From the NCBI GenBank assembly GCA_044223975.1, contig JBGALI010000012.1:38422-102421 (forward strand): a DNA stretch of 64,000 bases. Reading direction: 5' to 3'. Below the pieces are notes generated by a model. The model was not told where the DNA came from. It saw only the letters and a program-made list of their open reading frames with translations, and did no database searches. A program made the translations under genes and the position numbers. Position 1 is the first letter of the stretch; every line of letters begins with the position of its first letter. Shown here one piece after another: positions 1 to 64,000 of this stretch. The stretch comes from Phycisphaerales bacterium (GTDB lineage: Bacteria > Planctomycetota > Phycisphaerae > Phycisphaerales > UBA1924).

Positions 1-1538
1 AGGGCGGCGCCGCCGGAGGCGGGTACGCGCAGGTCGTCCCCATGGAGGACTTCAACCTCCACCTTACGGGGGACACGCACGCGGCAGCCTCGGCGAACAA
101 CCTGCTTGCCGCGGCGATCGATACGCGCCTGCTGTACGAAGAGACGCACGCGGATGATCAGGCCCTGGCGGCGGCGCAGTGCAAGAAGGACAGTTCGGGC
201 ACGATCCAATTCGCCCCCCACCACCTGCGTCGGATGGAGCGGCTGGGAATCCGCGCCGCGTCGCCGGCGGAATTGACCCCTGAGCAGGTGCGGGCGGTGT
301 TCCGTCTCGATATCGAGCCGACGTCGATCACGTGGAACCGCGTGCTCGACATCAACGACCGCATGCTGCGGCAGGTGCAGATCGGCCTGGGGAGTGAGGA
401 AAAACTGCCTCGCCAGACCGGGTTCGACATCGCCGTGGCGAGCGAGATCATGGCGGTGCTCGCGCTCAGCACGGGCCTCGAGGACATGCGCGACCGCCTG
501 CGGCGGATGGTGATCGGGATGAGCCGCGACGGTAAGCCGGTCACGGCGGACGACCTCGGGGTGGCGGGCGCACTCACCGTTCTGATGAAAGACGCGATCA
601 TGCCCAACCTCCTCCAGACGCTGGAGGGCACGCCGGTCTTCGTGCACGCGGGGCCGTTCGCGAACATCGCGCACGGCAATTCCTCCATCATCGCCGACCA
701 GATCGCGCTCAAGCTGGCGGACTACGTGGTGACCGAGGCCGGGTTCGGCTCGGACATCGGCTTTGAGAAGTTCGCCAACATCAAGTGCCGCGCGAGCGGG
801 CTGGCGCCGCAGTGCGTCGTGCTGGTGGCGACGATCCGTGCGCTCAAGATGCACGGCGGCGGCCCCAAGGTGGTGGCGGGCAAGCCGCTCGACGAGGTGT
901 ACAAGAAGGAGAACCTCGAGCTGCTCCGCGCGGGATTGCCCAACCTCGAGCGGCACATCCAGAACGCGGTGGCGTACGGCGTGCCGGTCGTGGTGGCGGT
1001 GAACTCGTTCGAGACCGACACGGATGCGGAGGTGAGGCTGGTGCAGAAGGCCTCGATGAGCGCCGGCGCCAAGGCGGCCGTGCGCTGCAGCGTGTGGGCC
1101 GACGGCGGGGCCGGCGCGGCAGACTTGGCCGAGGCCGTGGTCGAGGCCTGCCAGCAGCCCGGCGAGTTTGATTTCCTGTACCCCGGGGACGCGCCCATCA
1201 AGGACAAGATCCTGCGGATCGCCCAAACATACGGCGCTTCCGGCGTCGACTATTCGCCCGAGGCCAGCGCCAAGATTGACCTGTATACTCGCCTTGGGTA
1301 CACGCGGTTCCCCATCTGCATGGCGAAGACGCACCTGTCGTTCTCCGATCAGCCGGAGGCGAAGGGAGCGCCGACGGGGTTCCGCCTGACCATCCGGGAC
1401 GTGCGGGCGTCGGTGGGCGCGGGGTTCATCTACCCGCTGGTCGGCACCATGCGCACCATGCCCGGACTGCCGCCCCGCCCGGCGTTCATCGACGTCGACA
1501 TCGACGTGCAGACCGGACGCGTGCAGGGACTGTTCTGA
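1..1538 (+). CDS. fhs: Formate--tetrahydrofolate ligase (FTHFS), 5'-truncated at the window edge
   Basis: In-frame translation from nt 3 gives [24 protein letters not shown], the conserved FTHFS N-terminal core. The 498-aa ORF-track product is typical FTHFS along its whole length and stops at 1538. Confidence 0.9.
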
Positions 1539-1625
1539 GGACGATCATCGCTCCGGATCGTCATCGCTGCGTTCAGGCACCGCGCCCTGGCTCGCTTCAG
1601 CTATCCTTCGGACAAGGAGGCACCG

Positions 1626-1979
1626 ATGGCCTTGCCCCGACCGTACGAGGCGATGAAGAATACGCACCCGGCGCTGATGAAGGCGTACGAGGCGTTCGGC
1701 GCCGCGTGCGCGGCTTCGGGACCGCTCGACGCACGCTCCATCGCCATCATCAAGCTCGCCGTCTCCTTCGGGGCGGGGCTGGAGGGCGCGGCGCACTCGC
1801 ACGCCCGGAAGGCTCTGGCCGCGGGCTGGACGGCCGAGGAACTCATGCACGCGGCTCGCCTCTGCGCCCCCACCATCGGCTTCCCGGCCATGATGCGGGC
1901 CCGCCAGTGGGTAGGCGACGTGGTTGAATCTCCGGCGCCGAGATCGCGGAAGGCCCCGAGGAAGACCAAGGGTCGGTAG
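1626..1979 (+). CDS. Carboxymuconolactone decarboxylase (AhpD-like) family protein
   Basis: 117-aa ORF with an AAGGAGG RBS just upstream. The sequence pattern (IKLAVSFGAGLEGAAHSHARKA...EELMHAARLCA) is typical of the CMD/AhpD fold. Confidence 0.6.
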   Translation: MALPRPYEAMKNTHPALMKAYEAFGAACAASGPLDARSIAIIKLAVSFGAGLEGAAHSHARKALAAGWTAEELMHAARLCAPTIGFPAMMRARQWVGDVVESPAPRSRKAPRKTKGR

Positions 1980-2000
1980 CGAGCGTGGGCCGCGACAATC

Positions 2001-3209
2001 ATGGACGCCACCACAACCGCTGATGGGCCTCGTCCGATCGAATCGCCTGCCGGCGCGGTCGCCGCGCTGACGCATCACCTCACCGCGCTAGGCGGAGAAG
2101 ACATCCCCGCGGACCAGGCGGTGGGCAGGGTGCTGGCGAAATCACCCGTGACCGACCGGCCCAGCCCCGCGGCGGACGTGAGCGCGCTGGACGGCTACGC
2201 GGTCTGTGTTCACGATGCCGGCGCTGGTGTGCTGCCCGTAGTGGGCGAATCGCGTGCGGGCTCTCGACCCGACGCGTTCCAGGGCGGGACCGCGATGAAG
2301 ATCAGCACCGGTGCGATCGTGCCCCATGGGGCGGACGCGATCGTTCGGCGGGAGGACTGTGAGCACCGAGACGGGCGCATCTACTTCACGCAGGCGGTCC
2401 ATTCCGGCGCGGGCGTCCGCCGCCAAGGCGAGAACGCCGCGGCGGGGGCACCGCTGGGCAGGGCCGGTGATCTCGTCACGCCCGCACTGGCCGGGGCGTG
2501 CGCGATGTTCGGGGCTCGGCGTGTCGCCGTCCACCGGCGCGTTCGGATCGCGATTCTCGTCACCGGCGACGAGGTGATCGATGCAGCCGAGTCTCTCGCG
2601 CCGTGGCAGCTCCGCGACTCTAACGGCCCGGCGCTGCGGGCCATGCTGGGCAGCTCGCCCTGGGTCGAAGTCACATCGCACGAGCGAACCGGCGACGACT
2701 CTGACGCCACTCGCAGTTCGCTTCGGAAAGGGATTGAACGAGCGGACCTCCTGCTGGTCACGGGCGGCGTTTCGGTCGGCGAGCACGACGTTGTGCCCGC
2801 GGCGCTGAGCGAACTGGGAGCAAGGACAGTGTTCCATCGCCTGAAGCAGCGCCCGGGCAGGCCGGCGCTCGGCGCGGTCCTCCCGGGCGGGAAGGCCGTC
2901 CTGGCGCTGCCGGGGAACCCCGTCTCGGTACTGGTCACGGCGCGCCGGATGGCTCGCCCGGTCGCGGCCCACATGGCGGGGATTCGGGAGGGCGAACGCA
3001 CGCACGTCGTCCGCATTCGCGGGCACGATCGACCGCTCGATCTCTGGTGGCATCGGCTGGCCCGTCTGGTGGCTCCGGGCGTGGCGGAGGTCTGCGACGG
3101 CAAAGGCTCCGGCGACCTGATCGCGGCCGCGGCGAGCAACGGGTTCGTTGAGATCCCGCCCGGCGAGACTTCGGACGGCCCGTGGCCGTTCTACCCGTGG
3201 GCGTGGTGA
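2001..3209 (+). CDS. moeA: Molybdopterin molybdotransferase MoeA
   Basis: 402 aa with the MoeA hallmark LDGYAV and a C-terminal GGVSVGEHDVVP MoCF-biosynthesis domain. Confidence 0.85.
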   Translation: MDATTTADGPRPIESPAGAVAALTHHLTALGGEDIPADQAVGRVLAKSPVTDRPSPAADVSALDGYAVCVHDAGAGVLPVVGESRAGSRPDAFQGGTAMKISTGAIVPHGADAIVRREDCEHRDGRIYFTQAVHSGAGVRRQGENAAAGAPLGRAGDLVTPALAGACAMFGARRVAVHRRVRIAILVTGDEVIDAAESLAPWQLRDSNGPALRAMLGSSPWVEVTSHERTGDDSDATRSSLRKGIERADLLLVTGGVSVGEHDVVPAALSELGARTVFHRLKQRPGRPALGAVLPGGKAVLALPGNPVSVLVTARRMARPVAAHMAGIREGERTHVVRIRGHDRPLDLWWHRLARLVAPGVAEVCDGKGSGDLIAAAASNGFVEIPPGETSDGPWPFYPWAW

Positions 3210-3226
3210 ACCCCCAGGAGCGCGGC

Positions 3227-3826
3227 ATGGAACCTGTGCAGCCCATCGTGCTCGTCGGCGGCAGCAGCCGGCGCTTTGGGCGGGACAAGCTCCGGGAACC
3301 GCTTTCCGCCGCCAATGACGAATGGCTCGTCGATCGCTCGATCGCGGCGCTGCGGGCCGTGTTCGGACCCGTGGTAAAACTCGTGGGGCGGTGCGATCCG
3401 CTCGTGCTGGCGCGTGGTGACGGCGGGATCGAAGACACGTACGCGGATCGCGGCCCGATCGGAGGAATCGTGTCGGCGCTGGAACAGGGGCGTGCGGCCT
3501 TTGTGCTGGCGGGAGATCTGCCGAACATCACCGCCGACGTTGTGTTCAGGATCATGACAAGCGCGGCGCACGCCCCCACCGCCTGGGCGGTCCTCGCGCG
3601 ATCCGATCGACTTGAGCCATGCGTAGGTCTGTACCGCTCAGCAGCTCTGCCTGCGCTCACGTCCCGCCTCCATGACGCTGCGGGACGCCGGAGCCTGCAC
3701 GATGCGCTTCCCGCGGAGCATGTCGTGGGCGTCGAGTGCGGCTCGGAGCATCTCGTGAACGCCAACGTGCCGGAAGATCTCGCAACAACCGCCAACCACA
3801 GACCCACGCGGCAAGCACCCGGCTAG
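3227..3826 (+). CDS. mobA: Molybdenum cofactor guanylyltransferase MobA
   Basis: N-terminal LVGGSSRRFGRDKL matches the MobA nucleotide-binding motif LAGGxSxRMGxDK. The internal ATG at 3227 follows the moeA stop. Confidence 0.8.
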   Translation: MEPVQPIVLVGGSSRRFGRDKLREPLSAANDEWLVDRSIAALRAVFGPVVKLVGRCDPLVLARGDGGIEDTYADRGPIGGIVSALEQGRAAFVLAGDLPNITADVVFRIMTSAAHAPTAWAVLARSDRLEPCVGLYRSAALPALTSRLHDAAGRRSLHDALPAEHVVGVECGSEHLVNANVPEDLATTANHRPTRQAPG

Positions 3827-3836
3827 CCTTCCCTCA

Positions 3837-4682
3837 ATGACAGGCGAGAGCGAGCAATTCACGGTGCGGAGTTTCGAGCAGGGCCGGCTGGGCCCGGCTC
3901 GGAGCGATGACCTCGCCGTTGAAGAGCCGCTCGAAATCCGCGTGGCCGGCCGGCCTGTGAGCGTCACGATGCGCACGCCCGGGCACGATGACGAACTCGC
4001 CGCGGGCTTTCTGCTGGGCGAAGGGATCGTGCGACGGCGCGAGGACATCGGGCACATCCGTCGCTGCCCCGAAGCCGCGGACGGCGGTGTGATCGACGTG
4101 CTGGTCAGCCCCGGGGTCGCGGTGGACTTTGCCGCGCTGACGCGCCACGTGTTCGCGTCGTCGAGCTGCGGCGTGTGCGGGCTGGCCTCGATCGACGCGG
4201 TGCGGAAGCGCCTTCCCGGCGTGGAGTCTCGAGTGTCCATCCGCGCTCAGACCCTGCTGGCATTGCCGGGCCGCCTGCGACAGACGCAGCCCACATTCGA
4301 TGCCACGGGCGGACTCCACGCCGCGGGGCTCTTCGATGGCGCGGGCACCCTGCTGGTATCGCGCGAAGACGTCGGCCGGCACAACGCGGTGGACAAGGTG
4401 GTGGGCCACGCGCTACTTCACGCGATGGTCCCCCTTTCGTCGCACGTGCTGCTCGTGAGCGGCCGTGCCAGCTTCGAGATCGTTCAGAAAGCCCTCGCGG
4501 CAGGGATTTCGATCATCGCGGCGGTCTCCGCCCCCTCGTCCCTCGCGGTCGAACTCGCCGAGGAAGCGGGCATCACGCTCGCGGGCTTCCTCCGTCCGGG
4601 CCGGTTCAACGTGTACGCGCATGCGCACCGCATCGACACGGGCGATCAGGCGGGCGCGAGCGAGACCGCGATCACCTTGTAG
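3837..4682 (+). CDS. fdhD: Formate dehydrogenase accessory sulfurtransferase FdhD
   Basis: 281 aa with the GRHNAVDKVVGHALL motif characteristic of FdhD. It converges on the formate dehydrogenase genes. Confidence 0.85.
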   Translation: MTGESEQFTVRSFEQGRLGPARSDDLAVEEPLEIRVAGRPVSVTMRTPGHDDELAAGFLLGEGIVRRREDIGHIRRCPEAADGGVIDVLVSPGVAVDFAALTRHVFASSSCGVCGLASIDAVRKRLPGVESRVSIRAQTLLALPGRLRQTQPTFDATGGLHAAGLFDGAGTLLVSREDVGRHNAVDKVVGHALLHAMVPLSSHVLLVSGRASFEIVQKALAAGISIIAAVSAPSSLAVELAEEAGITLAGFLRPGRFNVYAHAHRIDTGDQAGASETAITL

Positions 4683-7315
4683 TCGGGGCACTTGCTGGTC
4701 GGGTCCACGTACGGGCCGACGACGCAGTTGGTACCCGTCTCGGGGAAGTGAAACGTCAGGAACACCACGCCCGGCGTGGACCGGCGCGTAACTCTCGCGG
4801 GCGCGACGGCCTCGCCCCAGCGGCTTCGCACACGTACCGGCTCGCCGTCGGCGATCGTGAGGCGTGCCGCGTCCTCGGGGTGTACTTCGAGGTAATCCGC
4901 CGGAATGATCTGGCTCGTGGGCGTGCGCCGCGTCATGGTTCCGACGTTGTAGTGCTCGAGCACGCGCCCGGTGATGAGCACGAAGGGATGGCCGGCATCG
5001 AGAGCGTCCTGTGGCGGGCTGAAATCGACGCTGGTGAGCAGCGCCTTGCCCCGCACAAAGCCGCTCTGGTGGACGGTGCGCGTGCCGGGGTGGTCGGGCG
5101 TGGGGCAGGGCCACTGCACGCCGTCGGTCTCGATCCGCGGGTACGACACGCCGCCGAACAAATGCGGCACCGCCCGGGCAACCTCGTCCCAGACCTCGGA
5201 CGGACGCGTGTAGTGCCACGGCGCGCCCATGGCGGCGCCGACATCGCGGATGACCTCCCAGTCGGGGCGAGCCAGGCCGGGCGGCGCCACCGCGGGGCGC
5301 ACGTGCTGAACCCGGCGCTCACCGTTGGTAAACGTGCCTTCCTGCTCGAGCACAGCGGCCGCGGGGAACACGACATGAGCCAGGCTCGCGGTCTCCGTCA
5401 TGAACAGTTCCTGCACGATCAGCAGGTCGAGGCTCTTGAGCGCGCGGATGACGTGGTCGTGGTTGGGGTCGCTCTGCGCGACATCCTCGCCCTGGATCCA
5501 CAGGGCGCGCAGCGAGCCCTGCGTCGCCGCGTCGTACATCTCTGGGATCGTCTTGCCGGGTTCGCGTGGCGGCGCGGTGCCCCAGAGCTTTTCCAGGCGC
5601 GACCGGGCGACTTCATCATCGAGCCGCAAATACCCGGTGAGCGAGTAGGGCTGCGAGCCCATGTCGGCGTTGCCCTGCACGTTGTTCTGGCCGCGGAGCG
5701 GGAGCATGCCCGATCCTCGTTTGCCGAGCGATCCCGTGAGCAGCCCCAAGTTGCAATACGCCATTACTCCCGCGACGCCCTGCGTCTGCTCCGAGAGCCC
5801 AAGGCCGCTCACGAAGAGGGCCGGACCCTGCGCGATGATGCGTGCCGCGGCCCGCACGCGGTCGAGGGGGACACGGGTGATCGCACCGAATTCCTCGTGC
5901 GTCTGGCGGGCGAGGAAGCTCTGCAATTCCGCGAGGCCTTCACACCGCTCGCCCACGTACGCGCGGTCGAGCAGGTCTTCCTCGAGGATGACCTTCGCGA
6001 TCGCGTTGAAGAGCGCGACGTTGGTGCCCGGCCACAGCTGGAGATGAACGGCCGCGAACTGGGCCAGTTCGATCCGGCGCGGGTCGATGACCACGAGAGG
6101 CGCGCCGAGCAGCGCCGCCTGCTTGATGCGGGCCCCAACGACCGGGTGCGCCTCGGTGGGATTGCTCCCTGCGACCACGATGCACCGGGCCTCGGGGATG
6201 TCGTCGTACGACGCGGTAGCCGCTCCCGTGCCGGTCACGGCGCTGAGCGCCACGGCCGTCGAAGAATGGCACACCCGCGCACAGCAGTCGGTGTTGTTGG
6301 TGCCGATCGTCGCGCGGAAGAGTTTCTGCAGCAGGTACGCGGCTTCGTTGGTGCTGCGCGACGAGGTCATGGTGCCCAGCGCGTCCGGGCCGTGCCTGTC
6401 CTTGATTTCCAGCAGTCGCCGGGCCGTGAACCGGATCGCTTCCTCCCAGCCGACGGGGCGCAACGGGCCGCCGCCGTCGCGGATCATCGGCGTGGTCAGT
6501 CGATCCGGCGAGTGGTGGTACGCGTGCGAGTACCGCCCTTTCACGCACAGGTGCCCGTGATTCACCGCGGCATCGTCGACGCCTCGGATCCGTAGCACCA
6601 CGCCGTGCGACGCTTCCGTGTGCGTGCGGCACCCCACGCCGCAGTACCCGCACACCGAGTCCACCGCCGTGTCGGCCGCCGCGCGTGAAATCCGATCGCG
6701 GTCGGTGATCGCGCCGGTTGGGCACACCGCGACGCAGGCCCCGCACGAGACGCAGTCGCTGTCGGAGAATTGCTCGGTCGCGCCGAAGATCAGCCGGGAC
6801 TTTCCGCCGCGTCCCTCGACGCCGTACACGAACTGTCCCTGCGTCTGCTCGCATGCGTTCAGGCACAGCCGGCACGTGATGCACTTGTCGCGATCGAAGC
6901 GCATGTAGGGATGGCTCGCGTCCAGCACGGCCGGCGCGGCGTGGTGCCCGAACGAACTGTGCTCAAGCCCGTGATCGGCCAGCAGCCGCTCCATCACGGT
7001 CCCGTCCGCGCGTGGGGATATCGCGCCAGGCGGCGTTGAGGACAGCGTGAGGTCGAGCAGGTCGCGCCGGACCTGACGCAGGTGCGGCGTGGCGGTGCGG
7101 ACGGTCATGCCCGGCCGCACCGGCGTGTGACAGGCCGCCTGGGCGCGCTGTCCCTCGATCTCGACAAGGCACATGCGGCAGCCGCCCTCGGCCTCCATCC
7201 CGGCGCCGTGGCAGAGCGCCGGGATTTCGATCTCATTCCGCTGCGCGGCCGCGAGAATGGTCTCTCCCGGCAGGATCTCGATCGAACGCCCGTCAATGGT
7301 GGCAACGCCTTTCAT
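4646..7315 (-). CDS. NAD-dependent formate dehydrogenase alpha subunit (molybdopterin oxidoreductase with N-terminal 2Fe-2S/4Fe-4S ferredoxin-like domains)
   Basis: The true start MKGVATIDGRSIEILPGE lies at ATG 7315..7313, inside the longer track ORF. Cys clusters of NuoG-like Fe-S domains are followed by a molybdopterin oxidoreductase and a C-terminal MopB-binding domain. The start overlaps the upstream stop (ATGA). Confidence 0.85.
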   Translation of the reverse strand: MKGVATIDGRSIEILPGETILAAAQRNEIEIPALCHGAGMEAEGGCRMCLVEIEGQRAQAACHTPVRPGMTVRTATPHLRQVRRDLLDLTLSSTPPGAISPRADGTVMERLLADHGLEHSSFGHHAAPAVLDASHPYMRFDRDKCITCRLCLNACEQTQGQFVYGVEGRGGKSRLIFGATEQFSDSDCVSCGACVAVCPTGAITDRDRISRAAADTAVDSVCGYCGVGCRTHTEASHGVVLRIRGVDDAAVNHGHLCVKGRYSHAYHHSPDRLTTPMIRDGGGPLRPVGWEEAIRFTARRLLEIKDRHGPDALGTMTSSRSTNEAAYLLQKLFRATIGTNNTDCCARVCHSSTAVALSAVTGTGAATASYDDIPEARCIVVAGSNPTEAHPVVGARIKQAALLGAPLVVIDPRRIELAQFAAVHLQLWPGTNVALFNAIAKVILEEDLLDRAYVGERCEGLAELQSFLARQTHEEFGAITRVPLDRVRAAARIIAQGPALFVSGLGLSEQTQGVAGVMAYCNLGLLTGSLGKRGSGMLPLRGQNNVQGNADMGSQPYSLTGYLRLDDEVARSRLEKLWGTAPPREPGKTIPEMYDAATQGSLRALWIQGEDVAQSDPNHDHVIRALKSLDLLIVQELFMTETASLAHVVFPAAAVLEQEGTFTNGERRVQHVRPAVAPPGLARPDWEVIRDVGAAMGAPWHYTRPSEVWDEVARAVPHLFGGVSYPRIETDGVQWPCPTPDHPGTRTVHQSGFVRGKALLTSVDFSPPQDALDAGHPFVLITGRVLEHYNVGTMTRRTPTSQIIPADYLEVHPEDAARLTIADGEPVRVRSRWGEAVAPARVTRRSTPGVVFLTFHFPETGTNCVVGPYVDPTSKCPDYKVIAVSLAPA

Positions 7316-8976
7316 GGGCGAGCCTCCGTCACGACGTGCGTGCCGAATTTCTCGAGGACGGTCTCCACGGGGCCGGGCGTCTCGCGGCCAAAAGCGCACA
7401 AGCTCGCTTCCTTCATGAGGGCGAGGATCCGCCGGAATGCCGGAAGGATTTCCGCGCTCAATCCGGCCTTGGCCATCTCGTGGGCCCGGCGCGTCCCGAG
7501 CCGGCACGGAACGCACTTGCCGCACGACTCCTCTTCCATGAACGTCAGCAGGTGCCGCAGCATCGCGGGCCAACTCGTACCCTTGGGTATCGCGACCAGC
7601 CCGCCGTGCCCGAGGTTGATCTTGCGTCGACCCATCGCGGTGAAGCACACCGGCGCATCCCACTGGTCCGGTGTCACGATGCTGCCCATCGGCCCGCCGA
7701 GCAGCACGGCTTCGAGTTCCTGCCCGTCCGCGCCGCCGCCCGCCGATCGCTCGATCAACTCTCGAAGCGTCACGCCGAACTCGACCTCGACAATCCCCGG
7801 CTTGGCAAAGCCGCGGTTGAGGCACACGGCCTTGGTACCCTTGCTGTCGGCGGTGCCCATCGCGGCGAACGCCTCAGCGCCGTTGGCGATGATCCACGAC
7901 ACGTTCACCAGCGTTTCGACGTTATCGACGACCGTCGGCTTGCCGTACAGACCGTGCTCGACCGGGTACGGCGGCCGCGGCCGCACCTCGCCTCGGAACC
8001 CCTCGATCGCGCTGAGCAGGGCGGTCTCCTCACCGCAGACGTAGCTTCCCATGCCGCGGACGACGCGCACGTGGAACGACCGGTTCGCCCCGAGGCAATG
8101 CTCTCCAAGCACCCCCGCGGCCGTCGCGTCCGCGATCGCCCGCTCCATGATCTCGGCGGCCTTGGGATACTCCGAGCGGATAAACACCACGCCGAACTCC
8201 GCGCCGACGGCGTGCCCGCAGATCGCCATGCCCTCGAGAATCCCGTGCGGGTCGCGCTCCATGAGCTCGCGGTCAATGAACGAGCCGGGATCGCCCTCAT
8301 CGCCGTTGGCCACGACGAACTTGGGGACCCCCCGCGCCTGCGCCGCCAATCGCCATTTCTGCCCTGTCGGGTATGCCGCGCCGCCGCGCCCGCGCACGCC
8401 GGAGGCGATGACGCTTTCAACGACCTCGCGCGGCTCCATGCCGAGAGCCGTTCGCAGGCCGGCGTACTCGGGAAAGGGCCGGTCAGCGGCGTTCGTAGCG
8501 AGCAGCCTCGCCGTGACGATCGCCGCGCGGGCCTCGCAGCGCACGCTCGGGGGCGCGGGGTGAACCACCGCGCGATCGTGAACGAGAACCTCCACGTCCG
8601 CCGCGGTGACCGGCGCAATCACGCACCCCGACGCGGTCATCGCGGCCGGAGAGCGGTCGCAGTAGCCCAGGCAATACACCGGCGTGCAGCCCGCACCCTT
8701 GGCGATCTCGCGCCCGATCGCGGGCCCGCCGGCCATCGCGCACGATGTTCCGGCGCACACGCGCACGGCCGCGGGATCGTGCTGAACATCCGTGTACGAC
8801 GAGAGCGACCCGCGCACGCTCGCGACCGGCAGGTGCACGGTCTTGGCGAGGGCCGCCAGCCCCTCAGGGCCGTGGATTGCACGGTGCGCCACCGCTTGGC
8901 GCATCTCCGGCAGGGCCGGCTCGAACTGCGACTCGGGCGAGTGCGTGGCGCGGTACGCTCTGCTTCGCGTGCTCAT
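7312..8976 (-). CDS. Formate dehydrogenase beta subunit, fused NuoE-like (2Fe-2S thioredoxin-like) + NuoF-like (FMN/NADH, 4Fe-4S) domains
   Basis: 554 aa. The N-terminus has a NuoE-type Cys pattern (CAGTSCAMAGG...CLGYCDRSPA). The body is NuoF-like with a C-terminal SCGKCVPCRLGT 4Fe-4S motif. It is translationally coupled to the alpha subunit. Confidence 0.8.
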   Translation of the reverse strand: MSTRSRAYRATHSPESQFEPALPEMRQAVAHRAIHGPEGLAALAKTVHLPVASVRGSLSSYTDVQHDPAAVRVCAGTSCAMAGGPAIGREIAKGAGCTPVYCLGYCDRSPAAMTASGCVIAPVTAADVEVLVHDRAVVHPAPPSVRCEARAAIVTARLLATNAADRPFPEYAGLRTALGMEPREVVESVIASGVRGRGGAAYPTGQKWRLAAQARGVPKFVVANGDEGDPGSFIDRELMERDPHGILEGMAICGHAVGAEFGVVFIRSEYPKAAEIMERAIADATAAGVLGEHCLGANRSFHVRVVRGMGSYVCGEETALLSAIEGFRGEVRPRPPYPVEHGLYGKPTVVDNVETLVNVSWIIANGAEAFAAMGTADSKGTKAVCLNRGFAKPGIVEVEFGVTLRELIERSAGGGADGQELEAVLLGGPMGSIVTPDQWDAPVCFTAMGRRKINLGHGGLVAIPKGTSWPAMLRHLLTFMEEESCGKCVPCRLGTRRAHEMAKAGLSAEILPAFRRILALMKEASLCAFGRETPGPVETVLEKFGTHVVTEARP

Positions 8977-9240
8977 CGGCCCTCTTCCTTTGCGGAATCA
9001 CCTGCCGCGTAGCCGGCCGCACAACAGTATCACGAATACAGGATTCGAGCATCCGCAAGTAACGCGGGACCAGATGGTGCTGCCTGGGCGCACGTGCGGA
9101 CCTCCGCGACCGCGCGGCCATGACACACCCGGCGCAGGCACCGTACACAAAGGCACACGGCACAGATGCCCCGGTCGGGGCTGCAAAACGCTGGATTTTC
9201 TGGATCGGCCGCTACTGCACCGGGGCGTATCAAAGCCGAA

Positions 9241-9313
9241 ATGGGCAGAGCCGGACTTGAACCGGCGACACCCGCATTTTCAATGCGGTGCTCTACCAAC
9301 TGAGCTACCTGCC
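9241..9313 (-). tRNA. tRNA-Phe (anticodon GAA)
   Basis: The reverse complement folds as a canonical cloverleaf: GGGCAGG/TA/GCTC-AGTTGGTA-GAGC/A/CCGCA-TTGAAAA-TGCGG/GTGTC/GCCGG-TTCAAGT-CCGGC/TCTGCCC/A. Confidence 0.85.
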
Positions 9314-9533
9314 CGACGCCCGGAAGCGTAACCCCAACAGGGAAGGGGTCAAGCCGTGCATCAATAGTCGGGCAGATGGCAGGGGGGCTGAAGCCGGGGG
9401 TTCGGGGCAATCCGATATGCTTGACGGCAACGCGATCGCCGGGTCATGGCGGCCGCGGCCGGGCGGTCGGTCGCGTGGTCGATACGCCTCAAATCCGTTC
9501 GCGGCGGACAGGAACGGCCGAAACACCACCCGC

Positions 9534-10370
9534 ATGACGGTCACCCCAGCACAGCACGGCAATAACCCCGGGGTCCTGCTGGCGGTCCGGGGACTGCGGG
9601 TCGGATTTCCGGGCCGCGCGGGCCTTCTCCAACGCGCGAAAGCTCACATGGCGGTGGACGACGTTTCATTCGAGCTTGGTGCGGGAGAAACGCTTGGTCT
9701 GGTCGGGGAGTCGGGGAGCGGCAAGACGACCGTGGGACGCGCCGTCCTGCGGCTTATCCCGCGGACGGGGGGCGAGATTGTGTTCGACGGGTCTGACGTC
9801 GGCACGCTGAAGGGCCCCTCGTTAAAGTCGTTCCGCAGGCGTGCCCAGATCATCTTTCAGGATCCGGGCGGCTCGCTCGACCCGCGGTTCCGCGTGTGGG
9901 AGACGGTCGCCGAGCCGCTGCTCGTGCACGGGCTGGCGCGCGGGCGCGACGAGCTGCGCTCCAAGGCGGCGGCCGCGCTCGAGCGGTGCGGCCTGGATTC
10001 CGGCGCGCTCGACCGTTACCCGCACCAGTTCTCCGGGGGGCAGCGCCAGCGCGTGGCGATCGCCCGGGCCCTCGTGCTCTCGCCGGCGCTGGTGGTATGC
10101 GACGAGCCGACATCGGCGCTGGACGTGTCGGTGCAGGCCCAGGTGCTCAACCTCCTGAGCGACCTCCAACGCGAGCTCGGGATGGCGTACCTGTTCATCA
10201 GCCACGACCTGGGAGTGGTCGGGCACATGTGTCACCGGATCGCCGTGATGCGTGCTGGACGCATCGTTGAGATCGGCGACCGCGACGAGGTTCTCGAAAG
10301 ACCGCGCGAGCCCTACACCCGATCCCTGCTCGGCGCCGCCTCGGCGGGCGCCGGGGCCGCCACCACGTGA
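9534..10370 (+). CDS. ABC transporter ATP-binding protein, DppF/OppF type with C-terminal oligopeptide-ABC extension
   Basis: Walker [10 protein letters not shown], signature LSGGQRQR, Walker [13 protein letters not shown] and a C-terminal [15 protein letters not shown] tail. There is no adjacent permease or solute-binding gene. Confidence 0.8.
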
Positions 10371-11668
10371 ACAAGCGGCGGTTCGGCACGGCCGCGCTCG
10401 TCGGTCGCGCGACCCGCTCCTCGCTCGCCGCGATAGAAGAGCTCGAACAACGGCGTGGCCATGAGCGTCGTGACGATGGCCATGATCACGAGGATGCTAA
10501 AGAGGGTGGTCGAAATGAGCCCGCGCTCAAGCCCGATGTTGATGATGATGAGCTCCATGAGGCCCCGCGAGTTCATGAGCGCCCCCACCGCCGCGGCGTC
10601 GCGGTGGCTCTCTCCGTGCAGGCGCGCCCCGATGTAGCAGGCGACTCCCTTGCCGATGCACGCGCAGGCCAGAACGACCGCCGCGGCGCCCGCCAGCGAC
10701 CATGTGTCGATGACCGAGAGCCTGGTGTTCAGCCCTGAATTCACGAAGAAGAACGGGAGAAGCAGGCTCACCGTCAGCGGTTCGATGCGCTTCCTCACCG
10801 ACAATGCGAACTCGCCGCGGGGCACGGCCATGCCGAGAATGAAAGCGCCGAACACGGCGTAGATCCCGACCCAATCCGTAAACCATGCGCCCAGCATGAG
10901 CAGGACCAGAACGATCGGGAACATGAACGATGCGCCGGCGGCGCTGGAGCGAGCCCGGCGCTCAAGCGCGGCCAGCGCGGGTCGCACCAGGGTCAGCACG
11001 CCGACCGCGTAGAGGACACCGCCGCCGACGGCCCACGCGGCGATCGTCACGTCGGCCTTGAAACTGGCGAGCACCACGGCGAGGATGCACCAGGCCAGCG
11101 CATCGTCCGTGGCGCCCGCGGCAAGGGCGAGGGTGCCGATCGCCGTGCCCGACATGCCGCGCTCGAAAATGATGCGGGCGAGCATCGGGAACGCGGTGAT
11201 CGACATGGCCGCGCCCAGGAAGAGCATGGTCTCGCCGCGCGAGGCCCCTTGGGTGAACAGCCCCAACGCGCCGTACCACACCCAGGCGAGCCCGGCGCCG
11301 AGCGCCATCGGGACCACGATCCCGAAGGCCGAGACGGTGACGGCGCTCCGCGCCTTCTGGCGCAGCAGCTTCACGTCGAACTCAACGCCCATCACGAACA
11401 TGTAGAGCACCAGGCCGAGCTGGGCCACGCAGTAGAGCACCGTCATGAGCGGGTGCGTGCCGCCGTTGAGCGTGCGCGGGAACAGCCACGCCGCGGCGTC
11501 GGGGAGGGCCCACCCAAGCAAGGAGGGGCCAAGCAGCACGCCGGCGATCATCTCCCCGACCACCTGGGGCTGGCCGAGCCGGCGCACGAGCAGGCCCACT
11601 ACGCGGCAGGTCGCCAGGATCGCCGCAACCTGCACGAAGAAGTGGATCGACAGCTGGAAGTTTGTCAC
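10313..11668 (-). CDS. Cation/H+ antiporter, CPA2 (Kef/NhaP-type) family
   Basis: Multi-pass membrane protein whose N-terminus (TNFQLSIHFFVQVAAILATCRVVGLLVRRLGQPQVVGEMIAGVLLGPS) matches the Na+/H+ exchanger family. The likely start is GTG ~11668 behind a GGAGGG RBS. Confidence 0.75.
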   Translation of the reverse strand: MTNFQLSIHFFVQVAAILATCRVVGLLVRRLGQPQVVGEMIAGVLLGPSLLGWALPDAAAWLFPRTLNGGTHPLMTVLYCVAQLGLVLYMFVMGVEFDVKLLRQKARSAVTVSAFGIVVPMALGAGLAWVWYGALGLFTQGASRGETMLFLGAAMSITAFPMLARIIFERGMSGTAIGTLALAAGATDDALAWCILAVVLASFKADVTIAAWAVGGGVLYAVGVLTLVRPALAALERRARSSAAGASFMFPIVLVLLMLGAWFTDWVGIYAVFGAFILGMAVPRGEFALSVRKRIEPLTVSLLLPFFFVNSGLNTRLSVIDTWSLAGAAAVVLACACIGKGVACYIGARLHGESHRDAAAVGALMNSRGLMELIIINIGLERGLISTTLFSILVIMAIVTTLMATPLFELFYRGERGAGRATDERGRAEPPLVHVVAAPAPAEAAPSRDRV

Positions 11669-11793
11669 GCCACCCTCCGGATTCGGAAGGGCAGTGTAAC
11701 GCCCGGCGCCTCGGACGAGTCTCACGATTCGACCCGGTGACAATCGTGACCCGCGTGGTTGCGGAGTCGCGACTCTTCGGCAACACTTGGCCC

Positions 11794-13347
11794 ATGAACT
11801 CGGCCTCACCATCCGGTCCGGCTCTGCTTCTCGACGGCCAGGCCCTGACGATCGCCGAGGTCGAAGAGGTCGCCCGTGCCGGTCGGCGCGTCGAGATCGG
11901 CGCCCGGGCGGGGCGACTCATCGCGGCGTCGCGCGCGGTCGTCGAGCGCGCGATGGGCGACGGGCTCGCGCATTACGGGATCAACACCGGCTTCGGCTCG
12001 CTGGCCCTCAAACGCATCGCGCCCGAAGACCTGCGCGATCTGCAGCGCAACCTCGTGCGTTCCCACGCCGCGGGGGTCGGTACGGCAATGCCGACGGACG
12101 TGGTCCGGGCGATGATGCTCCTGCTGGCCGCGTCGCTGGCGCGCGGCCTTTCGGGTGTCCGCCCCGCGGTCGTCGAACTGCTGGCGGCGATGCTCAACGC
12201 GGGAGTCACGCCGGAAGTGCCCGAGACGGGGTCGGTCGGGGCTTCGGGCGATCTGGCTCCGCTCGCTCACCTCGCGCTCGTGCTCATCGGCGAAGGTCGG
12301 GCCGCGGTCGGTACCAAGACCATGGACGGGGGCGCGGCGCTGCGCGGTGCCGGGCTGGCCCCTCTGACGCTTGAAGCCAAGGAGGGCCTGGCGCTCATCA
12401 ACGGCACCCACCTGATGGCCGCGCGCGGGGCTCTGGTCTGCAGCGACGCGCAGCGGCTGATCAACGCGGCCGTGGTGGCCGCGGCGATGTCGATCGACGC
12501 GTGCCGTGGAACCGACTCGTTCCTCGATGACCGCGTGCACATCGCACGTGGTCACGCGGGTCAGCGCGATGTCGCGGCGTGCCTCCGCGAGCTGCTCGAA
12601 GGAAGTCGGATCATTCCCTCGCACATCGACAATGATCCGCGCGTCCAGGACCCGTACTCCCTGCGCTGCGCACCGGCGGTGCTGGGCGCGGCGCTCGAGT
12701 CGGCGCGTCACGCCGCGGCCTGCGTGACCCGCGAGCTCGGCGCCGTGACCGACAACCCGCTCGTCTTTGCCGACAACGGCGACGTCGTGTCGGCGGGCAA
12801 TTTTCACGGCATGCCGCTGGCGATCCCCCTCGACCTCCTGGCGATCTGCATCGCGCACGTGGCCGGGATCTCCGAGCGGCGAACGTACTTCATGCTCGGC
12901 GCCAGCGACCCCGAGGCGCAGCTCACCGCGTACCTGAGCCCCAAGCCCGGACTGCACTCGGGCTTCATGATCGCGCAGTACACCGCCGCGGCGTGCTGCA
13001 ATGAGCTGATCGGGCTGGCCAACCCCGCGAGCGTGGCCAACCTGGCCACCAGCGCGGGGACCGAGGACTACAACTCCTTCGGGCCCCGGAGCGCCGCCAA
13101 GGCCGCGCGGGCGGTCGAGCTCGCCCGCTGGGTGGTGAGCGCCGAACTGCTCTGCGCCGCCCAAGGGGTCGAGGCGCATCGTCCGCTGACCTCGGGGAAC
13201 GGGGTCGAGCGGGCCATCCGGACCATCCGCGGGGTGGTGCCGACGCTCACGGCCGACCGGCCCCCGTCGCCCGACCTCGAGGCTATCGCCGAACTGATTC
13301 GGGACGGTTCAATCGGGCCGGAGCGCGGCCTAATATTGACCCCGTGA
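11794..13347 (+). CDS. MIO-dependent ammonia-lyase (histidine/aromatic amino acid ammonia-lyase family)
   Basis: ASG tripeptide in GASGDLAPLAHL (MIO precursor) and the conserved NTGFGS and Lyase_aromatic patterns. No hutU or hutI is adjacent, so the substrate is left open. Confidence 0.8.
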   Translation: MNSASPSGPALLLDGQALTIAEVEEVARAGRRVEIGARAGRLIAASRAVVERAMGDGLAHYGINTGFGSLALKRIAPEDLRDLQRNLVRSHAAGVGTAMPTDVVRAMMLLLAASLARGLSGVRPAVVELLAAMLNAGVTPEVPETGSVGASGDLAPLAHLALVLIGEGRAAVGTKTMDGGAALRGAGLAPLTLEAKEGLALINGTHLMAARGALVCSDAQRLINAAVVAAAMSIDACRGTDSFLDDRVHIARGHAGQRDVAACLRELLEGSRIIPSHIDNDPRVQDPYSLRCAPAVLGAALESARHAAACVTRELGAVTDNPLVFADNGDVVSAGNFHGMPLAIPLDLLAICIAHVAGISERRTYFMLGASDPEAQLTAYLSPKPGLHSGFMIAQYTAAACCNELIGLANPASVANLATSAGTEDYNSFGPRSAAKAARAVELARWVVSAELLCAAQGVEAHRPLTSGNGVERAIRTIRGVVPTLTADRPPSPDLEAIAELIRDGSIGPERGLILTP

Positions 13348-14183
13348 GTCGGATCGACGAAATCTTCCGATCCCTCCGGGAACGACGCGGGCGAGCGGTG
13401 ATGCCGTTCATCTGCGGCGGTTTTCCCCGCCCGGGGCTTACCACCGACACTCTGGTCGCGCTGGACGCCGCGGGCGCGTCGGTCATCGAAGTCGGCATCC
13501 CCTTCTCCGATCCGATCGCTGATGGCCCGGTGATCGCGGCCGCGATGCACCGCGCCCTCAAGGCCGGCTCGACGCCGGCGAGCGTGTTCGATGAAGTTCG
13601 CGCGGCGCGGTCCCGTGTCAACGCGGGTCTGGTTGCGATGGTGAGCGTGTCCATCGTGCAGCGCATGGGCGGGCCAGTTGGGTTCATTGCTCGGGCGGTG
13701 GACGCCGGGTTTGACGGCTTCATCTTCCCCGATGTGCCCTTGGAGGAAGCGGGAGCCCTGCTGGAGGCCGCGAAGGCCAAGGACGCGTCCGCAAGCCTGC
13801 TGATCGCCCCCTCAACCTCGTTCGCGCGAGCCACCGAGATCGCCAAGGCGTCGACTGGATTTGTATACTTGCTGGCGCGTGCGGGGATCACCGGAGAGCG
13901 GCAGACCATCCCCGACTTGGGGCCGCGCGTGCGGAAATTGAGGGAAATCACCCAGCTCCCGATCGCGGTCGGGTTCGGCGTGTCCACGGCCGAGCAGGTG
14001 CGGGCCATTAGCCGGGACGCGGACGCGGCGATCGTGGGCAGCGCGCTGGTTCGCCGCATGACCGACGCGTCAGACGGCGGACGTGACCCGGTCGCCGAGG
14101 CAGCGACGTTCTGCCGCGAGCTTGTCGCCGGGCTGGAAACCGAGTCTCCGGCGGCGACGACCGGTGAGCGACAATCGGCGTGA
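13344..14183 (+). CDS. trpA: Tryptophan synthase alpha subunit
   Basis: Hallmark EVGIPFSDPIADGPVI and the overall TIM-barrel TrpA pattern. The GTG start overlaps the upstream stop (GTGA). Confidence 0.85.
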   Translation: MSRIDEIFRSLRERRGRAVMPFICGGFPRPGLTTDTLVALDAAGASVIEVGIPFSDPIADGPVIAAAMHRALKAGSTPASVFDEVRAARSRVNAGLVAMVSVSIVQRMGGPVGFIARAVDAGFDGFIFPDVPLEEAGALLEAAKAKDASASLLIAPSTSFARATEIAKASTGFVYLLARAGITGERQTIPDLGPRVRKLREITQLPIAVGFGVSTAEQVRAISRDADAAIVGSALVRRMTDASDGGRDPVAEAATFCRELVAGLETESPAATTGERQSA

Positions 14184-14327
14184 TCGTTGTCAAGTGCGCC
14201 GCCGTCGATGGGCGGGCGCTATTATCGGCAACACTCGCCCCGGGGCCGCTCGCACCGTGCCCCGCCATTGGTTTGTGCATTTCAACGACCGACCGATCTG
14301 CCCGATAAAGGAATCCGGGAGACCGCC

Positions 14328-16535
14328 ATGAGCATTTCAGCAGCGAACCACCACGAAACCACCGTCCGGAACGGCACCATGAACCCCAAGCCCGATGCAC
14401 CCCGTCACGGCTCGGCCGTGCAGGACATGTTCGCTTCCGACGTCTTCACCGGGCGCGCCATGCAGCAGCGCCTGCCCAAGGACGTCTTCCGCCGCATGCA
14501 GAGGACGATCGAGCACGGCGAATCGCTCGACGGCGAGCTGGCCGACGTCGTTGCCGCGGCGATGAAGGACTGGGCGATGGAGCGTGGCGCCACGCACTAC
14601 ACGCACTGGTTCCAGCCGATGACCGGCCTGACCGCCGAGAAGCACGACGCGTTCCTGGTGCCCGACGGCCAGGGCGGGGCGATCAGCGAGTTCACCGGGT
14701 CGGCCCTGGTGCGCGGCGAGCCCGACGCGTCGAGCTTCCCCTCCGGCGGCATCCGCGCGACGTTCGAGGCGCGCGGCTACACGGCGTGGGACTGCACCAG
14801 CCCGGTGTTCATCAACCGCAACGGCGGCACGGCCACCCTCTGCATCCCCACCGCCTTCGTGTCGTGGACGGGCGAGGCGCTCGACAAGAAGACGCCGCTC
14901 CTGAGGTCGATGGACGCGCTGAGCGAGCAGGCGATGCGGATCCTGAAGATCTTCGGGACCGACGCCGGCGTGTCGCGCGTGATGACCACCGCGGGCGCCG
15001 AGCAGGAGTACTTCCTGATCGACCGCGACTTCTACTTTGCGCGCCCCGACCTGGTCACCTGCGACCGCACGCTCTTTGGCGCCAAGCCGCCCAAGGGCCA
15101 GCAGCTCGAGGATCACTACTTCGGCTCGATCCCGCCCCGGGTGCTGGCGTTCATGGCCGAGAGCGAGCGCGAGCTCTACCGGCTGGGCGTGCCCGTGAAG
15201 ACCCGGCACAACGAGGTGGCGCCCTGCCAGTTCGAACTGGCGCCTCTCTTTGAGACCGCCAACATCGCCTGCGACCACCAGATGCTCGTCATGGAGACGC
15301 TCAAGCGCGTGGCCCCGCGCCACGGCCTGCAGTGCATCCTGCACGAGAAGCCCTTCGCGGGGATCAACGGGTCGGGCAAGCACCTGAACTGGTCGATGGC
15401 GACCGACACGGGCGTGAACCTGCTGGACCCGCAGGACGACACGCACACCAACATGCAGTTCCTGGTGTGCCTGTGCGCCGTGATCCGCGCGGTCGACCTG
15501 CACGCCGACCTGCTGCGGTCGAGCGTGGCCAGCGCCAACAACGACCACCGTCTGGGCGCCAACGAGGCCCCCCCGGCGATCATGTCGGTGTTCCTGGGCG
15601 ACATGCTCAGCGACATCATCGACCAGCTCGAGGCGGGCGCCGCCAAGCGCACCATCCAGGGCGAGATCCTCGACCTGGGCTCGCGGACGCTGCCGCAGCT
15701 GCCGCGCCACACCGGCGACCGCAACCGCACCAGCCCGTTCGCGTTCACCGGCAACAAGTTCGAATTCCGTGCCGTGGGCAGCAGCCAGAGCGTGGCGTGG
15801 CCGGCGACCGTGCTCAACACGATCGTGGCCGAGAGCCTGGATTTCATGGCGACCGAGCTCGAGAAGGCTCTGGGCAAGAGCGAGGGCAAGGACCGCGGCA
15901 GCAAGCTGCAGGCCGCGGTGCGCACGCTCCTCCAGAAGGTCGTCAAGCAGCACAAGCGGGTCATCTTCAACGGCGACGGCTACGACAAGGCCTGGCACAC
16001 CGAGGCCGAGAAGAAGCGCGGCCTGCCCAACCTCCGCAACACGGTCGACGCGCTGCCCGTGCTGACGACCAAGAAGAACATCGGCGTCTTCAGCAAGTAC
16101 AAGGTGCTGAGCGAGGTCGAGGTGCAGAGCCGCGAGCACATCTTCATCGAGAAGTACATCAAGCAGGTGCTCATCGAGGCCGAGACCGCGATCCTCATGG
16201 CCCGCACGCAGGTGCTGCCGGCGGCGACGCGCCAGCAGGCCGAGCTCGCCGAGGTCGTCGCGGCCACCGAGGCCGCGGACGTGAAGGCCGACGATGCACG
16301 CCGCCAGCTCGAGGAGTTTGCGGGCCAGGTCGACCGCCTCCGCAAGGCGATCGCCACCCTCGACAAGTCGACCGAGATCGAGGCGTCCGACGAGCACAAG
16401 AAGGCGGTGCTCGTGCGCGACAAGGTTCTCGCGGCGATGCTCGCGCTGCGCGAGATCGTCGACTGGCTCGAGCCGCGCATTTCTTCTGACCTGTGGTCGC
16501 TGCCGACGTACCGCGAGATGCTCGTGATCCGCTGA
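14328..16535 (+). CDS. glnN: Glutamine synthetase type III
   Basis: ~735-aa product with a GSIII-typical N-terminus ([25 protein letters not shown]...[18 protein letters not shown]) and catalytic core (NGSGKH). The ATG is at 14328. Confidence 0.85.
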
Positions 16536-16571
16536 TCGCCGATCGGTCTGCAATCTCAGAAGGGCGGCGGG

Positions 16572-16600
16572 CTGACCCGTCGCCCTTTTTCATGCGCGCG
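16572..16600 (+). terminator. Rho-independent terminator downstream of glnN
   Basis: GGGCGGCGGG-CTGA-CCCGTCGCCC stem-loop followed by TTTTT. Confidence 0.7.
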
Positions 16601-16683
16601 GTCCCGCGGCGCGCCGCGTTTGACCGCGTCCGCGGGAACCCCTATTATTGTGACGTGAGAGTCATTTAATTCGAGAACGCCCG

Positions 16684-17349
16684 ATGCCCGCTGTCAGGAA
16701 AAAGCCAGCCGCCCGGGGACGCCCGCGCGACCGCACGCTCCCGGCCCGCCGAAGGGAAGAGATCCTCTGCGCCGCGACCCATCTCTTTGCGGGCAAGGGC
16801 TACGCGGCGGCGGACCTGCAGGGCGTCGCCGACCGGCTCGGGGTCGCCAAGGGAACGTTGTACCGGTACTTCAGGAGCAAGCGGGCGGTGTTCCTCGCGG
16901 CCGTCGACCGCGGCATGCGGATGCTGGGCGCCGCGATCGACGAATCGTCCGCGGACGAGCCGGACCCCCTGCGCCGGATCCGGCTGTCGATCGTGGCCTA
17001 CCTCCGGTTTTTCCGCGAGTACCCCGAGCTCTGCGAGCTGATCATCATCGAGCGGGCCGAGTTCCGCGACCGGCGCACGCCCACGTACTTCCGACACCGA
17101 GAGGCCAACCGCACCAAGTGGCGCGCGTTCTACGGCTCGCTGATGCGCGAGGGTCTGCTCCGGACGGTGCCGGTCGACGACCTCCTGGGCGTCATCGGGA
17201 ACGTCGTGTACGGGACCATGTTCACCGACTTCTTCACCGGCAGCGAACGCACGCCGGAGGAACAGGCCGCGGCCATCACCGAAGTGCTGTTCCGGGGAAT
17301 TCTGACGACCGAGGGCGAGCGCGGGTGGGCCGCCTCGGGCCATCCGTGA
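16684..17349 (+). CDS. TetR/AcrR family transcriptional regulator
   Basis: N-terminal HTH (GYAAADLQGVADRLGVAKGTLYRYFRSKRAVF). It sits upstream of the MFP/RND genes. Confidence 0.85.
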   Translation: MPAVRKKPAARGRPRDRTLPARRREEILCAATHLFAGKGYAAADLQGVADRLGVAKGTLYRYFRSKRAVFLAAVDRGMRMLGAAIDESSADEPDPLRRIRLSIVAYLRFFREYPELCELIIIERAEFRDRRTPTYFRHREANRTKWRAFYGSLMREGLLRTVPVDDLLGVIGNVVYGTMFTDFFTGSERTPEEQAAAITEVLFRGILTTEGERGWAASGHP

Positions 17350-17357
17350 GGTCAACC

Positions 17358-18482
17358 ATGCTCCGAACATTCGGCTCCAGGTGTTGGCTCCTGCCGCTCG
17401 CGTGCACAATCGCCGCGGGCGGTTGCGACAGGGGGGCCGAAAAGGCGGCGGGGCCGGGCGCGGGTCCGTTAGCGCCGGTGCGACTCGCCAGCGCCCAGCG
17501 CCGCGACCTGCCGCTGGAAATCCGCACCATCGGCGCCGTGGAATCGCTGGCGGTGGTCACCATCCGCCCCCAGATCGCCGGGAGAATCGTCGAGACTCCG
17601 TTCCAGGAGGGCGGCGATGTTTCCCGCGACGCCGTGCTCGTGCGCCTCGACGCCCGCCCGTTCGAAGCGGCGCTCCACGAGTCCGAGGCGCGCCTGGAGG
17701 CAAGCAAGGCCCGCGAGTTTGACGCCAACCTGGCCCTGGCGCAGATGGAATCGGCGATGCAGGGCCGCGCCGTGTCGGAGCGAGAGCGCGACAAGTCCAA
17801 GGCCGACGCGCTGGCGGCAGCGGCGGAGGTCCGGATGAACGAGGCGGCCGTCGAGACCGCGCGCCTGCAGCTGGAGTACTGCACCATCCGGGCGCCGATC
17901 GCCGGGCGCACCGGGATGGTCAAGGTCAAGTCGGGCAACGTGGTGAAGGAAAACGAGACCGAGATCGTGCAGGTAAGCCAGATCGACCCGATCGGCGTCT
18001 CGTTCGCGGTGCCCGAACAACATCTGGCGGAGATCCGTCGGCTGCAGAAGCTCGGCCCGCTGATCGTGGAGGCCACGCCCCCCGGCGACGACGGTCCGCC
18101 CGAACGGGGCGAGGTGAGCTTCAGCGACAGCCAGGTGGACCCCGCGACGGGCACGCTGCGGATGCGCGCCACGGTCGCGAACCCGGACCGACGCCTCTGG
18201 CCCGGCCAGTTCGTCCGCGTCACGCTCCGCATGACGGTCGAGAAGGACGTGATCGTGGTCCCCGCGCACGCCGTGCAGACCGGCCAGAAGGGGCAGTTCG
18301 TGTTCGTCGTGAAAGACGGCGTCGCCAGGATGGCGGACGTCCGCGTCTCGCGCACCTCCGACGGCCTGGCGGCGATCGCCTCGGGCCTTGAGGCCGGGGA
18401 CGAGGTGGTGACCGAGGGGCAACTGCGGCTGCTGCCGGGGACGAGAGTCCAGGCCAAGACCGACCCCAGCGCGGGAGCGTGA
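17358..18482 (+). CDS. RND efflux membrane fusion (periplasmic adaptor) lipoprotein
   Basis: Lipoprotein signal (LLPLACTIAAGGC), coiled-coil and barrel-sandwich hybrid (HlyD-like) pattern. It immediately precedes the RND pump. Confidence 0.85.
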   Translation: MLRTFGSRCWLLPLACTIAAGGCDRGAEKAAGPGAGPLAPVRLASAQRRDLPLEIRTIGAVESLAVVTIRPQIAGRIVETPFQEGGDVSRDAVLVRLDARPFEAALHESEARLEASKAREFDANLALAQMESAMQGRAVSERERDKSKADALAAAAEVRMNEAAVETARLQLEYCTIRAPIAGRTGMVKVKSGNVVKENETEIVQVSQIDPIGVSFAVPEQHLAEIRRLQKLGPLIVEATPPGDDGPPERGEVSFSDSQVDPATGTLRMRATVANPDRRLWPGQFVRVTLRMTVEKDVIVVPAHAVQTGQKGQFVFVVKDGVARMADVRVSRTSDGLAAIASGLEAGDEVVTEGQLRLLPGTRVQAKTDPSAGA

Positions 18483-18486
18483 CGAC

Positions 18487-21400
18487 ATGAACTTCTCCGA
18501 AACCTGGATCCGCCGCCCCGTCGCAACCACGCTGGTGATGCTGGCGCTGCTGGTGTTCGGATGGATGTCCTACCGAACGCTGCCGGTCAGCGACCTGCCC
18601 AACGTGGACTTTCCGACCATTCAGGTGACGGCCTCGCTGCCGGGAGCGTCCCCGTCCACGATGGCCTCAAGCGTGGCCACGCCGCTGGAGCGCGAATTCT
18701 CGACGATCGCGGGCATCGACTCGATGTCGTCGTCGAGCCTGCTGGGCTCGACGCAGATCACGCTCCAGTTCGCGCTCGACCGCAGCATCGACGCGGCCGC
18801 GCAGGACGTGCAGGCCGCGATCGCGCGGACCGCCAACCGCCTGCCGCCGGAGATGACCAGCCCGCCGTCGTACAAGAAGGTAAACCCCGCGGACCAGCCC
18901 GTGCTCTTCCTGGCGGTCACGAGCCCGACGCTGCCGCTCTATACGATCGACGAGTACGCCGAGACCATCATGAGCCAGCGCATCTCGACCGTGAGCGGCG
19001 TGGCTCAGGTCGTGGTGTACGGCTCGCAGAAATACGCCGTGCGCGTGCAGATGCGCCCCGAGGATCTGGCCAGCAAGGGCATCGGGATCGACGAGGTCGC
19101 CAAGGCGGTCGAGTCGATCAACACCAACCAGCCCACCGGCGTTCTGTACGGCGATCACCAGGCCCTGACGATCGATTCCAACGGGCAGCTCATGGACGCC
19201 AACGCGTACCGGCGCGCCATCGTGGCCTACCGCAACGGCAATCCCGTGCGGCTCGAGCAGCTTGGGCGCATCGTCGACAGCGTCGAGAACGACAAGACCG
19301 CAGCGTGGTACTCCGGGCAGCGCGGCGTGATCCTGGCGGTGCAGCGCCAGCCGGGGACGAACACCGTCGCGGTGGTGGACGCGATCCGCCAGCTTCTTCC
19401 CAGCTTCCGCGAGCAGCTCCCGGCGTCGGTCTCGATCGACACGCTCTACGACCGGTCTGTCTCCATCCGGGCGTCCGTCTCGGACGTGAAGTTCACGCTC
19501 GTGCTCACCCTCGGCCTGGTGGTGATGGTGATCTTCCTGTTCTTGCGTAACGTTCGTGCGACACTCATCCCCAGCCTGGCCATGCCGCTGGCGATCGTGG
19601 GCACCTTCGCCGTCATGAAGGTGCTGGGGTTCAGCCTCGACAATCTGTCGCTGATGGCCCTGACCCTCTGCGTCGGGTTCGTCGTCGACGACGCGATCGT
19701 CGTGCTTGAGAACATCGTGCGCCACATCGAGATGGGCAAGACGCCCATGCAGGCGGCCCTCGAGGGATCGCGCGAGATCGGCTTCACCGTCGTCTCGATG
19801 ACCATCTCCCTGGTGGCCGTGTTCATCCCGGTGCTGTTCATGGGCGGTCTGCTCGGGCGCCTGCTCAACGAATTCGCGGTGACGATCGCGGTGGCGATCC
19901 TGCTGTCGGGCGTGGTGTCGCTGACGCTCACGCCCACGATGGCCGCTCGCCTTCTCCGGCCCGGGCGCGAGGCCGACGCCAAGCACGGGTGGCTGTTCCG
20001 CGCCATCGAGTCGGTGTTCGATGCCACACTGCACGTCTACGACCGCACCCTGCGCTGGAACCTCCGCCACAAGTCCCTGATGGCCGTGTTCTCCCTCGCG
20101 GTGCTCGCGGGGACCGTCTACCTCTTCAACAAGGTGCCCAAGGGCTTCCTGCCTCTCGAGGACCAGGGCCGCATCTTCATCCAGACCGAGGCCGCCGAGG
20201 GAACCTCGTTCGATGGGATGGTCCGCTACCAGCAGGCCGTTGCCGACGTCGTGTCAAAGCACCCCGACGTCGAGGCCTTCATGTCCAGCATCGGCACGCG
20301 CGGCGGGCAGGCCACGGGCATCAACACCGGCACGCTTTTCCTCAAGCTCCGCGACAAGCCAGCGCGGACCAAGTCGGTCGACGAGCTCATCCAGGAGCTG
20401 CGCCCCAAGGTCGCCGAGGTCCCCGGCGTCCGCGCGTTCATGCAGAACCCCCCCACCATCCGCATCGGCGGCCAGCTCACCAAGAGCCAGTACCAGTACA
20501 CGCTCCAGAGCCCCGACACGGCCGAGCTGTACACGGCCACGCCCCTGCTGGTCGACCTGCTCCGCAAGGCCCCCGGATTCCAGGACGTCACCTCGGACGT
20601 GCAGCTCAACAACCCGCAGCTCACGGTCTCGATCGACCGCGACCGTGCCGCCACGCTCGGCGTCACGCCCCAGCAGGTCGAGCTCGCCCTGGCCAGCAGC
20701 TTCGGCTCGCGCCAGATCTCGACGATCTACGCGCCCAACAACGACTACCAGGTCATCCTCGAGCTCGAGCCGCAGTACCAGCGCGACCCGTCGTCGCTGT
20801 CCTTGCTCTACATCCGCTCGACGAGCGGACACCTGATCCCGCTCGACGCCGTCGCGACGTTCGGCAGGTCGGTCGGCCCCCTCACGGTCAACCACGCCGG
20901 GCAGTTGCCGGCCGTGACCGTCTCGTTCAACCTCGCTCCCGGCGTGTCGCTCGGCGAAGCGGTGGCGCAGGTCGAGCGTGCCGCGGCAGAAGTTCTGCCC
21001 GCGACGGTCATCAAGAGCTTCCAGGGCAGCGCCCAGGTGTTTCAGTCGAGCATCCAGGGGCTGGGGGTGCTGCTGCTGGTCGCGATCCTGGTGACCTACG
21101 GCGTGATGGGAGTGCTCTACGAGAGCTTCATCCACCCGCTGACCATCCTGTCCGCGCTCCCGTTCGCCGGGTTCGGCGCCCTCGCGACGCTCATGCTCTT
21201 CCACGTCGAGATGAGCATCTACGCGTTCGTGGGCGTCATCATGCTGGTCGGGCTGGTCAAGAAGAACGGTATCATGATGGTGGATTTCGCGATCGAGGTG
21301 CAGCGTCGCGAGTCCCTCGAACCGATTGAGGCGATTCACCGCGCGTGCGTCGTGCGGTTCCGCCCCATCATGATGACCACGATGGCCGCGCTCATGGGCA

Positions 21401-21639
21401 CGCTCCCCATCGCCCTTGGCGTCGGCGCGGGCGCCGAAAGCCGCCGCCCGCTCGGCCTGGCGGTGGTGGGCGGCCTGCTCTTCTCGCAGCTGGTCACGCT
21501 CTACGCCACACCGGTCTTCTACCTCTGGATGGAGCGTCTGCGAACGCTGGGGTCGCGGCGCCGCGCACCAACGGCCGTGGCCTTCCAGGACGCCGCAGCC
21601 GCAGGCGCACAACCGCGCACGGCGACCGCCGCGTCGTAA
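18487..21639 (+). CDS. RND efflux transporter, HAE1 (AcrB/MexB-like) family
   Basis: 1050 aa with 12-TM AcrB architecture and a typical N-terminus (NFSETWIRRPVATTLVMLALLVFG). No outer-membrane factor gene is adjacent. Confidence 0.9.
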   Translation: MNFSETWIRRPVATTLVMLALLVFGWMSYRTLPVSDLPNVDFPTIQVTASLPGASPSTMASSVATPLEREFSTIAGIDSMSSSSLLGSTQITLQFALDRSIDAAAQDVQAAIARTANRLPPEMTSPPSYKKVNPADQPVLFLAVTSPTLPLYTIDEYAETIMSQRISTVSGVAQVVVYGSQKYAVRVQMRPEDLASKGIGIDEVAKAVESINTNQPTGVLYGDHQALTIDSNGQLMDANAYRRAIVAYRNGNPVRLEQLGRIVDSVENDKTAAWYSGQRGVILAVQRQPGTNTVAVVDAIRQLLPSFREQLPASVSIDTLYDRSVSIRASVSDVKFTLVLTLGLVVMVIFLFLRNVRATLIPSLAMPLAIVGTFAVMKVLGFSLDNLSLMALTLCVGFVVDDAIVVLENIVRHIEMGKTPMQAALEGSREIGFTVVSMTISLVAVFIPVLFMGGLLGRLLNEFAVTIAVAILLSGVVSLTLTPTMAARLLRPGREADAKHGWLFRAIESVFDATLHVYDRTLRWNLRHKSLMAVFSLAVLAGTVYLFNKVPKGFLPLEDQGRIFIQTEAAEGTSFDGMVRYQQAVADVVSKHPDVEAFMSSIGTRGGQATGINTGTLFLKLRDKPARTKSVDELIQELRPKVAEVPGVRAFMQNPPTIRIGGQLTKSQYQYTLQSPDTAELYTATPLLVDLLRKAPGFQDVTSDVQLNNPQLTVSIDRDRAATLGVTPQQVELALASSFGSRQISTIYAPNNDYQVILELEPQYQRDPSSLSLLYIRSTSGHLIPLDAVATFGRSVGPLTVNHAGQLPAVTVSFNLAPGVSLGEAVAQVERAAAEVLPATVIKSFQGSAQVFQSSIQGLGVLLLVAILVTYGVMGVLYESFIHPLTILSALPFAGFGALATLMLFHVEMSIYAFVGVIMLVGLVKKNGIMMVDFAIEVQRRESLEPIEAIHRACVVRFRPIMMTTMAALMGTLPIALGVGAGAESRRPLGLAVVGGLLFSQLVTLYATPVFYLWMERLRTLGSRRRAPTAVAFQDAAAAGAQPRTATAAS

Positions 21640-22014
21640 TCAAGAGACCCGCGGCCCACGACTCGACCTCCCCGGACGCGCGGAAGGGGCGGCGCCATCG
21701 ACCACCGTGCCTTGAGATGTCGAACTGGCAAAGCCTGCGCTACAGAAGAAAAGGACCCGGGCCGCGCGCCCGCGCCGCGGGGGACGCGGCGCGGCAATTC
21801 TCCATTCAAAATCAACCTCGACGACGACCGGCCTTGGCCCTTCTGCCGTCGGGATTGACCACACCACTACTTGCGTACCTCTCCCACGTGCCGGCTGCAC
21901 GCGGTGCATTCTGCGGTAAACTCCCCCGTCCAAGTCTCCCAGGACGGGGGCCCCCCTTGGCGATCGTGCGATCACCGTTTCGCCGAGGAGTAGTGAGGAT
22001 GAACTCGCTCTGGG

Positions 22015-23763
22015 TCAGGGAGCGCTACAACGCGCCAATCCCCCACATGGAAGTGGCGCGTCGATCCTCAATCCATCTCCATGCCGCGGCATCCGCGGCC
22101 GGTTGAATTGACTCTGGAATCGCTTTCTTCCGGAACGTGCCCGGACACCGATCTCCTCCCCACTTTGGGGTTGATTCCTAGACGCATCGAAGCCTGTACC
22201 ACCCTCACAGGGCGGCCGCACAGGCCTTACGACGACATGCGACCCAGAGGCGCCGATACGACATGAAATGGAGACTTCATTTGGCCGCCCAGCCTCAAGG
22301 TCAGGCCAGGCCCGCGCACCATCGCCGTCACGCGCCGCCCCTTTTGTGCTGGAGAGCGGCGTGAGCCGCGGACAGCCCCCGGCTACCCTCCGACTGTCAC
22401 ATTTTCGGAGGGATGCAGACGGCACGGTGACACCCTGAACCAACGCCAAGAATCGGTCATAGAGGCCCTGTAGCTCAGCGGTTAGAGCAGGCGACTCATA
22501 AGCTCGTCCGGGCATTCGGACGAGAGAAGCAAGTTTCGGCGAGGACTCGCCAAGTGTTGAAGTGGCATCACCTTGCGGCGCGTTCGCTTCCGCTCCCTGC
22601 TTCTCCCTGTACCTAGATGTAGACGAGTGCTGATGCGCTTTCTGATGCGCTTCGCCCCCGGGAGCGGCGGCGGCAGCCGCGGAAAGCATTCCGCCCTTGT
22701 TCATCGCGTAGTGTTTCTGCTGGACCGTGATGCTGTGGCCGATCGCGTCTGCCGCCTCGTGCTGCGGGAACGTGTCGAGCCAATCGGTTTCGATGCTCTG
22801 CCGCAGCGATTGGAACGTCTTTGGCCATCGCTTCACGCCCGCGCGGGCCGCGGCTTCCTGGATGGTCCGGGCCATGTTGTTTGTGCTGTGCGGGATAAGG
22901 CGAGACTGTTTCTCGGGCGCGGCGTGGTAGGCGGCCTGGAGCAAAGCGAGCAGCTTTGGGAACACTGGCACTGTGCGCGTCTGTCCGGTCTTGGGCGCGT
23001 AGACGGTGATCGCGTTGGTCTTCCAGTTCATTTTGTCCCATGTCAGGATGTGGGTCTCGCTGGGCACGCGAAGCCCGGCATGTCGCGCCAACCCGAAGAG
23101 AAGCCGCCAGTCCGGACCTGGGAGTTCGTCAAGCACTTTGTCAGCATCGGCGAGGGACACGTAGTGCTTAGCCCCAGCGAGCGCCGCGGAGTCCAGCTTA
23201 CGGAACGGGTCGGCAGGGAGGATTTCAAGCTCTTTGGTGGCGACGGCAAGTAGGGCCTTCGCATTGCGGGCGTGGAGACGGATCGTCACTTCCTTCAAGC
23301 CTTCGGCCTGTAGGCTCCGGCGCCACGCTGCCGCATCGGCCGGGGTGAGCGCGTCGATGGGGGGATTGGCCGTGAAATGGTCGCGCAATCGTCTTGCCGT
23401 CTGCCGAAGCAGGCGGCGGCTTCCGGGCTTCAAGTCGGCACGCTTGTTTCGCAGCGCGATGGCGAGAAACGTAACGAGCCGGGGCGACCCTCCCTGCCAG
23501 TGCTTCGGCGCCTTGGCCTTGGCGAGTCCGGCCTTCACCATGCGGGCGTGGATCGTCTCGTCAACGCCTGCAAGCCACGCCGCTGTGGCTGGGCTCAACG
23601 CGTAGTTCGCGGCCCTGGAGCCGAGAATGTCGTCGATTCGACGCTGGTATTCCTCCGCTGTGCGATACGTGACCTTCCCAAGCCGAAGCCACTGGCGGAC
23701 TCCGGCCGGGGAGGGAAAGAAGGCAATGGCGTAGGACTTGCCGATCTTGACGATGCTGCTCAT
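22015..23763 (-). CDS. Tyrosine-type site-specific integrase. The listed ORF runs on without a stop across attL, so the real C-terminus is uncertain.
   Basis: Catalytic-domain residues in order (ARHAGLRVPSE; HSTNNMART; IGHSITVQQKHYAMN with the Tyr). The ORF continues 3' of the HY motif through the reverse complement of the tRNA fragment (YESPALTAELQG) into the chromosomal flank. Confidence 0.8.
   Translation of the reverse strand: MSSIVKIGKSYAIAFFPSPAGVRQWLRLGKVTYRTAEEYQRRIDDILGSRAANYALSPATAAWLAGVDETIHARMVKAGLAKAKAPKHWQGGSPRLVTFLAIALRNKRADLKPGSRRLLRQTARRLRDHFTANPPIDALTPADAAAWRRSLQAEGLKEVTIRLHARNAKALLAVATKELEILPADPFRKLDSAALAGAKHYVSLADADKVLDELPGPDWRLLFGLARHAGLRVPSETHILTWDKMNWKTNAITVYAPKTGQTRTVPVFPKLLALLQAAYHAAPEKQSRLIPHSTNNMARTIQEAAARAGVKRWPKTFQSLRQSIETDWLDTFPQHEAADAIGHSITVQQKHYAMNKGGMLSAAAAAAPGGEAHQKAHQHSSTSRYREKQGAEANAPQGDATSTLGESSPKLASLVRMPGRAYESPALTAELQGLYDRFLALVQGVTVPSASLRKCDSRRVAGGCPRLTPLSSTKGAARDGDGARAWPDLEAGRPNEVSISCRIGASGSHVVVRPVRPPCEGGTGFDASRNQPQSGEEIGVRARSGRKRFQSQFNRPRMPRHGDGLRIDAPLPCGGLARCSAP
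22464..22501 (+). repeat. attL: 38-nt copy of the 5' half of tRNA-Met (through the anticodon loop)
   Basis: GGCCCTGTAGCTCAGCGGTTAGAGCAGGCGACTCATAA is identical to 30386..30423. The sequence diverges immediately afterwards and no T-arm follows. Confidence 0.9.
22642..22661 (+). repeat. TGATGCGC-TTTC-TGATGCGC motif (left end of island)
   Basis: Exact 20-mer, repeated at 30333..30352 in the same orientation. Its reverse complement occurs at 26209..26228 with a CTTC spacer. Confidence 0.85.
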
Positions 23764-23978
23764 GACTTCCCCTTCCGCTTGGCGATGGCCGCGGGAAACG
23801 TGATCTTCGCCCCGAGTGCCGCGAGGATGGCGTCGGCGCTTGTGAGGCTCAAATCCCCATCCCCCCGAAGGAACCGGGCCACGCTCGTTTCAATTACTCC
23901 GCTTCGCTTGGCAACGGCGTAGCCCGTGAGCCCCTGCCGTTTCACTTCGGCGCGAATTCGGTCGGCGAGTGACTTCAT
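23760..23978 (-). CDS. XRE-family (Cro/CI-type) HTH transcriptional regulator
   Basis: 72 aa: MKSLADRIRAEVKRQGLTGYAVAKRSGVIETSVARFLRGDGDLSLTSADAILAALG. Its stop overlaps the int start (ATGA). It is divergent from alpA. Confidence 0.75.
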   Translation of the reverse strand: MKSLADRIRAEVKRQGLTGYAVAKRSGVIETSVARFLRGDGDLSLTSADAILAALGAKITFPAAIAKRKGKS

Positions 23979-24001
23979 GGCATCACGATACAAGCAACTT
24001 G

Positions 24002-24019
24002 GCACGCTGTCAAGCGTGC
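24002..24019. promoter_or_regulatory. 7-bp inverted repeat GCACGCT-GTCA-AGCGTGC in the xre/alpA divergent intergenic region (candidate operator)
   Basis: Perfect palindrome about 25 nt upstream of the xre start codon (23978) and about 125 nt upstream of alpA. Confidence 0.45.
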
Positions 24020-24142
24020 TAGTACGGACTTCCTTGCCAATCTTCCGAACTCGGCTTGGCTTTGAGTGGACAGAGCGCAAAAGGGGTCGATATTGGATGT
24101 GGACGCTGCCCTTTGCGGCTTCCTTCACTTGGAGACTGAAAC

Positions 24143-24403
24143 ATGCGAGAAGGACACGGCAGCGGCGCGGACTTGGATTCTGGCCTTTGGCTTCCCGGCG
24201 AAGCAGCGCGGTTCTTGAAGATCAGCACGCGGACGCTGTTCGCGTTAGAGAGCAAAGGAAAGGTCCGTTCGGTGCGGTTCGGCCGCAGCGTCCGCTACCA
24301 CCCGGCCGATGTGCGGGACTTTGTGTCCCAGCATCGTCGGCACGAGCCCCGCGAGCCTGTTGCTGTCCACAACTGTGGAAGCGTGGCCAGCAACAAGGGC
24401 TAA
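24143..24403 (+). CDS. AlpA/excisionase-family (MerR-like HTH_17) DNA-binding protein
   Basis: LPGEAARFLKISTRTLFALESKGKVRSVRFGRSVRYHPADVRDFV, with a GGAGA RBS 8 nt upstream of the ATG. Confidence 0.75.
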   Translation: MREGHGSGADLDSGLWLPGEAARFLKISTRTLFALESKGKVRSVRFGRSVRYHPADVRDFVSQHRRHEPREPVAVHNCGSVASNKG

Positions 24404-24415
24404 AGCGCCACGGCT

Positions 24416-25816
24416 GTGGCAAGGCGAGGGATTCAATTGAGCGAAGACAAGGCGATGGGCGCGGGAGCGGCTTCGGTTGATCGTGCGGAGCAAATCGGGC
24501 GGCTCGCTGCCGTGCTGTTTGAGCCGATGGACTGGGTAGAAGTTCGCACAGTGTGGCCAGACCGCTCGGCCGGTTCGTCGCGGTGGTGCCGAGCAAACGA
24601 GATGGCATCGGCCGAGATGGTCGACTGGATGGGGGCCCAGAACGCGCGGGGACTTGGCATCTTCTACGGCGTGAACCCTCGCAAGCGAAGTGGCGGCAGC
24701 ACGGGCGCCGATGTGGCCCTGGCACGGTGCGTGTTCGCGGACTTTGACAACGGCACCGACGTAGCGACCGCCCGCGCCAAGATTCAGGACGTGGGACTTC
24801 CCGCCGCGACGGCAATCGTCGGGAGCGGGCACGGAGTTCATGTGTACTGGCGGCTAGACGAGCCGCTTGCAGACTTGGAGCGCGCCAAGGCCATCCAGAA
24901 GGGCATCGCCGCACACGCGGGGTCGGACGCGAAAGTTTTCGACGCGCCGCGAATCCTCCGCGTCCCCGGATTCCTGAACACCAAGCTCCCACACGCTCCC
25001 GTTGTGCTCATCGAATCTGACGCGGGCAGGACCTATCCACTCGCGGAGTTTCCGGGGCATGACAAGCCCTTCTCAAAGGGCGCGAGTGCGCTTGTACCAT
25101 CAGTGCCATCGGTAGCATCGGGTGGGGATGGGACTGATGGGACTGATGGGACTGATGGGACTGATGGGACTGATGGTACAAGCCCACCCCGCTCCCTGAT
25201 GCACGATCCCCGAGTCGTGGACGCCATCGACGCATGGGCCCTCACGGCGTTCGGTCAACGGCGTGCACGACTCTGGGGCTTAGTGACTTCTCTCAAGAAC
25301 ATCCCGGGCATGGAATCTTCGACTGACATGGACCTTCAGCCTGTCGTCATGGCGTGGCTGGGCAAGAACATGGCTTTCGTCGAGTCCACAGACCCCCGCG
25401 TGACAATCGCGGACCTGGAGGAATGCGTGTCGAGATATGACCCCGCCAAGTTCAACCAGTGCATCGGGAACGCGTACGCGTGGGCCCTGACGCAACCGCC
25501 GCACCCGCTGCTGGTCGACAACATCGTTTCCGAGCGCGCGACGCTGGCAAGGATGTTCGAATTTCTCCATCGCTGGCACTCAAAGGACGGAGTGTTCTGG
25601 GCGGGACAGTCGCGACTCGCCGAGCCGTTCCGCGTATCCCAGCAACTCATGGCACTTTGGATCAAAGGGCTAATTAGGCTGGGCATTGTGAAGGTCGAAG
25701 AGAAGGGAACTCGGCGCCGCGTGGTTGATGGGAAGGTCGTGCCCGCGCGGGCCACGACGTACCGATACCTTTTGCCGATCGACAACACGGCCGCGCCCGC
25801 CGCCGCGGCGGCCTAA
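24416..25816 (+). CDS. Primase-polymerase (archaeo-eukaryotic primase superfamily) replication protein with C-terminal accessory domain
   Basis: AEP motifs in order: DFD (VFADFDNGTD), SGHGVHVYW, RVPGFLNTK. An internal (DGT)5 linker is encoded by a 9-bp tandem repeat. The start is GTG 24416 or ATG 24455. Confidence 0.75.
   Translation: MARRGIQLSEDKAMGAGAASVDRAEQIGRLAAVLFEPMDWVEVRTVWPDRSAGSSRWCRANEMASAEMVDWMGAQNARGLGIFYGVNPRKRSGGSTGADVALARCVFADFDNGTDVATARAKIQDVGLPAATAIVGSGHGVHVYWRLDEPLADLERAKAIQKGIAAHAGSDAKVFDAPRILRVPGFLNTKLPHAPVVLIESDAGRTYPLAEFPGHDKPFSKGASALVPSVPSVASGGDGTDGTDGTDGTDGTDGTSPPRSLMHDPRVVDAIDAWALTAFGQRRARLWGLVTSLKNIPGMESSTDMDLQPVVMAWLGKNMAFVESTDPRVTIADLEECVSRYDPAKFNQCIGNAYAWALTQPPHPLLVDNIVSERATLARMFEFLHRWHSKDGVFWAGQSRLAEPFRVSQQLMALWIKGLIRLGIVKVEEKGTRRRVVDGKVVPARATTYRYLLPIDNTAAPAAAAA
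25127..25180 (+). repeat. 9-bp tandem repeat (GATGGGACT x5, plus one degenerate copy) inside the primase-polymerase gene
   Basis: Perfect head-to-tail copies at 25127, 25136, 25145, 25154 and 25163, with a sixth copy GATGGTACA. It stays in frame and encodes GDGTDGTDGTDGTDGTDGT. Confidence 0.9.
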
Positions 25817-26082
25817 GTGCCCACGCCATCGCATCAGGTGTCCCGGCGGACGAATCCCGCCACGCCATGCCGTGTATTGCCCTAACGAAACCACAGGAAG
25901 TCGCAAGAAGAAGGGGAACGATTCCTGGCTTGCCACGGCCCGGGCCGGAGCGATGGCGATGGCCATTGCCTCTAGGGGTCTGGCACTTGCGAGCAAGTCA
26001 AGCGGTCAGCACCGGTCCAGACAGACGCGTCGGTTGCTATGCAGGGTCTCTTCACCTTGCCCGCGGCGTTGCCGGTGCCACG

Positions 26083-26720
26083 CGTCCACAGTTGTGGATG
26101 TTTCGACGGTCGAAACATTCACCCGACGACCCATAGTCTCCTGTCACGCTCCCAGAATGCGGCCGCACGACCCCGTCAACGCTGTTTCCTCTCGTCCCCG
26201 AGTCGGCGGCGCATCACTTCGCGCATCACTCGCGGGAGCTTCCACCCCCATCCCGTGCGCCATTCCATGCGCCATGCGAGCGTAAACCACTGTGAATCAA
26301 GGCCCGACACTCGGCTAGGCTGGCCGCGTGCGTGCGCGTGGCGTTGCTGGGCGTTGGTGGGCGTGGTGGTGGCCGTGGCCACGGCGCCCGCGTTGCGTGG
26401 TCCTGGCCGTGCTGGCCGTGGCCGTGGCGCCGCGAGCCCGGGACGATGGTGGTGGAACACGCGCGCCGTCGCGTGCGTCGGCGCGGGCGCGGGCGACCCC
26501 CACGGGGGGAAGCGGCTCGGCGACCATCTATCAACGAGCCCTCGCAATTTTCTGCAACAAAAGCACAAGGGGTCGACTTGAAATCGACTATCGACGGGTA
26601 CGCTGCTTCCGCGCCGCACTCTCCGCAGTTGTGGACGCAATGTTTCGACCGTCGAAACACTGCCGCCCCTTTGCAATCGTCATCGTCCGTCGGCAATGTT
26701 TCGGCGTCGAAACATTGCCC
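26083..26720. promoter_or_regulatory. Putative replication origin / protein-binding region: three copies of a 20-28-bp palindrome (ATGTTTCGAC-N-GTCGAAACAT) plus short direct repeats and a G-rich tract
   Basis: Palindromes at 26098..26118, 26638..26663 and 26693..26720. The first two share the leader CAGTTGTGGA. GCGCATCA-CTTC-GCGCATCA lies at 26209..26228. No convincing ORF covers about 1 kb downstream of the primase-polymerase gene. Confidence 0.6.
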
Positions 26721-26923
26721 CCCACCCGCTCCCCTTGCCTTGGCCGCCGGTCGTCGCTTCGCCTCGAAGATCGGCGGCCTTGCTCGTTCCTTTCCGCTGC
26801 GCGACTTGGCCCTAAGCGGGCGCCGCGTGGCGTCGTCTTCGTCGCTTCCGCGCCAGCGTGCTGCCCTTGCTGGCGCGGAAGTTTTTCCCCTTTCACGTCG
26901 GCATCGGCCGACACGGAGTCACA

Positions 26924-27112
26924 ATGTCCGAGACGAATACCGCAAAGCCGTTCACGTCCGCCGCGGAGCGCGATGCCGCGTTCAGAAGCCCAAAGTACGC
27001 GCCTGAGCGGCCCAACGGATCGGGTCCCAATCCGCAGCACGACGCTGCGTATCGGGCCGAAGTCCTGGCACGCATGGCCGCCACGGAAGCCACCGGGAGG
27101 AAGCTCTCTTGA
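26924..27112 (+). CDS. Hypothetical protein (62 aa)
   Basis: ATG behind a GGAG RBS. Its stop overlaps the TTG start of the next ORF (TTGA). Confidence 0.4.
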   Translation: MSETNTAKPFTSAAERDAAFRSPKYAPERPNGSGPNPQHDAAYRAEVLARMAATEATGRKLS

Positions 27113-27636
27113 ACGAACCCACCACCACCACCACCACCTCCCCCGTTTCCCCTGGAGACCTTGCAATCGCTCTCCGGGATCGCCATCGCTCGGGCCTGGT
27201 CGAAGCACTCAAGACCTACAGGGCCGCTGCCGCCGCGGGCGACGTTACTGCGATGGCCAAGTCCGCGGACCAACTCGGACTGACTGACGATGAGATCGTG
27301 AGCGACGCCACGGCGTTGGCGACGGTGTCTGAACTTGACGCATCCATTGCGGGCTTTGCCACCGACTTGGCAAATCTGCGCGACGCTGCCGACATGGACC
27401 GTGAAGACGCTGCTTTGGCGGAGCAGATGGCCATCGCCACCCGCCCGATGGCAGAGAAGCGCGCGGCGATTGCGACGGAGCGGGCCAAGATCGCCAAGTT
27501 GAAGGAAGAGACGAACGGGCTTGAAGAGGCCCTGCGGAGCGCCCGCCGCGGTTCACCCCGACTCTTCGAACCCGACATCACACTCGCCGCGGCCCGCAGC
27601 ACGCCCCTCGGTGCGGCCTACTTCGAACGGAGCTGA
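27109..27636 (+). CDS. Hypothetical protein (175 aa, poly-Thr N-terminus, predicted helical/coiled-coil)
   Basis: TTG start behind a GGGAGGAAG RBS, with coherent non-repetitive sequence after TTTTTT. It is translationally coupled to the upstream ORF. Confidence 0.5.
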   Translation: MNEPTTTTTTSPVSPGDLAIALRDRHRSGLVEALKTYRAAAAAGDVTAMAKSADQLGLTDDEIVSDATALATVSELDASIAGFATDLANLRDAADMDREDAALAEQMAIATRPMAEKRAAIATERAKIAKLKEETNGLEEALRSARRGSPRLFEPDITLAAARSTPLGAAYFERS

Positions 27637-27643
27637 AATCTAC

Positions 27644-28000
27644 ATGACCAAGAACACCAAGCCCCCGCCCACCCAACGCGCGCGGATGCTCGAACTTTTC
27701 AACCGTCTGGTTGACCTACTCCTGACGCTGCTTCGCCGCGGCCGTCCGATGGTCGGCCCCGACGGCGCGATCATGGTCGACGCCAACGGTAAGGCGATTT
27801 ACAAGGACATCGGCGCGGCTGATATGGCCGTGTGCGTGTCGCTGCTTCGCCTGGCTGGCCTTCGGGCCACGCTCAATGCGCCGCAGACAGAGCTTGCCGC
27901 GATGATGGAACGCGCCAGAGCGGCCGGGTGGCGCTCGCCCGAGTCGGTGCCCCCGGCCGCGGCGGACGGCGCCGGGGAGGACGACGATGCCGAGGACTGA
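27644..28000 (+). CDS. Hypothetical protein (118 aa)
   Basis: ATG at 27644. The stop overlaps the start of the next gene. Confidence 0.45.
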   Translation: MTKNTKPPPTQRARMLELFNRLVDLLLTLLRRGRPMVGPDGAIMVDANGKAIYKDIGAADMAVCVSLLRLAGLRATLNAPQTELAAMMERARAAGWRSPESVPPAAADGAGEDDDAED

Positions 28001-28385
28001 CCTTCCGCGCGATCATCGCAAGCCGATCCCTCCCGAAAATCGGCTCCTGCTCGATGCCGACCACGTCGCACGCTTGCTCTCTGTCAGTCGCTACACCATC
28101 TTGGCGTGGCGGAAGCAAGGACTCATGCCCCAGCCCGTCGAGTTCTCCGCTGGCACCGTTTTGTGGAGAGTCCGCGAGATCGAGGCTTGGGTGGTGGCCT
28201 CGTGCCCCGCCATGGCCGATTGGACCTGGCGTCCCACGGTTTCGGCGCGACTTGACGCCTACATCCGTTGTCAGTCCCGGGAGATCAAGGACATGCAAGA
28301 ATCCCTGGACGCGGCACTCCGCGCGAAGGCCGCAGGCGCGACGACGATCCCGGTCTCGCTCGCTCCCGACTCGCCCACTCTGTAA
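27987..28385 (+). CDS. Second AlpA/excisionase-family HTH protein
   Basis: DADHVARLLSVSRYTILAWRKQGLMPQPVEFSAGTVLWRVREIEAWV matches the AlpA-type winged-helix pattern. Confidence 0.65.
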   Translation: MPRTDLPRDHRKPIPPENRLLLDADHVARLLSVSRYTILAWRKQGLMPQPVEFSAGTVLWRVREIEAWVVASCPAMADWTWRPTVSARLDAYIRCQSREIKDMQESLDAALRAKAAGATTIPVSLAPDSPTL

Positions 28386-28437
28386 TTGCCGCGGCGGCCT
28401 GTTCGCCTACTGGCCTTCTACATCGCCGCGTTCGCAT

Positions 28438-28475
28438 TTGCCCCGCCCTGGCGAAAGCCGGGGGCGGGGTTTTTC
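28438..28475 (+). terminator. Rho-independent terminator
   Basis: GCCCCGCCC - loop - GGGGCGGGG followed by TTTTT, immediately after the second alpA-like gene. Confidence 0.7.
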
Positions 28476-28560
28476 GGTTGTGTCCCTTGGTGTCCGCATA
28501 TTGCTGGTTGTTCGGACTTGTGATCCGTGGTAGCCTGCGCCCTTTGGGGGGGCACGCAAA

Positions 28561-28794
28561 ATGAACGCGAAGAACGTCGGAGCCTACTTGGCCGTGGGTG
28601 GCGGCGCGCTCTTGTACCTTGCTTTCGTCGGCTCGCTCGTGACGGGCTGTGGCTGGGTGCTGTTCTACTCCGAATGGCACTGGTTCGCCAAGGTGATGGC
28701 CGCGATCATCCTGTTGCCGTTCCTGCCCCACGCGATTGGCTTGCTGGTGACCCTCGTTACGCTGGCAGGCAGCATCGGAAAGCGACCGGGCTAG
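28561..28794 (+). CDS. Small membrane protein (77 aa, two predicted TM helices)
   Basis: Hydrophobic segments LAVGGGALLYLAFVGSLV and VMAAIILLPFLPHAIGLLVTLVTLA. Confidence 0.45.
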   Translation: MNAKNVGAYLAVGGGALLYLAFVGSLVTGCGWVLFYSEWHWFAKVMAAIILLPFLPHAIGLLVTLVTLAGSIGKRPG

Positions 28795-29348
28795 TGCGGG
28801 CCCGCGTGGTCATTGGGCGCCGCCGTCAACCGTTCCACCAAAGATTTCGGCTCGGGCGCTGGATCGCAATACTCCACACCCCAAGTAGCGATGGTCAAAT
28901 CTTTGCCGCGGTAGACCAGAATCTCGCGCTTCCGGCTGAAAACCCACAGGCTCACGGCGCCGCCCTGGCGAAGCAGCTGACTCATGAACGCCGATCCCTG
29001 AGCGCTAAGCACAAACTCGGCGCAATCGTTCGTCTCAATGGCGTCCGCGCGCCCGTGGATGTGCATCCCATACTGTTGAACGACGCCATTCGTTGACACC
29101 CCGCGCATCACGGCACGAGGTTCTGGAATCGGGTTGTTGCCCGTGTTGGTGGCAATCGCGCGAATTGTCCGTTCGCCACCTTCTTCGTGCATGGCAATTT
29201 GAACGCTGACGCGGAGCCGCTTCGCCTCTTGTTCGCGTTGTTTGTCCCGCCGCTCAATGCCAAATTCGATGGCCCGCAACACGGCGAGACTTCCAGAAAT
29301 GACCGTACCCGTCAAGCCGAGATAGAAGGCGGCATCATCCATGGGCAA
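28791..29348 (-). CDS. Hypothetical protein with an N-terminal TM helix (185 aa); candidate island cargo
   Basis: N-terminus AAFYLGLTGTVISGSLAVLRAI. The remainder is soluble and I recognise no family. Confidence 0.45.
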   Translation of the reverse strand: MPMDDAAFYLGLTGTVISGSLAVLRAIEFGIERRDKQREQEAKRLRVSVQIAMHEEGGERTIRAIATNTGNNPIPEPRAVMRGVSTNGVVQQYGMHIHGRADAIETNDCAEFVLSAQGSAFMSQLLRQGGAVSLWVFSRKREILVYRGKDLTIATWGVEYCDPAPEPKSLVERLTAAPNDHAGPH

Positions 29349-29387
29349 TGCTAGTTGCTCTGGAATCGCTGCGGCAGAGCGTTCGGT

Positions 29388-29960
29388 TCACTCCTGCCGC
29401 ACTCGTGCCCCACCCTGCCGCCCCCATGCCACCCTAAGCACTTGCACCGCCTGAACCACCTGCCGTGCCGTGCAACCGAGCGAAGCCGCTGCGTGGGCTG
29501 TACCGCCTGTGCGTACCACCATCGCCACACGCTCGGCCGTGGTCTCGCTGGCAATGCCCAGCACACTCGCCACGCTCGCGCTCGTGTCCCTTGCCCGCTC
29601 GTGCGGCTCGCGCTGGCCCAGTTGCTCGGGCGGTTCGCGGTGCTGGCTCCGGCGCCGACTCGCGCCACGCTCGCGGTGCCAGTTGTCCAGCACGCGGCGC
29701 CGCGCGTTGCGAGCCACGCACCTGGCGAAGTCGTCCCCGTCGAATCGGTCGGCGATGGCATTGCACACGAGCCACGCCTCGCCGAAGTGCTCGGCCGCGG
29801 CCGTGCCCGTGGCCTTGCCGACTTGCCGCGCTATCGACTCGGCCAGCGCGAGCACTTCGGCCCGCGTGACTTGGCCCGTGGCCATGGTCTCTCCCCTTGC
29901 CCCTGAATGGCCCGTGGCACGCTCTCGCACGCCCGGGCCGTTGGATGGTCGGTCAATCAC
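29388..29960 (-). CDS. Sigma-70 family (ECF-like) sigma factor
   Basis: Region-2-like DFARCVARNARRRVLDNWHRE (compare F..W...IARN...D..RR) and region-4-like AERVAMVVRTGGTAHAAASLGCTARQVVQAV. The start is probably ATG near 29884; the frame is ambiguous by 1 nt in my reading. Confidence 0.5.
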   Translation of the reverse strand: MIDRPSNGPGVRERATGHSGARGETMATGQVTRAEVLALAESIARQVGKATGTAAAEHFGEAWLVCNAIADRFDGDDFARCVARNARRRVLDNWHRERGASRRRSQHREPPEQLGQREPHERARDTSASVASVLGIASETTAERVAMVVRTGGTAHAAASLGCTARQVVQAVQVLRVAWGRQGGARVRQE

Positions 29961-30163
29961 GCGAAGGCAAGGCGGCCCCCTGGCGTGACACGGGCGCGGT
30001 ACGTCGCTACGACGGCGTCGCGCTCGCGGAGCGTGACGGTCCGGCCGTCGATGTTGACGACGAAGAACCCCCCTTGCCCGTGATGAGCGACGGCAGCGTT
30101 AGCGATGGTGGAATCGCGGAACGATGCGAGGGCGCGGCGCGTGGTGGACTTGGACATGTTCAA
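29957..30163 (-). CDS. Hypothetical small protein (68 aa), first gene of the minus-strand cargo operon
   Basis: ATG start. Its stop overlaps the sigma-factor start. Confidence 0.35.
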   Translation of the reverse strand: MNMSKSTTRRALASFRDSTIANAAVAHHGQGGFFVVNIDGRTVTLRERDAVVATYRARVTPGGRLAFA

Positions 30164-30332
30164 AGCCTTTCTGGTCCGGCGAGTGTGAGTGATGCCGAGC
30201 CCGTGCCGGTGCCGGGTCGGCGGACGGTCATTGAGCAGCGATGGCGAGTATCCGGGCGCGGGTCTCCGGGGGGAGGCTCGGCCATGCCTCGGCTACCCTT
30301 CGGAGTTCAGGGTCTTGGAGTGCCGTGAGAAG

Positions 30333-30352
30333 TGATGCGCTTTCTGATGCGC
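30333..30352 (+). repeat. TGATGCGC-TTTC-TGATGCGC motif (right end of island, 33 nt from the tRNA junction)
   Basis: Identical to 22642..22661. Confidence 0.85.
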
Positions 30353-30385
30353 CTTCCCGCGACAATCCGAGAAACTGGGCAAAAA

Positions 30386-30458
30386 GGCCCTGTAGCTCAG
30401 CGGTTAGAGCAGGCGACTCATAATCGCTTGGTCCCGGGTTCGAATCCCGGCGGGGCCA
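30386..30458 (+). tRNA. tRNA-Met (anticodon CAT; elongator-type or tRNA-Ile2/lysidine not distinguishable)
   Basis: GGCCCTG/TA/GCTC-AGCGGTTA-GAGC/A/GGCGA-CTCATAA-TCGCT/TGGTC/CCGGG-TTCGAAT-CCCGG/CGGGGCC/A. Confidence 0.9.
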
Positions 30459-30985
30459 TTCGGCACAGAAGCGCACCGACGCGCAAGCCCTAGCACGGGC
30501 GACGGTTGCGGGATCGGGCCAAATCCGACCGAATGCGCCCGACCAAGCGATTGCAGCGCCGTGCGCTATCGTGCGCGGCGGTGCTGCAGCGCAATTTGCA
30601 GCGTGCTGCTGTCGCAGCGTTTGCGACAGCAGTCAAGTCCGCACGGCGCGTGGTGACGGCAGGCGTTCGGCAACGCACGCCTGTTGAACTCATTCCGAAC
30701 GGCTCGCACGTATACAATGTCGCGTTCGCACAGTTCGGGAGAAGAGCGATGCTCAATATCCTGACTCTTGAACTCCCTTGTCCGGTCGGCTCGTCCTTGC
30801 CCAAGCACAAGGCCGAGGGGCAGCCGCTCCCGCCGCCCTAGCGGAACCTCCCGCAACTGCAGACCTGACGCGGCCAGAATCCACATTCTGAGTACCCAAC
30901 GGTGACCTCGCAGGAGTTCACGCGCGCGGACTGTCCCCACGGAGATGCCGCGCGCTCGCATACCCACCGTGCGCCGAGACATTCC

Positions 30986-33016
30986 ATGATGTTCATTCTC
31001 CAGAATCTTCTTCTTTCCACCCTGGCCGCGATCGGCCTCTTCTTCGCGATTGTCCTGCTCGTCGGCTTCCGGCGCGTGCCCAACAACGGCGCCGGCATTG
31101 TCGAGAAGCGATTCACCTTCAAGGGCTCGATCCCCGGCGGCTTCATGGCGCTCAACGGAGAAGCCGGCTTCCAGCCCGAACTCCTCCGCGGCGGTCTCCA
31201 CTGGCTCATGCCCGTGCAGTACCGCGTCCACATCGTGCCGCTGGTGACGATCCCGCAGAACAAGGTCGGCTATGTCTTCGCCCGCGACGGCCGGCCCCTT
31301 GAGCCGACCCAAGCCCTTGCCTCCAACATCGAGGCCCGCTCCTACGAAGACGTCCGCGCCTTCCTCGCCGCCGACGGCCAGCGCGGCCCGCAGCGTCAGA
31401 TCCTGCGCGAAGGCACCTACGCCATCAACCTCGCCCAGTTCGTCGTCATCACCGAGGGCAAGACCTACTACCTCCCGCTCTCGCGCGACGAGCGCACCGT
31501 GTTCGACGAAATGGCCGGGCTCATCGAGGACCGCGCGGGCTTTGATCCCATCGTCATCCGCGGCGAGAACGATCTGGTCGGCGTCGTCACCGTCCACGAC
31601 GGACCCGCGCTCGCCCAAGGGGAAATCATCGCGCCGATCGTCGGCGACCCCGCGCGCCCCGACGCCTCCCACAACAACTTCCAGGACGCCGAGAAATTCC
31701 TCGCCGCCGGCGGGCGCCGCGGCCGCCAGCTCCAGGTCCTCGTCGACGGCACCTACTACGTCAACCGCCTCTTCGCCACCGTCGAGTTCATCCCCAAGAC
31801 CGTCGTCGAGGTCGGCTACGTCGGCGTCGTCGTCTCCTACACCGGCGAAAAGGGCGCGGACCTCTCCGGCTCCGAGTACTCCCACGGCGAACTGGTCAAG
31901 CAGGGCCAGCGCGGCGTGTGGAGCGAGGCCCTCCTCCCCGGCAAGTACGCTTTCAACACCTACGCGGGGAAGGTCATCCAGGTGCCCACCACCAACTTCC
32001 TCCTCAAGTGGGTCGGCGGCGAGGTCGGCGAGCACCGCTTCGACGAGCACCTCGCCGAGGTCTCCCTCATCACCAAGGACGCCTTCGAGCCCAGCCTGCC
32101 GCTGAGCGTGGTCGTGCACATCGACTACCGCAAGGCCCCGCTGGTGATCCAGCGCTTCGGCGACATCCAGCGTCTGGTCGAGCAGACCCTCGACCCCATG
32201 GTTTCGGCCTACTTCAAGAACGTCGCCCAGACCCGCACGCTCATCCAGCTCCTCCAGGACCGCAGCGCCATCCAGGACCAGGCCCGCACCGAGATGCGCG
32301 AACGCTTCGCACGCTACAACCTCGAGCTCGAGGAGGTCCTCATCGGCACGCCCAAGAGCGGCGCCTCCGCCAAGGGCGGCGACCAGCGCCTCGAGCAGAT
32401 CCTCGAACAGCTCCGCGCCCGGCAGGTTGCCGAGGAGCGCATCATGACCTACGCCCAGCAGGAGAAGGCCGCCAAGCAGGAGCGCGAGCTGCGCCAGGCC
32501 GAGGCCGTCGCGGCCCAGCAGTCCAAGCTCACCGAATCAGAGGTCTCGATCGCGATCCAGACCAACCAGGGCCGCGCCGAATACCAGCGCTCGCTTCAGG
32601 AGGCCGCGCGCGTCAAGGCCATGGCCGAGGCCGAGGCCAGCAAGGTCCGAATGCTCGCGGAGGCCGAGGCCGAGAAGGCCGCGCGCGTCGGTATTGGACA
32701 GGCGATGGCGGTCGAAGAGCAGGTCCGCGCCTACGGCGGCCCCGTGTATCAGCTCACGCAGCAGGTACTGAACCGCTTCGCGCAGGCCATCGAGCAGTCG
32801 GGCGCCGACGTGGTTCCCAAGATCGTGATGGGCGGTGGCCCCGGCGGTGGCGGCAACATGATGGAGTCGCTGCTTGCCATGCTGCTCTCCGAGCGCATGC
32901 TCCAGATGACAGCGAGTTCGTCGCCCCCGGGTGCCGAGGTCGCGGCGATCAAGGGGCAACTTCTCGAGGGAATACGAGCGACTCCGAAGGCGAACGGTTC
33001 GCCGGTACCTACCTGA
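30986..33016 (+). CDS. SPFH/band-7 (flotillin-like) membrane protein with long C-terminal coiled-coil
   Basis: N-terminal TM (MMFILQNLLLSTLAAIGLFFAIVLLVGF) followed by an SPFH-like region. The C-terminal Ala/Glu/Gln-rich repeats (EAVAAQQSKLTESEVSIAIQ...KAMAEAEASKVRMLAEAEAEKAAR) are typical of flotillins. Confidence 0.7.
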   Translation: MMFILQNLLLSTLAAIGLFFAIVLLVGFRRVPNNGAGIVEKRFTFKGSIPGGFMALNGEAGFQPELLRGGLHWLMPVQYRVHIVPLVTIPQNKVGYVFARDGRPLEPTQALASNIEARSYEDVRAFLAADGQRGPQRQILREGTYAINLAQFVVITEGKTYYLPLSRDERTVFDEMAGLIEDRAGFDPIVIRGENDLVGVVTVHDGPALAQGEIIAPIVGDPARPDASHNNFQDAEKFLAAGGRRGRQLQVLVDGTYYVNRLFATVEFIPKTVVEVGYVGVVVSYTGEKGADLSGSEYSHGELVKQGQRGVWSEALLPGKYAFNTYAGKVIQVPTTNFLLKWVGGEVGEHRFDEHLAEVSLITKDAFEPSLPLSVVVHIDYRKAPLVIQRFGDIQRLVEQTLDPMVSAYFKNVAQTRTLIQLLQDRSAIQDQARTEMRERFARYNLELEEVLIGTPKSGASAKGGDQRLEQILEQLRARQVAEERIMTYAQQEKAAKQERELRQAEAVAAQQSKLTESEVSIAIQTNQGRAEYQRSLQEAARVKAMAEAEASKVRMLAEAEAEKAARVGIGQAMAVEEQVRAYGGPVYQLTQQVLNRFAQAIEQSGADVVPKIVMGGGPGGGGNMMESLLAMLLSERMLQMTASSSPPGAEVAAIKGQLLEGIRATPKANGSPVPT

Positions 33017-33559
33017 CCGGATCGCTACGGGGTCGAGAGGCCCCGTGGCGATTTGACAACGCGGGCGCGCATGGCCCCTCAACCACCCTTCGCCCCCGAG
33101 GGGTGGATGCAACGGTTCATCTCCCACGACCGGCGCTACGCCGACCTGTACGGCGAGACTTTCCGCCGCGCCGGGCGCCTGGCGCGGGGCACCCTGCCCC
33201 GGCGGGGTGGCCGATGACGCCCATCGTCTGTGTCGCCGGTCTGTACCACCAGACGTCCGAGCTTGGCCCTTGCTCTTGGAAGCTGGCGCCCGAGCCCACG
33301 CCCGACTCGACACGTGCGGTGAAGCTGCTGGGCCAGCTGCTGACGTACACGAGGGAGTACCAGCGCACGACCGGCGATCTGTACCCCGAGAAGAACAGCG
33401 AGTTCCGCCTCGCGACGAACGAAACGTCAGCGCGTGACCGTCGGGGCTCGCTGAGGCGCAATCCCTGCCCGCCTCGTCTCCCTCTGCCCCACCGCCTTCC
33501 TCGGTGCCCGCTGTGCCTCTGTGGTGAAATCCCTCTTCCTTTCTTAGGTCCCCTTCCCC

Positions 33560-34120
33560 CGCGCCGATCGAACTCTCAGTGCCCCCCGCCCGCCGATCGA
33601 CGGCTCGGGCAGCAGCGCTCATCGTCGTGGGCGCCAGCCACACCCGCCCCCACATCGCCTCCACCACCGCCACGGGCTCGATGTCGTCCAAGTACCGAAT
33701 CGTCGTCAGGATCGACCGGTGCCCCAGCTGCTTACTGATGATCCCGACATCTATGCCCTCGGCCCGGAGCCGGGCGGCGTGGGTGTGCCGCAGCCCGTGC
33801 GCATACACGCGCTTGGCGATCCCAGCCCGGCCACTCAGCCTGCGTAGCAGCCGCCGTACGTACCCGGTGCAGACCGCCTCGCCCGACGCCGTACAAAGGG
33901 GCGGCCCCGCTTGGCCCACGTTGGCCCGGGTTCGCTCCTCCAGCCACCGGCCCACCACGCACGCCCCGACGTCCTGGCCCACGGTGCGGCTGACGTCGCC
34001 CTTGCCGTGTAACACCCGCACGACGCCCGTCGCCAAATCCAAATCTCTGGGTGACAGGGCGAGCGCCTCGCTGACCCGGACCCCGGCCCGTGCATGGGCC
34101 GTCCTCCGAGGGGGCAGCAT
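33560..34120 (-). pseudogene. Tyrosine recombinase remnant (catalytic domain only; N-terminal core-binding domain absent)
   Basis: RVSEALALSPRDL (box I Arg), YAHGLRHTHAARL (H-x-x-R) and HRSILTTIRYL (Tyr), with no upstream N-terminal domain in any frame. The listed ORF runs far past the domain. Confidence 0.6.
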
Positions 34121-34232
34121 CGCCCGGGCTCGTTCCGCGAACCAATTCGCTACCCATCCGTTTTGTTACCTCCGGGGGCGGTCAAGGATCAAGGGCGGTT
34201 GTGCCGGCGCCGCGGGCTGCTAGGCTGCGGTC

Positions 34233-35459
34233 ATGCACGCGAGCGCCGCATCCTGGATCGGTGTGAATCGGAAGTCCCGCCATGTCACGGAGGAGAGGAG
34301 GCTGGACGCGTGGGCGCGAGCGGCCGCAGTCGCGGTTGCCGTGACCGTGCTCGCAAGCTCGGGGCTTTCCCAGACCATTGCCGACATCGCACCCAACTAC
34401 CCGGGAGTCGAGGTCCGGTTCCCCCACGTCAGCCGCGACGGCTCCACGGTCGTGGGCCAGTGGTTCCCGGCCGGACCGCCAGCGGCCGGCGGCTTTCGAT
34501 GGACCGCCTCCACCGGCATCGTCTCCCTCTCGCAGTTCTCGATCGCCAACGCGACCAACGAGGATGGCTCGGTCGTGGTGGGACAGTCCATCAGTTCGCC
34601 GGCCGCGGCCATGTACTGGTCGAGTTCGACCGGCTCGGAAGTTCTGCCGCTGGTCTGGCCCGATGCAGCCCAAACCGCGCTGGCGGTTTCCGCAGACGGG
34701 AACACCGTGGTCGGGCAGGCGTCGCACGCCTTTGAGGTTCGCGGCGTGATCTGGCGCAAAGGGCCATCGGGCTGGACCGTCGGGCTGACGGGCTACTTCA
34801 CTTTCCAAGGATTCAGCGCCTTCATCGCAACCGCTGTCAGCGACGACGGCGCCACCGTCGCCGGCACCGCCAACGTCATCGGGCTCCCGTTGAACGTGGG
34901 CGTCGCGGCTTTGTGGTCCGACCCCGGCGGACCGTTCTCGATTGCCTCCCAGGGCAACGCCAAAGCGATCAGCGGCGACGGATTGACCTTGGTTGGCATC
35001 TACGGGACGAGCACGGAGCGGGCGTTTCGGTGGAGCGCGGCCGACGGCTTCCTCGACCTCGGGGCCGGCGAGGGCTTGGGGGTTTCAGGGGACGGCAACG
35101 TCGTTGTCGGCAACGCCGTCGTGTGGGTGCGCGGATTGGGCGCTGCCGCGCCCGGTGCCTTCGCCCAATCGCAAGGAGTGGACGTCAGCGGCTGGAGCGG
35201 CATCTACCCCTGGGACGTCTCGCGCGACGGACGCGTGATCGTGGGCGACGGGGTTCACCGGGTCTGGCGGATGGAGCTCCCTTTTCCGCCCGGCTGCGCT
35301 TCGGACTACAACCACGACACGTTTGTGAGCGGAGACGACTTCGACGCGTTCGTCTACGACTTTGAGTTCGGCCTCCCCTCCGCCGACGTTGACCACAACG
35401 CGTTCGTGAACGGCGACGACTTTGACTACTTCATGGACCGCTTTGTCGCGGGGTGCTGA
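34233..35459 (+). CDS. Secreted repeat protein with HAF-family-like repeats and C-terminal paired dockerin-like Ca-binding motifs
   Basis: Signal-like AAVAVAVTVLASSG. The repeats are VSRDGSTVVGQ, NEDGSVVVGQS, VSADGNTVVGQASHAFEVRGVIW and VSDDGATVAG. The C-terminus carries DYNHDTFVSGDDFDAF and DVDHNAFVNGDDFDYF. Confidence 0.55.
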   Translation: MHASAASWIGVNRKSRHVTEERRLDAWARAAAVAVAVTVLASSGLSQTIADIAPNYPGVEVRFPHVSRDGSTVVGQWFPAGPPAAGGFRWTASTGIVSLSQFSIANATNEDGSVVVGQSISSPAAAMYWSSSTGSEVLPLVWPDAAQTALAVSADGNTVVGQASHAFEVRGVIWRKGPSGWTVGLTGYFTFQGFSAFIATAVSDDGATVAGTANVIGLPLNVGVAALWSDPGGPFSIASQGNAKAISGDGLTLVGIYGTSTERAFRWSAADGFLDLGAGEGLGVSGDGNVVVGNAVVWVRGLGAAAPGAFAQSQGVDVSGWSGIYPWDVSRDGRVIVGDGVHRVWRMELPFPPGCASDYNHDTFVSGDDFDAFVYDFEFGLPSADVDHNAFVNGDDFDYFMDRFVAGC

Positions 35460-35839
35460 AGCGGCATCACCGTGCCGGTCGCTGCATCAACCAAGTGGCC
35501 CAACACCTCGCTGATCCGGAGACTTGCCCAGCACGTCAGCGCAAACGGCGCCCAATGGGAACGCCGATGGGGTGGAGAGGTTCGCGAGAGAGGCCGACGA
35601 GCGCCCACACCGGGGGTCCGACGGCATCTCAGAAGAGAGCCGGGGCGCGGATGCCTTGGCGCGCTGGTGACACGATCTGCTGTAACAGCGGGCCGCCTGC
35701 GCGCTCCCCTCGCAAAAGCTGGGTCTCGCTCCGCGGATCACGGCGCTACCTGGGGCTATCGCTCTGGGGGGTGTGCAGAGAGCCATGCTCGCGCACGCCG
35801 ATTTCGGGGATAAACGGTACAACTATTTGAATATTCATC

Positions 35840-37669
35840 TCAGGCCGCCACCCGAGCGGAGCTTTCGCCAACCAGTTCGTGGATGGCGGCGACGAAGTGT
35901 CCAATCGTGAAGGGCACCGACAGGTGTCGCCACTTTCGCCCTTCCATCACCCCAGAATCAAGTGCAGTGGGGTGCTGCGGTGGGCTCAGTAGGAGGATGG
36001 GCAACTGCTTGACCCCTCGAGCCTCCTCGGCGGCCTTCACACGTGCATAGGTGCTTATGAGTGTCGCGGCTCGGAGTGCATGCATGACCACGACTGTGGG
36101 CACTTCGTTACTCACCGGCTCGGAGACGGTCGCGCAGAATCGCCCGATCGCATCAACATCCTCGTCTTCACTCACGAAGAGAGGGCAGAACCTGCCGCCC
36201 AGTTCCGCCCGCACACGCTCCGCAACTCGCGGCCACGCGCGCCCGTTGGTCCAGGCGAGCATGGCGAACTTCAGATCGTCCGTCTGCTGCTGTGCCGCGC
36301 CCGTGATCCGAGCGAACACGTCAGCATTTATTTCGAGCTCGCGGCACAGTTCGACCGTCGAGTAGACGGTGTCGTTGCCGCTGCTGCCGAGCATGAGCGC
36401 GTGTGCGAGGCGATCGGCGAGCGCCAAACGCAAGGTCTCGGTGACCTGCCGTCCCGCCGTGGCCTTGATCTGGCCGCACGAGGCTTGGTGGAGAAGGATC
36501 GGGGTTACGAGGTCGGCGGGGAAGTGCCAGGCTCGCAGCAAGTCTTCCATGACATCTGCGTGCGTCGCCGAGAGCAGGCGCCTTTCGGCTTGTTCCAGAG
36601 GCACGCCGAGCTCTCTGGCGTTGCTGATGACCTGCGTGTAATGCGAGCCGAGCTGCTCAGCAAGCACGACGCGCCCGACATCGTGCATAAGTCCCGCGGC
36701 GAACGCTGCCTCCGGGTCGTTGGTCCGCATCGCATGAGCAATCTCCGCGCCGATGATGGCACACGCGATCGAATGCTCCCAGAAGTGTGCGGTGTCGAGA
36801 TACCCGTCGAACGCCGTGCCGCTGAATCGATCGACGACGCTGATGCCCATGACTGTTTGGCGGATGCACCCCATGCCGATTCGCACGACCGCCTTCTGCA
36901 ACGAATCGACCGGTTTGCCTCGGGTGTACGCCGAGCTGTTGGCGACCTTGAGGATCTTGATGGCCATGGCCTGGTCTTGAGCAATCACCTTGGCCACTTC
37001 GTCACTCTGACAGTTCGGGTTGCTCGTGAGCTTCACGACTTGCGACACCGCCGGCGACAACCCGTGCAGCTCACTGCATGCACGCACTCGCCTCATCAAT
37101 TCGGCCTTGCCGATCGTAACGCGTGCGGTCTGACTCCCTTCCGCAGCGAGCTTGATACCGCTGGGCACCAGAGGCGGGTCCGGCCTTGCGGTGCTTGCTT
37201 CTGCCCCCGCATGCTTGGGGGTCGGCATCGCAGCAGCGCCCGCGTGAATTGCCGCGATCTTGGCCAGGGCCGGTGGCGGGGTTCCCCGTTCGCGCGCGGT
37301 ACCCGCGGCGGTGATGGCTTTAATGCGCGCGAGCAGATCGCGAAGCGAGAACGCGGACTTGAGCACATAGCCACTGATACCGAGCTTCCCCGCATCGACG
37401 ATGCGACCGCGATCTGCCTCGGCCGACAGAATCAAGACGGGCACCCTGTACAGCGAGGCGGTGGACCGAATATGCGCAAGCACTTCCATACCGTCCACCT
37501 CAGGCATGCCCAGGTCAAGCAGGACCAGGTCAGGCACACGCCCTGAGAGCATGGCGATGGCCTGCCTGCCGTTGCAGGCGGCCAGCGTCTCGAAATTATT
37601 CTGGCGCAGTACCTCTTCGATCGGCTCTCGAAATACCGGCGCATCGTCTACGACCAGTATGGTCTTCAT
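35840..37669 (-). CDS. Response regulator with REC + HDOD domains (and a degenerate C-terminal REC-like domain)
   Basis: MKTILVVDDAPVFRE...LVLLDLGMPEVDGMEVL is the REC domain, with the phospho-acceptor Asp in LLDLGMP. The central region is HDOD-like (ILKVANSSAYTRGKPVDSLQKAVVRIG). Confidence 0.7.
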   Translation of the reverse strand: MKTILVVDDAPVFREPIEEVLRQNNFETLAACNGRQAIAMLSGRVPDLVLLDLGMPEVDGMEVLAHIRSTASLYRVPVLILSAEADRGRIVDAGKLGISGYVLKSAFSLRDLLARIKAITAAGTARERGTPPPALAKIAAIHAGAAAMPTPKHAGAEASTARPDPPLVPSGIKLAAEGSQTARVTIGKAELMRRVRACSELHGLSPAVSQVVKLTSNPNCQSDEVAKVIAQDQAMAIKILKVANSSAYTRGKPVDSLQKAVVRIGMGCIRQTVMGISVVDRFSGTAFDGYLDTAHFWEHSIACAIIGAEIAHAMRTNDPEAAFAAGLMHDVGRVVLAEQLGSHYTQVISNARELGVPLEQAERRLLSATHADVMEDLLRAWHFPADLVTPILLHQASCGQIKATAGRQVTETLRLALADRLAHALMLGSSGNDTVYSTVELCRELEINADVFARITGAAQQQTDDLKFAMLAWTNGRAWPRVAERVRAELGGRFCPLFVSEDEDVDAIGRFCATVSEPVSNEVPTVVVMHALRAATLISTYARVKAAEEARGVKQLPILLLSPPQHPTALDSGVMEGRKWRHLSVPFTIGHFVAAIHELVGESSARVAA

Positions 37670-38162
37670 TGTTGTTACATCCTCGGGCTCGTCGGAGGCC
37701 CCCCTTCCACGCCGGGACGTTCTCGTGCGCCTGCACGATCTCGCGGACTCGTATCGACACGGTCGGCGAGTACGCTGAGGTGTACGCGGCAATTGCTCTG
37801 GCCCCCTCGTTTCCCGCGGTCTGCATTCGCGGTTCCCGCAGTGGGCGTGCTGGGCGCGCGGGGCAGCGAGGACTTATGGGACACGGTCGCTCCTCAAGGG
37901 GCCGCCGGTGAGGTGCGGGAGAGGCTCGAACGAGCCAGAGCAAGTCATCCGCTCCCATGCACTGAACCGAGTGTCCGGACGTGGCGATGAGTCTCAGAAG
38001 TGTCTCCCCGCCCCCGCTGGAGCAACGCAGCCCGTTACCTTCAAGTACTTGATGCGCCCGGGAGCGCTTCACGGCAATCGGGGGGGCAGGCTCAGGGTGG
38101 CATCGCGGGCGTGGGGCGATCTGTCGGCACGAGCGGGCGCGCTTGCCCGCCAAGGTGGGGCT

Positions 38163-40484
<2,322 letters not shown>

Positions 40485-40492
40485 GAGATTCC

Positions 40493-40897
40493 ATGATCAG
40501 CACACCGCGGTCCGATTGCCCCCCACCGTTCGCGCTGCCCGAATTGCTCGAGCGCTGCATGGGTAGCACCGACGTCGCCGCGCTCGTGCTGGACAAATTT
40601 GAAATCCAGCTTCGAGAAGACGTTGGAGCGATCGCATCCCTGATTACCGCTCACGATGCGGTCCAGATCGCTCGCAAAGCCCACGCCCTGAAGGGCGCGG
40701 CCGGCTCTGTGGCGGCGCAGACGCTGCGCGTTCTGGCGGCGCAAGTGGAGTCATCGGCCAAACAGGATCGGCTCGACGCTATAGCCGGAGACTTTGCCGC
40801 GCTCCGCTCGGAGATCGAGCGCTGCCTGACGCATCTTCCAGGAGCCCGGCACGCGCTGCTCTCCGGCATTGCCCCGTCACGCGAGGTCTCGCCATGA
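40493..40897 (+). CDS. Hpt (histidine phosphotransfer) domain protein
   Basis: IARKAHALKGAAGSVAA is the Hpt HxxKG motif, behind an AGGAG RBS. Its stop overlaps the next start (ATGA). Confidence 0.8.
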   Translation: MISTPRSDCPPPFALPELLERCMGSTDVAALVLDKFEIQLREDVGAIASLITAHDAVQIARKAHALKGAAGSVAAQTLRVLAAQVESSAKQDRLDAIAGDFAALRSEIERCLTHLPGARHALLSGIAPSREVSP

Positions 40898-41910
40898 AGG
40901 TCCTGGTCGTCGATGACAACGAAGTATCACTTTCATTGCTGCGGGCCACGCTGCAGAGCGCCGGGTATGAAGTGGAGACCGCGCACGACGGGGCGGCGGC
41001 GCTTGAGCGGATCCGACGCGCTGGCCTCCGACTTGTCGTTACTGACTGGGAAATGCCGGGGATGAGCGGCCTTGAGCTGTGCCGCGCCATCCGGGCCGAT
41101 GACATCTCGGGCTATGTGTACTTCGTTCTGGTGACGTCCCATGACACGCCACAGGATGCCGTCGAGGGCCTCTCCGCGGGCGCCGACGACTTTGTCGCAA
41201 AGCCTTTCAATCCTCCGGAGCTAATCGCGCGGGTGCGCGTCGGCGAGCGCATTCTGGCTCTTGAAACGCGTGACGTGGCGATCTTTGCAATGGCGAAGCT
41301 CGCCGAGTCGCGCGACCCGGAAACGGGCGCGCACCTCGAGCGGGTCCGCAGCTATTGCCGCGTCCTGGCGAAGGATCTGGGATCTCTCCCGAAGTTCCGC
41401 GATCAGATCGATGCCGAGTTCATTCGCCTCATCTACCTGACCAGCCCGTTGCACGACATTGGCAAGGTGGGGATCCCGGACAACGTGCTGCTCAAAGCCG
41501 GTCGGTTGAACGACCGGGAGTTCGAGATCATGCAGATGCACGCGATGCTGGGAGCGCAGACGCTCGACGCCGCGCTGCGCGCGTTCCCGGGCGTGAAGTT
41601 CCTTGAGATGGCTCGGGACATCGCCGCGACTCACCACGAGCGTTGGGATGGCTCGGGCTACCCCGCGGGACTTGCGGGGACCGCGATACCGCTGAGCGGA
41701 CGCATCACGGCGCTCGCGGATGTTTACGATGCGCTCACGTCCAAGCGGGTATACAAGGCCGCGTTCTGCCATGAAATGGCCGCGTCCATGATCAGAAAGG
41801 ACGCCGGCTCGCACTTTGATCCAGACATCGTGGATGCGTTCCTGCGCACCGAGAAGCAGTTCATCGAAATCCGGGCTCACTTTGCCGAGACGTACGCCGC
41901 AGCCGCGTAG
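40894..41910 (+). CDS. Response regulator with HD-GYP (c-di-GMP phosphodiesterase-type) output domain
   Basis: REC (MKVLVVDDNEV...VVTDWEMPGMSG) followed by HD-GYP motifs (HDIGKVGIP, HHERWDGSGYP). Confidence 0.85.
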   Translation: MKVLVVDDNEVSLSLLRATLQSAGYEVETAHDGAAALERIRRAGLRLVVTDWEMPGMSGLELCRAIRADDISGYVYFVLVTSHDTPQDAVEGLSAGADDFVAKPFNPPELIARVRVGERILALETRDVAIFAMAKLAESRDPETGAHLERVRSYCRVLAKDLGSLPKFRDQIDAEFIRLIYLTSPLHDIGKVGIPDNVLLKAGRLNDREFEIMQMHAMLGAQTLDAALRAFPGVKFLEMARDIAATHHERWDGSGYPAGLAGTAIPLSGRITALADVYDALTSKRVYKAAFCHEMAASMIRKDAGSHFDPDIVDAFLRTEKQFIEIRAHFAETYAAAA

Positions 41911-41952
41911 TTCGTCGCGGCAGGGCAATCCGGCGCCCGAGGACGGAGGAGC

Positions 41953-44922
41953 TCAGTTGGCAGCGGGTCCGGGAGGACTCCCGCCGGGGGTGCGTTCAAC
42001 GCTCGGAGAAGCGGGGCCTTGCTCGCTCCCTTCAATCAAGGAAAGGAGAGTGTTGGCCAGAGTCTTGGGATTGATGGGTTTACTGATATGCGAGTCCATT
42101 CCAGCGGCCAGGCACCGGTCACGGTCATCCTGCATCGCGTTCGCGGTTAATGCGACGATGGGAACCCGGCGAGCCCCGCTTGCACGCTCCGTGCGTCGTA
42201 TCGCTTGTGTGGCTTCGAAGCCGTCCATGACGGGCATTTGACAATCCATCAGGATCAGGTCGTACTTCCCGCTTTCCGCCGCGGCGACCGCTTCCTTGCC
42301 GTCGGGGACGATGTCGCAATGGAATCCCAGCTTCGCGAGCAGTTCGGACGCGACGATCTGGTTGATCTCGTTGTCCTCGGCGAGCAGTATTCTGGCGCCG
42401 CGCGACGCGATCGGTGCGGGCTCCGATTTCGATTCAGAACGTGGACTGTCCGCAGGTGGTCTTTCTGCCCGCGCGAGCACGCCCATGATGGTGTCGAATA
42501 GCTCCGACTGCCGGACCGGCTTGGCGATTGCTCCCGCGAAGCCGAGCGCGCGCAGCGACTCATGCTCAATCCGGTCGTCCATCGTCAGCAGGACCATGAG
42601 CGCGGTTCCCGCGATATCCGCACGAGACCTGACCGCGTTGCTCAGCTCGAACGCGTCCATATCGGGAAGGTCTCGGTCGATCAGCGCAACCTGAAAGGGC
42701 CGCTTGGCGGCCGCAGCAGCCGTCAGCGCGTTGAGCGCGGCCTGTCCGTCGCGCACGGCCGACTCGTCCAGCCCCCAACTGGCAATCTGCTCCCGGAGCA
42801 CTCCCAGGTGGGCCTCGTCATCATCCACCAGCAGCACGCGAATCCCTCGCGGATCGACGTCGTGGCGCTGGGGGAGCGGCTGGTCAGCCACGCGGCCCAA
42901 TTTGACCGTGAACCAGAACACCGAGCCCTTCTCCGGTTCGCTCTCGACCCCCACCTGACCGCCCATCAGCTCGGCAAGTCGCTTGGCGATAGCCAAGCCC
43001 AATCCCGTGCCGCCGTACGCCCGGGTCGTCTGAGCGTCCGCCTGCGAGAAAGCCTTGAAAAGGCGGTCGAGCCGATCCGCGGGAATCCCGATGCCGGTAT
43101 CGGTGACGCTGATTCTGACCGTCACCGATTCGGTGTCCTCGGCTTCGAGCACCACTCGCAGCACAACGCTTCCCTTGCGTGTAAACTTGATCGCGTTGCT
43201 GATTAGATTGACGACCACCTGCCGCAGTCGGTCGGCATCGCCCATGACCATCCGCGGGACCCCCGGATGTACGCTGCTCGCCAGCTCCAACCCTTTCTGC
43301 TGGGCACCGGGTGCGAGCATCTGCACAAACTCCTCGAGGGCTGCGTGCAGATTGAATTGGAACGAGGCTAGTTCCAGCTTCCCCGCCTCGATCTTCGAGA
43401 AATCCAAAATATCGTTCACAATGGCCGTGAGTGACTCGGCAGACGACTTGGTGATCGCCGCGTACCGGCGCTGCTGGGGGGTCATCGGGGTGTCAAGAAG
43501 CAACTCGATCATCCCGACCACGCCGTTGAGAGGTGTGCGTATTTCGTGACTCATGTGGGCCAGGAACTCGCTCTTGGCGCGGCTGGCCGCTTCGGCCACC
43601 GCTCTCTCATGTTCCAGCTTCAGGCCGCGGACCAACTCCGCCTCCTTACGGTCCGTGATGTCCAGCACCACGCCCTGGATGAACAATGGGCGGCCGGCCG
43701 CGTCCTCATACACGCGTCCCCGCACCGCGACCCAGCCGAGCGACTTGTCAGCCCGGACGACCCGATACTCCTCGTCATACTCGCAGCGCGTCCGGATCGC
43801 GCGCTCGATCGCCGCCACGACACGGTCGCGGTCCTCGGGCAAGATCGCATTTCGGTACGGCGCGGCGTCATCGGGTCGTTCGGAGGATCCCCCCAGGAGC
43901 GATCTGGCCCGGTCGGACATCTCTACGCGATCTTCTGTCAGGCTCCAACGCCACACGCCGATCTCGCCCGCGGCAAGCGCCATCCGCAGGCGATGTTCGC
44001 TTTCCTGAAGAGATGCTTCTGCGCGCTTGCGCTGCGTGATATCGCGCACGATCTTCGCCACTTCCACGGGCTTGCCCGTGGGGTCTTTGATCGTGGACAG
44101 CGTCACCGCGACGTCCACTCGCTCGCCGCCCTTCTTTACACGTTCGGTCTCAAGCCGAATGACCTCTCCCGCACGCAGGCGCACCAAGAGGTCAGTCCAT
44201 TCCGCTGTTCGTTCCGGCGGCACCAGCACCGATAGGGGCTTGCCGATGACCTCGGGTGCTTCGTACCCGAAGAGGCGTACCGCCGCAGCATTCCATGTGG
44301 TGATCGTTCCCGTGAGATCTTCCGTAATTATGGCGTCGTCGGAATGCTCGACGATCGAAGCCAGCTTTGCGTCGGTGACTTCAAAGCGGCGCACACGGCT
44401 TTTCAGTTCGTCAGCGTGCGCGGCGTTTTGCGCCTGGGCGGCTTTCATGCGACTAAGAGTGGTAACGTCCTCAACTCGGTGGATGATGTACTCGACCGCT
44501 CCGTCGGGACCCATGACAGGAATGTTCTGCGGGCTCCAGGATCGCTCCTCAAAGCCTCCCCCCTCCGCTTCAGGACGGCGGATGTCGTACTTTTGAATAG
44601 GCATGATGTCAACGGTTCGTGTTGACAGCACGCGGTCCAGGGACGCGTGGAGGTTGCGCACCCCGTTAGCTCCCGGGTCATCGGGGTTGTCCGGGAAGAC
44701 TTCAAACAGCGGTTGTCCCACGATCTTTGCGCGCGTGGTCATCGTGGCGCGGAGATACGCATCGGATACCGCGACAATCCTCAAGGATGGGCTGAGAACG
44801 AGATAAAGGTCTGGCACCGACGCGAAGAGCGCGCCATAGTCGGGGCTGCCCTGGTCAATGGACGCCGTGTCTTCAGTTCTATTGCTCATCGAGTCCAGCC
44901 CACGGGCGTAGGGCTCCTTCAA
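41953..44922 (-). CDS. PAS-domain hybrid sensor histidine kinase with two C-terminal REC domains
   Basis: Several PAS segments; H-box [18 protein letters not shown]; HATPase (GGTGLGLAI); two REC domains (VLLVDDD..., ILLAEDNEINQ...[13 protein letters not shown]). Confidence 0.85.
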   Translation of the reverse strand: MKEPYARGLDSMSNRTEDTASIDQGSPDYGALFASVPDLYLVLSPSLRIVAVSDAYLRATMTTRAKIVGQPLFEVFPDNPDDPGANGVRNLHASLDRVLSTRTVDIMPIQKYDIRRPEAEGGGFEERSWSPQNIPVMGPDGAVEYIIHRVEDVTTLSRMKAAQAQNAAHADELKSRVRRFEVTDAKLASIVEHSDDAIITEDLTGTITTWNAAAVRLFGYEAPEVIGKPLSVLVPPERTAEWTDLLVRLRAGEVIRLETERVKKGGERVDVAVTLSTIKDPTGKPVEVAKIVRDITQRKRAEASLQESEHRLRMALAAGEIGVWRWSLTEDRVEMSDRARSLLGGSSERPDDAAPYRNAILPEDRDRVVAAIERAIRTRCEYDEEYRVVRADKSLGWVAVRGRVYEDAAGRPLFIQGVVLDITDRKEAELVRGLKLEHERAVAEAASRAKSEFLAHMSHEIRTPLNGVVGMIELLLDTPMTPQQRRYAAITKSSAESLTAIVNDILDFSKIEAGKLELASFQFNLHAALEEFVQMLAPGAQQKGLELASSVHPGVPRMVMGDADRLRQVVVNLISNAIKFTRKGSVVLRVVLEAEDTESVTVRISVTDTGIGIPADRLDRLFKAFSQADAQTTRAYGGTGLGLAIAKRLAELMGGQVGVESEPEKGSVFWFTVKLGRVADQPLPQRHDVDPRGIRVLLVDDDEAHLGVLREQIASWGLDESAVRDGQAALNALTAAAAAKRPFQVALIDRDLPDMDAFELSNAVRSRADIAGTALMVLLTMDDRIEHESLRALGFAGAIAKPVRQSELFDTIMGVLARAERPPADSPRSESKSEPAPIASRGARILLAEDNEINQIVASELLAKLGFHCDIVPDGKEAVAAAESGKYDLILMDCQMPVMDGFEATQAIRRTERASGARRVPIVALTANAMQDDRDRCLAAGMDSHISKPINPKTLANTLLSLIEGSEQGPASPSVERTPGGSPPGPAAN

Positions 44923-45478
44923 ATCCCTGTCTGAGAAACTCCGAGCGCGGCCAGCTCATCGCCATACTCCATCGCACGTGAACAGGTCGAGCAAGGGCGC
45001 CCAGGCTGATCGAGTGCCACACTACCGCGCCGACGTGGAGTCGGCGTCGATTCGCGCATGAATTCGCGCGTGAAAATTTACTTATGTTGCTTTCCCATGT
45101 TTCGCCGTCGCACCGCGCAGGTTATTAGCACTCGGCCGGTGCCGGAGTCGCGATCCCCAAAGCCTCGCGCTTTGGGTTGACCACGCCGGGCGTCTCCTGC
45201 GCCGCGGCACCCCGCCGCTCGGTCCCTTCGCGTCTTCAACTCGTAGGTAAGAAGAAATTCATTCTTGTGTCAGGATCGCGCCATACGCGATTGCGAAACT
45301 CAGACCCGGAGAGAAGGAACAACCGGGCCGCAGGCCGCGCGCCCGATGTCGAGACCGCCGGGTCCCCCACGCGGCGGTCTTCTTTGATGCTTAGCGGATT
45401 GGTGCATCAGTTCGCACCCGCCAAGCCCGATGGCACCTCACTCAGTTCAACGAGGCAGGGCGGCAGGCGACCTCCCGC

Positions 45479-45802
45479 ATGGGGCTTCTTCATTCCATCA
45501 AACTCCTCTGGTCGGGCCGCGGAAGCCGCCGGGCTCCCCGTACAGGGGGCGTGGGGATTACCTGCGAACTCGGAGATGTGGTGGATTACAGCACCACCGG
45601 CATGCGTGTGATGACCGAGATCAAGCCCGCGGTGGGGCTGGGTGATGTCCTGCACCTGGAGGTGACAGGTCCAGGTTGGACTCGCCGACTCTCTGTTCGC
45701 GTGGCGCGGGTCACTCGGGCCTCGCTGAGCCTCTGGGAGGTTGGCCTTGAGTTTCTGGGTGAGCCAGGACCATCCATCCCTACGACGGCCTCGCATCGAT
45801 GA
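45479..45802 (+). CDS. PilZ domain protein (c-di-GMP receptor-type)
   Basis: RRAPR (RxxxR) followed by DYSTTG (DxSxxG) at canonical spacing. Confidence 0.75.
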   Translation: MGLLHSIKLLWSGRGSRRAPRTGGVGITCELGDVVDYSTTGMRVMTEIKPAVGLGDVLHLEVTGPGWTRRLSVRVARVTRASLSLWEVGLEFLGEPGPSIPTTASHR

Positions 45803-45936
45803 CCTTGAATTCGGAGGAGGACCTCCCCACTGGACATCGTGCGGACAGCCGCCCCCGTGCCGTGGCGTGGTGGGCGCCAGCCGCTCGTCGTTCGGGTTCA
45901 CTAGAGTTGGTGGCGGACGCGCGTCCGACACTCCGA

Positions 45937-46890
45937 TCATCCCCCGCTGGTCTTTCCTCCCATCACCCGAAGGATCTGTCCTGCGATGTAGCTCGAATCC
46001 GCGCTAGACGCGAGGAAGACGTACGCGGGCGCTAGTTCCTCGGGCTGGGCCGGGCGATCGATGGGTGGTCCGGTCTTGCCGCGACCGAAGTTGGCGATTC
46101 GTTGGCGAGAAGCGCCGCGGTCGCTCGGGTTCAGCGGCGTCCAAACGGGACCGGGGGCCACCGCGTTTACGCGGATTCCTTGGGCGATCAGCTGGCGCGC
46201 CAGGCTCTTGGTGAGGGTGTTGATCGCGCCCTTGGTCGCGCTGTAGTCGGGCAGCTCGGGTGGCCCGTCGAACGCCGTCTCGGAGCTCGTCACAATGATC
46301 GATGCACCTCGCTTCAGTCGCGGCAGGGCAGCCTTCACGAGCCAGAAGTACGCGTACACGTTTGTCTTGAACGTACGGTCAAACTCCGCGTCGGTGACGT
46401 CAAGAATCGATTTCTTGCGGTTCTGCCAGGCGGCGTTGCTCACCAGCACATCGAGCCTCCCGAAGGCACGCCATGTTCTCTCCACGATCGATCTGCACGT
46501 CTTTGGGTCGCGCAGATCGCCCGGCAAACGCAGACACCGCTTCCCCAAACTCTCGACCGCCGCTGCGGTTTCTTTCGCATCCGATTCCTCGGCGCGCAGA
46601 TAGTTGATGGCGACGTCCGCGCCCTCGCGTGCGTACATGACCGCCACGGCACGCCCGATCCCCGAATCCCCGCCCGTGATGAGCGCCGCCTGGCCGGCCA
46701 GTTTGCCCGCGGGAGCAAAGTCGGGGGCTTCGTAGCGCGGTCGCGGTCGGAGCTTCGATTCAATGCCCGGCTTGCTCTGGTGCTGCCGCGGGAACGGAGG
46801 GCGGGGCTGCTCCGCGGGCCTCCTGCGGGACGTGGGCTTGCGCATCGCGGGCTGCCTCCGATTGGTGTTAACGCTGTCCACCCCGCGCAT
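45937..46890 (-). CDS. SDR-family NAD(P)-dependent oxidoreductase
   Basis: TGGDSGIGRA (TGxxxGIG), NAAW, and the catalytic YSATKGA (YxxxK). The exact start is uncertain. Confidence 0.8.
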   Translation of the reverse strand: MRGVDSVNTNRRQPAMRKPTSRRRPAEQPRPPFPRQHQSKPGIESKLRPRPRYEAPDFAPAGKLAGQAALITGGDSGIGRAVAVMYAREGADVAINYLRAEESDAKETAAAVESLGKRCLRLPGDLRDPKTCRSIVERTWRAFGRLDVLVSNAAWQNRKKSILDVTDAEFDRTFKTNVYAYFWLVKAALPRLKRGASIIVTSSETAFDGPPELPDYSATKGAINTLTKSLARQLIAQGIRVNAVAPGPVWTPLNPSDRGASRQRIANFGRGKTGPPIDRPAQPEELAPAYVFLASSADSSYIAGQILRVMGGKTSGG

Positions 46891-47229
46891 CCGAAGGTGC
46901 GCGGCGGGACCACGTGACGGTCTAGTAAAACGGGGTTCATCGTGGGCGGGCCCTTCCTGACTCTGCTCGGACCGCCGCGATCGCCTCAGACATCGCGAAT
47001 CCGCCGGGCCGGAAGTGACGCAGGGTGATCTGGCTCAAGGGCGCTCGCCAACCTGCACGCGAGGGGCAGTGCGCTTCCGGCGACCGAGACATGCTTCGTG
47101 CGTACGCCCATTCCGGTGCCGGACGCGTTGACCCCGCTGCTCGCCCAGCGTCCTTTCAAGAGAGTTTCACGATCGATTCAGTCGCCATGGCGGGGACCAT
47201 CCGAAGTGGTAGTAGAGGAGAACCACGCC

Positions 47230-47529
47230 ATGTCTAGCAAGATCAATGCAGCCCGTGGTGAACGGCGCCGGGCACCCGTCAAAGCCAAGTTCACGGCGCG
47301 GCATGATGTGGCGATGGACATCGTAATCCAGACGCTTATCGCTCACCGCGGGGCCATCACTCTCCGGGAACTGGTGCGAGAGGTCGTGGACGAGCGCAAC
47401 GATGCGTCACCCGCGCGTTTGACGCGGCGCGAACTGACTGCGGCGCTGCACCATCTTGAGCCGCTGGGACTACGCGACTCGGCGAAGAGTCATCCTCGGA
47501 CGGAGCGGGGGCTGCGGTCGGCGGCTTGA
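47230..47529 (+). CDS. Hypothetical protein (99 aa)
   Basis: ATG behind a GAGGAGAA RBS. No recognisable family. Confidence 0.35.
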   Translation: MSSKINAARGERRRAPVKAKFTARHDVAMDIVIQTLIAHRGAITLRELVREVVDERNDASPARLTRRELTAALHHLEPLGLRDSAKSHPRTERGLRSAA

Positions 47530-47574
47530 ACGTTCCTTCCGCGGCGCGCAGCCGCGATCGCGGGGCGGTTTGTA

Positions 47575-48312
47575 TTGACCCACACCGCAATATCCCCCAT
47601 GCCTCGCCTTTCGGCACGTCCGCCTGCGAAATGGCGAGTTCGTGTTCTAGCGTGGGGGAGAGCGGCCCTTACCGAGCCCATGCTCTTGGGCGCGGCCCTT
47701 GGACTGAACTGCTCCGTCTGGGCGTTTCTTACGCTCGCGGACAAGGTGCGCAAGTCGGGCACGCTCTCATGGGACGATCGGCTGCTCCTTCTTTTCCGCC
47801 GACAGGACGCACCGTCGGACCCAGTGGGACCGCCCTGGCTGTCACTGGCGATGCGCGACCTCTCGGCGTTGGGCGGGCCGGTGGCGATGACGATCGTGGT
47901 GGGCAGCGTCGTTGGGTATCTGCTTATCTTGGGCTACCGGCGCGCTGCGTGGAGGCTCGTGCTGGCCGCGGGGGGTGGCGGAGTGCTTGCCGTCGCGCTG
48001 AAGAGCGTCTATGGACGACCAAGACCGGCCGTCGTCGGGCACCTGATGGAGGCTACCAGCCCGTCGTTCCCGAGCGGCCATTCGATGGTGTCCGCGGTGG
48101 TGTACGCGACCCTGGGCGTCATGATCGCGCGGCTGACGCCCGGCAGGCTGGGGAAAGTTTACGTAGTCGCCGTCTTCCTGCTGGTGCCCGCGTTGATCGG
48201 GCTGAGCCGCGTGTACTTGGGCGTTCACTACCCCAGCGACGTGGTCGCGGGCTGGGCCGCAGGGCTGGTGTGGAGCCTGGCATGCTCGATCGTGCTGCGG
48301 CGGTGGCGCTGA
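47575..48312 (+). CDS. PAP2-family (type 2 phosphatidic acid/undecaprenyl-PP) phosphatase, membrane
   Basis: Three PAP2 motifs: KSVYGRPRP, PSGHS, SRVYLGVHYPSDV. Confidence 0.85.
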   Translation: MTHTAISPMPRLSARPPAKWRVRVLAWGRAALTEPMLLGAALGLNCSVWAFLTLADKVRKSGTLSWDDRLLLLFRRQDAPSDPVGPPWLSLAMRDLSALGGPVAMTIVVGSVVGYLLILGYRRAAWRLVLAAGGGGVLAVALKSVYGRPRPAVVGHLMEATSPSFPSGHSMVSAVVYATLGVMIARLTPGRLGKVYVVAVFLLVPALIGLSRVYLGVHYPSDVVAGWAAGLVWSLACSIVLRRWR

Positions 48313-48434
48313 CAGCGTCGAGCCTCGCCTTCTGCCACGGAAGGGGGGGCTGTGCTGGGCGGTGACGCTGCAGACGTTGAGCCAAGCCGTGCCCGCCACG
48401 GCACTCCTAAACTCTCAAACCTTGCCTTTCCTCT

Positions 48435-48776
48435 TTGAACGGAGGGCTCTCGATGCCCGACACCTCGAACGTGTGGATGTACGGCGTGGGTGCCCTTATC
48501 GGCGCCGTGCTGGCGGCCGCTGTGGCGTACTTTGGGTCTTCGCGCGGGCACTCGTTCTGGCTCTGCTTCGTGCTGGCCGTGGCGACCACGCCCCTCGTGG
48601 CCTGGATCATTCTCGCGCTCATCCCCGAGCGCGTGCGGCCGTACAGGCCGCCCCCGGACCTTCTACTCGCCATCACGTTGGAAAAGGAGCGGATGAAGGC
48701 TCAAGCAGAAGTCGCTGCATCACCCGCCCCGCACTCCGGACACACCGCGCCCGCCGCAAGCGCGGCCCGGTCGTAG
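48435..48776 (+). CDS. Hypothetical small membrane protein
   Basis: Two hydrophobic helices (VGALIGAVLAAAVAYF; FWLCFVLAVATTPLVAWIILALI). Confidence 0.35.
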   Translation: MNGGLSMPDTSNVWMYGVGALIGAVLAAAVAYFGSSRGHSFWLCFVLAVATTPLVAWIILALIPERVRPYRPPPDLLLAITLEKERMKAQAEVAASPAPHSGHTAPAASAARS

Positions 48777-49582
48777 CCGCAGGCGAGGCACGCGCCCTCG
48801 CGGGCGCGGCGGAGGTATTTCGCGTCCGCCCTCCATGCCGCGGCGGTGGCGAGGAGAGAGAGAAGGGGTAGCGGCCAGAGGGGGATTATGACGAATCGTT
48901 GCCCGCTGATCGCGCCACCATCGAACCACCAACCAGACAAAGCGGTGCTGCGCTTAAACTCAAACTCGCCGATCCCAAACCACGGCGCGGGACCGGGAGG
49001 CTCGATGACCATGAGCCGGGATGCCTCGCAAACTAGGGCGTAATGCCAAGGGGCATACCAGGTCACTCCCCACCACCCGCTCCCGATCCACACCACCAGC
49101 AGTAGCACGGTGAGCACCGCGCCGCCCCACTTCACCGTCTCGCGGACCGCCCGCTTCACCTTGTCGCGCGTGCTTCCCACCTGCGCAGTCTTCCGCGCCT
49201 CGGTGTGGGCGACCGTCTTCCCACACGCGGACTCGGGGCGTCGAGACCACGACATCATCGACCGCGCCATCGTGGACGCGGCGTTCTCATCGTAGGGGAT
49301 GATTGAGCCGGCCGAAGGCAGTTCGATGTCCGTGGCGTCGTCCTTGAGCCGCGGAATCAGCCGCCCAATAGCGCGACGATCAGCGAATTGACCGGACCCC
49401 GCGTGTCCTACGCACCGCTCGCCCGCGAGTCTCGCTCGCGCGCCTCCCGCCCGCGACGACTCCCCCACCGCCGCTCGCGCACCGTTGCGCACGGCGCGGC
49501 ATTCACGCGCAGGAGCGGACAGCGGGCGCGCGAGAGAGAACATGCGTGAAGCGCGCGGGAAACACATGGGGTTTTTCTTCAA
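48701..49582 (-). CDS. Hypothetical membrane protein with C-terminal CxxC...CxxC
   Basis: TM segments (AVLTVLLLVVWIG; FVIIPLWPLPLLSLLATAAAW) and a C-terminal CLACG...CPECG. The start is uncertain; it may be the internal Met near 49270. Confidence 0.35.
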   Translation of the reverse strand: MKKNPMCFPRASRMFSLARPLSAPARECRAVRNGARAAVGESSRAGGARARLAGERCVGHAGSGQFADRRAIGRLIPRLKDDATDIELPSAGSIIPYDENAASTMARSMMSWSRRPESACGKTVAHTEARKTAQVGSTRDKVKRAVRETVKWGGAVLTVLLLVVWIGSGWWGVTWYAPWHYALVCEASRLMVIEPPGPAPWFGIGEFEFKRSTALSGWWFDGGAISGQRFVIIPLWPLPLLSLLATAAAWRADAKYLRRAREGACLACGYDRAALAAGAVCPECGAGDAATSA

Positions 49583-49612
49583 AACATGCCGGGTATTCTT
49601 CCCGACTCAGCG

Positions 49613-49647
49613 TCGCTCGGTCCCGGGTTCGAATCCCGGCGGGGCCA
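49613..49647 (+). repeat. 35-nt copy of the tRNA-Met 3' end (T-arm + acceptor), 1 mismatch: right-hand att remnant of a second island
   Basis: TCGCTCGGTCCCGGGTTCGAATCCCGGCGGGGCCA versus tRNA 30424..30458 TCGCTTGGTCCCGGGTTCGAATCCCGGCGGGGCCA. Confidence 0.8.
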
Positions 49648-49704
49648 TCGGCCAGGAGACGGCGCCGTTCAGCACGGGCGGCCGTGCGACGCCAGCGCCC
49701 TGCG

Positions 49705-50163
49705 CTAGCGGACGACGTCGCCGTCCCGAGCCAGCATCTCAAGCACACGGCGGAGTTCGGTGACCTGAGGCCGCGACAGCTCCGACATCCCGGGCACATC
49801 GGCGAAGAGTTCGGAGACGAACGATTCGCGGGCCCGCCGCCCCGCCGCGGTCGTGTTCACCATCTTGACGCGGCGGTCACCGGCGTCTTCCGTTCGCGAA
49901 AGCATGCCGTGCTCGACAAGACGATCAACAACTCCCGTGATGTTCGACGGATCGCAGCAGAGTTCGTCGGCCAGCGAGCGCATCGGCACGGGTTCGCTGA
50001 GCGTGAGAAGAACCTTTGCCTGCACGGACGTGAGCCCCCGGGCCTTCGCCACTCCCTCGAAATGGGCGCGCAGCCGGTCGACGTACGCGAACAGCAATCC
50101 GACCACTTCGGCGCGGGCGGCGGCGTCGGGGTCCCGCGGCTTTGGAATCTTGCACTGACCCAT
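49705..50163 (-). CDS. MarR-family transcriptional regulator
   Basis: Winged-helix pattern (LTSVQAKVLLTLSE...VDRLVEHGMLSRTEDAGDRRVKMVNTTAAG). It is divergent from the efflux operon. Confidence 0.8.
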   Translation of the reverse strand: MGQCKIPKPRDPDAAARAEVVGLLFAYVDRLRAHFEGVAKARGLTSVQAKVLLTLSEPVPMRSLADELCCDPSNITGVVDRLVEHGMLSRTEDAGDRRVKMVNTTAAGRRARESFVSELFADVPGMSELSRPQVTELRRVLEMLARDGDVVR

Positions 50164-50332
50164 CGTGCGATTCTAGCCCATTGCTTGATAACATCAACTA
50201 TTGAAGATAGCATCTTTGTGCCCCCGGGCCGGAACGCCCGAAGAGGGACGCCCGCGAGCGCGACGCGGGGAGAGCCAGTCAACCCCGACAAGCCGCCCGT
50301 CCCGGGGGCGCCCGCGGTGCGAAGGATTCCGG

Positions 50333-51607
50333 ATGAAGAAGAAGCCGTTGATCGCGGGAATCTCGCTGCTCGCCGGTCTGCTTGCCCTGGGCGGCGGGGT
50401 GGCGTTCGTGAAGTACCGGAGCATGCGGGCGGCGGCCAACCAGCCGGCGTTCCAGCCGCCGGACTTCGTTGACGTGGTGGAGGCAACCCCGGTGTCCTGG
50501 CAGCCCACGGCACGCCTGGTGGGCACCGTGATCGCCAAGCGCTCCGTGACCCTCGCGAACGAGATCGCCGGCACCGTGACCGAGGTCGGGTTCGACTCCG
50601 GCGAGCAGACGACGGCCGGTCAGGTGCTCGTGCAGATGGATGTCTCGACCGAGACGGCGGACATGCACACGGCAGAAGCCGCGGCGAGAGTCGCTCGCGC
50701 GGCGGTCGAGGTCGCCCAGGCCAACATCCAGTCCTCGCAGGCCAGCGTCCAGCTGGCCGAGAGCAATCAGCGACGCTTCAGGGACGCCGGCAAGTCGGTC
50801 TCCGCCTCCGACCTCGACCGCATGAACACCGAGCTCGACAAGGCCCGGGCGGACCTTCAGCGCCAGCAGTCCGACCTCGTCAAGGCCCGGGCCGAGGTGG
50901 AGCAGGCCGAGGCGCGGGTGCGGCAGATCCAGACCCTCATCGCCAAGAAGACCCTCAGAGCCCCGTTCCTGGCCCGGGCGAGCATGCGCACCGTGGACCC
51001 GGGGCAGTACCTCAAGGAAGGCACGTCCATCGTCAGCCTGACCGAGGTCACCGACGACATTTACCTCGACTTCGCCGTGCCCCAGGACTACGCCGCGCGG
51101 GTCGCCCCGGGCGCGGTCGTCGTTGCCAAGTCGCAGATGCTCGGGAGCGAGTCCGTCAGGATCACCGTGGTGTCGATCGACTCGACCGTGAACCCGACGA
51201 CCCGCAACGTGAGGGTCAGGTCCAGCGTGCCCAACCCCGACCAGAGGCTCAAGCCCGGCATGTTCATCGACATCGAGGTCCCCGTCGAGGCCGCCCGGCA
51301 GTTTGTCGCCGTCCCCACGACGGCGGTTCGCCGCGCCGCCTTCGGCGATCACGTGTTCGTGCTCGAGCCGGGCGATCCCGCCGGCGACCCGCCGGGGTCC
51401 TTTCGCGCCCGCCAGCGCATGGTCAAGCTCGGCCCCGACATCGCGGGCAAGGTCATCATCAGCGAGGGCCTGAAGATGGGCGAGCAGCTCGCCACCAGCG
51501 GATCGTTCAAGCTCCACGAGGGCTCGCTGGTCATGAAGGCTCCGCCCGTTGCGGAGAAGTCCGGCGCGGCGCCGGCGGCACCCGGGGTCGCCGCGGCGGG
51601 CCAGTGA
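50333..51607 (+). CDS. HlyD-family membrane fusion protein (efflux adaptor)
   Basis: N-terminal anchor (MKKKPLIAGISLLAGLLALGGGVAF), coiled-coil and beta-barrel pattern. It is adjacent to the RND pump. Confidence 0.8.
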   Translation: MKKKPLIAGISLLAGLLALGGGVAFVKYRSMRAAANQPAFQPPDFVDVVEATPVSWQPTARLVGTVIAKRSVTLANEIAGTVTEVGFDSGEQTTAGQVLVQMDVSTETADMHTAEAAARVARAAVEVAQANIQSSQASVQLAESNQRRFRDAGKSVSASDLDRMNTELDKARADLQRQQSDLVKARAEVEQAEARVRQIQTLIAKKTLRAPFLARASMRTVDPGQYLKEGTSIVSLTEVTDDIYLDFAVPQDYAARVAPGAVVVAKSQMLGSESVRITVVSIDSTVNPTTRNVRVRSSVPNPDQRLKPGMFIDIEVPVEAARQFVAVPTTAVRRAAFGDHVFVLEPGDPAGDPPGSFRARQRMVKLGPDIAGKVIISEGLKMGEQLATSGSFKLHEGSLVMKAPPVAEKSGAAPAAPGVAAAGQ

Positions 51608-51660
51608 CCTGGCGGATGGAACGTGGCGTGAGCACCCCAGGCTGACGGGCCGAGGACCGC

Positions 51661-54600
51661 ATGAAGTCATTCACCGACATCTTCATCCGCAAGCCCGTGC
51701 TTGCCATCGTCATCAACGTGATGATCCTGGCCGTGGGCTGGCAGGCGATCTCCAAGCTGCCGGTGCGCCAGTATCCCCGCCTTGAATCCAGCGCGATCGT
51801 CATCACGACCGCGTACATCGGCGCCAGCGCCGAAACCGTGCGAGGCTTCATCACCACGCCCATGGAAAAGGCCGTTTCCGCGATCGACGGCATCGACTAC
51901 ATCGACTCCACCAGCACCGCCGGCGTAAGCATCGTCACGGTGCACCTGCGGCTGAATCACTCGAGCAACGCCGCGCTTGCCGAAATTTCGGCGCGGCTCA
52001 ACCAGGTGCGCAGCGAACTGCCCCAGGAATCCGAGTCGCCGGTGATCGAAATCCAGCGGACGGACAAGCCGTACGCGACCTTCTACATAAGCCTCACCAC
52101 CACGTCGCTGACGCTGCCCCAGCTCAACGACTTCATGGCCCGCGAGCTGCAGCCCGAGCTGCAGTCGCTCCCGGGCGTGCAGCGCGTGGGCATCGAGGGG
52201 CCCCGCCCGCTGGCGATGCGGATCTGGCTGGACTCCAACAAGCTCGACGCGTTCGACGTCACGCCCGCCGAGGTGAGCGACGCGCTGATCCGCAACAACT
52301 TTCTTGCCTCCGTCGGCCGCACCAAGGGCACGGACGTGCAGATCGACCTGATGACCGATACCGACCTTCGCAGCCCGGAGGAATTCCGAAAGCTCATCGT
52401 GAGACAGCGCGACGGGAGCATCGTCCGCCTCTCCGACGTCGCGCGCGTGGACCTGGAGAGCGAGGAGGCGACCGGGCAGGCGGGGTTCAACGGCACCCCC
52501 GCGATCTGGTTCTCGGTCTGGCCGCTGCCCAGCGCCAACGAGCTGGACGTCGCGAAGGTGCTCAAGGCCAAGCTCGCGGCGATGCAGCCGATGCTCCCGG
52601 GCGGGGTGCAGATGAAGCTCGCCTACGACGGCACCTACTACATGGAGAACGCGATCAAGGAGATCATCCACACGCTGGGTGAGACCGTCCTGATCGTCGG
52701 CATCGTGGTGTTCCTGTTCATGGCGTCGGTCCGCACGGTGCTTGTGCCGATGATCGCGATGCCGATCTCGCTCGTGGGCGCGTGCACCGCGATGCTCCTC
52801 ATGGGCTTCTCGCTCAACCTGCTCACGATTCTGGCGATCGTGCTCGCGGTGGGGCTGGTGGTCGACGACGCCATCGTGGTCGTTGAGAACGTCGAGCGTC
52901 ACATGCGCGAGGGCAAGAAGCCGATCCCCGCGGCGATCCTCGGGGCCCGGGAGCTCGTGGGACCCATCATCGCGATGACGATCACGCTGGCCGTGGTGTA
53001 CGCGCCGATAGGCTTCCAGGGCGGGCTGACGGGGATGCTCTTCCGCGAGTTCGCCTTCACGCTCGCGTCGGCCGTGATCATCTCCGGCATCGTCGCCGTC
53101 ACTCTCTCGCCGGTCATGAGCGCGGCGCTGGTGCCCAGCGGCGCTCACGAGGGCCGCTTTCACCGCATGGTGAACCGCCATTTCGACGCGCTCAGACGCG
53201 CCTACGCCCGAACGCTCGCGTTCGTCTTGGAGATGCGGTGGGCGGTGGCAGTCTCCGCGGTGCTGATCACGGCCGCGGCGTGGCCGCTCTATTCGATGTC
53301 GAAGTCCGAGCTCGCCCCGACCGAAGACGAGGGCGTGGTCTTCACGGTCATCCAGTCCGCGCCGGACGCCTCGCTCGCGTACACGCTGAAGTCGTTCGAC
53401 CAAGTCGCCGACGCCTTTCTCAGCACCCCGGAACGCAAGTTCTTCTTCCAGGTGTCGCAGACCACGGGCGGCTTCGGCGGCATCCAGACGATCGACTGGA
53501 ACAAGCGGTCGCGCAGCACCGCCGAGATCCGCAACGAACTGTTCCCGAAGCTGATGGCCGTCGCCGGCATCCGCGCGTTCCCCGCGCTCCCCCCGCCGCT
53601 GCCCGGCGCGGGCCAGTTCGACATCGAGTTCATGGTCACGAGCACCGAGGAGGCCGAGCAGATGGCGCCCGTCGCGGGCCAGCTCGTCGCCGCGGCGTTC
53701 GGCAGCGGGAAGTTCCTCTACGCCGACTCGGACCTGAAGGTCGACCTCCCCCAGACCCGGATCATCATCGACCGGGAGCGCGTCGCGGACCTTGGCCTGA
53801 ACCTCGCCTCGGTCGGACGTGACCTCGCCCTGCTCCTCTCGGGCGGGTACACCAACCGATTCAATTACGACGGACGCAGCTACAAGGTCATCCCGCAGGT
53901 GGAGGACGCGGCCCGGAGCAGCGCCGACAAGATCATGGACCTGAAGGTCCGTGCCGCCAACGGCGGCCTGGTATCGATCTCTTCCTTCGTCACGCTCAAG
54001 ACGACCGCCGCGCCCCGCTCCCTGACCCGATTCCAGCAGCGCAACAGCTTCAAGATCTACGGCGGCGTGGCCCCCGGAGTGACCAAGGAAGAGGCGCTCC
54101 GCGCCCTTGAGACCGCGGCCAAGGGCATCCTCCCCGCCGGCTACTCCTTCGACTACGCCGGCGAGAGCCGCCAGATGCGGTCGGAATCGTCGTCCCTTGT
54201 CTCCACGCTCGGGCTCGCCCTCGGGCTGATCTATCTCGTCCTCGCGGCACAGTTCAGCAGCTTCCGCGACCCCTTGATCGTCCTTCTCGGCTCCGTGCCC
54301 CTGGCCATCACCGGCGCACTCCTGTTCACGTTCCTGGGCCTCACCACGCTCAACATCTACTCGCAGGTGGGGCTGATCACGCTGGTCGGGCTGGTCGCCA
54401 AGAACGGCATCCTGATCGTCGAATTCGCCAACCACCTGCAGGCGACGGGGCTCTCCAAGTCGGAGGCCGCGCAGCAGGCGGCGGCCACCCGCCTTCGCCC
54501 GATCCTGATGACCTCCGCCGCGACCGTGTTCGGCCACTTCCCGCTGGTGCTCGTTTCCGGCGCGGGAGCCGAAGCCCGGAACAGCATCGGCACGGTCCTG

Positions 54601-54804
54601 GTGACGGGCATGATCATCAGCACGTTCTTCACGCTCTACTTCGTGCCGTGCATCTACAGCCTCCTGGCCGCGGAGCACAAGCGCGACACGGCCGTTGACG
54701 AGCATGACGAGGCAGGGTCGCCCGCGAGTGCCAACGACGCCTCTTCGGGTTACGGCGGCCCCGAAACACGCACGGGCGATCTGAGGGCCGTGCCCTCGCT
54801 GTAA
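51661..54804 (+). CDS. RND efflux transporter (HAE1/MdtB-like)
   Basis: 1047 aa with a typical N-terminus (MKSFTDIFIRKPVLAIVINVMILAVGW) and AcrB topology. Confidence 0.9.
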   Translation: MKSFTDIFIRKPVLAIVINVMILAVGWQAISKLPVRQYPRLESSAIVITTAYIGASAETVRGFITTPMEKAVSAIDGIDYIDSTSTAGVSIVTVHLRLNHSSNAALAEISARLNQVRSELPQESESPVIEIQRTDKPYATFYISLTTTSLTLPQLNDFMARELQPELQSLPGVQRVGIEGPRPLAMRIWLDSNKLDAFDVTPAEVSDALIRNNFLASVGRTKGTDVQIDLMTDTDLRSPEEFRKLIVRQRDGSIVRLSDVARVDLESEEATGQAGFNGTPAIWFSVWPLPSANELDVAKVLKAKLAAMQPMLPGGVQMKLAYDGTYYMENAIKEIIHTLGETVLIVGIVVFLFMASVRTVLVPMIAMPISLVGACTAMLLMGFSLNLLTILAIVLAVGLVVDDAIVVVENVERHMREGKKPIPAAILGARELVGPIIAMTITLAVVYAPIGFQGGLTGMLFREFAFTLASAVIISGIVAVTLSPVMSAALVPSGAHEGRFHRMVNRHFDALRRAYARTLAFVLEMRWAVAVSAVLITAAAWPLYSMSKSELAPTEDEGVVFTVIQSAPDASLAYTLKSFDQVADAFLSTPERKFFFQVSQTTGGFGGIQTIDWNKRSRSTAEIRNELFPKLMAVAGIRAFPALPPPLPGAGQFDIEFMVTSTEEAEQMAPVAGQLVAAAFGSGKFLYADSDLKVDLPQTRIIIDRERVADLGLNLASVGRDLALLLSGGYTNRFNYDGRSYKVIPQVEDAARSSADKIMDLKVRAANGGLVSISSFVTLKTTAAPRSLTRFQQRNSFKIYGGVAPGVTKEEALRALETAAKGILPAGYSFDYAGESRQMRSESSSLVSTLGLALGLIYLVLAAQFSSFRDPLIVLLGSVPLAITGALLFTFLGLTTLNIYSQVGLITLVGLVAKNGILIVEFANHLQATGLSKSEAAQQAAATRLRPILMTSAATVFGHFPLVLVSGAGAEARNSIGTVLVTGMIISTFFTLYFVPCIYSLLAAEHKRDTAVDEHDEAGSPASANDASSGYGGPETRTGDLRAVPSL

Positions 54805-55352
54805 ACTCGCCGACACGGACCGCCCCCGGAGGTGCGTCCTGTCGCAGCCATTACAGCCGGGCGCGCCCCTCAACGCCCGGCGAGCTGGCCCGCCGCCCAC
54901 CCGCGCCACTGGGGCGTATCGCCTCGGAATGCGGTCTCGCGGAGATACTCGTGCGTTGTGTCATTCATTTTTGCCCATCCGCACCTGCATGCGGGCGATC
55001 GCCTGCATCGACTGGATGTGTCCCAGGTAGATCTCAAGCACCGTGCAGTAGGTTTCAAGAGCCTCATTCGAACGCCCCGCCCGTTCCAGGGCGATCGCCA
55101 GATTGAGACGAGGATCGGGGGCACCGGGCATGCGTTTTCGTGTAAAGATCGTACAGAGCAAGGTGGAGCAGCCCTTGAACCGGCTGCTGATCGAGGAGAC
55201 CGAACACCGGTACAGTCGGCGCTGGTAACACATAGGCAGCGGTCAAGCTGACAGAATCGCAGCTGTGGAGGCTGCCGTTCACAACGGGGATCCTTGACTT
55301 GGGTCAGAAACTTGAGGCGTCGTCGTCGCCACAGCAATAGACCGTCGCTTGG

Positions 55353-56189
55353 TTGCCGCAACCTTCCCCCTCCCCCACCGGTACCCCGAGGAGCCCCCCA
55401 CTCCTCGATGCCCCCTGCGAACGCCGCTGCGGCATCGATCGCCTGAAGGGCGAAGCCGCTCCTTGCGGGCTTGGCGACCAGACCTGGTGCTTCAAGCGGC
55501 ACACCAGCTACTCGGAAGAGGTTGACCTGCTCCCCAGCTACATGGTGTACCTGGGAGGGTGCAATTTTCGGTGTCGGTTCTGTGTGCAGGCCCCCTCGTG
55601 CTTTTCGCCGCGCGGGGGGGTGAAGGTTGAGCCGGGCGAGGCCGCGGCTGATTTTCTGCATGTGGTCGGGAGGGGGGCCCGGACCATCAACCTGCTGGGG
55701 GGCGAGCCCAGCCTGCACCTGCACACGATCCTTGAGATCGCTGCCGCGGCTGGGGAGCCGCTCCCGCTGCTGCTGAACTCGAACATGTACATGACCCCCG
55801 AGGTCATCGAACTGCTCGACGGGGTGGTCTCGATGTACATCGCGGATTTCAAATTTGGAAATGATCTCTGCGCCCGCAACCTGGCCGGGATCGACCGGTA
55901 CGTGGAGGTCGTGACGAGGAACCTGTTATTGGCGCAGGAACGCGCCGGGCTGATCGTGCGGCACCTGGTGATGCCGGGGCATGTCGACTGCTGCCTTGAG
56001 CCGGTAGCGCGGTGGCTCGCGGCAAACATGCCCGGGGCCCGCACCACGCTCATGACGGGGTACGTGCCGGGGTGGCGTGCCGCGGCTGATCGCGGCCCGA
56101 TGGGGCGGTGCCTGGATGAAGACGAAGTGAAACGAGCCGAGGCGCGGTGGCGTGCGTATGGGCTCGCGGTTGAAGGGGATTCGCCATGA
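55353..56189 (+). CDS. Radical SAM enzyme, PflX/COG1313-like (PFL-activase-related)
   Basis: CNFRCRFC (Cx3Cx2C) inside YLGGCNFRCRFCVQ. An upstream Cys-rich CERRCG...APCG segment and LLGGEP are also present. The track start is TTG 55353; no in-frame ATG precedes the Cys motifs. Confidence 0.7.
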   Translation: MPQPSPSPTGTPRSPPLLDAPCERRCGIDRLKGEAAPCGLGDQTWCFKRHTSYSEEVDLLPSYMVYLGGCNFRCRFCVQAPSCFSPRGGVKVEPGEAAADFLHVVGRGARTINLLGGEPSLHLHTILEIAAAAGEPLPLLLNSNMYMTPEVIELLDGVVSMYIADFKFGNDLCARNLAGIDRYVEVVTRNLLLAQERAGLIVRHLVMPGHVDCCLEPVARWLAANMPGARTTLMTGYVPGWRAAADRGPMGRCLDEDEVKRAEARWRAYGLAVEGDSP

Positions 56190-56401
56190 ATCCGGCGACC
56201 GGATCACACGCCCCCGACGGCAGCGACGGCGACGGCAGAGCGCTGCCGGTGACGATCCGCATCGGGCCCGACGGGCGGGTGTACTTCCACGACATCACGT
56301 GCGACCTTCTGCCGGTGGCGAGTGCGCTTGACCCGCAGAACCGGGAATTGAAGCGGCGGGCCGATGCCGCGGCAGCCTTTGCACAGAAAAGAGAGCCATG
56401 A
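56186..56401 (+). CDS. Hypothetical 71-aa protein, translationally coupled on both sides
   Basis: ATGA overlap with the radical SAM stop and with the AAA ATPase start. Sequence begins MNPATGSHAPDGSDGDGRALPVTIRIGPDGRVYFHDITCDLL. Confidence 0.45.
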   Translation: MNPATGSHAPDGSDGDGRALPVTIRIGPDGRVYFHDITCDLLPVASALDPQNRELKRRADAAAAFAQKREP

Positions 56402-58032
56402 CCCAGGTTGCGCCCAAGCTCAACGGTTCCCTGCCGCACGCCGACCCCGCGCCGCCGGACGAGCTTGATGTGCTCATCCGCGCCCGCTACCCGGTGATCT
56501 ACATCGTGAGCTGGGAAGAGGCCCGCGTTGAGCAGCACCTGCTGCGGATCGCCAACCGGCGCGGCAAGCAGCTCCACTGCTGGTCGGTCACGACGGGCAT
56601 GCGGCGGACGGGCGCGGGCCCGACGCCGGCGCGCCAGCGGACGCTCGCGGACCCGATCGAGGCGCTCGACACCGTGATCGAGCACAAGGAACCGGCGATC
56701 TATCTGTTCCAGGACTTTCACGCATTCCTGCGGCCGCAGATCCCGTGCAACGCGCCCAATATCCGCAAGCTCCGCGAGGTGGCGCGGGCGCTCAGCGACA
56801 GCTACAAGACGCTGGTGATCTGTGCGCCGCGGCTGGAGATCGCGCCAGAGCTTGAGAAGGACGTCACGGTCTTTGATTTCCCGCTTCCCACCTCGCCGGA
56901 TATCGAGGGTCTGCTCAAGCGGATCTGCGCCGACGTGGCGGGCAACGCGGCGTTCTCGGTCAACATCGACGACAGGGGGCGCGAGTCGCTTGTGCGCGCG
57001 GCCAGCGGGCTGACGCTGCAGGAGGCCGAGAACGTCTTCGCCAAGACCCTGGTCAACGACGGCGTGCTGACGGGCGAGGACGTCTCGACGGTCTTTGCCG
57101 AGAAGCAGCAGATCGTCCGCAAGAGCGGGTTGCTCGAGTACTACGACTCGAGCGCCGACCTTGGCGCCGTGGGCGGGCTCGACGAACTGAAAGACTGGCT
57201 GCAGCGGCGGTCGGTCGCGTTCACCGAGAAAGCTCGCGCGTTCGGACTGCCTGAGCCCAAGGGCGTGCTGCTGGTCGGCGTGCAGGGGTGCGGCAAGAGC
57301 CTGTGCGCCAAGGCGGTGGCGCGCGAGTGGAAGATGCCGCTGCTGCGCTTCGACATGGGCCGCATGTTCTCGAGCCTGGTGGGATCGTCGGAGGAGAACA
57401 TACGTCGCGCCATCGCGGTGGCCGAGAGCGTCGCCCCGGCGGTGCTGTGGGTGGACGAGATCGACAAGGCGTTCTCGGGCAGCCAGAGCTCAGGCGGCAC
57501 CGACGGCGGCACGACGGCGCGGGTCATGAGCACGTTCCTGACGTGGCTGAGCGAGAAGCAGCGGCCGGTGTTCGTCCTGGCGACCGCCAACGACATCTCC
57601 CAGTTGCCGCCCGAACTGCTCCGCAAGGGCCGGCTCGACGAGATCTTCTTCGTGGACCTTCCGATCATGGCCGAGCGCCGCGAAATCACGAGGATCCACC
57701 TCAAGGCGCGGAAACGCGACCCGGGCGCGTTCGATCTCGACGCGATCGCGAGCGCGGCGGACGGGTTCAGCGGCGCGGAGATCGAACAGGCGATCGTCAG
57801 CGCCCTGTACGACGCGTTCTACCTGGGGCGTGAGCTCAGCACGGCCGACATCCTGGGCAGTGTGCGGGAGACGGTGCCGCTGTCGCGCACCATGAGCGAA
57901 CGCATCTCCGGGCTGCGGTCGTGGGCCGAGGGACGGGCACGCTTCGCCTCCAAGCCCGACGCCACGCTGGTGCCACTCACGCGGCGGAAGCTCGAAGCAG
58001 AATCGCACGATCACCGAGGAGCATCGGCATGA
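56398..58032 (+). CDS. AAA+ ATPase (single C-terminal AAA module, CDC48/FtsH-like) with ~300-aa N-terminal domain
   Basis: Walker A GVQGCGKS, Walker [11 protein letters not shown] and second-region-of-homology pattern. Confidence 0.8.
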
Positions 58033-58487
58033 GCACGGTCTGCGTCCTGACACCGATCGTCATCGGATCCTGGCCCATGATCGCTGGCGCGATCGCCGGC
58101 GCGGCAAGCTCGCTGGGATTCACGCTCGCCACCGCGGACGTGCCCCTCACGCTCCGCCCCACGGACTCGTCCGTCGAGACCGAGGTTCCCAACAGCGAGG
58201 TGATGGCCGACGTGCTGGCCCGCGGCGAGAAGATCCGCGTGACCAGGGACGGAGTGGCGGTGGACTTCGGCGTGGACGACCGCGGCAAGGTCACGGTGTG
58301 CGCGAGCGGGAGAGGCAAGACCAACGGCGAGCTCAAGAAGATCGGCCAGGAGATCGCGGGCCGGGTGGTGCAGCAGTTCGCGTACCACAAGCTGGTCAAC
58401 GAACTCAAGAGCCGCGGCTACCAGATCTCGCAGGAACGCGTCGAGCGCGACCAGTCGATCCAGATCACCATCCGCTCGGGGCATTGA
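58029..58487 (+). CDS. DUF1257 (Ycf35)-like protein with N-terminal hydrophobic extension
   Basis: C-terminal QQFAYHKLVNELKSRGYQISQERVERDQSIQITIRS resembles the Ycf35/DUF1257 C-terminal pattern as I recall it. ATGA overlap with the AAA ATPase stop. Confidence 0.5.
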   Translation: MSTVCVLTPIVIGSWPMIAGAIAGAASSLGFTLATADVPLTLRPTDSSVETEVPNSEVMADVLARGEKIRVTRDGVAVDFGVDDRGKVTVCASGRGKTNGELKKIGQEIAGRVVQQFAYHKLVNELKSRGYQISQERVERDQSIQITIRSGH

Positions 58488-58514
58488 GAACTCGTCCGTT
58501 CGAAAGGAAACTCC

Positions 58515-58727
58515 ATGTCCGCCCCTGAGTTCGATGTTTCGATCGGCGCCGATGGCAAGGTCAAGGTCAAGGTGAAGGGGGTTTCCGGCGAGGAGTGCGT
58601 CCGATTGACGGACATGATCCGCGACATCGTGGGCAAGGAAGACAGCCGCGAGAAGACGGCGGAGTACTACGGCCCGGGCGGGAGCGTCCGGATCGATTCG
58701 CACGTCAAGGGGAGGACCGGGGGCTGA
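58515..58727 (+). CDS. DUF2997-like small protein
   Basis: 70 aa: MSAPEFDVSIGADGKVKVKVKGVSGEECVRLTDMIRDIVG. It lies immediately after the DUF1257-like gene, the usual partner position. Confidence 0.5.
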   Translation: MSAPEFDVSIGADGKVKVKVKGVSGEECVRLTDMIRDIVGKEDSREKTAEYYGPGGSVRIDSHVKGRTGG

Positions 58728-58750
58728 GTATGGCCGCGCGGACCTGAACC

Positions 58751-59779
58751 ATGGAATGTCCGAACTGCTCATTCCAGAACACGCCCGGCCTGCGGTCGTG
58801 CGTGCGCTGCCAGAGCGTGCTGGACCTCGGCGAGGTCGGCTTTACGCCGCCGCGGGCATCGCGGAGCGCGGTGGTCAGGCTTGCGCGGGGAGCTTCGTAT
58901 TCGACCCGGTCGCGCCTGAACGAACTGGCCGAGGGCTTGGGGGCGGCGCTCGCTCGGCGCGTGCCGCGCGAGGTGCCCGCGAGCGAGGTTCTGGCGTCCG
59001 TCATCCCCGGGCTGGGCCAGTTGCTCGCCGGACGCCGCGTGCTGGGGTGGTCGATTCTCGGCGTTTGGGCGCTGCTGCTGCTACTGGCGTTTCTGAACTT
59101 CGGTTCTCCCGGCGGGTACGTGCTGGTGTTCACCGCCGTGGGCGTCCACTGCACGGCGGTATCTCTGGTCCTGGCCCCCATCCAGGCCGGGATGACCACT
59201 GTGGCACGCGCCGCCGCGGGGCTGCTCACGTGGGCGGTCCTGGTTGGCGGGCTGTATTGGCCGGCGTCGGTGCTAGCGGGGCAGTTTTTCAGGACGGTGT
59301 TCATCACCGGGATCGTGCGTTCACCCGTGCTGCTCGACGGTGACGTTCTTCTCACGACCGGCGCGTGGACCGCACCAAAGTCCTTGGCGCCGGGGGACCT
59401 GATCGCGTACAACATCCCGTGGATCTCCGGCGGCAGCATCGTCGTGGCCGAGGGGCTTGGCGTGGACCGCATCGTCGGCGCTCCGGGCGATACGGTGCAG
59501 ATTGACCACGGCGTGCTCACGGTCAACGGACAACCTGTGCCCGCGGGGCACGTGCCGCTGGGGGACACCGCCAAAATGACGGACGTGACCGTCACGGCGG
59601 GCCGGGGCGAGTACGTGGTCCTTCCGTCGCTGCTCCCGATGTCGGCGCACGGCTACGCGCCGGTTGCGTCGATGATCGCGCGGGTGTCCCGTGTCAACGA
59701 GTCGCAGATCGTCGGTCGCGTCGTCTGCCGCGTGCGGCCTTGGAACCGATTCACCCGGGCGATCGGAGTTCAGCCATGA
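58751..59779 (+). CDS. Zinc-ribbon membrane protein with C-terminal signal-peptidase-I (S26)-like but apparently non-catalytic domain
   Basis: N-terminal CPNC...CVRC; three to four TM helices; a C-terminal GDLIAYN...VDRIVGAPGDTVQIDHGVLTVNGQPV segment resembling SPase box C/D, but with Asp where the catalytic Lys (VKRVIGLPGD) would be. No SxxPTL Ser box was seen. Confidence 0.5.
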   Translation: MECPNCSFQNTPGLRSCVRCQSVLDLGEVGFTPPRASRSAVVRLARGASYSTRSRLNELAEGLGAALARRVPREVPASEVLASVIPGLGQLLAGRRVLGWSILGVWALLLLLAFLNFGSPGGYVLVFTAVGVHCTAVSLVLAPIQAGMTTVARAAAGLLTWAVLVGGLYWPASVLAGQFFRTVFITGIVRSPVLLDGDVLLTTGAWTAPKSLAPGDLIAYNIPWISGGSIVVAEGLGVDRIVGAPGDTVQIDHGVLTVNGQPVPAGHVPLGDTAKMTDVTVTAGRGEYVVLPSLLPMSAHGYAPVASMIARVSRVNESQIVGRVVCRVRPWNRFTRAIGVQP

Positions 59780-60567
59780 CGGGTCGGTTTAACAGGCTGG
59801 AATCCGAGTTGCTCATCCGCGAGTCGTCGGCAACGGGCGTTTCGGTCGCGGGAAACTCGGTGCGCACGGCCGCCGACGAGGTGCGGACGGCAGTCGATCA
59901 CGTCCACTTCGGCCGGTTCGAGGATGCGCTCCGCCATTACACGCGGGCACTGGGGTACGACCGCGCGGTCATCCCCGCGTGGGTCGGCCAGGTGCAGATG
60001 CTGGTGGAACTGGGCGAGAACACCGAAGGGCGGATGTGGTCGGACAAGGCTCTGGAACTATTCAAGAACAACGGGGAACTGCTGGCGGCCAAGAGCCGCG
60101 CGTGCATCCGGGTCGGTGACCGCGGCGCGGCGTTCGCGTGCAGCGACGCATCGCTCAAGAGCGCGGGGAGCTCTTCGGCGCGGTGGCAGGCCCGCGGCGA
60201 GGTGCTGCTCGGCTCGGACCGTGCCGTTGCACGGAATTGCTTCGAGAGGTCGCTCGTCGAAGCCGACGCGGACTGGTTCGACCGGATCACGATCGCGAGG
60301 ATCTACCTTTTTCACGGGATGGCAGCCGCGGCGCTCGAGCACGCCCAGTCCGGGTCCGACATGCAACCGTCGCACGCCTACGGGTGGTACGTGCTGGGCC
60401 AGTGTCAGGAGGGCTTGGGCCTCATGGACCGAGCCATGGCGAGCTACGCGCGGTCGCTCGAGCTTTCTCCGACGAACAACCCGGCGCGCAAGGCGGTCGA
60501 CCGCGTGCTGGAGCACTCGACCGGCACCCGCGTCTGGCGCCGCCTGAAAGGAATCTTCGGACCATGA
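59776..60567 (+). CDS. TPR-repeat protein
   Basis: Degenerate 34-residue helical repeats with AxxxY/W..G patterns. ATGA overlaps on both sides. Confidence 0.6.
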   Translation: MTGRFNRLESELLIRESSATGVSVAGNSVRTAADEVRTAVDHVHFGRFEDALRHYTRALGYDRAVIPAWVGQVQMLVELGENTEGRMWSDKALELFKNNGELLAAKSRACIRVGDRGAAFACSDASLKSAGSSSARWQARGEVLLGSDRAVARNCFERSLVEADADWFDRITIARIYLFHGMAAAALEHAQSGSDMQPSHAYGWYVLGQCQEGLGLMDRAMASYARSLELSPTNNPARKAVDRVLEHSTGTRVWRRLKGIFGP

Positions 60568-61616
60568 ACCTGCGATCCGTACTCGTCAGCGCCCGCGAGC
60601 ACCGCGCCAGCGACGCCCACCTGCTGGTCGGCCTTCCCCCGATGTTCCGGCTCGGCGGCGAGATCGTCGCCAGCCGCGGGAGGCCCATGTCGAGTGAGGA
60701 CATCACCACGATGCTCAGCGATTGCCTGAACGCCGAGCAGCGCGAGCGTCTGGATCGCGAGTGGCAGTTGTGTGTCTCGGTGGTCTACCCCGACGTCGGG
60801 CGGGCGCGGGTCACCGTCTACCGACGCAACGGCCTGTGCGAGGTCAGCGTCCGCATGAGCGAGCCGGCCATCCGCACGCGGGCCGAACTGCGCCTGCCGT
60901 CGATCGTCGATGATCTGGCGCGGAGGCTCGACGGACTGGTCATCCTCACCGGCCCGACGGGCGTCGGCAAGACCACCACGCTGCACTACATGATCGACCT
61001 GATCAACGCGGAGCGCGCCTGCAAGGTCGTGACGATCGAGGACCCCATCGAATACGTTCACGCGTTCAAGCGGTCCATCATCGTGCAGCAGGAGGTGCTG
61101 ACCGACGTCCGCGACTTCACATCCGCGCTCCGACACGTGCTGCGGCAGGACCCGGACGTGGTGGCCATCGGGGAGATGCGCGACCGTGAGACCATTTACA
61201 CAGCGCTCCAAGCCGCGGAGACGGGGCACCTGGTGATCGCGACACTGCACACGCCCGGCGCGGTGGATGTGGTGCAGCGCCTGGTCTCGGCCTTTCCCGA
61301 GGGCCAGCAGGCCGAGATCCGGTTCATGCTTGCCAACAGTCTGCAAGGGGTGATCGCGCAGTCGCTGCTCCCCCGCGCGGCCTCCAAGGGCCTGGCCCTG
61401 TGCACCGAGGCGCTCATCGGCACGCAGGCCGTGCGCAACCACATCCGCGAGAACACGGCGCACCAGCTGTACAGCGAGATGCAGTCCGGCCGCCGGCACG
61501 GCATGTTCACGATGGACGCGTCGCTGCTCGAGCTGTACCAGCAGGGCGAGATCACGTACGACACCGCGCTGGCGTCGTCCAAGCACCCGGACAACCTGCG
61601 CAAGCGTGCGTCATAG
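60564..61616 (+). CDS. pilT: PilT-family (type IV pilus retraction-type) hexameric ATPase
   Basis: Walker A GPTGVGKTT, Asp box VTIEDPIEY, Walker B and His box (VIATLHT) in PilT order. ~350 aa, typical of PilT/PilU rather than PilB. Confidence 0.8.
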   Translation: MNLRSVLVSAREHRASDAHLLVGLPPMFRLGGEIVASRGRPMSSEDITTMLSDCLNAEQRERLDREWQLCVSVVYPDVGRARVTVYRRNGLCEVSVRMSEPAIRTRAELRLPSIVDDLARRLDGLVILTGPTGVGKTTTLHYMIDLINAERACKVVTIEDPIEYVHAFKRSIIVQQEVLTDVRDFTSALRHVLRQDPDVVAIGEMRDRETIYTALQAAETGHLVIATLHTPGAVDVVQRLVSAFPEGQQAEIRFMLANSLQGVIAQSLLPRAASKGLALCTEALIGTQAVRNHIRENTAHQLYSEMQSGRRHGMFTMDASLLELYQQGEITYDTALASSKHPDNLRKRAS

Positions 61617-61783
61617 CGGCCGCCAGGAACATCAGAACCGCGGGGCGTGCCCGCGTCCGCACGTGAAGCCGGGGGCACTCGGCGCACACCGACAGCGCGG
61701 TGCGCCGCGACACTTTCTTGCTCGCAGCGCACCGCGCCGGGTGCGATCGTCCGGATCACGCGCGATCCCGAACCGCGCCGTCT

Positions 61784-62380
61784 TCAGTTCGCGGCGCCGA
61801 CGAAATCCACCTCGTCTCCGGCGGCGTCAACCACCACCCCGGCCCACTCGGTCACGGTGCCCGACGCGTTGAACTTGCAGCCGTACAGCCCGGCCGCGGC
61901 GGCGTTGCACTCGGAGGCGTCGAAATACGCCGCGTAGAAGCCCGAGCCCGCGGCCCTGCCGCGCGAATTGCCCGCGCCGTTGACGCCCGCGAGGAGTTGA
62001 ACGACCGCGACGCCGCCGTTGGCGCACGGGGCGTCGGTCTCGCTGTACGCGAAGAGGACCTTGTCCTCGTCGTCCCACAGCATCTCGGTCCGTTCCAGCG
62101 TGCCGTCCCCGTCGATGTCGATCTCTTCAACCCAGTAACTGTCCGTATCGGTGGGCGAGTTGCCGGTGTTGATCGCGGCGCTGCCCTTGCCGATCGACGT
62201 CGCCTTGGTCGCGCTGGGCGGCGGCGGCGCCTTGGCCCGAGCCTGGAGCGCCGTGGGGGACACGTTCAGGGCGGGGGCAGCGCCCGCGGATGTCTTTGAA
62301 CTTGAGTTGCACGCCGCGAGCGAACCGGCGAGCAGCACGGACAGGGCGACGCGGGTGTACACGATCGAACGAGACTGCAT
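61784..62380 (-). CDS. Hypothetical lipoprotein
   Basis: Signal peptide with lipobox (VALSVLLAGSLAAC). Ser/Thr/Ala-rich linker, Asp-rich segment (EEIDIDGDGTLE). Confidence 0.45.
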   Translation of the reverse strand: MQSRSIVYTRVALSVLLAGSLAACNSSSKTSAGAAPALNVSPTALQARAKAPPPPSATKATSIGKGSAAINTGNSPTDTDSYWVEEIDIDGDGTLERTEMLWDDEDKVLFAYSETDAPCANGGVAVVQLLAGVNGAGNSRGRAAGSGFYAAYFDASECNAAAAGLYGCKFNASGTVTEWAGVVVDAAGDEVDFVGAAN

Positions 62381-62976
62381 GATGTGAACTCCATTGGGAC
62401 TACGACGCAAATGAATCGGTAACAGCGGCAACTCGAAGGATGGTCCGGCGAGCTACTCGCACCGCCGAACACCCTTCGTTCACCGCACCTTCCTCCCGGC
62501 GCCGCCATGTGAACGCAAAGACCGGGCGATGTCAAACGAGCACAATCGCGAGCGCAACCACGTCGGGGGTTGCGCCCGGGCGTTGTGGAAAGCATGACGG
62601 GCAGAACCGCCCGACCGTTCCACCGCGCAAAATCGGCCCGAACACTTTGGGTGCGATCCTCCATCCTCTGACGCTTCGGTCGAGCCACGGATCCGCTGCA
62701 ACTCGTGTTCGCCATGGCACTTGCCCGTCAACGCCGCGGTATGACGCGTTCGTGGGCAGGGGCAGGAAGCGGAACGCAGGATTCCGGGGGCTCGGTGCAA
62801 GGTCCGTGTGGTCTACGGCAAATCTTGATACGTGCCATCGTCGGCATCCGGCGACCGAGGCAATCGGGCTGATCAATGAGTGCGGGTGTCCAGCGTGCGT
62901 CGCCCGCACCAATAGGTTAACGGGGGTCACTCACCCCGCCGCGGACCAATCTCCACGGCGGGGCTTTGGAAAAAGG

Positions 62977-64000
62977 TCACGGCAATCCGGGGTGCACCGC
63001 GCCCTGCCTGATCTCGGTGCGGTAACCGGCCGCCGCGGCCGCGTCTCCCTGCCGCTCGCACGCGTCCGCCAGGTCCGCCGCGCACACGCGCCACCAGGGG
63101 AACGCGGATCCCATGTACTTGAACTGGTCCCGCCACGCCGTTTCCAGCAACGGCCTCGCCTCCTCGTACCGACCCCGAGAAAGCAGGACGTGGCCGCGCA
63201 TGAATCGATTGTGAGCGAGCTGATCCAAGGGGGTCGCGGGAAGGGTCTCGGCCAGGTCAAGAGCGTGGGCCGAGGCCTTCTCCGCGGCATCGAGTTCCCC
63301 AATGTCGGCGAGGCAGAACGCCAGCGTATTTTCGGCCAGCGCGAACGAGCGGTGCTCCGCGCCGACCGACCCGGCGATCTCGTCCATGGCCCGGCGAAGC
63401 ACGGGGATTCCTTCCACGGGGCGCCCCCCCATCGCGTAGTACCAGCCAAGACGGCGGCGGCTGTTGGCGGCCAGGAGCATGTCGCGTGCGCCGTCGGGCA
63501 CCGCGTCCCAGATCTCGCACGCACGGGCACCGAGTTGCACCGCGCGGTCCATGCTTCCCGCGTATGCCAGCACCGTCGCCGCCTGCTCGATGTAGAGCAG
63601 GACCGAGAGATCGTTCTTGCCAAAGCGGAGCTCGAGAATCTCCGCCGCGCGTAGAGCCGCCTCGATCCTCAGGGTCAGGAGTCCCTCGCACTCGGCAGAC
63701 CGGAGCTGCGCCGTGAGCACCCCGACCTGGGCCGGGTCGTTGGGAGGAAGCAGGATCTCCTGGAGGCGCAGGAGCCGGCCGAGCGCATCGGAGCGGCCGG
63801 TGGTGTAGAAGTGTCGCCCGTCACTGCGGTCCGGCTCGGTAAGGAGCACCGCGTCGCGACGCACCGCCGCCGCAAGCTCAGGACCCGCGGAACGCCAGGC
63901 GTTCGACAGGCATTGTGCAAAGGCTCCCGTCGGGAGTCGCTCGGCAAGGTCCGCCCCGTCGTTCAGCGAGGCCACCAACTCCGGGTCCTCGGGGGGGAGG
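62977..64000 (-). CDS. TPR-like repeat protein, N-terminus beyond the window end
   Basis: Coherent helical-repeat sequence on the minus strand running to the window edge. The overlapping plus-strand ORF is low-complexity. Confidence 0.5.
   Translation of the reverse strand, partial: LPPEDPELVASLNDGADLAERLPTGAFAQCLSNAWRSAGPELAAAVRRDAVLLTEPDRSDGRHFYTTGRSDALGRLLRLQEILLPPNDPAQVGVLTAQLRSAECEGLLTLRIEAALRAAEILELRFGKNDLSVLLYIEQAATVLAYAGSMDRAVQLGARACEIWDAVPDGARDMLLAANSRRRLGWYYAMGGRPVEGIPVLRRAMDEIAGSVGAEHRSFALAENTLAFCLADIGELDAAEKASAHALDLAETLPATPLDQLAHNRFMRGHVLLSRGRYEEARPLLETAWRDQFKYMGSAFPWWRVCAADLADACERQGDAAAAAGYRTEIRQGAVHPGLP

Follow-up and report, generated by a model that had tools for sequence, protein, structure and literature searches.

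A small island in Phycisphaerales (Planctomycetota) DNA is very probably an intact-looking, site-specific integrative element of 7,922 bp that carries its own replication module, and we place similar trust in the scheme below taken as a whole (family, integration, attP, control and replication). The most unusual feature of the island is that, on insertion, its own integrase gene loses its conserved end. The 64,000-nucleotide stretch that we analyzed (GCA_044223975.1 JBGALI010000012.1:38422-102421) is called the window below, and coordinates are counted from its first letter.

An island that supplies half of its target tRNA

The ends of the island and the tRNA at its right side are the following.

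22463..22501, plus strand: attL core, the displaced chromosomal tRNA 5' half with its native upstream region retained (39/39 identity)
30385..30423, plus strand: attR core, the island-borne 5' half joined to the chromosomal tRNA 3' half
30386..30458, plus strand: intact CAT-anticodon tRNA (ARAGORN; Rfam tRNA, 72 bits)

The initial annotation had described a direct repeat of a tRNA half around ~7.9 kb, and this repeat proves to be exact over 39 nt (22463-22501 and 30385-30423, with a spacing of 7,922 nt), one base longer than first noted. A chance origin of such a repeat in 64 kb is impossible. It comprises tRNA positions 1-38 and one nucleotide upstream of the tRNA. Identity goes no further than the final anticodon-loop base, at the loop's 3' edge, and thus crossover presumably occurred in or near the loop. 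The GC content of the island (64.5%) is lower than that of its left (68.7%) and right (66.3%) flanks, and GC3 is 0.61-0.86 in island genes versus 0.90-0.96 in host genes.

ARAGORN and Rfam each find one intact CAT-anticodon tRNA here. The gene had been taken for a tRNA-Met split by the island, and neither part of this description can be kept. A complete tRNA gene lies on one side of the island and a displaced 5' fragment on the other. Full-length identity of the complete gene to an E. coli gene annotated in RefSeq as tRNA-Ile is 87-89%. ARAGORN labels both genes Met(cat). The similarity indicates that the tRNA is probably tRNA-Ile2(CAU) rather than tRNA-Met.

In the proposed integration event, attP of the element would carry the tRNA 5' half, and the tyrosine integrase would act at the anticodon loop of the CAT-anticodon tRNA downstream of TrpA-GSIII. 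The restored tRNA would combine the island 5' half with the chromosomal 3' half, such that its transcription must start from island DNA. The original 5' half and the native promoter would be left beside int, pointing antisense into it. With the 5' half coming from the island, the promoter must come from there as well; a search of the island-borne DNA upstream of the tRNA revealed no sigma-70-like promoter for it. This upstream DNA also contains the severed integrase 3' segment.

That the island provides the tRNA 5' half is a new observation, and the geometry is that of ~4% of Islander islands (159 of 3,919 have a 5' tDNA fragment; PMC4383910). As in that class, an intact tDNA is accompanied by a displaced upstream 5' fragment in the same orientation, the integrase lies inside, and the sublocation is the anticodon loop. 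In contrast, the Islander class is defined by geometry only, and overlap of the integrase with the upstream region of the replacement tRNA is not reported there (PMC4383910).

Relatives support insertion at this locus, in keeping with the initial reading. The TrpA-GSIII-tRNA site is unoccupied in three of them (L221, L224 and L222) and is occupied by different islands in others (10.7 kb in L051, ~6 kb in L052/L053), with the 5'-half duplication present again in L051 (40 nt) and L052. Empty sites, together with different islands that have the same duplication, argue for real site-specific insertion. An HTH_17 gene, a primase-type gene and int are present in all three islands (window, L051 and L052). 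The window island shares only int (38-41% identity) and a weak HTH_17 match (L051 only) with those of L051 and L052/L053. A complete island of 7,077 bp in L188 has canonical geometry and the same layout. Moreover, homologues of its integrase, HTH_17 gene and primase domain are found together in other mobile contexts. The initial annotation suggested looking for reads across a circular junction; an exact-junction scan of metagenome contigs gave 0 matches, and no sequence of the excised circle or of the empty site of the source strain was found.

Integration severs the integrase gene

22015..23763, minus strand: tyrosine integrase ORF in the integrated state, 582 aa (PF00589; phrog_1, E 8e-24)
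30228..30385, minus strand: severed 3' end of the integrase gene, from in-frame reconstruction of the circle
22631..22650, plus strand: candidate P' arm-type sites, TGATGCGC twice, 12 nt apart, in the int 3' coding region
30333..30352, plus strand: candidate P arm-type sites, TGATGCGC twice, 12 nt apart
26209..26228, minus strand: third TGATGCGC pair, 12-nt period, inverted, in the ORF-free region

The integrase gene reads into the left repeat. With no stop codon ahead of attL, its frame stays open, antisense to the tRNA half, and continues into the flank. Its conserved recombinase part extends from 23763 to ~22707, ending at the catalytic Tyr352, and R232, K258, R321, H343 and Y352 are invariant in integrase alignment A2. 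The GC3 coding signal of the ORF weakens beyond ~22650.

Reconstruction of the circle yields an in-frame Int of 485 aa ending in ..DPELRRVAEAWPSLPPETRARILAIAAQ, with a conserved C-terminal motif (..EAWPxL..RAxILAI) encoded at 30240-30284. The motif is in frame again in three reconstructed junctions (window, L051 and L052), and that of L052 has the right frame only with the island-borne half. The tail is uninterrupted in L216, where only a tRNA fragment lies within the ORF, and intact in the phage-like IMG/VR contigs L218/L219. A BLASTP match that crosses the core has 27/69 identities (E 5e-6). L188, which was outside the HMM training set, scores E 0.03 with the HMM and has a stop codon immediately ahead of the motif. 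The integrase ORF therefore spans attP, and integration cuts off a conserved C-terminal motif, a new finding that parallels Mx8 IntP/IntX. The tail-coding stretch is too short to give a codon-usage signal alone, and a function for the tail is suggested by conservation only.

Precedents for an integrase gene that spans attP are Mx8 and SSV (PMC4383910; PMC6070905). In the island, integration would carry the last segment of Int 7.9 kb away and leave Int with an unrelated tail, an exchange that might bias the direction of recombination by the logic of Mx8 IntP/IntX. The likeness to Mx8 (PMC6070905 and papers cited there) includes attP within the 3' end of int, a C-terminus swapped on tRNA-gene integration, a high-GC host and, potentially, an HTH protein that takes part in excision (uoi in Mx8). 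However, Mx8 is a full phage that duplicates the tRNA 3' part, whereas the island duplicates the 5' half and its severed piece bears a short motif conserved family-wide. A tblastn search of 50,697 phage records, Mx8 included, returned no match.

Also new are tandem repeats that flank the core on either side with a period of 12 nt and are likely arm-type sites. Three such TGATGCGC pairs occur in the window, versus 0 in 300 simulations. The P' candidates encode AHQKAHQH, and the P candidates precede the island-borne tRNA half by 34-53 nt. Pairs equivalent to the P' pair occupy the corresponding position in L188, L051 and L052, and the P-side layout agrees with those of L188 (165-197) and L051/L052 (GTAGCAC twice).

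A putative divergent control region and a primase-type Rep

23760..23975, minus strand: XRE-family HTH protein, 71 aa from the ATG at 23975 (PF01381 HTH_3, 23.3 bits)
23985..24094, no strand: putative divergent control region, from consensus matches only
24013-23985: promoter-like site for xre-int, TTGACA-17-TATCGT
24067-24094: promoter-like site for alpA-rep
24143..24403, plus strand: HTH_17 protein 1, 86 aa, AlpA/excisionase-type (PF12728, 27.7 bits; cut-off 27)
24416..25816, plus strand: Rep, 466 aa, RepB_primase/AEP (PF16793; phrog_2478)
25086..25187, no strand: 9-mer cluster in the rep linker, 5.6 perfect copies of GATGGGACT facing ~2.5 imperfect inverted copies
25817..26923, no strand: ORF-free repeat-rich region of ~1.1 kb with no codon-position GC signal

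The XRE protein also matches PHROG transcriptional repressor families, and its stop codon overlaps the int start (ATGA), which argues for a single xre-int operon. The palindrome that the initial annotation placed between the XRE and AlpA-type genes is real: GCACGCTgtcaAGCGTGC (GCACGCT-gtca-AGCGTGC, 24002-24019) overlaps the TTGACA -35 hexamer. HTH_17 protein 1 matches phrog_66 (“excisionase and transcriptional regulator”) and has homologues that immediately precede the primase gene in L136-L138 and L051, making it a candidate recombination directionality factor and/or activator. The XRE-Int operon might thus oppose the HTH_17-Rep operon across a palindromic operator, and derepression would yield an excision factor and Rep.

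Rep consists of an AEP primase-polymerase domain (~aa 22-215), a disordered (GTD)n linker, a helical region (~260-390) and a C-terminal winged helix (~393-451), with no helicase domain. Its 6,887 HMMER relatives include a subset of ~400-480 aa with the same architecture. Foldseek searches with an AF2 model (pLDDT 79) match S-2L PrimPol (6zp9, 1e-9) and, as the second-best structural match, RSF1010 RepB' (1e-7), while matches to winged-helix and plasmid Rep proteins are weak. The N-terminus of Rep has the catalytic AEP fold of these two proteins (PDB 3h20/3h25 and 6zp9; target-normalized TM-score 0.73-0.77, E 1e-7 to 1e-9), yet sequence identity to them is 18-19%. Furthermore, RepB' has a different, helix-bundle C-terminal domain where Rep ends in a winged helix, and S-2L PrimPol is fused to a helicase.

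Two palindromes recur in this part of the island. P1 (TCCACARYTGTGGA) occurs at 26085-26098, at 26622-26635 and just 5' of rep at 24366-24379 (three occurrences versus 0 expected), and P2 (ATGTTTCGAC-S-GTCGAAACAT) occurs at 26098-26118, 26640-26659 and 26694-26717. The region 25817-26923 is a candidate origin and/or operator region, and the palindromes could be operators; the GATGGGACT 9-mers are either candidate iterons or a slippage repeat. Rep, with its AEP primase and winged helix, would bind the recurring palindromes or the 9-mers and, having no helicase of its own, would borrow one from the host or a helper.

Accessory genes

26924..28385, plus strand: operon of four overlapping small ORFs
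26924-27112, plus strand: small ORF, 62 aa
27109-27636, plus strand: small ORF, 175 aa
27644-28000, plus strand: small ORF, 118 aa
27987-28385, plus strand: second HTH_17/AlpA-like gene, 132 aa (phrog_66 at 1e-8)
28440..28474, plus strand: intrinsic terminator, GCCCCGCCCTGG..CCGGGGGCGGGG then TTTTT
28561..28794, plus strand: hydrophobic (membrane-like) ORF, 77 aa, GC3 0.86
28791..30163, minus strand: three accessory ORFs adjoining the tRNA, with coding signal
28791-29348, minus strand: accessory ORF, 185 aa
29388-29960, minus strand: accessory ORF, 190 aa, with a faint sigma-70/ECF resemblance (TIGR02937 E 0.0075, far under the cut-off)
29957-30163, minus strand: accessory ORF, 68 aa

The gene order first described (int, XRE, HTH_17, AEP primase, ORF-free repeats, small genes, minus-strand cargo) is confirmed, as are the second AlpA-like gene and the clean terminator (hairpin and T5) that closes the small-gene run. 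This terminator escaped a simple scan and was identified by direct reading. Within the operon only the second HTH_17 gene gave any family matches, with Pfam scores under the cut-offs (PF12728, 25.2 bits; PF05930, 20.3 bits) and a PDB match to AlpA (8c3t, E 0.038). The other three ORFs and the 77-aa hydrophobic ORF gave none, and no other matches were found for the three minus-strand ORFs; a single-sequence AF2 model of an accessory minus-strand ORF was unusable (pLDDT 58). Detectable relatives are absent for eight of the 12 island ORFs.

What kind of element is it?

The PICI reading put forward in the initial annotation holds in part. Among the five core functions that define PICIs (de Sousa et al. 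2023, PMC10085698), three are represented, by int, an HTH_17/AlpA-like regulator and a primase-type replicase. Capsid-morphogenesis and small-terminase genes were sought with Pfam, PHROGs, NCBIfam, PADLOC and PDB sequence searches, and none were found; the lack of capsid and terminase genes had already been noted and is upheld by these profile and PDB searches. As in PICIs of the SaPI and EcCICFT073 types, int, regulator, primase/replicase and accessory genes follow in order, and int and the replication operon are under divergent control. Differences from them are the smaller size of the island, the absence of two core functions of the five, capsid morphogenesis and terS, and the lack of a helicase-type Rep. 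It would be classed at most as the three-gene “Type C”, an int, AlpA and primase set that SatelliteFinder's authors excluded as ambiguous (PMC10085698).

The minimal logic of PICMIs is int, alpA and prim without packaging genes (PMC10803314), and therefore missing packaging genes here do not refute a satellite. The trio fits the minimal PICMI signature functionally, a signature that is not specific to satellites. It is possible, and we propose it tentatively, that the island is a PICI/PICMI-like phage satellite: a helper phage would derepress it, followed by excision, replication and packaging in helper capsids, perhaps as concatemers. The three-gene core, a size of 7.9 kb (6-11 kb in relatives; 6.1 kb in the PICMI of Vibrionaceae), long tracts of non-coding DNA and a small number of rapidly changing accessory genes all resemble PICMIs, as do the absence of capsid-remodelling and terminase genes and a small gene that overlaps int by ATGA, like PICMI iolg (PMC10803314). 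In addition, phage-like contigs use the same integrase family and tail, 421 IMG/VR contigs as well as mycobacteriophage primases contain the AEP domain, and conjugation or relaxase genes were not detected in the island.

Conversely, the island has no terS, capsid-morphogenesis, cos/pac or virion-related match, there is no prophage within the 64-kb window, and the trio is the very set that was put aside as non-specific. Close relatives of Rep and of two tested small ORFs were not found in viral contigs, which have in common with Rep just its N-terminal AEP domain, set in another architecture. PICMIs insert beside fis, not in a tRNA, and have primases of the DUF3987/DUF5906 type, markers missing from the AEP and winged-helix Rep. 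They also lack an attP-spanning integrase gene, and the host here belongs to the Planctomycetota. Helper dependence has been demonstrated for PICMI115, whereas the window island is known from sequence alone. The initial annotation took such elements to be undescribed in high-GC lineages of this kind. A full-text literature search found no paper that pairs Planctomycet* with “phage satellite”, which is absence of evidence only.

It is improbable that the island is instead an integrative mobilizable element of the oriT-only “iOriT” type, riding on conjugation, with the 1.1-kb repeat region as oriT and not oriV. Many relaxase-less genomic islands do bear only oriT (bioRxiv 10.64898/2026.01.13.699239), inverted repeats are abundant in the ORF-free region, and RepB'-type primases belong to the mobilizable plasmid RSF1010. 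Nevertheless, searches for a relaxase, a coupling protein or a known oriT gave no match, the window contains no conjugative element, and related integrases are found in phage-like contigs, with conjugation genes in none of the examined loci. Least credible of all is a decaying remnant of an L219-type temperate phage that kept its integration and early-replication genes and lost mobility: phage-like contigs of 43-64 kb do have integrases of this family, and most island ORFs are orphans, but the att repeats are perfect, the core ORFs are all intact with coding signal, structural-gene fragments were not found, and independent relatives are equally small with the same core module (~6 kb in L052, 7.1 kb in L188 and 10.7 kb in L051), as expected of a stable type of element and not of random decay.

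For transfer between cells, a helper phage is the leading candidate, offered as a possibility and not as a conclusion, for what is a member of a family of small (~6-11 kb) int, HTH_17 and primase elements in Phycisphaerales and other Planctomycetota.

An island in a tRNA gene with a variably occupied site

ARAGORN places two tRNA genes in the window, one of which carries a CAT anticodon (30386-30458, plus strand); a search of the window with Rfam agrees on this gene (72 bits) and returns nothing besides tRNA. The first 38 nt of the gene, together with the preceding A, are repeated exactly at 22463-22501, which yields a 39-nt direct repeat with a spacing of 7,922 nt whose identity stops at the last base of the anticodon loop. 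GC content between the repeats is 64.5%, compared with 68.7% in the left flank and 66.3% in the right flank, and GC3 is 0.61-0.86 for island genes versus 0.90-0.96 for host genes. Repeat, tRNA and gene order were all re-derived here, and the coordinates and island description of the initial annotation are correct. That annotation had called the tRNA gene split; instead, a displaced 5′ fragment and an intact copy flank the island. Its label of tRNA-Met probably does not hold either. Over all 73 nt the gene is 87-89% identical to an E. coli gene annotated as tRNA-Ile in RefSeq, which ARAGORN likewise calls Met(cat), and because of this match the integration target is probably tRNA-Ile2(CAU, lysidine). 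The window tRNA has the pairs G1-C72 and C4-G69/C5-G68, which we take to fit tRNA-Ile2 and not initiator or elongator Met.

Islander requires an intact tDNA and a cognate end fragment in the same orientation and on the correct side, an integrase inside, and a length of 2-200 kb (PMC4383910). Here, a 5′ fragment lies upstream of the intact tDNA on the same strand, with int inside the 7.9 kb between them. We conclude with good confidence that the island is an integrative element, site-specific and intact, which encodes a replicase of its own.

Relatives of the right-flank flotillin-like gene (30902-33016) and of the left-flank glutamine synthetase III gene (GSIII) come from Phycisphaerales/Planctomycetota MAGs at ∼75-80% identity. 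A search of genome contigs with the flotillin-like gene gave 50 loci, none with the tRNA or left-flank genes nearby. Because synteny is lost on the right side, the search for an empty site, a check proposed in the initial annotation, was redone through GSIII, where it succeeded. In two relatives, L221 (GCA_046350515.1) and L224, the same tRNA begins ∼100-160 nt or less after TrpA-GSIII, unrelated genes come next, and an integrase is absent; in a third, L222, one additional gene lies between GSIII and the tRNA. All three are unoccupied sites. The same TrpA-GSIII locus carries other islands in further relatives (10.7 kb in L051, ∼6 kb in L052/L053), in which tRNA positions 1-40 are repeated beside the 3′ end of the integrase gene, with the intact tRNA at the opposite end of the island. 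What the L051 and L052 islands have in common with that of the window is the integrase only (38-41% identity), plus a weak HTH_17 match in L051. Empty sites and differing islands at one locus thus indicate a site that is variably occupied by related but distinct elements.

Two observations named in the initial annotation as arguing against a mobile island were not made. Relatives did not carry the same genes without the duplicated tRNA half, their sites being either empty or filled by other islands with the duplication. Homologues of the integrase, the HTH_17 gene and the primase domain do occur together in other mobile contexts. The L051 and L052 islands, like that of the window, each have an HTH_17 gene and a primase-type gene. 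An exact scan of metagenome contigs with one degenerate pattern covering attL, attR, attB and attP gave no matches.

Between GSIII and attL, the window holds a TetR-MFP-RND efflux operon and ∼820 nt of apparently non-coding DNA (16684-22462). The distance from GSIII to the tRNA or its fragment is ∼90-160 nt in L221, L224, L051 and L053, and this stretch may represent an earlier, independent insertion into the hotspot.

Gene content of the island

High GC swells the raw list of ORFs, and we therefore called genes from codon-position GC combined with HMM searches.

Features of the island (window coordinates)
from 23763, minus strand: tyrosine integrase (PF00589; phrog_1, E 8e-24), at one island end
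23760-23975, minus strand: XRE/HTH_3 gene; its stop overlaps the int start (ATGA, 23760-23763)
24013-23985, minus strand, and 24067-24094, plus strand: control region, promoter-like sites facing each other
24002-24019: 7-4-7 palindrome over the -35 of the minus-strand promoter-like site
24143-24403, plus strand: first HTH_17 gene (27.7 bits; cut-off 27)
24416-25816, plus strand: rep, 466 aa, RepB_primase/AEP (PF16793)
25817-26923: ORF-free region, ∼1.1 kb
26924-28385: four overlapping small ORFs, the last encoding a second HTH_17/AlpA-like protein (27987-28385)
28440-28474: clean terminator after the small-ORF run
28561-28794: membrane-like ORF, 77 aa
28791-30163, minus strand: three accessory ORFs, one of 190 aa with a faint sigma-70/ECF resemblance (E 0.0075)

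The catalytic residues of the integrase (R232/K258/R321/H343/Y352) are invariant in the alignment of its family. The second HTH_17/AlpA-like protein matches phrog_66 (1e-8) and AlpA in PDB entry 8c3t (E 0.038), and scores 20.3 bits against Phage_AlpA, below the cut-off of 21. Eight of the 12 island ORFs have no match in Pfam, PHROGs, NCBIfam, PADLOC or PDB sequences. The accessory ORFs drew no matches from PADLOC or NCBIfam, and a single-sequence AlphaFold model of the 190-aa product (pLDDT 58) was too low in confidence for a fold search.

The integrase gene spans the attachment site

The int ORF meets no stop before attL and runs on antisense through the tRNA half (..YESPALTAELQGL..) to 22015, for a total of 582 aa. 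When the island ends are joined as in an excised circle, the result is instead a 485-aa ORF, which runs on in frame for 52 codons and ends in ..DPELRRVAEAWPSLPPETRARILAIAAQ followed by a stop. The predicted attP junction joins ...GGGCAAAAAGGCCCTGTAGCTCAGCGGTTAGAGCAGGCGACTCATAA to GCTCGTCCGGGCATTCGG..., and the predicted restored attB reads ...GGTCATAGAGGCCC...CTCATAA joined to TCGCTTGGTCCCGGG.... The same reconstruction gives 534 aa (..GAWLSACPVRLTPEARMAILAVL..) for L051 and 530 aa (..ERWVSTCPIPLDPDTRAALLRLL..) for L052, where the two half-tRNA copies differ at a single base and only the island-borne one gives the correct frame. The attP core of the window island therefore lies within the int ORF, in the manner of Mx8 and SSV, and all three island reconstructions end in one conserved motif.

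Integrases of the same family that are not cut in this way support the reconstruction. The locus of protein P0182 (L216) has an uninterrupted ORF holding only a tRNA 3′ fragment, followed by ..DVWPNLSAAVRARILAII... Two phage-like IMG/VR contigs of 43 and 64 kb, L218 (798-2360) and L219 (9896-11458), encode a 520-aa integrase of the family with an intact C-terminal motif ending ..PELGSLIEAWPDLSDEDRAAILEI... The reconstructed window tail aligns with the L219 integrase across the core in BLASTP (27/69 identities, E 5e-6). L219 also has PHROG matches to exonuclease, methyltransferase and virion-structural proteins, and both contigs might represent helpers of the small islands or the stock from which these arose. 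An HMM of the tail motif, run over 2.8 Mb of retrieved DNA, found beyond the known carriers only L188 (E 0.03), which was absent from the training set. This 7.3-kb metagenome contig (1-7294) holds a complete 7,077-bp island that encodes int and an 861-aa primase-helicase and has a 29-nt repeat of the tRNA 3′ end. The L188 motif is located immediately past the far repeat, where the model predicts it, with a stop codon immediately before the motif in the reconstructed circular frame.

Integrase genes that span attP are known from Mx8 and SSV (PMC4383910), and the int gene of Mx8 acquires a different 3′ end on integration, with a change in enzyme specificity (PMC6070905). By analogy, we infer that the integration switch may alter integrase activity in the family studied here. 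A sequence relation to Mx8 Int was rejected, as no match was found in 50,697 phage records.

Candidate arm-type sites and mirror use of the tRNA

The sequence TGATGCGC occurs in three tandem pairs with a 12-nt period, all within the island, compared with no such pairs in 300 Markov simulations.

Tandem pairs of TGATGCGC
22631/22643: in the int 3′ coding region, encoding AHQKAHQH
30333/30345: between the core and the tail motif
26209/26221 (26209-26228), inverted: at a distance from the att core, within the ORF-free region

Pairs of GCGCAGCGC are found at the same two relative positions in L188. GTAGCAC pairs are present on the island side in L051 and L052, whose int genes contain pairs of GCGCAGCAG/ACGCAGCAG. 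The alignment of the integrase family shows a matching AQRNAQRN-type peptide repeat at the position of the repeat within int. We read these tandem repeats as putative arm-type integrase sites, partly embedded in coding DNA, in which case attP would measure roughly 240-250 bp.

In most tDNA islands, it is the 3′ portion of the tRNA that comes with the element, and the integrase adjoins the intact gene. The window, L051 and L052 elements instead bring the 5′ half. The rebuilt tRNA consists of the island 5′ half and the chromosomal 3′ half and thus must be transcribed from island DNA, while the orphaned 5′ half keeps its native upstream region and points antisense into int. No sigma-70-like promoter was found upstream of the rebuilt tRNA. 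A 5′ fragment is known but uncommon, being present in 159 of 3,919 Islander islands (PMC4383910). The usual geometry is seen with other integrases of the family, among them those of L136 (tRNA-Glu), L197 (tRNA-Val), L214 (a CAT tRNA of the same type) and L188.

Each copy of the tRNA 5′ half is preceded, at a distance of ∼75-85 nt, by a 13-nt match, CGGCTACCCTYCG (22376-22390 and 30286-30300). Mimicry of the native tRNA upstream region by the island was considered and dropped, as the relatives show no conservation of the match upstream of their tRNA, and it may be due to chance. Separately, L214 (1-11398) holds a larger island in which an XRE-int operon of the same family adjoins the full CAT-anticodon tRNA in the usual arrangement; the island carries HsdM and a HATPase_c protein that look like defence cargo.

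Replication module

The N-terminal domain of Rep is an archaeo-eukaryotic primase (AEP). A word-indexed homologue search gave only four matches, and exhaustive HMMER, used in its place, gave 6,887 relatives. Most are primase-helicase fusions of 750-850 aa, although about a dozen of the best 150 of these 6,887 are 400-480 aa long and align along the whole protein. For the metagenome scan, a 5-sequence Rep alignment was used, a 15-sequence alignment being too diverse. The AlphaFold model (pLDDT 79) has four parts.

Parts of Rep in the AlphaFold model
aa 22-215: AEP domain
aa 220-258: disordered linker, (GTD)n repeat
aa 260-390: helical domain
aa 393-451: winged helix

Foldseek matches the AEP domain to cyanophage S-2L PrimPol (1e-9) and RSF1010 RepB′ (1e-7), and the C-terminus weakly to winged-helix regulators and plasmid initiators. 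No helicase is encoded on the island.

Two palindromes recur in the island. P1, TCCACARYTGTGGA, has three copies compared with an expectation of 0, one just before rep and two in the ORF-free region; P2, ATGTTTCGAC-S-GTCGAAACAT, has three copies. At 25086-25187, a perfect 9-nt tandem repeat (GATGGGACT, 5.6 copies) faces ∼2.5 imperfect inverted copies, and this cluster encodes the disordered (GTD)n linker of Rep. The palindromes and the 9-mer cluster are candidate binding sites and possible origin sequences, and the cluster could represent either iterons within rep or a slippage-prone coding repeat.

Relation to phage satellites

The initial annotation had described a canonical PICI layout. PICIs are defined by five core functions (PMC10085698), three of which are recognizable here: an integrase at one island end, a regulation module (alpA, merR or stl homologue) in the form of the HTH_17 gene at 24143-24403, and a primase-replicase with a RepB_primase/AEP domain and a winged helix. 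In contrast to typical pri-rep modules, Rep lacks the helicase part. The other two functions were not found: searches of PHROGs, Pfam, NCBIfam and PDB sequences gave no terS homologue for any island ORF and no capsid-morphogenesis gene, although the orphan ORFs could hide a divergent analogue of the latter. Elements with only this three-gene set, termed ‘Type C’, were left out of that definition as ambiguous, since they might be satellites, mobile elements of another kind or genes brought together by chance (PMC10085698).

PICMIs of Vibrionaceae demonstrate that int, alpA and prim, without packaging genes, can be enough for a real satellite (PMC10803314). The window element is like them in design, but differs in integration site and primase type. 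Of the genes mandatory for PICMIs, int (PF00589) and alpA (PF12728) are present, whereas Rep carries PF16793 only and lacks the primase markers PF13148/PF19263 of the PICMI model; both PF16793 and PF19263 are found in more distant relatives, P0003 and P0004 among them. PICMIs integrate next to fis, and the window island in a tRNA gene downstream of GSIII. A small gene that shares ATGA with the start of int is frequent in PICMIs (PMC10803314), and the XRE-int overlap of the window reproduces this arrangement of the excision-essential ‘iolg’ gene.

That the element is a phage satellite is possible, though we would not call it probable. In favour are phage-like contigs with an integrase of the same family, the frequency of the AEP domain in viral contigs (421 loci, N-terminal domain only) and the absence of conjugation genes from the element. 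Against it, or neutral, are the following: scans of viral contigs with Rep and with two small ORFs, each used singly, gave no close relatives, no helper phage is in view, and packaging signals are lacking. A mobilisable island that relies on an oriT only is an unlikely description of such an element, and a prophage remnant is a highly improbable one.

A helper prophage elsewhere in the window was considered and rejected, as the stretch of lower GC3 at 35.8-47.5 kb has, by eye, regulator/kinase-like and not phage genes. The large ORFs clustered at 35800-45000 have N-termini like those of response regulators or sensor kinases, with GC3 of 0.74-0.79, below that of core genes.

We advance only as a speculative proposal, and one we think doubtful, that the window element together with L051, L052, L188 and others might form the first phage-satellite family of Planctomycetota/PVC. 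Its members would be minimal int-AlpA-primase hitch-hikers of temperate phages that have the same integrase family. Integration would switch their integrase, with the conserved C-terminal motif present only on the circle, and attP would also supply an essential tRNA with its 5′ half, promoter included.

Novelty and significance

To our knowledge, hardly any work exists on the mobile elements of Planctomycetota. Islands in tRNA genes with int, xis/alpA and a primase are well known as a type, and 5′-fragment geometry and an attP-spanning integrase each have precedents. What is new is the combination of these two features with an int/alpA/primase core; the severed, conserved C-terminal motif common to the whole family, in both geometries and in phages; and the helicase-less replicase of AEP and winged-helix domains. 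The host phylum is also new, given that our literature search found no paper linking Planctomycetota to phage satellites.

The window locus and its relatives define a recurrent family of very small integrative elements with a compact, testable design, at the core of which are three functions: integrase, HTH_17 regulator and primase-type replicase. An integrase gene that is cut by its own integration, as documented before for Mx8 and SSV, is a built-in record of the integrated or excised state, and the rarer mirror use of the tRNA means that the element has to supply a promoter. The integrase, attP and tRNA target could serve as an integration tool for the genetically difficult Phycisphaerae, comparable to Mx8 int-attP in myxobacteria. 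If these elements depend on phages, the satellite concept would reach a new phylum, and the known types would gain a minimal satellite with a helicase-less AEP replicase.

Follow-up and report, generated by a model that had tools for sequence, protein, structure and literature searches.

The two ends of a 7.9-kb island inserted in a tRNA-Met gene carried an identical paired motif, and these end copies are probably the P and P' arm-type binding sites of the heterobivalent tyrosine integrase encoded by the island. The pairs flanked the att core, recurred in the same layout in related islands and were conserved as DNA, and the integrase had a predicted extra N-terminal domain. A third, inverted pair inside the island was, among the relatives scanned, a feature of this island alone and is considered separately below.

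Paired motif and att sites

A sequence scan of the window (the whole 64-kb stretch analysed) located the exact 20-mer TGATGCGCTTTCTGATGCGC at 22631-22650 and 30333-30352, on the plus strand as written in both cases. An earlier sequence-only reading had reported both copies; it gave the right copy, 33 nt inside the right junction, exactly, whereas the left copy, correct in sequence, had been placed at 22642..22661, 11 nt off; its start is 130 nt, rather than 140 nt, inside the left junction, with 129 nt separating junction and motif. The third pair, which had been read correctly, lay at 26209-26228 and was GCGCATCA-CTTC-GCGCATCA on the plus strand, that is, the reverse complement of the unit with another spacer. 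Three pairs at the motif spacing were thus observed in 64 kb versus 0.14 expected, and three or more occurred in 0 of 100 shuffles, whereas the lone 8-mer (10 copies versus 6.1 expected in the window) was not enriched, so that the signal lies in the pairing. No motif pair was found outside the island within the 64-kb window. The end copies shared 20 identical nt with diverged neighbouring bases and, as their flanks differ, are not the product of a recent long duplication. In metagenome_contigs, the exact 20-mer gave 20 single unrelated matches, none beside a related integrase, and no close sister island was found.

The att direct repeat (22463-22501 and 30385-30423) was exact over 39 nt, corresponding to tRNA-Met nt 1–38 plus 1 nt, and its identity ended at the anticodon loop. 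The attL core (22463..22501, plus strand) was a displaced copy of the 5' half through the anticodon loop CTCATAA with 1 upstream nt, whereas the attR core (30385..30423, plus strand) was the same 39 nt within the intact tRNA-Met(CAT) gene at 30386-30458; thus, the working gene owes its 5' half and its upstream region to the island. An Rfam search of the island returned tRNA only.

The candidate int-proximal (P') arm pair (22631..22650, minus strand), reading GCGCATCAG-AAA-GCGCATCAG on the int-sense strand, was situated inside the 3' coding tail of int, where it encoded the peptide AHQKAHQ, 56 nt past the Tyr352 codon and 130 nt from the att repeat. The candidate int-distal (P) arm pair (30333..30352, minus strand), the same 20-mer in the same orientation, was non-coding and ended 33 nt 5' of the tRNA-Met start and 64 nt before the anticodon loop. 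In the predicted excised form, the pairs would be about 65 and 130 nt away from the crossover in the anticodon loop: in an attP spanning about 240 bp, one pair would be separated by 64 nt from the 7-nt overlap in this loop, and a further 129 nt would lead to the other pair. Repeats unlike the core were therefore present on both sides within about 150 bp of it, as expected of arm-type sites. Aligned with the arm motif GCGCATCA, the core sequence GCGACTCA matched at 6 of 8 positions, which is about chance level by rough estimate. Between the P' pair and the core, and on the P' arm only, there was also a 10-nt-phased repeat (22593..22609, minus strand; CAGGGAG-AAG-CAGGGAG in the int sense), a candidate site for an accessory protein (RDF or bending).

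The integrase and the pairs of its relatives

The integrase ORF (22015..23763, minus strand) adjoined the att site and, having no stop codon before attL, extended as far as 22015, crossing the P' arm and then the tRNA fragment in antisense. Its catalytic domain matched PF00589 (E 3e-7), with R232, K258, R321, H343 and Y352 invariant or nearly so in the integrase alignment and the catalytic Tyr352 codon at 22708-22710. Foldseek matched XerA, Tn1549 Int and lambda Int at E 1e-10 to 1e-8, and the full-length protein aligned with lambda Int (1z1b) over 374 columns. Ahead of the core-binding domain, an extra beta-beta-beta-alpha domain of three strands and a helix was predicted (residues 1–52; 23608-23763). 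This domain alone gave no significant Foldseek match, no Pfam Arm-DNA-bind match and no detectable sequence homology to that of lambda, and a profile search of solved structures with the integrase gave matches confined to the core-binding and catalytic parts. The best relatives in a protein search shared no more than 49% identity, self excluded.

Related loci were collected through a search with a 12-sequence integrase alignment; all were from metagenome-assembled genomes, nearly all labelled Planctomycetota, with integrases 31% to 42% identical, and most had the 3' end of a tRNA or tmRNA as target. A near pair, defined as a run of at least 7 nt with a 12-nt period located 15–160 nt after the Tyr codon, was present in 66 of 77 related integrase loci at a median offset of 57 nt after that codon, as against 4.2% of control windows, while periods of 9, 11 and 13–15 nt were seen in 0 to 2 of the 77 loci. 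The family-wide form was GCGCNGCAG-AAW-GCGCNGCAG, of which the window pair is a lineage variant; variants among the relatives include GCGCAGCAG, GCGCTGCAG, GCGGCGCAG, CGGTGCAG and GTGACGCA. In all ten islands for which the far att repeat was available (that of the window, L001, L007, L021, L024, L044, L045, L048, L058 and L074), the island's own variant was repeated 30–84 nt inside this repeat in the same orientation and was absent from its outer side. The check that had been proposed earlier, conservation in related islands, thus came out positive for near and far pairs alike; "island-specific", as the motif had been called, applies to the T-containing variant only, the motif class being family-wide. 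Together with the predicted extra N-terminal domain, the near pairs and the two-pair layout favour, at the level of sequence, the earlier proposal of intasome arm sites.

Because the near pair lies in the int ORF, it could instead be a repeat of the C-terminal peptide (AHQK-AHQH), and homologues had 4-residue periodic peptides at the same alignment position. However, the pair was read in int frames 0, 1 and 2 in 27, 17 and 1 of 45 loci, respectively, lay after the int stop codon in L042, L015 and L017, and carried the stop codon itself in L041, L046, L050, L066 and L069, indicating that the DNA rather than the peptide is conserved. The frames effectively refute the peptide, and the far pair is non-coding; a recent duplication is at odds with an exact 20-mer in diverged flanks, and chance with the expectation given above. 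The probability that the pairs reflect a peptide repeat, chance or duplication with no function at the DNA level is therefore close to nil.

Changes in the motif were accompanied by changes in strand beta2 of the integrase N-domain. RAIDF occurred with GCGCAGCAG (8 loci) and RAIQF or RAVQF with GCGCTGCAG (7 loci); in the clade targeting tmRNA, SRFITF versus RRRIQF or RRIIQF tracked GCGCAGCG versus GCGGCGCAG or CGGTGCAG, with the recognition helix and wing of the HTH_17 protein nearly invariant. The D and Q groups, however, are roughly separate clades, so that a single switch or a few switches in ancestors may underlie this co-variation. Tests of this kind are also low-powered, because the core GCGCAG is highly conserved across integrases 30% to 40% identical and the variants differ by 1 to 3 bases. 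Pairwise-identity AUC values for the motif class, 0.77 for Int-N, 0.75 for HTH_17 and 0.70 for the Int catalytic domain, were weakly discriminating and partly spoiled by wrong start codons.

From this architecture we infer that the integrase reads the pairs and bridges them as a tetramer. One N-terminal beta-sheet domain would occupy each 12-nt unit AAAGCGCATCAG, while the anticodon stem-loop of tRNA-Met would be held by the core-binding and catalytic domains; with two adjacent units per arm, the four protomers that make up the recombining tetramer would have four arm sites. A bending or directionality protein, for which HTH_17 is a candidate, would probably bind at the 10-nt-phased repeat.

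Other possible readers and the internal copy

The main rival reader is an HTH_17 excisionase-type protein. The island encoded two such proteins, gene a (24143..24403, plus strand; excisionase/MerR-like) and gene b (27987..28385, plus strand; AlpA-like), both with HTH_17 matches. Of 81 loci, 58 had HTH_17-like ORFs, as did 9 of the 10 complete islands, and this was the sole accessory protein type widely shared in the integrase family. Of the alternative readers listed in the sequence-only reading, the AlpA/HTH_17 type therefore stays in consideration, while the XRE protein (homologues in 5 loci) and the sigma-like factor (0 loci) were not conserved family-wide. The pairs would here be operators bound head-to-tail by two monomers of the winged-helix (wHTH) protein a or b, acting as a directionality factor at the att arms and as a regulator of transcription or replication at the internal site. 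Such proteins are able to bind in that manner to direct repeats spaced by about one turn, and some act at both att sites and promoters (PMC11963761), a dual role which would naturally account for the third, internal copy. However, the pairs were outermost on both arms instead of being limited to the core-proximal position of one arm, where the separate 10-nt-phased repeat is a more typical RDF seat. The near pair was tied in position to int, whereas the HTH_17 gene ranged from -1.1 to -4.9 kb, and the L024 island had both pairs but no detectable HTH_17 gene. Across three motif variants in the tmRNA clade, the motif did not follow the recognition helix: helix and wing were nearly invariant (VTxRTVWxLV...PAVRFGRSVRID), and HTH_17 proteins were 76% to 79% identical where the motif differed, versus 47% to 57% for the differing Int N-domain, although the comparison of helix with motif is a weak test because the variants differ by few bases. 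Reading of the pairs by an HTH_17 protein is on balance unlikely.

The internal orphan pair (26209..26228, plus strand; GCGCATCACT-tc-GCGCATCACT, inverted relative to the arm pairs) was located in a 1.1-kb non-coding region between a RepB-primase-like gene and the next operon, 3.5 to 4 kb from either att end. Two copies of GCGCCAT formed a second 12-nt-phased pair (26257..26275, plus strand) in register with it (offset 48 = 4 x 12), and CCCCCAT at 26245 kept to the same phase; together they may form one array with degenerate units. The internal copy was found in the window island alone, with 0 instances among the roughly 66 relatives whose near pair could be scored; not being a family feature, it is not accounted for by arm-site logic alone. 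An origin as a fossil arm of another island appears unlikely, since blastn of the 1.3-kb intergenic region against all loci revealed no arm-like or tRNA-like similarity. Speculatively, the pair at 26209 would be an extra Int-N operator gained by the window island, which might, for example, couple Int occupancy to the ori-like or a promoter region. In a wider form of this proposal, the Int N-domain would be a dual-purpose regulator that bridges the att arms and also binds the orphan pair and the 12-nt-phased units, so that, once the element is excised, Int occupancy would switch its replication or expression. As the P' pair forms part of the int coding tail, and att is crossed by both the ORF and the transcript of int, Int might also gate its own 3' end according to the integrated or excised state. 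Such a dual role is quite doubtful.

The internal copy follows a primase-like gene and belongs to a 12-nt-phased array that includes variant units and near palindromes, a setting which would also suit an iteron or ori element of a RepB-primase-like replicon, the end copies then being incidental. Clustering of the motif beside a replication protein, and its following of that protein among relatives, was nevertheless not observed: a RepB-primase homologue occurred in 1 of 80 relatives, against the motif in 66 of 77, the relatives had unrelated replication genes, the internal copy was absent from all relatives scanned, and the end copies accompanied the att sites in all 10 islands with an available far end. 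Reading by a host factor, or a role as promoter or regulatory element of the tRNA gene, might be suspected as well, given that the promoter of the tRNA-Met gene has to come from the island, which carries the 5' half and upstream region of the working tRNA, that the P pair lies 34–53 nt upstream of the tRNA, and that the core GCGCAG is kept across many hosts. A tRNA promoter should have a fixed position and be present only where needed; instead, the distance from pair to att repeat varied from 30 to 84 nt, the P arm of most relatives adjoined a 3' fragment of tRNA or tmRNA, which needs no promoter, and the other copy sat within int, while variants differed between the islands of closely related hosts. 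Scans for sigma-70 promoters at both ends and in the ori-like region found none, a result that is uninformative for Planctomycetota. The host-factor or promoter explanation is accordingly very improbable, and the iteron explanation is, if anything, more so.

Comparison with known systems

Arm-type sites of heterobivalent integrases are already well known as a type of system, and the motif described here would be a known kind of signal, most likely Int arm sites, in an uncharacterised integrase family of Planctomycetota, a phylum for which, to our knowledge, there is almost no mobile-element genetics and integration tools are scarce. It allows attP to be defined at the level of sequence, as a core with two tandem arm pairs that together span about 240 bp, for a large tRNA/tmRNA-targeting integrase family, and the 12-mer GCGCNGCAG-AAW, about 55 nt after the catalytic Tyr codon, may serve as a practical marker for both island ends. 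The natural one-base variants paired with Int beta2 (D with A, Q with T) would be a ready-made specificity-swap system.

In lambda attP, the arm-type sites P1, P2 and P'1-P'3 are read by the N-terminal domain of lambda Int (1z1b, 1z1g). The island resembles lambda in its three-domain integrase with a predicted N-terminal three-strand sheet and helix, in short non-core repeats that occur on each arm as neighbouring direct repeats spaced by about one helical turn, and in an attP of about 240 bp. Its predicted arm sites differ in comprising exactly two units per arm with a 12-nt period and in placing the P' pair in the int coding tail, and its target is a tRNA or tmRNA gene.

The attP of ICEMlSymR7A IntS, 283 bp in length, contains five P/arm-type motifs (TGKTGGTATC) that are required for integration; the wHTH protein RdfS binds attP and a promoter, and att-bound proteins also regulate transcription (PMC11963761). 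That element is likewise a tRNA-integrating island with a tyrosine integrase, a wHTH gene and repeated arm motifs, but its integrase family and motif are different, and its five sites are dispersed, in contrast to the two tandem pairs here. In the KplE1 prophage, arm-type sites of intS double as operators (PMC2951348), a precedent for an arm-site-bound integrase as transcriptional regulator, the role proposed for the orphan pair; the KplE1 operators, however, are att arm sites beside the int promoter, whereas the extra pair of the island is 3.5 to 4 kb from the att ends in an ori-like region. According to PMC11963761, which cites Schumacher et al. 2018 on this point, BldC binds head-to-tail to 9-bp direct repeats. 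With its direct repeats spaced by about one turn and its HTH_17/MerR-like proteins, the island resembles systems of BldC and Xis-type wHTH proteins, from which it departs in that, within the tmRNA clade, the motif varies without following the recognition helix of HTH_17, and in that its sites are outermost on both arms. Some elements use the 5'-distal part of a tRNA gene for recombination (Zhao and Williams 2002, cited in PMC6563490). The repeat of the island is similarly the 5' half of tRNA-Met, so that both the 5' part of the gene and its upstream region are replaced, as in L001 and L074, a likeness of island layout and not of motif, most family members using the usual 3' end of a tRNA or tmRNA.

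Paired 8-mers and attachment sites of the island

Two exact copies of the 20-mer TGATGCGCTTTCTGATGCGC were found in the window, both on the + strand, at nt 22631-22650 and 30333-30352, near the two ends of a 7.9-kb island (22502-30423). The right copy had been placed correctly in an earlier, sequence-only reading, whereas its left copy, at 22642-22661, was 11 nt too high. A third copy noted there, with a CTTC spacer, was present at 26209-26228, reading GCGCATCA-CTTC-GCGCATCA on the + strand; GCGCAGCA is GCGCATCA with a T to G change. Three pairs with this spacing were observed against 0.14 expected, a number that no shuffle reached, whereas the lone 8-mer was not enriched (10 observed, 6.1 expected), and no pair was found outside the island within the 64-kb window. 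All 20 nt match between the end copies while the flanking bases diverge, which favours selection acting on the site over a recent duplication.

ARAGORN and Rfam located an intact tRNA-Met(CAT) gene at 30386-30458. Nucleotides 1-38 of this gene plus 1 upstream base (30385-30423) form a direct repeat with an exact copy at 22463-22501, the identity ending where the anticodon loop ends. Unlike the usual case, in which the repeat is a 3′ part, the island thus replaces the 5′ half of the working gene and its upstream region; elements replacing the tRNA 5′ part are described as considerably less frequent in a passage of PMC6563490 citing Zhao and Williams 2002. The same layout was seen in the related locus L001, and in L074 the duplication covered tRNA nt 1-60 together with 53 nt upstream. 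The native sequence upstream of the displaced tRNA fragment (22357-22392) shared 75% identity over 36 nt with 30267-30302 in the int-distal P arm, with the core CGGCTACCCTYCG and a 12-nt offset relative to the att repeat; the tRNA upstream region of the island may have derived from a host tRNA locus. Just inside the island, 2 nt beyond the attL junction, begins a hairpin with an 8-bp stem, CTCGTCCG-ggcatt-CGGACGAG (22503-22524).

The island encodes a tyrosine integrase (Int) on the - strand (23763 down to 22015), whose start is overlapped by a small XRE gene, as well as an HTH_17 (excisionase/MerR-like) gene (24143-24403), a RepB-primase-like gene (24416-25816), a second HTH_17/AlpA-like gene (27987-28385) and several hypothetical genes; a 1.1-kb region without coding signal lies at 25817-26923. 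Within the RepB-primase-like gene, about 6 tandem copies of the 9-nt GATGGGACT (25118-25179) encode a (DGT)n linker. Int had no close relatives, the next-best matches being 44-49% identical. R232, K258, R321, H343 and Y352 were conserved in the family alignment, while the first residue of box II HxxR was Gln (QxLR) instead of His family-wide (Q318 in the window, about 22810-22812). With no stop ahead of attL, the int ORF (582 aa) extends to 22015, crossing the int-proximal P′ arm and then the antisense tRNA fragment (ESPALTAELQGL); in an excised circle the frame would enter the P arm and terminate at 30228 (30228-30476, - strand), so that the C-terminus and the 3′ end of int would not be the same in the integrated state as in the excised one. 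Antisense tRNA or tmRNA is also entered by the int ORFs of many relatives (RGESNPRP).

A 12-nt-phased element in related loci

Eighty related loci were collected from species-representative genomes, all metagenome-assembled and nearly all labelled Planctomycetota, mostly Phycisphaerae. A near pair, defined as a 12-nt-period run of 7 nt or more located 15-160 nt downstream of the catalytic Tyr codon, was found in 66 of the 77 testable loci (median offset, 57 nt), compared with 12-nt-period runs in 4.2% of control windows from the same loci; periods of 9, 11, 13, 14 and 15 after the Tyr codon occurred in 0-2 of the 77. The unit consensus was GCGCNGCAG-AAW, with variants by lineage including GCGCAGCAG, GCGCTGCAG, GCGGCGCAG, CGGTGCAG and GTGACGCA; a large clade that targets tmRNA has GCGCAGCG. 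The window unit GCGCATCAG differs by 1 base from GCGCAGCAG of its closest relative, L001. The pair comes first, followed about 130-150 nt later by the antisense tRNA or tmRNA gene. The motif is conserved in related islands as lineage variants, and its earlier description as island-specific applies to the variant with T alone, not to the motif class.

At one alignment position, the C-terminal tails of Int homologues carry a 4-residue periodic peptide (AHQK/AHQH in the window; AQRQ/AQRK, ALHQ/ALQH and SAAE/SAAE in others). However, among 45 consensus-matching loci the repeat was read in frame 0 in 27, frame 1 in 17 and frame 2 in one, as exemplified by GCG CAG CAG AAA (AQQK) in L001 and GAA AGC GCA GCA (ESAA) in L011. 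The int ORF ends upstream of the repeat in L042, L015 and L017, and a stop codon lies within the second unit in L041, L046, L050, L066 and L069. These differences indicate that the DNA element is what is conserved and that the peptide arises as its by-product.

In all 10 islands whose far att repeat was fetched (that in the window, L001, L007, L021, L024, L044, L045, L048, L058 and L074), the island's own variant recurred 30-84 nt inside that repeat in the orientation of the near pair, and no arm pair was present on its outer side. Past the far att repeat of L044, L048 and L024, int 3′-tail remnants were found in register, indicating that islands lie in tandem at a shared tmRNA or tRNA site. 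The far pair is not itself such a remnant of a neighbouring island, since it sits on the inner side of the repeat.

The internal pair and the ori-like region

The pair at 26209-26228 is inverted relative to the arm pairs and unique to the window island: among about 66 relatives whose near pair could be scored, none had a counterpart with up to 1 mismatch, arm copies excluded. A CACT extension is present on both of its units and, in the P-arm pair, on the second unit. An exact 12-nt-phased pair, TGCGCCAT-tcca-TGCGCCAT (26256-26275; GCGCCAT at 26257 and 26269), lies in phase with it 48 nt away (4 x 12), with CCCCCAT between them, also in phase. No arm-like or tRNA-like similarity was found around the internal pair, which may be an operator for the N-terminal domain of Int, situated in a promoter or ori region, or else a clue to a wHTH reader. 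One of two composite palindromes is some 90 nt from the internal pair.

Two island-specific palindrome families lie mostly within this non-coding region: TCCACARYTGTGGA (24366-24379, 26085-26098 and 26622-26635), and two copies of TGTTTCGACGGTCGAAACA with a 1-nt-shorter variant, GGCAATGTTTCGGCGTCGAAACATTGCC (26099-26117, 26641-26659 and 26694-26721). They resemble operators of a dimeric regulator; the second family gave short blastn matches in L006 and L065.

Candidate readers and the proposed intasome

Homologues of the XRE protein occurred in 5 related loci, of the RepB-primase in one and of the sigma-like protein in none, whereas an HTH_17 protein was encoded in 58 of 81 loci, most of the remainder being truncated contigs, so that Int and an HTH_17 protein are the sole family-wide candidates. 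Among the alternative readers proposed earlier, XRE and the sigma factor thus drop out as family-wide candidates, while the AlpA/HTH_17 type stays the main rival. The end copies are probably arm-type sites of Int, as first suggested, given that they flank att in all 10 islands and have the sequence-level features of such sites. That they are instead HTH_17 operators appears rather unlikely, although the protein is widespread and the internal copy may hint at a wHTH regulator as the true reader: in the tmRNA clade, its recognition helix and its wing hardly vary among islands with GCGCAGCG, GCGGCGCAG and CGGTGCAG, whereas the Int N-domain differs (SRFITF versus RRRIQF/RRIIQF). Identities in this clade were 47-57% for the Int N-domain, compared with 68-80% over the remainder of Int and 76-79% for HTH_17. 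Strand beta2 of Int, YAIAFF in the window, is RAIDF in relatives with GCGCAGCAG (8 loci) and RAIQF/RAVQF in those with GCGCTGCAG (7 loci), a co-variation that is suggestive but not independent evidence because the D and Q groups form roughly separate clades.

Also bearing against HTH_17 operators is a second repeat, with a 10-nt period, located between near pair and core in 16 of the 77 loci versus 0-2 for neighbouring periods. It was confined to the int-proximal arm, in relatives at positions +67 to +110 counted from the Tyr codon, and occurs once in the 64 kb (22593-22609; int-sense CAGGGAG-AAG-CAGGGAG); it reads CGGAAAC-GAG-CGGAAAC in the tmRNA clade and CTCGCA or TCGCAA in others. This repeat is a candidate for the more typical seat of a directionality or bending protein than the 12-nt pair.

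With Int as the reader, the excised attP would consist of a pair, 64 nt, the 7-nt anticodon-loop overlap, 129 nt and a pair, about 240 bp in total. Lambda-type intasomes provide the established model on which the proposed bridging is based. While the arm architecture and its conservation are evident, binding and bridging by Int are proposed by analogy: each of four protomers would place its N-terminal domain on one arm unit and its other domains on a core half-site, thereby bridging both arms to the anticodon-loop core, and two tandem units per arm would fit four protomers. This kind of system is already known, and the arrangement of the island, as known from its sequence, resembles those of lambda, of ICEMlSym, with a 283-bp attP and five arm motifs (PMC11963761), and of KplE1, in which arm sites serve as operators (PMC2951348).

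What the first reader, a model, noticed from the sequence alone, without database searches (positions are those of the whole stretch)
26083..26720. Three copies of a long perfect palindrome (ATGTTTCGAC-N-GTCGAAACAT) in an ORF-free kilobase downstream of the primase-polymerase: putative origin
Copies lie at 26098..26118 (10-bp arms, 1-nt spacer), 26638..26663 (13-bp arms, 1 mismatch) and 26693..26720 (12-bp perfect arms). The first two are preceded by the same CAGTTGTGGA leader. Between them lie a tandem GCGCATCA pair, a CCATGCG pair and a long G-rich GTGG/GCCGTGGCC tract. In PICIs and plasmids the origin with iterons sits immediately 3' of the pri/rep gene; this arrangement fits that expectation.
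Basis: seen in the sequence. Interest (0 to 1): 0.6.

Follow-up and report, generated by a model that had tools for sequence, protein, structure and literature searches.

The report
Likely replication origin of small island
A non-coding kilobase behind a primase gene, inside a 7.9-kb mobile island inserted in a tRNA-Met gene, carries three copies of one long palindrome and is most likely the island's replication origin, an ordinary kind of feature that remains unproven here.

Summary
Three copies of (GCA)ATGTTTCGAC-N-GTCGAAACAT(TGC) lie at 26098-26118, 26637-26663 and 26692-26719. The half-site occurs nowhere else in the 64 kb, and the full palindrome has no related match in the public collections scanned.

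The 1.1-kb region (25817-26923) shows no coding signal and no homologue. It lies in a 7.9-kb integrative element bounded by a 38-nt perfect repeat of the 5' half of tRNA-Met. The element encodes an integrase, an XRE regulator, two AlpA-like proteins and a helicase-less AEP primase-polymerase with a C-terminal winged helix.

The AT-richest 60 nt of the element (26525-26584) sits between palindrome 1 and palindromes 2 and 3, next to an ~80% GC block. That resembles a PICI-type origin, so origin is my best reading (about 0.45).

Three things count against it:
- The sites are dyads, not direct iterons.
- Six relatives of the primase place xre-int directly behind it, with no gap.
- No relative shares the motif.

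Operator, RNA-leader and transfer-site readings remain open.

Two further motifs were missed. TCCACA-N2-TGTGGA also occurs just upstream of the primase gene. The GCGCATCA pair also flanks both att sites.

Verdict: a new member of a known kind, of modest interest.

The parts
26098..26118 (.). Palindrome M1 copy 1: ATGTTTCGAC G GTCGAAACAT (10-bp perfect arms; 14-nt arms at 93% over 26094-26122).
   Evidence: (I16)
26637..26663 (.). Palindrome M1 copy 2: GCAATGTTTCGAC C GTCGAAACACTGC (13-bp arms, one mismatch).
   Evidence: (I25)
26692..26719 (.). Palindrome M1 copy 3: GGCAATGTTTCG GCGT CGAAACATTGCC (12-bp perfect arms; central base missing). Its centre lies 55.5 bp from that of copy 2.
   Evidence: (I24)
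26085..26098 (.). Second palindrome M2 (TCCACA GT TGTGGA), abutting M1 copy 1.
26622..26635 (.). M2 copy (TCCGCA GT TGTGGA, one mismatch), 4 nt before M1 copy 2.
24366..24379 (.). Third M2 copy (TCCACA AC TGTGGA), inside the 3' end of alpA and 76 bp upstream of the primase ATG. M2 occurs only three times in the 64 kb, at this site and the two gap sites.
26209..26228 (-). The same pair occurs near both att sites.
   Evidence: 3 hits; 0.14 expected
22631..22650 (+). TGATGCGC-N4-TGATGCGC pair, 130 bp inside attL and within the int 3' tail. Candidate integrase arm-type (or RDF) site.
   Evidence: (D16)
30333..30352 (+). TGATGCGC-N4-TGATGCGC pair, 34 bp before the attR core. Candidate arm-type site.
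   Evidence: (D16)
26300..26500 (.). GC-rich block (76-86% GC) with GCCGTGGCC/GTGG repeats.
   Evidence: (D1, D9)
26525..26584 (.). AT-richest 60 nt of the whole 8-kb element (45% GC). Candidate DNA-unwinding element.
26742..26779 (+). Hairpin followed by a T-rich stretch.
   Evidence: (I15)
26845..26890 (+). Strong terminator-like hairpin (13-bp perfect stem) plus a TTTTT run. It ends 34 nt before the next gene's ATG.
   Evidence: I14; z -6.6
24455..25816 (+). Primase-polymerase, 453 aa: AEP domain (about residues 10-205), (GTD)n linker, helical domain, C-terminal winged helix. No helicase domain.
24143..24403 (+). AlpA/HTH_17-like small protein (86 aa), first gene of the rightward operon.
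23760..23978 (-). XRE-type HTH protein (72 aa). Its stop overlaps the int start (ATGA).
22015..23763 (-). Tyrosine integrase ORF. The catalytic domain ends near residue 390, and the tail reads through the arm-site pair and the att core.
22464..22501 (+). attL core: a 38-nt perfect copy of the 5' half of tRNA-Met.
   Evidence: (D5)
30386..30458 (+). Intact tRNA-Met(CAT). Its first 38 nt (30386-30423) form the attR core.
26924..27112 (+). First gene after the gap (62 aa, GGAG ribosome-binding site). It starts a run of small orphan genes.

Best explanation
The non-coding kilobase 25817-26923 is the cis-acting replication origin, plus adjacent control region, of a 7.9-kb satellite-like integrative element (22464-30423) inserted in tRNA-Met.

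Shown:
- The element's boundaries and its gene set: int, xre, two alpA-like genes and a helicase-less AEP primase-polymerase.
- The primase's confidently modelled C-terminal winged helix.
- The non-coding nature of the gap.
- Three private copies of a 21-27-bp dyad (M1), two of them abutted by a second dyad (M2).
- The position of the element's AT-richest stretch between the M2+M1 unit on the left and the M2+M1+M1 cluster on the right, next to an ~80% GC block.

Inferred:
1. After excision, dimers of the primase-polymerase bind the dyads through the winged helix.
2. The third M2 copy, upstream of the primase gene, would give Rep-type autoregulation.
3. The bound sites bracket and help melt 26525-26584.
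4. A helicase is borrowed from the host or from a helper phage or plasmid, because the element encodes none.
5. The AEP domain lays the first primers. It may do so on M1 hairpins extruded on either strand, in the manner of the RepB' ssiA/ssiB signals.
6. The two hairpins at 26742-26890 stop rightward transcription from running out of the origin into the downstream operon.
For: 1. Location and coding status. The gap begins at the primase stop codon. It shows no frame-specific GC bias. It has no Rfam match, no Pfam hit for its largest minus-strand ORF, no translated similarity to related loci and no DNA match in plasmids or phages.

2. The sites are specific. The M1 half-site occurs only here in 64 kb. 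M1 copies are the only long perfect palindromes in the window. The full palindrome has 0 exact hits in 185,579 species genomes and in viral contigs, and only 2 unrelated hits in metagenomes.

3. Origin-like layout. The AT-richest 60 nt of the element is 26525-26584. It is flanked by an ~80% GC block and by the repeat sets. PICI origins lie immediately 3' of pri/rep, with two sets of repeats flanking an AT-rich region (PMC6092414).

5. Precedents for hairpin or dyad origins served by AEP primases. The pRN1 origin is a stem-loop 3' of its prim-pol gene (PMC4234260). RepB' primes on ssiA/ssiB, which have a hairpin at nt 7-27 (PMC8567376). Here M1 is 21 nt, and copies 2 and 3 can also pair into a long stem-loop (z -5.5).

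6. M2 is shared between the gap and the region just upstream of the primase gene, as Rep operators are in iteron plasmids (my own knowledge).
Against: - No experiment has been done, and no comparative support exists. None of 94 related loci carries M1.
- Six relatives with the same full-length primase have xre-int directly behind it and no long gap anywhere in the contigs available.
- The sites are dyads and few (1+2), not arrays of direct iterons.
- Dyads of this size are classic operators for dimeric HTH proteins, and the element encodes at least three other HTH proteins.
- No helicase, DnaA box or Rep-type domain was found.
- Spacing is asymmetric. Copy 1 is about 400 bp from the AT-rich stretch.
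- A strong terminator-like hairpin only 34 nt before the next gene suggests a transcribed leader. In that case the palindromes could act at the RNA or transcriptional level.
- The genome-wide frequency of M1 could be tested only in 64 kb.
Confidence: 0.45

Rival explanations
1. The M1 (and/or M2) dyads are operators for a dimeric transcription factor of the element. Candidates are one of the AlpA-like proteins, an orphan small protein, or the primase's own winged helix acting only as a repressor. The factor would control promoters inside the gap that drive the 26924 operon or a non-coding transcript. Copy 1 would serve as a distal looping operator. The gap would then be a regulatory region, and the origin would lie elsewhere or be absent.
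For: - Perfect two-fold symmetry and a 21-27-bp size are typical of HTH-dimer operators.
- The element encodes XRE, two HTH_17 proteins and a weak sigma/HTH-like protein.
- Two sites sit within 285 bp upstream of the next operon, with a third 542 bp away. This is an operator-plus-auxiliary-operator geometry.
- Relatives manage without any such gap behind the primase.
- An 8/12 sigma-70-like match overlaps copy 1 (TCGAAA-16-CATAGT, my own reading).
Against: - No promoter-like site at the scan's threshold lies in the gap.
- The likely XRE operator is a different dyad, GCACGCT-N4-AGCGTGC at 24002-24019, overlapping the leftward -35.
- No M1 half-site exists in the divergent promoter region, where a master repressor would be expected to act.
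- Two hairpins, one with a T-run, lie between the dyads and the operon start.
- A kilobase of non-coding DNA with a GC-rich/AT-rich pair is more than operators need.
Confidence: 0.25
2. The palindromes act in RNA. A rightward transcript through the gap folds into M1 hairpins, or into the long copy-2/copy-3 stem. Together with the terminator hairpins at 26742-26890, this forms a leader or attenuator, or a small regulatory RNA, that gates expression of the downstream operon. The loose comparison is to termination-based immunity of satellite phage P4.
For: - A strong plus-strand terminator-like hairpin with a U-run ends 34 nt before the ATG at 26924. That leaves no room for a promoter after it.
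- The 26500-26900 RNA folds far better than shuffles (z -5.6).
- Repeated self-complementary segments could pair in cis or in trans.
Against: - There is no Rfam match.
- The fold z-score follows trivially from the palindromes.
- Copy 1 is 540 nt upstream of the others.
- Perfect DNA dyads whose outer flanks are conserved between copies (GCAAT...ATTGC) suggest protein recognition of duplex DNA rather than an RNA stem.
- No relatives are available for a covariation test.
Confidence: 0.1
3. The region is a cis site for transfer or packaging rather than for replication. It could be an oriT mimic, a pac/cos-like site or a centromere recognised by proteins of a helper conjugative element or phage. 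The primase would serve only after transfer.
For: - The element is too small to move by itself. It has no relaxase, terminase or capsid genes.
- One relative has a NikA-like relaxosome accessory gene behind the primase.
- RepB'-family primases are sometimes fused to relaxases (PMC5862659).
- The outer 6 bp of each M1 arm equal those of the chromosomal parS consensus TGTTTCAC|GTGAAACA (my own knowledge).
Against: - M1 has three extra central bases compared with parS, and no canonical parS or ParB is present.
- No nic-like or cos-like feature could be recognised.
- Three copies of one dyad spread over 620 bp is not a typical oriT.
Confidence: 0.08
4. The gap is decaying filler left by the rearrangement that moved xre-int away from the primase gene. 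On this reading the repeats have no current function.
For: - In six relatives xre-int occupies exactly this position.
- A third copy of the att-arm motif TGATGCGC-N4-TGATGCGC lies in the gap and could be a relic.
Against: - No residual similarity to int or xre, or to any relative's genes, remains in the gap.
- Three near-identical long perfect dyads and three M2 copies would not survive or arise by decay.
Confidence: 0.05

Closest known systems
PICI (phage-inducible chromosomal island) pri-rep-ori module, e.g. EcCICFT073 and the SaPIs
   Same: - Divergent layout: int and a small repressor-like gene leftward; alpA/xis then the primase rightward.
- Non-coding origin candidate immediately 3' of the replication gene.
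- Repeat sets on both sides of an AT-rich stretch (PMC6092414).
   Different: - PICI Rep is, or is paired with, a helicase that binds direct iterons. Here there is no helicase, and the repeats are dyads (1+2 copies).
- No capsid, terS or interference genes were recognised.
- Phage induction is unknown.
- The layout is not conserved in the primase's relatives.
PICMI (phage-inducible chromosomal minimalist islands of Vibrionaceae)
   Same: - A very small element (PICMI115 has six genes) built on int, a gene overlapping int by ATGA, alpA and a primase, plus a few orphan genes (PMC10803314).
- Here xre and int also overlap by ATGA.
   Different: - PICMIs integrate next to fis in Vibrionaceae. This element sits in tRNA-Met of a 68% GC organism whose primase relatives are labelled Planctomycetota or Phycisphaerae.
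- No sequence relationship was tested or claimed.
- The passages of PMC10803314 I read describe no mapped PICMI origin.
IncQ/RSF1010 oriV with RepB' primase and ssiA/ssiB
   Same: - An AEP primase with a weak RepB_primase Pfam match.
- Hairpin-forming priming signals with a hairpin at nt 7-27 on both strands (PMC8567376).
- A GC-rich segment next to an AT-rich segment (the IncQ detail is from my own memory).
   Different: - IncQ needs a separate RepC iteron-binder and RepA helicase, plus direct 20-bp iterons. None of these is present here.
- Similarity to RepB' itself is marginal (E about 0.008).
- The ssi sites are two distinct 40-nt sequences, not three copies of a perfect dyad.
pRN1-type origin (stem-loop 3' of the orf904 prim-pol gene)
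   Same: - Origin candidate downstream of a prim-pol gene with a C-terminal winged helix.
- A structure-prone sequence and a nearby terminator (PMC4234260).
   Different: - ORF904 also has an SF3 helicase.
- The pRN1 origin is one ~100-nt stem-loop about 54 bp after the stop codon.
- It is an archaeal plasmid family.
Phage lambda ori / O protein
   Same: The initiator's winged-helix dimer binds repeated sites that are themselves dyad-symmetric and lie next to an AT-rich region (my own knowledge). AEP+PriCT+O-like fusions are described in PMC5862659.
   Different: - Lambda has four closely phased sites inside the O gene.
- No O-domain (PF04492) match was found here.

Membership tests
PICI-type pri-rep-ori origin | Origin lies immediately 3' of the replication initiator gene in non-coding DNA. 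| tested here: met
   The gap 25817-26923 starts at the primase stop codon. It has no coding signal and no homologues.
PICI-type pri-rep-ori origin | Two sets of iterons flank an AT-rich melting region. | tested here: inconclusive
   M2+M1 lies at 26085-26118, and M2+M1+M1 at 26622-26719. They bracket the AT-richest 60 nt, 26525-26584. However, the repeats are dyads, number only 1+2, and the left set is about 400 bp away.
PICI-type pri-rep-ori origin | The initiator has a helicase (Rep) function with origin specificity. | tested here: not met
   No helicase or P-loop domain appears in Pfam, PHROGs or NCBIfam. The C-terminal half is a helical domain plus a winged helix.
PICI-type pri-rep-ori origin | The rep-ori fragment drives autonomous replication. 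| not testable with these tools
   This needs cloning and a permissive host.
PICI/PICMI-like satellite (element level) | Small island with specific att sites, int plus a small regulator leftward, and alpA plus a primase rightward. | tested here: met
   38-nt perfect att repeats. The genes are assigned. xre and int overlap by ATGA.
PICI/PICMI-like satellite (element level) | Induction, packaging and transfer by a helper phage; for PICMI, integration next to fis. | not testable with these tools
   No helper is known. The integration site is tRNA-Met, not fis, so it is not a PICMI in the strict sense.
IncQ oriV (RepB'/ssiA-ssiB) | RepB'-family primase. | tested here: inconclusive
   PF16793 scores 24.8 bits against a cut-off of 24.3. 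RepB' structures match at E 0.007-0.009 only, and the closer match is the 6zp9 PrimPol AEP domain.
IncQ oriV (RepB'/ssiA-ssiB) | Separate RepC iteron-binding initiator, RepA helicase and direct iterons. | tested here: not met
   No such proteins were found among the element's ORFs. There is no array of direct repeats in the gap.
IncQ oriV (RepB'/ssiA-ssiB) | Hairpin-containing single-strand initiation signals on both strands, used by the primase. | not testable with these tools
   M1 would give the same 21-nt hairpin on either strand. Priming must be assayed on ssDNA templates.
REP/MITE-type dispersed palindromic repeat | Many copies dispersed through intergenic regions of the genome. | tested here: not met
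   All six half-sites in the 64 kb lie within 26098-26719. There are 0 exact hits in species genomes and viral contigs, and 2 unrelated hits in metagenomes. The rest of this genome could not be searched.
parS/ParB centromere | A 16-bp dyad close to TGTTTCACGTGAAACA, with a cognate ParB. | tested here: not met
   M1 shares only the outer TGTTTC/GAAACA and has 3 extra central bases. No parS is found at up to 3 mismatches in the window. No ParB-like hit occurs in the element.
HTH-repressor operator | A dyad-symmetric site overlapping or adjoining a promoter it controls. | tested here: inconclusive
   Dyad symmetry is met. No promoter-like site at the scan threshold lies in the gap, but the host's promoter type is unknown.
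AEP primase with C-terminal winged helix (Kazlauskas et al. 2018 architectures) | An AEP catalytic domain, then a helical PriCT-like domain, then a WH domain. | tested here: met

The most novel reading that the evidence does not exclude
The M1 dyads are not duplex binding sites. They are strand-symmetric single-strand initiation hairpins for a helicase-less AEP primase, a self-contained analogue of IncQ ssiA/ssiB in which one palindrome serves both strands. The origin is also wired to excision. The tandem motif found on both att arms, presumably bound by the integrase or its directionality factor, recurs inside the origin, and M2 links the origin to the primase promoter region. Replication would then be licensed only in the excised circle. 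This would define the replicon of an uncharacterised family of minimal alpA-primpol-xre-int islands.
Probability: 0.1. Interest if true: 0.6.

Novelty: new member of a known kind. Interest (0 to 1): 0.3.

Why it matters
If confirmed, this would give a cis/trans pair (primase-WH plus a ~1-kb origin) for a family of very small integrative elements. These elements are known only from metagenomes, and their primase relatives are labelled Planctomycetota or Phycisphaerae, a group with few genetic tools. It could therefore seed a shuttle replicon. It would also add a case of a helicase-less AEP primase acting as initiator on dyad sites. For mobile-element specialists it would be an expected result rather than a surprise.

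Tried and rejected
- Exact-pattern scans for the full palindrome: genome contigs 0 hits, viral contigs 0 hits. Metagenome contigs gave 2 hits in unrelated, much lower-GC contigs.
- A relaxed pattern, TGTTTCG-N4-5-CGAAACA, gave only single chance hits per viral contig.
- The search for related loci with the single primase protein found nothing in genomes.
- With an alignment it found 80 viral loci. Nearly all match the N-terminal AEP domain only; one (L040) extends to about residue 306.
- The first two word-index protein searches were swamped, probably by the (GTD)n linker. Removing the linker recovered the family.
- The gap gave no Rfam family, no blastn match to plasmids or phages, and no tblastx or tblastn relic of int, xre or relatives' genes.
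- DnaA boxes: none at up to 1 mismatch in the gap. M2 is at best a 7/9 match, so I rejected DnaA boxes as evidence.
- TCGAC pentamers in 26566-26596 are not enriched beyond chance.
- parS resemblance was rejected.
- A tyrosine-recombinase core-site reading of M1 (7-bp arms, 7-bp overlap) was considered and dropped. The overlap would itself be palindromic, and the real att core is elsewhere.
- A search for a conserved palindrome at the alpA-primase junction in relatives found one case only, L087.
- Host identity could not be obtained. The proteins are singletons without names, and the lookup for the record name failed.

Full report
**Observation**

- Copy 1 is ATGTTTCGAC-G-GTCGAAACAT at 26098-26118.
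- Copy 2 is GCAATGTTTCGAC-C-GTCGAAACACTGC at 26637-26663, with one mismatch.
- Copy 3 is GGCAATGTTTCG-GCGT-CGAAACATTGCC at 26692-26719. It has 12-bp perfect arms and lacks the central base.

Copies 2 and 3 share GCAAT on the left, and copies 1 and 3 share ATT on the right. The full site is therefore probably a 25-27-bp dyad.

The half-site at up to 1 mismatch hits nine times in 64 kb. Six of those hits are these half-sites, and no shuffle reached nine. Copies 1 and 3 are the only perfect palindromes in the whole window with arms of at least 10 bp.

The leader CAGTTGTGGA, the GCGCATCA pair, the CCATGCG pair and the G-rich tract are all present.

'ORF-free' is loose. Seven mechanical ORFs of 156-319 aa overlap the region, and one was even called as a gene in a public assembly. 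Their GC content is flat over the three codon positions, whereas every real gene of the element has low GC2 and high GC3. None has a family or a homologue.

**Context**

The window's GC content drops from about 0.69 to about 0.64 at roughly 22 kb.

A 38-nt perfect direct repeat, 22464-22501 and 30386-30423, equals the 5' half of an intact tRNA-Met(CAT) gene at 30386-30458. The repeat ends in the anticodon loop. Between the repeat copies lies a 7.9-kb element with these genes:
- A tyrosine integrase (minus strand, starting at 23763).
- A 72-aa XRE-type HTH protein whose stop overlaps the int start by ATGA.
- A divergent promoter region.
- An 86-aa HTH_17/AlpA-like gene (24143-24403).
- The primase-polymerase (24455-25816).
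- The 1.1-kb gap.
- A run of small orphan genes, one of which is a second AlpA-like protein.

Nothing resembling capsid, terminase, relaxase, helicase or defence genes was found.

This is the layout described for PICIs (PMC6092414). In its small size and its ATGA-overlapping int partner it also resembles PICMIs (PMC10803314).

**The protein**

The primase has an N-terminal AEP domain, supported by four results:
- A marginal PF16793 match.
- PHROG primase families.
- The 6zp9 PrimPol AEP domain at E 5e-15, against RepB' at only about 0.008.
- 6,920 relatives of this domain in an exhaustive search.

A sub-family of 400-480-aa proteins shares this full architecture. Kazlauskas et al. proposed that such WH domains recruit the primase to origins (PMC5862659).

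**Features of the gap that fit an origin**

- The AT-richest 60 nt of the entire element is 26525-26584 (45% GC).
- It directly follows an ~80% GC block at 26300-26500.
- It directly precedes the right-hand repeat cluster. Palindrome 1 lies on the other side.
- PICI origins have two repeat sets flanking an AT-rich region immediately 3' of the replication gene (PMC6092414).
- AEP primases are known to start at structure-prone DNA. The pRN1 origin is a stem-loop 3' of its prim-pol gene (PMC4234260). RepB' primes on ssiA/ssiB, whose hairpin spans nt 7-27 (PMC8567376).
- M1 is a 21-nt dyad that would form the same hairpin on either strand. Copies 2 and 3 can also pair into one long stem.

- The 'leader' is itself a dyad, TCCACA-N2-TGTGGA (M2). 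It occurs only three times in 64 kb. Two copies abut M1 copies 1 and 2. The third lies at 24366-24379, in the 3' end of alpA and 76 bp before the primase ATG. A site shared between an initiator's own upstream region and its origin is the classic Rep autoregulation pattern. That pattern is my own knowledge, and its application here is inference.
- The 'GCGCATCA pair' is TGATGCGC-N4-TGATGCGC. The same tandem pair lies 130 bp inside attL and 34 bp before attR (0.14 expected by chance). That placement marks it as a likely integrase arm-type or directionality-factor site. Its third, inverted copy in the gap is unexplained. It could couple excision proteins to the region, or it could be a relic.

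**What argues against the origin reading**

- The comparative test failed. No related locus carries M1, and no public collection holds a related copy.
- Six independent relatives of the full-length primase (L087, L088-091, L092/093, L095, L096) all show alpA-primase-xre-int in one direction. There is no gap behind the primase and no long non-coding stretch in the contigs available. Their int and xre are homologous to the window's.
- The window's element is therefore a rearranged member of this family. 'Origin 3' of the primase' is not a family trait.
- The repeats are dyads, which suit dimeric repressors as well as initiators.
- A strong terminator-like hairpin with a T-run ends only 34 nt before the next gene. 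This suggests a transcribed leader.
- No helicase and no convincing DnaA box are present.

**Weighing the readings**

| Reading | Probability |
|---|---|
| Replication origin plus control region | about 0.45 |
| Operators for a transcription factor | about 0.25 |
| RNA-leader role | about 0.10 |
| Transfer, packaging or centromere site | about 0.08 |
| Functionless relic | about 0.05 |

The remainder is unassigned.

REP-type repeats are excluded as far as 64 kb and the public scans allow. The parS resemblance, limited to the outer TGTTTC/GAAACA, fails on spacing and on the absence of ParB.

**Novelty and verdict**

The element belongs to an uncharacterised family of minimal alpA-primpol-xre-int islands seen only in metagenomes. 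Some more distant primase relatives (primase-helicase fusions and shorter proteins) are labelled Planctomycetota or Phycisphaerae.

The putative origin is a new member of a known kind, a satellite- or plasmid-type origin next to its initiator-primase. It uses dyad rather than direct repeats. It is a reasonable and testable annotation, not a surprise. I score interest at 0.3.

Noticed in passing
window 22464-22501, 30386-30458, 49603-49648: One tRNA-Met gene carries two islands in tandem. The 7.9-kb element replaced its 5' half, which is unusual because most tRNA-targeting elements restore the 3' half. The tRNA's upstream region is now element DNA. A ~19-kb lower-GC island (30460-49648) is bounded by a 91% copy of the tRNA's 3' half. 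It carries SPFH, a hybrid histidine kinase, an HD-GYP-like response regulator, SDR and PAP2 genes, and no integrase was recognised in it.
   Followed up: partly
window 22015-23763 (minus strand): The integrase ORF continues about 110-200 codons past the catalytic tyrosine region, through the TGATGCGC pair (encoding HQKAHQH) and through the att core. Its C-terminal tail therefore differs between the integrated form (582 aa) and the excised form (485 aa). This recalls integration-dependent control of Int stability, but it may be a chance open frame in GC-rich DNA.
   Followed up: partly
window 25118-25179: A 9-bp tandem repeat (GATGGGACT, 5-6 copies) encodes the (GTD)n linker between the AEP domain and the C-terminal domains of the primase. 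A public short-read assembly of the same sequence breaks exactly here (L003/L004). The low-complexity linker probably also swamped the word-index protein searches.
   Followed up: yes
window 24002-24019: A single-copy dyad, GCACGCT-GTCA-AGCGTGC, overlaps the TTGACA -35 of the leftward promoter-like site in the xre/alpA divergent region. It is the likely XRE operator, and it is distinct from M1 and M2.
   Followed up: partly
L087, L088-L091, L092/L093, L095, L096 (metagenomic contigs): A conserved four-gene module runs in one direction: HTH_17/alpA, then a 394-473-aa AEP primase with winged helix, then a small XRE HTH, then a tyrosine integrase. It defines a family of very small integrative elements. 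In L088 the whole island appears to be only about 5 kb, next to RND efflux genes.
   Followed up: partly
L094:944-1332: In one relative the non-coding stretch just upstream of the primase gene holds a cluster of TTGCAA(C) motifs. They include the dyad GGTTGCAATC-AAG-GATTGCAACC and two further direct copies. This is a private repeat set adjacent to the primase gene, analogous to but unrelated in sequence to M1.
   Followed up: no
window 27987-28385: A second HTH_17/AlpA-like protein (132 aa) lies in the rightward operon. It is homologous to an uncalled ORF upstream of the primase in L094 (tblastx, 38% over 69 aa). Either AlpA-like protein could be the true excisionase.
   Followed up: no
window 17118-21639 and 50201-54804: Paralogous RND efflux operons (membrane-fusion protein plus AcrB-family pump) flank the two islands on both sides. 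A MarR gene lies at 49705-50163.
   Followed up: no

Follow-up and report, generated by a model that had tools for sequence, protein, structure and literature searches.

A 19-kb interval between a tRNA(CAT) gene and a displaced copy of its 3' part may be the immobile remnant of a genomic island in a Phycisphaerales bacterium

We analysed a 64,000-nucleotide stretch of Phycisphaerales DNA (the window) and observed that a tRNA(CAT) gene is followed, 19 kb downstream, by a displaced copy of its own 3' part that is real and non-random. Since the intervening stretch ends in a genuine leftover of the tRNA 3' end, it is most likely an old genomic island, and one of the ordinary kind. More specifically, we favour, with a probability of roughly 0.55, the reading that the interval is an immobile patchwork remnant of an island that was once inserted in the 3' part of the tRNA gene by a tyrosine integrase. 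When a full tRNA gene is followed downstream by an identically oriented 3' fragment, this is a recognised signature of integrase-mediated insertion into a tRNA gene (PMC4383910), and mobile-element insertion is the main documented source of tRNA gene fragments (PMC9897764). The interval is bordered by the following features.

30386..30458, +, intact tRNA(CAT) gene, the putative regenerated target on the attL side of the interval (ARAGORN; Rfam tRNA; E. coli tRNA-Ile likeness)
49603..49648, +, displaced 3' tRNA fragment, running from what remains of the anticodon stem-loop to 1 nt past the 3' end; right border, attR-like scar

ARAGORN and Rfam both identified a single intact tRNA(CAT) at 30386-30458 (+), with an Rfam tRNA score of 72.1 bits (cut-off 29). 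ARAGORN labels the gene Met, as did the preliminary description, but its full length is 88-89% identical to E. coli genes annotated as tRNA-Ile; judged by this likeness, it is probably tRNA-Ile2 and not tRNA-Met. The 35-mer copy previously reported can be read directly in the sequence (49613-49647 = 30424-30458, save for a single T to C mismatch). The repeat extends beyond these 35 nt to 46 positions, of which 42 match between 30414-30459 and 49603-49648 (repeat family D11). It consists of a perfect 30-nt run (30430-30459 = 49619-49648), beyond which lie TCGCT, three mismatches in the anticodon loop (TAA vs GCG) and then CGACTCA. A 29-mer of the repeat occurs exactly twice in the window and is absent from the 175 loci compared, and 0/100 shuffles gave any match; no such copy is expected by chance. 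Outside the tRNA part, similarity is not significant (p about 0.09). The fragment itself receives no ARAGORN tRNA call, and its Rfam match is weak and confined to the T-arm/acceptor.

The distal 14 kb of the interval (35.7-49.6 kb) is compositionally foreign. GC content is 0.645 at 35701-49602, compared to 0.676 at 30459-35700 and 0.687 and 0.674 in the flanks, and mean GC3 is 0.761 for the distal part versus 0.860 for flank genes (Mann-Whitney p = 1.8e-5). The shift lies at about 35.7 kb and not at the tRNA; in the suggested check for GC and codon deviation, 35.7-49.6 kb deviates and 30.46-35.7 kb is host-like. The distal part carries mainly signalling genes.

35840..37669, -, response regulator with HDOD output domain, 609 aa (PF00072 + PF08668; gene call of the conspecific contig L175)
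38163..40484, +, hybrid histidine kinase (HisKA, HATPase_c, receiver; Pfam), 773 aa in L175
40493..40897, +, Hpt phosphotransfer protein (PF01627, 45.8 bits)
40894..41910, +, response regulator with HD-GYP (HD_5), putative c-di-GMP phosphodiesterase (PF00072 + PF13487)
41953..44889, -, PAS-PAS hybrid histidine kinase with two receiver domains, 978 aa (Pfam)
45479..45802, +, PilZ-domain protein, 107 aa (PF07238, 24.4 bits vs cut-off 22.5)
45937..46845, -, short-chain dehydrogenase/reductase, SDR (PF13561/PF00106; L175 gene call)
47575..48312, +, PAP2 phosphatase-family membrane protein (PF01569, 84.4 bits)
48701..49582, -, membrane protein with a C-terminal CxxC...CxxC zinc-ribbon (translation), the last gene before the fragment

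Pfam and NCBIfam confirmed the flotillin described below and the two-component, PilZ, SDR and PAP2 genes, all inside the interval to which they had been assigned. The "complete c-di-GMP module" is overstated, as a GGDEF cyclase is absent. The PilZ translation has RRxxR and DxSxxG motifs; at this position the L175 gene call lies on the opposite strand instead (45407-45940, -). No family match was found for the zinc-ribbon membrane protein at 48701-49582.

The 5 kb next to the tRNA is of a different character.

30459..30663, strand not assigned, 205-bp spacer from the tRNA to the conserved flotillin unit, without homology in relatives
30986..33016, +, flotillin/SPFH (Band_7) gene, 676 aa (PF01145)
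33560..34120, -, pseudogene of a short Xer-like tyrosine recombinase (PF00589, translation, homologues, alignment)
34233..35459, +, putative surface protein, 408 aa, with a dockerin C-terminus of the GC type, oriented divergently to the recombinase

DNA homology to relatives begins at 30657-30664, and a tblastn search of 30459-30663 for an integrase remnant, using integrases of the family described below for the upstream element, matched the antisense tRNA and nothing more. The flotillin is a conserved, host-like Phycisphaerales gene in a non-ancestral context: its codon usage and composition are host-like (GC3 0.905), more than 10 relatives carry it at 80-92% amino acid identity, and in 6/6 relatives examined its homologues lie in other contexts with no tRNA. 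In contrast, the only homologue of the PAS hybrid kinase above 58% identity is that of the conspecific MAG, which indicates that the cargo is patchily distributed. The 408-aa protein had been called HAF/dockerin-like. Its GC-type dockerin C-terminus is supported by an NCBIfam score (NF041540) of 26.7 bits, slightly under the curated cut-off of 29, and is 54% identical to that of an 862-aa recombinase neighbour at another locus (L006); no HAF match and no Pfam match were obtained.

We found that the recombinase is not what the preliminary description took it to be. A PF00589-positive ORF is indeed in place, starting at 34120 (-) and scoring 68.6 bits, with residues 12-145 aligned to positions 34-167 of the 172-position profile, and it retains the catalytic R, K, HxxR, H and Y. 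It has lost about 50 N-terminal residues behind an in-frame stop and has no stop codon of its own, the reading frame remaining open until 32537. The loss of a classical N-terminal domain is not supported: the closest full-length homologues, which had been proposed as a check, are themselves about 200-230 aa, Xer-like and multi-copy. The best 120 homologues range from 160 to 300 aa, the majority being about 200-230 aa long; PF00589 is their sole domain, and the alignment shows just 20-30 or so residues ahead of the catalytic domain; one member (L090, 195 aa) covers profile positions 2-169 of 172. This family is Phycisphaerales-specific, with several copies per genome. Its members align to the Xer catalytic domain (XerA 5hxy, XerD 1a0p; E about 1e-17) and fall far below the cut-off of all NCBIfam families. 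No tRNA was found within flanks of up to 10 kb at seven independent loci of short recombinases elsewhere. Because the family is naturally short and these loci lack a tRNA within those flanks, the gene is not a truncated classical integrase, a candidate that we ruled out since its full-length homologues have no N-terminal DNA-binding domains. Neighbours of the short recombinases include primase/ParB-methylase elements, RHS toxins, restriction systems, surface proteins and a signalling module. The last of these (L176) comprises HDOD, kinase-Hpt and HD-GYP genes with 49-68% amino acid identity to those of the window, directly beside an intact 206-aa recombinase (59%); the 68% identical HD-GYP homologue adjoins this recombinase, and 32% identical paralogues of the zinc-ribbon membrane protein also lie beside it. 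Together with the absence of a tRNA at the seven loci, this means that the signalling cargo of the window could have come by another route.

To the right of the fragment begins a flank that is conserved in relatives.

49705..50163, -, MarR regulator (PF01047), first right-flank gene

The order MarR, membrane-fusion protein (MFP), RND pump is conserved in two relatives (L001 and L003), and the break in synteny coincides with the tRNA fragment. No empty site was found and no relative examined retains both flanks, which we attribute to the relatives being too rearranged. The only other strain compared, represented by one conspecific MAG contig (L175), has the same block at 99.1-99.9% identity, and this contig terminates 22 nt into the recombinase gene.

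The same tRNA is also used from its other side, by an upstream element, E1, that spans 7.9 kb (22.5-30.4 kb) and is bounded by a half-copy of the gene.

22464..22501, +, displaced 5' half of the tRNA, positions 1-38 exact (repeat family D10); left end of the separate element E1

E1 is a separate, intact-looking unit. An exact 20-mer recurs close to each end of E1, once 130 nt in from the left end and once 33 nt ahead of the internal tRNA (0/100 shuffles match). The E1 integrase ORF runs antisense through the 5' fragment at 22464-22501 and gains a family-like C-terminal tail only if E1's own ends are joined; this tail, WPxLPxxxRxxI, is also found at the extreme C-terminus of two homologues (P0485 and P0377; E = 0.006 and 0.001). 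Antisense-tRNA peptides terminate 30/150 homologues of the integrase, and in two of the family (P0364 and P0366) the reading frame continues through a complete tRNA of the same type (WPRPDSNRGPSDYESPALTAELQG compared to WPRRDSNPGPSDYESPALTAELQG in the window). An integrase of this family directly beside a full tRNA is the layout that yields 3' fragments. The internal tRNA matches the 5' fragment at 38/38 positions and the 3' fragment at 35/36. The locus has been occupied twice, as the proposal of a tandem hotspot implied; "tandem" is imprecise, since the 5' fragment lies upstream and the 3' fragment downstream. Because E1 left a 5' fragment, two elements flank an intact tRNA and do not form a one-sided tandem array: the fragments are of different kinds and on opposite sides, and an intact integrase is confined to the upstream element.

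Taken together, these data suggest the following course of events. Insertion would have split the tRNA gene, the element's new 3' part restoring the intact tRNA at 30386-30458, while the host's original 3' part would have been displaced 19 kb downstream, where the repeat now stands at 49603-49648. The integrase responsible would since have been lost, as neither a tRNA-type integrase nor its remnant was found inside the interval. A plausible culprit is a member of the E1 integrase family, which appears to target the same tRNA and some of whose homologues abut a full tRNA copy. The distal 14 kb would represent the foreign cargo (two hybrid kinases, Hpt, HD-GYP and HDOD regulators, PilZ, SDR and PAP2), and the proximal 5 kb, with its flotillin, dead short recombinase and dockerin protein, most likely took the place of the island's integrase end at a later time. 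E1 would have entered the same tRNA separately, from the 5' side; with E1 on that side and the island on the 3' side, the present tRNA would be flanked by foreign DNA on both sides. Several observations count against this account: relatives show no empty site, the conspecific strain carries the block, the interval has neither a tRNA-type integrase nor a remnant of one, the anticodon-loop mismatches fall where an anticodon-centred crossover needs identity, the neighbour gene of the tRNA is the conserved host-like flotillin, and the short recombinases lie away from tRNAs at the seven other loci and beside like cargo in L176. The proposal of a decayed island is partly right: the fragment geometry, the double use of the locus and the foreign distal 14 kb support it, and the recombinase, the flotillin, the supposed one-sided tandem and the tRNA identity call for correction.

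An alternative, which we consider doubtful, is that a foreign block (~34.2-49.6 kb) was built up upstream of the short Xer-like recombinase, where relatives also gather variable cargo, and that the tRNA fragment is an older scar; the element that left the scar would have been lost, so that fragment and present content would be unrelated. Such accretion is consistent with two loci (L008 and L009) that are 97.5-97.9% identical over everything to the right of a point 250 bp upstream of the recombinase and differ on its 5' side, where the DNA is 71-86% identical or unrelated. The like signalling genes and zinc-ribbon paralogues beside the intact 206-aa recombinase of L176, the composition change at about 35.7 kb and the end of the L175 contig 22 nt into the recombinase gene also agree with it. 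However, the foreign block would then end exactly at the tRNA fragment by coincidence, the search for a recombination site found none, and the association of cargo with recombinase is seen in two examples only, in a multi-copy family for which adjacency could be due to chance. Going further, and in our view unlikely, the short Phycisphaerales recombinases could mark chromosomal landing pads, with the 34-49.6 kb block as one capture and the tRNA fragment as an unrelated older scar. If so, a host-side recombinase would capture variable cargo at a site ~250 bp upstream of its gene, loosely akin to an integron or IMEX element.

It is improbable that the region is native chromosome whose low GC3 stems from weakly expressed regulatory genes and whose fragment arose by local partial duplication of the tRNA. 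The conserved, host-like flotillin, the recurrence of the signalling gene set in L176 at family-level divergence and the block shared with the conspecific strain are all compatible with this. Yet no known non-integrative process gives a clean tRNA 3' part plus 1 nt, 19 kb away and in direct orientation; the fragment sits at a synteny break and a composition change, close relatives with the flotillin at 80-92% give no kinase match above 58%, and the interval contains a recombinase pseudogene. Very improbable, finally, is a single composite 27-kb element (22.5-49.6 kb) that carried its own full tRNA and split the host tRNA at the anticodon loop. In its favour, the two fragments complement each other (positions 1-38, and 39-73 with a 7-nt overlap, CGACTCA), a join of the 3' fragment's left flank with the 5' fragment's right flank produces a degenerate, tRNA-like stretch, and the integrase ORF under the 27-kb join would be 430-431 aa, a normal family length. 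Against this, the exact 20-mer adjoins both ends of the 7.9-kb unit, joining those ends produces the tail seen in P0485 and P0377, the internal tRNA matches both fragments as att duplications predict, and composition is discontinuous over the 27 kb.

We compared the decayed-island reading and its recombinase with known systems. The short recombinases match only the C-terminal half of the XerC/XerD/XerA models and lack the N-terminal core-binding domain; such a chromosome-dimer resolvase was rejected on scores (XerC 124-133 bits vs 335, XerA 124-127 vs 220; NCBIfam cut-offs) and on the missing two-domain architecture. They resemble FimB/FimE in length (about 200 aa), and an invertase of this type was rejected at 65-67 bits against a cut-off of 222, with no convincing inverted repeats by the recombinase genes in five loci. 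A classical phage or island integrase (~350-450 aa, arm- and core-binding domains) does not fit homologues of 160-300 aa with PF00589 only. Under the Islander definition of genomic islands in tRNA/tmRNA genes (Hudson, Lau & Williams; PMC4383910), the interval shows the configuration and orientation that the filters look for, with an intact tRNA at one end and its cognate 3' fragment downstream in the same orientation. A 3' fragment is found in 3760/3919 Islander islands, the 5' type being a minority (159/3919; PMC4383910). The interval is like these islands in its 19-kb size, the PF00589-positive ORF inside and the foreign composition of its cargo, and unlike them in that its sole recombinase is a pseudogene of a short family not associated with tRNAs, its tRNA-proximal part is host-like, no empty site was found in relatives and the anticodon loop has three mismatches. 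In Islander tandem arrays, several islands share the same side of a tRNA gene, and every island brings an integrase and a fragment of its own (PMC4383910); two elements at one tRNA gene are shared with these arrays, whereas here the intact gene lies between the elements, the upstream fragment being of the 5' and the downstream one of the 3' kind, and only the upstream element has kept its integrase. The interval may also resemble the decayed islands and cryptic prophages at enterobacterial tRNA genes, where the att scar persists, the integrase no longer works and the cargo has become fixed. It differs from those in its Planctomycetota host, signalling cargo and mosaic content, and would share with them the kept scar, the loss of integrase function and the fixed cargo.

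We observed a single intact tRNA(CAT) in the window (ARAGORN and Rfam), and its 3′ part is repeated at the far end of a ~19-kb interval.

Features of the window, with GC content of the segments
1-22463: left flank, GC 0.687
22015-23763 (-): integrase ORF of E1, the 7.9-kb element upstream of the tRNA
22464-22501: exact copy of tRNA positions 1-38 (5′ half), left end of E1, found by repeat search
22502-30385: E1, GC 0.645
30386-30458: intact tRNA(CAT)
30459-35700: tRNA-proximal part of the interval, GC 0.676
33560-34120 (-): pseudogene of a short, Xer-like recombinase
35701-49602: distal part of the interval, GC 0.645
49603-49648: repeat of the tRNA 3′ part
49649-64000: right flank, GC 0.674

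The 3′ repeat matches the tRNA at 42 of 46 positions and is perfect over its final 30 nt (30430-30459 = 49619-49648). Of the four mismatched positions, one is a T to C substitution in the variable loop; the other three lie in the anticodon loop, where TAA stands against GCG. A 29-mer of the repeat occurs twice within the window, in none of 100 shuffles and in none of the 175 loci compared. These data confirmed the near-perfect 3′-end copy reported in the preliminary description, together with its expectation that such a repeat would not recur by chance. Past the tRNA, the repeat is followed by collinear short matches that were not significant on the downstream side of the interval (p = 0.09) or upstream, at E1 (p = 0.035).

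The target had been named tRNA-Met, and ARAGORN, going by the anticodon, gives the same label. Aligned along its entire length, the gene shares 88-89% identity with E. coli genes that carry a tRNA-Ile annotation, and initiator features are missing when the sequence is read. It is most likely a lysidine-dependent tRNA-Ile2, which would replace the earlier assignment. Such a tRNA is typically single-copy and essential; the gene here now has foreign DNA on either side.

Since the DNA is ~68% GC, genes were called by third-position GC and subsequently checked against Pfam, NCBIfam and PHROGs. The proposed comparison of composition with the flanks showed a deviation in the distal part, where ten genes (35.8-49.6 kb) have a mean GC3 of 0.761 and 23 genes from the flanks one of 0.860 (p = 1.8e-5). 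It showed none in the tRNA-proximal part, whose flotillin gene has a GC3 of 0.905, indistinguishable from flank genes. The content of the interval is a mosaic. The distal 14 kb has the look of foreign DNA, and its end coincides exactly with the tRNA fragment; the proximal 5 kb looks like a later replacement of the island's integrase end, and the arrival of all 19 kb in one integration event is uncertain. PHROGs detected no phage genes in the interval, and a search there for remnants of an E1-family integrase returned nothing but antisense tRNA.

We then assessed the recombinase inside the interval, which had been described as an integrase lacking its N-terminal domain. The ORF running downward from 34120 matches PF00589 (profile positions 34-167), and its translation retains the R, K, HxxR, H and Y residues. 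The closest homologues turned out to be short themselves: the best 120 are 160-300 aa long, mostly 200-230 aa, with PF00589 as their sole domain, and those with a named source come nearly all from Phycisphaerales/Phycisphaerae MAGs. In alignment A1, the family has just a short basic N-terminus ahead of the catalytic domain; it aligns with the catalytic halves of XerA, XerC and XerD, far under every curated cut-off. What had been taken for a truncated integrase is really a decayed copy from a family that is minimal by nature. Because ~50 N-terminal residues are gone behind an in-frame stop and the frame stays open to 32537 without a stop, the window copy is a pseudogene. One 3.8-Mb genome holds several distinct clusters of the short recombinase, and four copies are present in the complete genome CP075368. 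Elsewhere its neighbours are primase-helicase genes, ParB-methylase modules and variable cargo (an RHS toxin, Ig/laminin-domain proteins, restriction genes), and no tRNA was found in the flanks of seven independent loci, searched up to 10 kb or to the contig end. Five loci yielded no convincing inverted repeats, as for an invertible promoter, and distant members share no conserved upstream motif. As the source of the tRNA repeat, the short recombinase does not make a good candidate.

Next door lies E1, whose genes encode an integrase, an HTH protein and a primase-like protein. The integrase ORF crosses the 5′ tRNA half in antisense, and with it the left attachment site of E1. In the integrated form the protein is 582 aa long, with a junk-like tail lying in host DNA; when the ends of E1 are joined it becomes 485 aa and closes on a WPxLPxxxRxxI tail (encoded at 30190-30385), which is also present at the extreme C-termini of homologues P0485 and P0377. 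Possibly, then, the integrase gene contains the attachment site, and integration would exchange the C-terminal tail. Such an arrangement would be reminiscent of the archaeal SSV-type integrases. Antisense-tRNA peptides end 30 of 150 homologues of the E1 integrase. In P0364 and P0366 the reading frame crosses an entire tRNA of the same type, and in P0363, P0367 and E1 the 5′ half only; the family therefore targets this tRNA in both configurations. A lost member of the E1 family is a reasonable candidate for the producer of the downstream 3′ fragment. IMG/VR contained no relatives of the E1 integrase by single-protein or alignment queries. An exact 20-nt direct repeat, TGATGCGCTTTCTGATGCGC, lies within E1 at 22631-22650, 130 nt from the left end, and at 30333-30352, 33 nt from the right end; its copies are possibly arm-type integrase binding sites. 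Inside the primase-like gene, a 9-nt unit, GATGGGACT, is repeated in tandem about 6 times (25118-25179, repeat family D1).

The two displaced tRNA halves could also be explained by one 27-kb element whose insertion divided the tRNA. We rejected this model: the exact 20-mer adjoins both ends of the 7.9-kb unit, and joining those ends lengthens the integrase ORF into the tail of two homologues, whereas no such tail appears in the 27-kb join. The positions of the 20-mer and the integrase tail speak against the single element. The preferred reading of the tRNA fragment is a scar left when a separate event of classical integration hit the tRNA 3′ part. It matches the Islander configuration (PMC4383910) and the known origin of such fragments, mobile-element insertion being the main source of tRNA gene fragments (PMC9897764).

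The main rival holds that the cargo gathered beside the short recombinase and that the tRNA scar is older and unrelated. It has real support from two comparisons. Two Phycisphaeraceae genomes (L008 and L009, position 9749) are 97.5-97.9% identical for >10 kb rightwards, starting 250 bp upstream of the recombinase, apart from one non-aligning gap of ~650 bp (L008 13600-14245); on the left, with primase, ParB-methylase and cargo, identity falls to 71-86% or the sequences are unrelated. The recombinase there lies beside a hypervariable block, on the side that is conserved. The second comparison is with a distant Phycisphaerales genome (GCA_030834475.1), in which positions 7899-15701 of the locus compared hold a compact version of the window cargo: an HDOD regulator, a PAS kinase with Hpt and an HD-GYP regulator, 49-68% identical to those of the window, directly adjoin an intact 206-aa short recombinase. 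The same cluster includes two zinc-ribbon membrane-protein paralogues of the gene at 48701-49582, and a type I restriction system with an AAA_13 protein is located upstream of the whole.

Homologues of the PAS kinase drop from a conspecific match directly to 58%. The conspecific sequence is a contig of 13.7 kb from a second MAG of the species (GCA_044222255.1); it aligns to 34098-47807 at 99.1-99.9% identity and stops 22 nt into the recombinase gene. Differences between the two are clustered, with 33 in 38-39 kb, 27 in 45-46 kb and near zero elsewhere, which suggests strain-level recombination or a mixed-population consensus; an indel of 39 bp lies near 35772 as well. Unlike the PAS kinase, the flotillin does have relatives at 80-92% amino acid identity and, like the recombinase, matches almost only Phycisphaerales proteins. 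Its neighbourhoods in six relatives show fluid synteny (Peptidase_M24 / flotillin / (LigT) / TilS-like in four, different again in two), with no tRNA within 10 kb and no recombinase adjoining. DNA homology of these relatives to the window is limited to 30657-32979.

The flanks were also used to look for the uninterrupted locus. For the operon of the right flank (MarR, membrane-fusion protein, RND pump; 49.7-54.8 kb), the nearest relatives come from Phycisphaeraceae/Phycisphaerales MAGs, at 48-86% amino acid identity. With the membrane-fusion protein as query, species-representative genomes yielded relatives at 48-71% that keep MarR-MFP-RND, with nothing conserved upstream of it. A metagenome scan with the left-flank RND pump reached 72-74% identity at best, without downstream synteny in those relatives, and a tRNA(CAT) 140-380 bp 3′ of the pump gene was seen only in distant homologues (52-54%). 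The flanks carry paralogous membrane-fusion/RND efflux pairs (17118-21639 and 50330-54804) with ~30% amino acid identity and one 88-nt stretch at 76%. Synteny had been proposed as a guide to presence or absence of the 19-kb block; no empty site was found among the relatives compared (species-representative genomes, metagenomes and the six flotillin loci), and mobility of the interval is putative.

In conclusion, if the tRNA fragment is the scar of a classical integration, the interval is one more ordinary case, from a little-studied phylum, of an island that was acquired at a tRNA and then decayed. Its c-di-GMP-linked two-component module (HD-GYP, HDOD, PilZ and hybrid kinases) would then be accessory, horizontally moving cargo in Phycisphaerales, and a Pfam integrase match found between a tRNA and its displaced fragment would not have to be the island's maker. 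The more valuable leads are the lineage-specific minimal tyrosine recombinases beside hypervariable DNA, and E1, in which the integrase gene seems to contain the element's attachment site. The feature itself belongs to a known kind, the tRNA-gene island.
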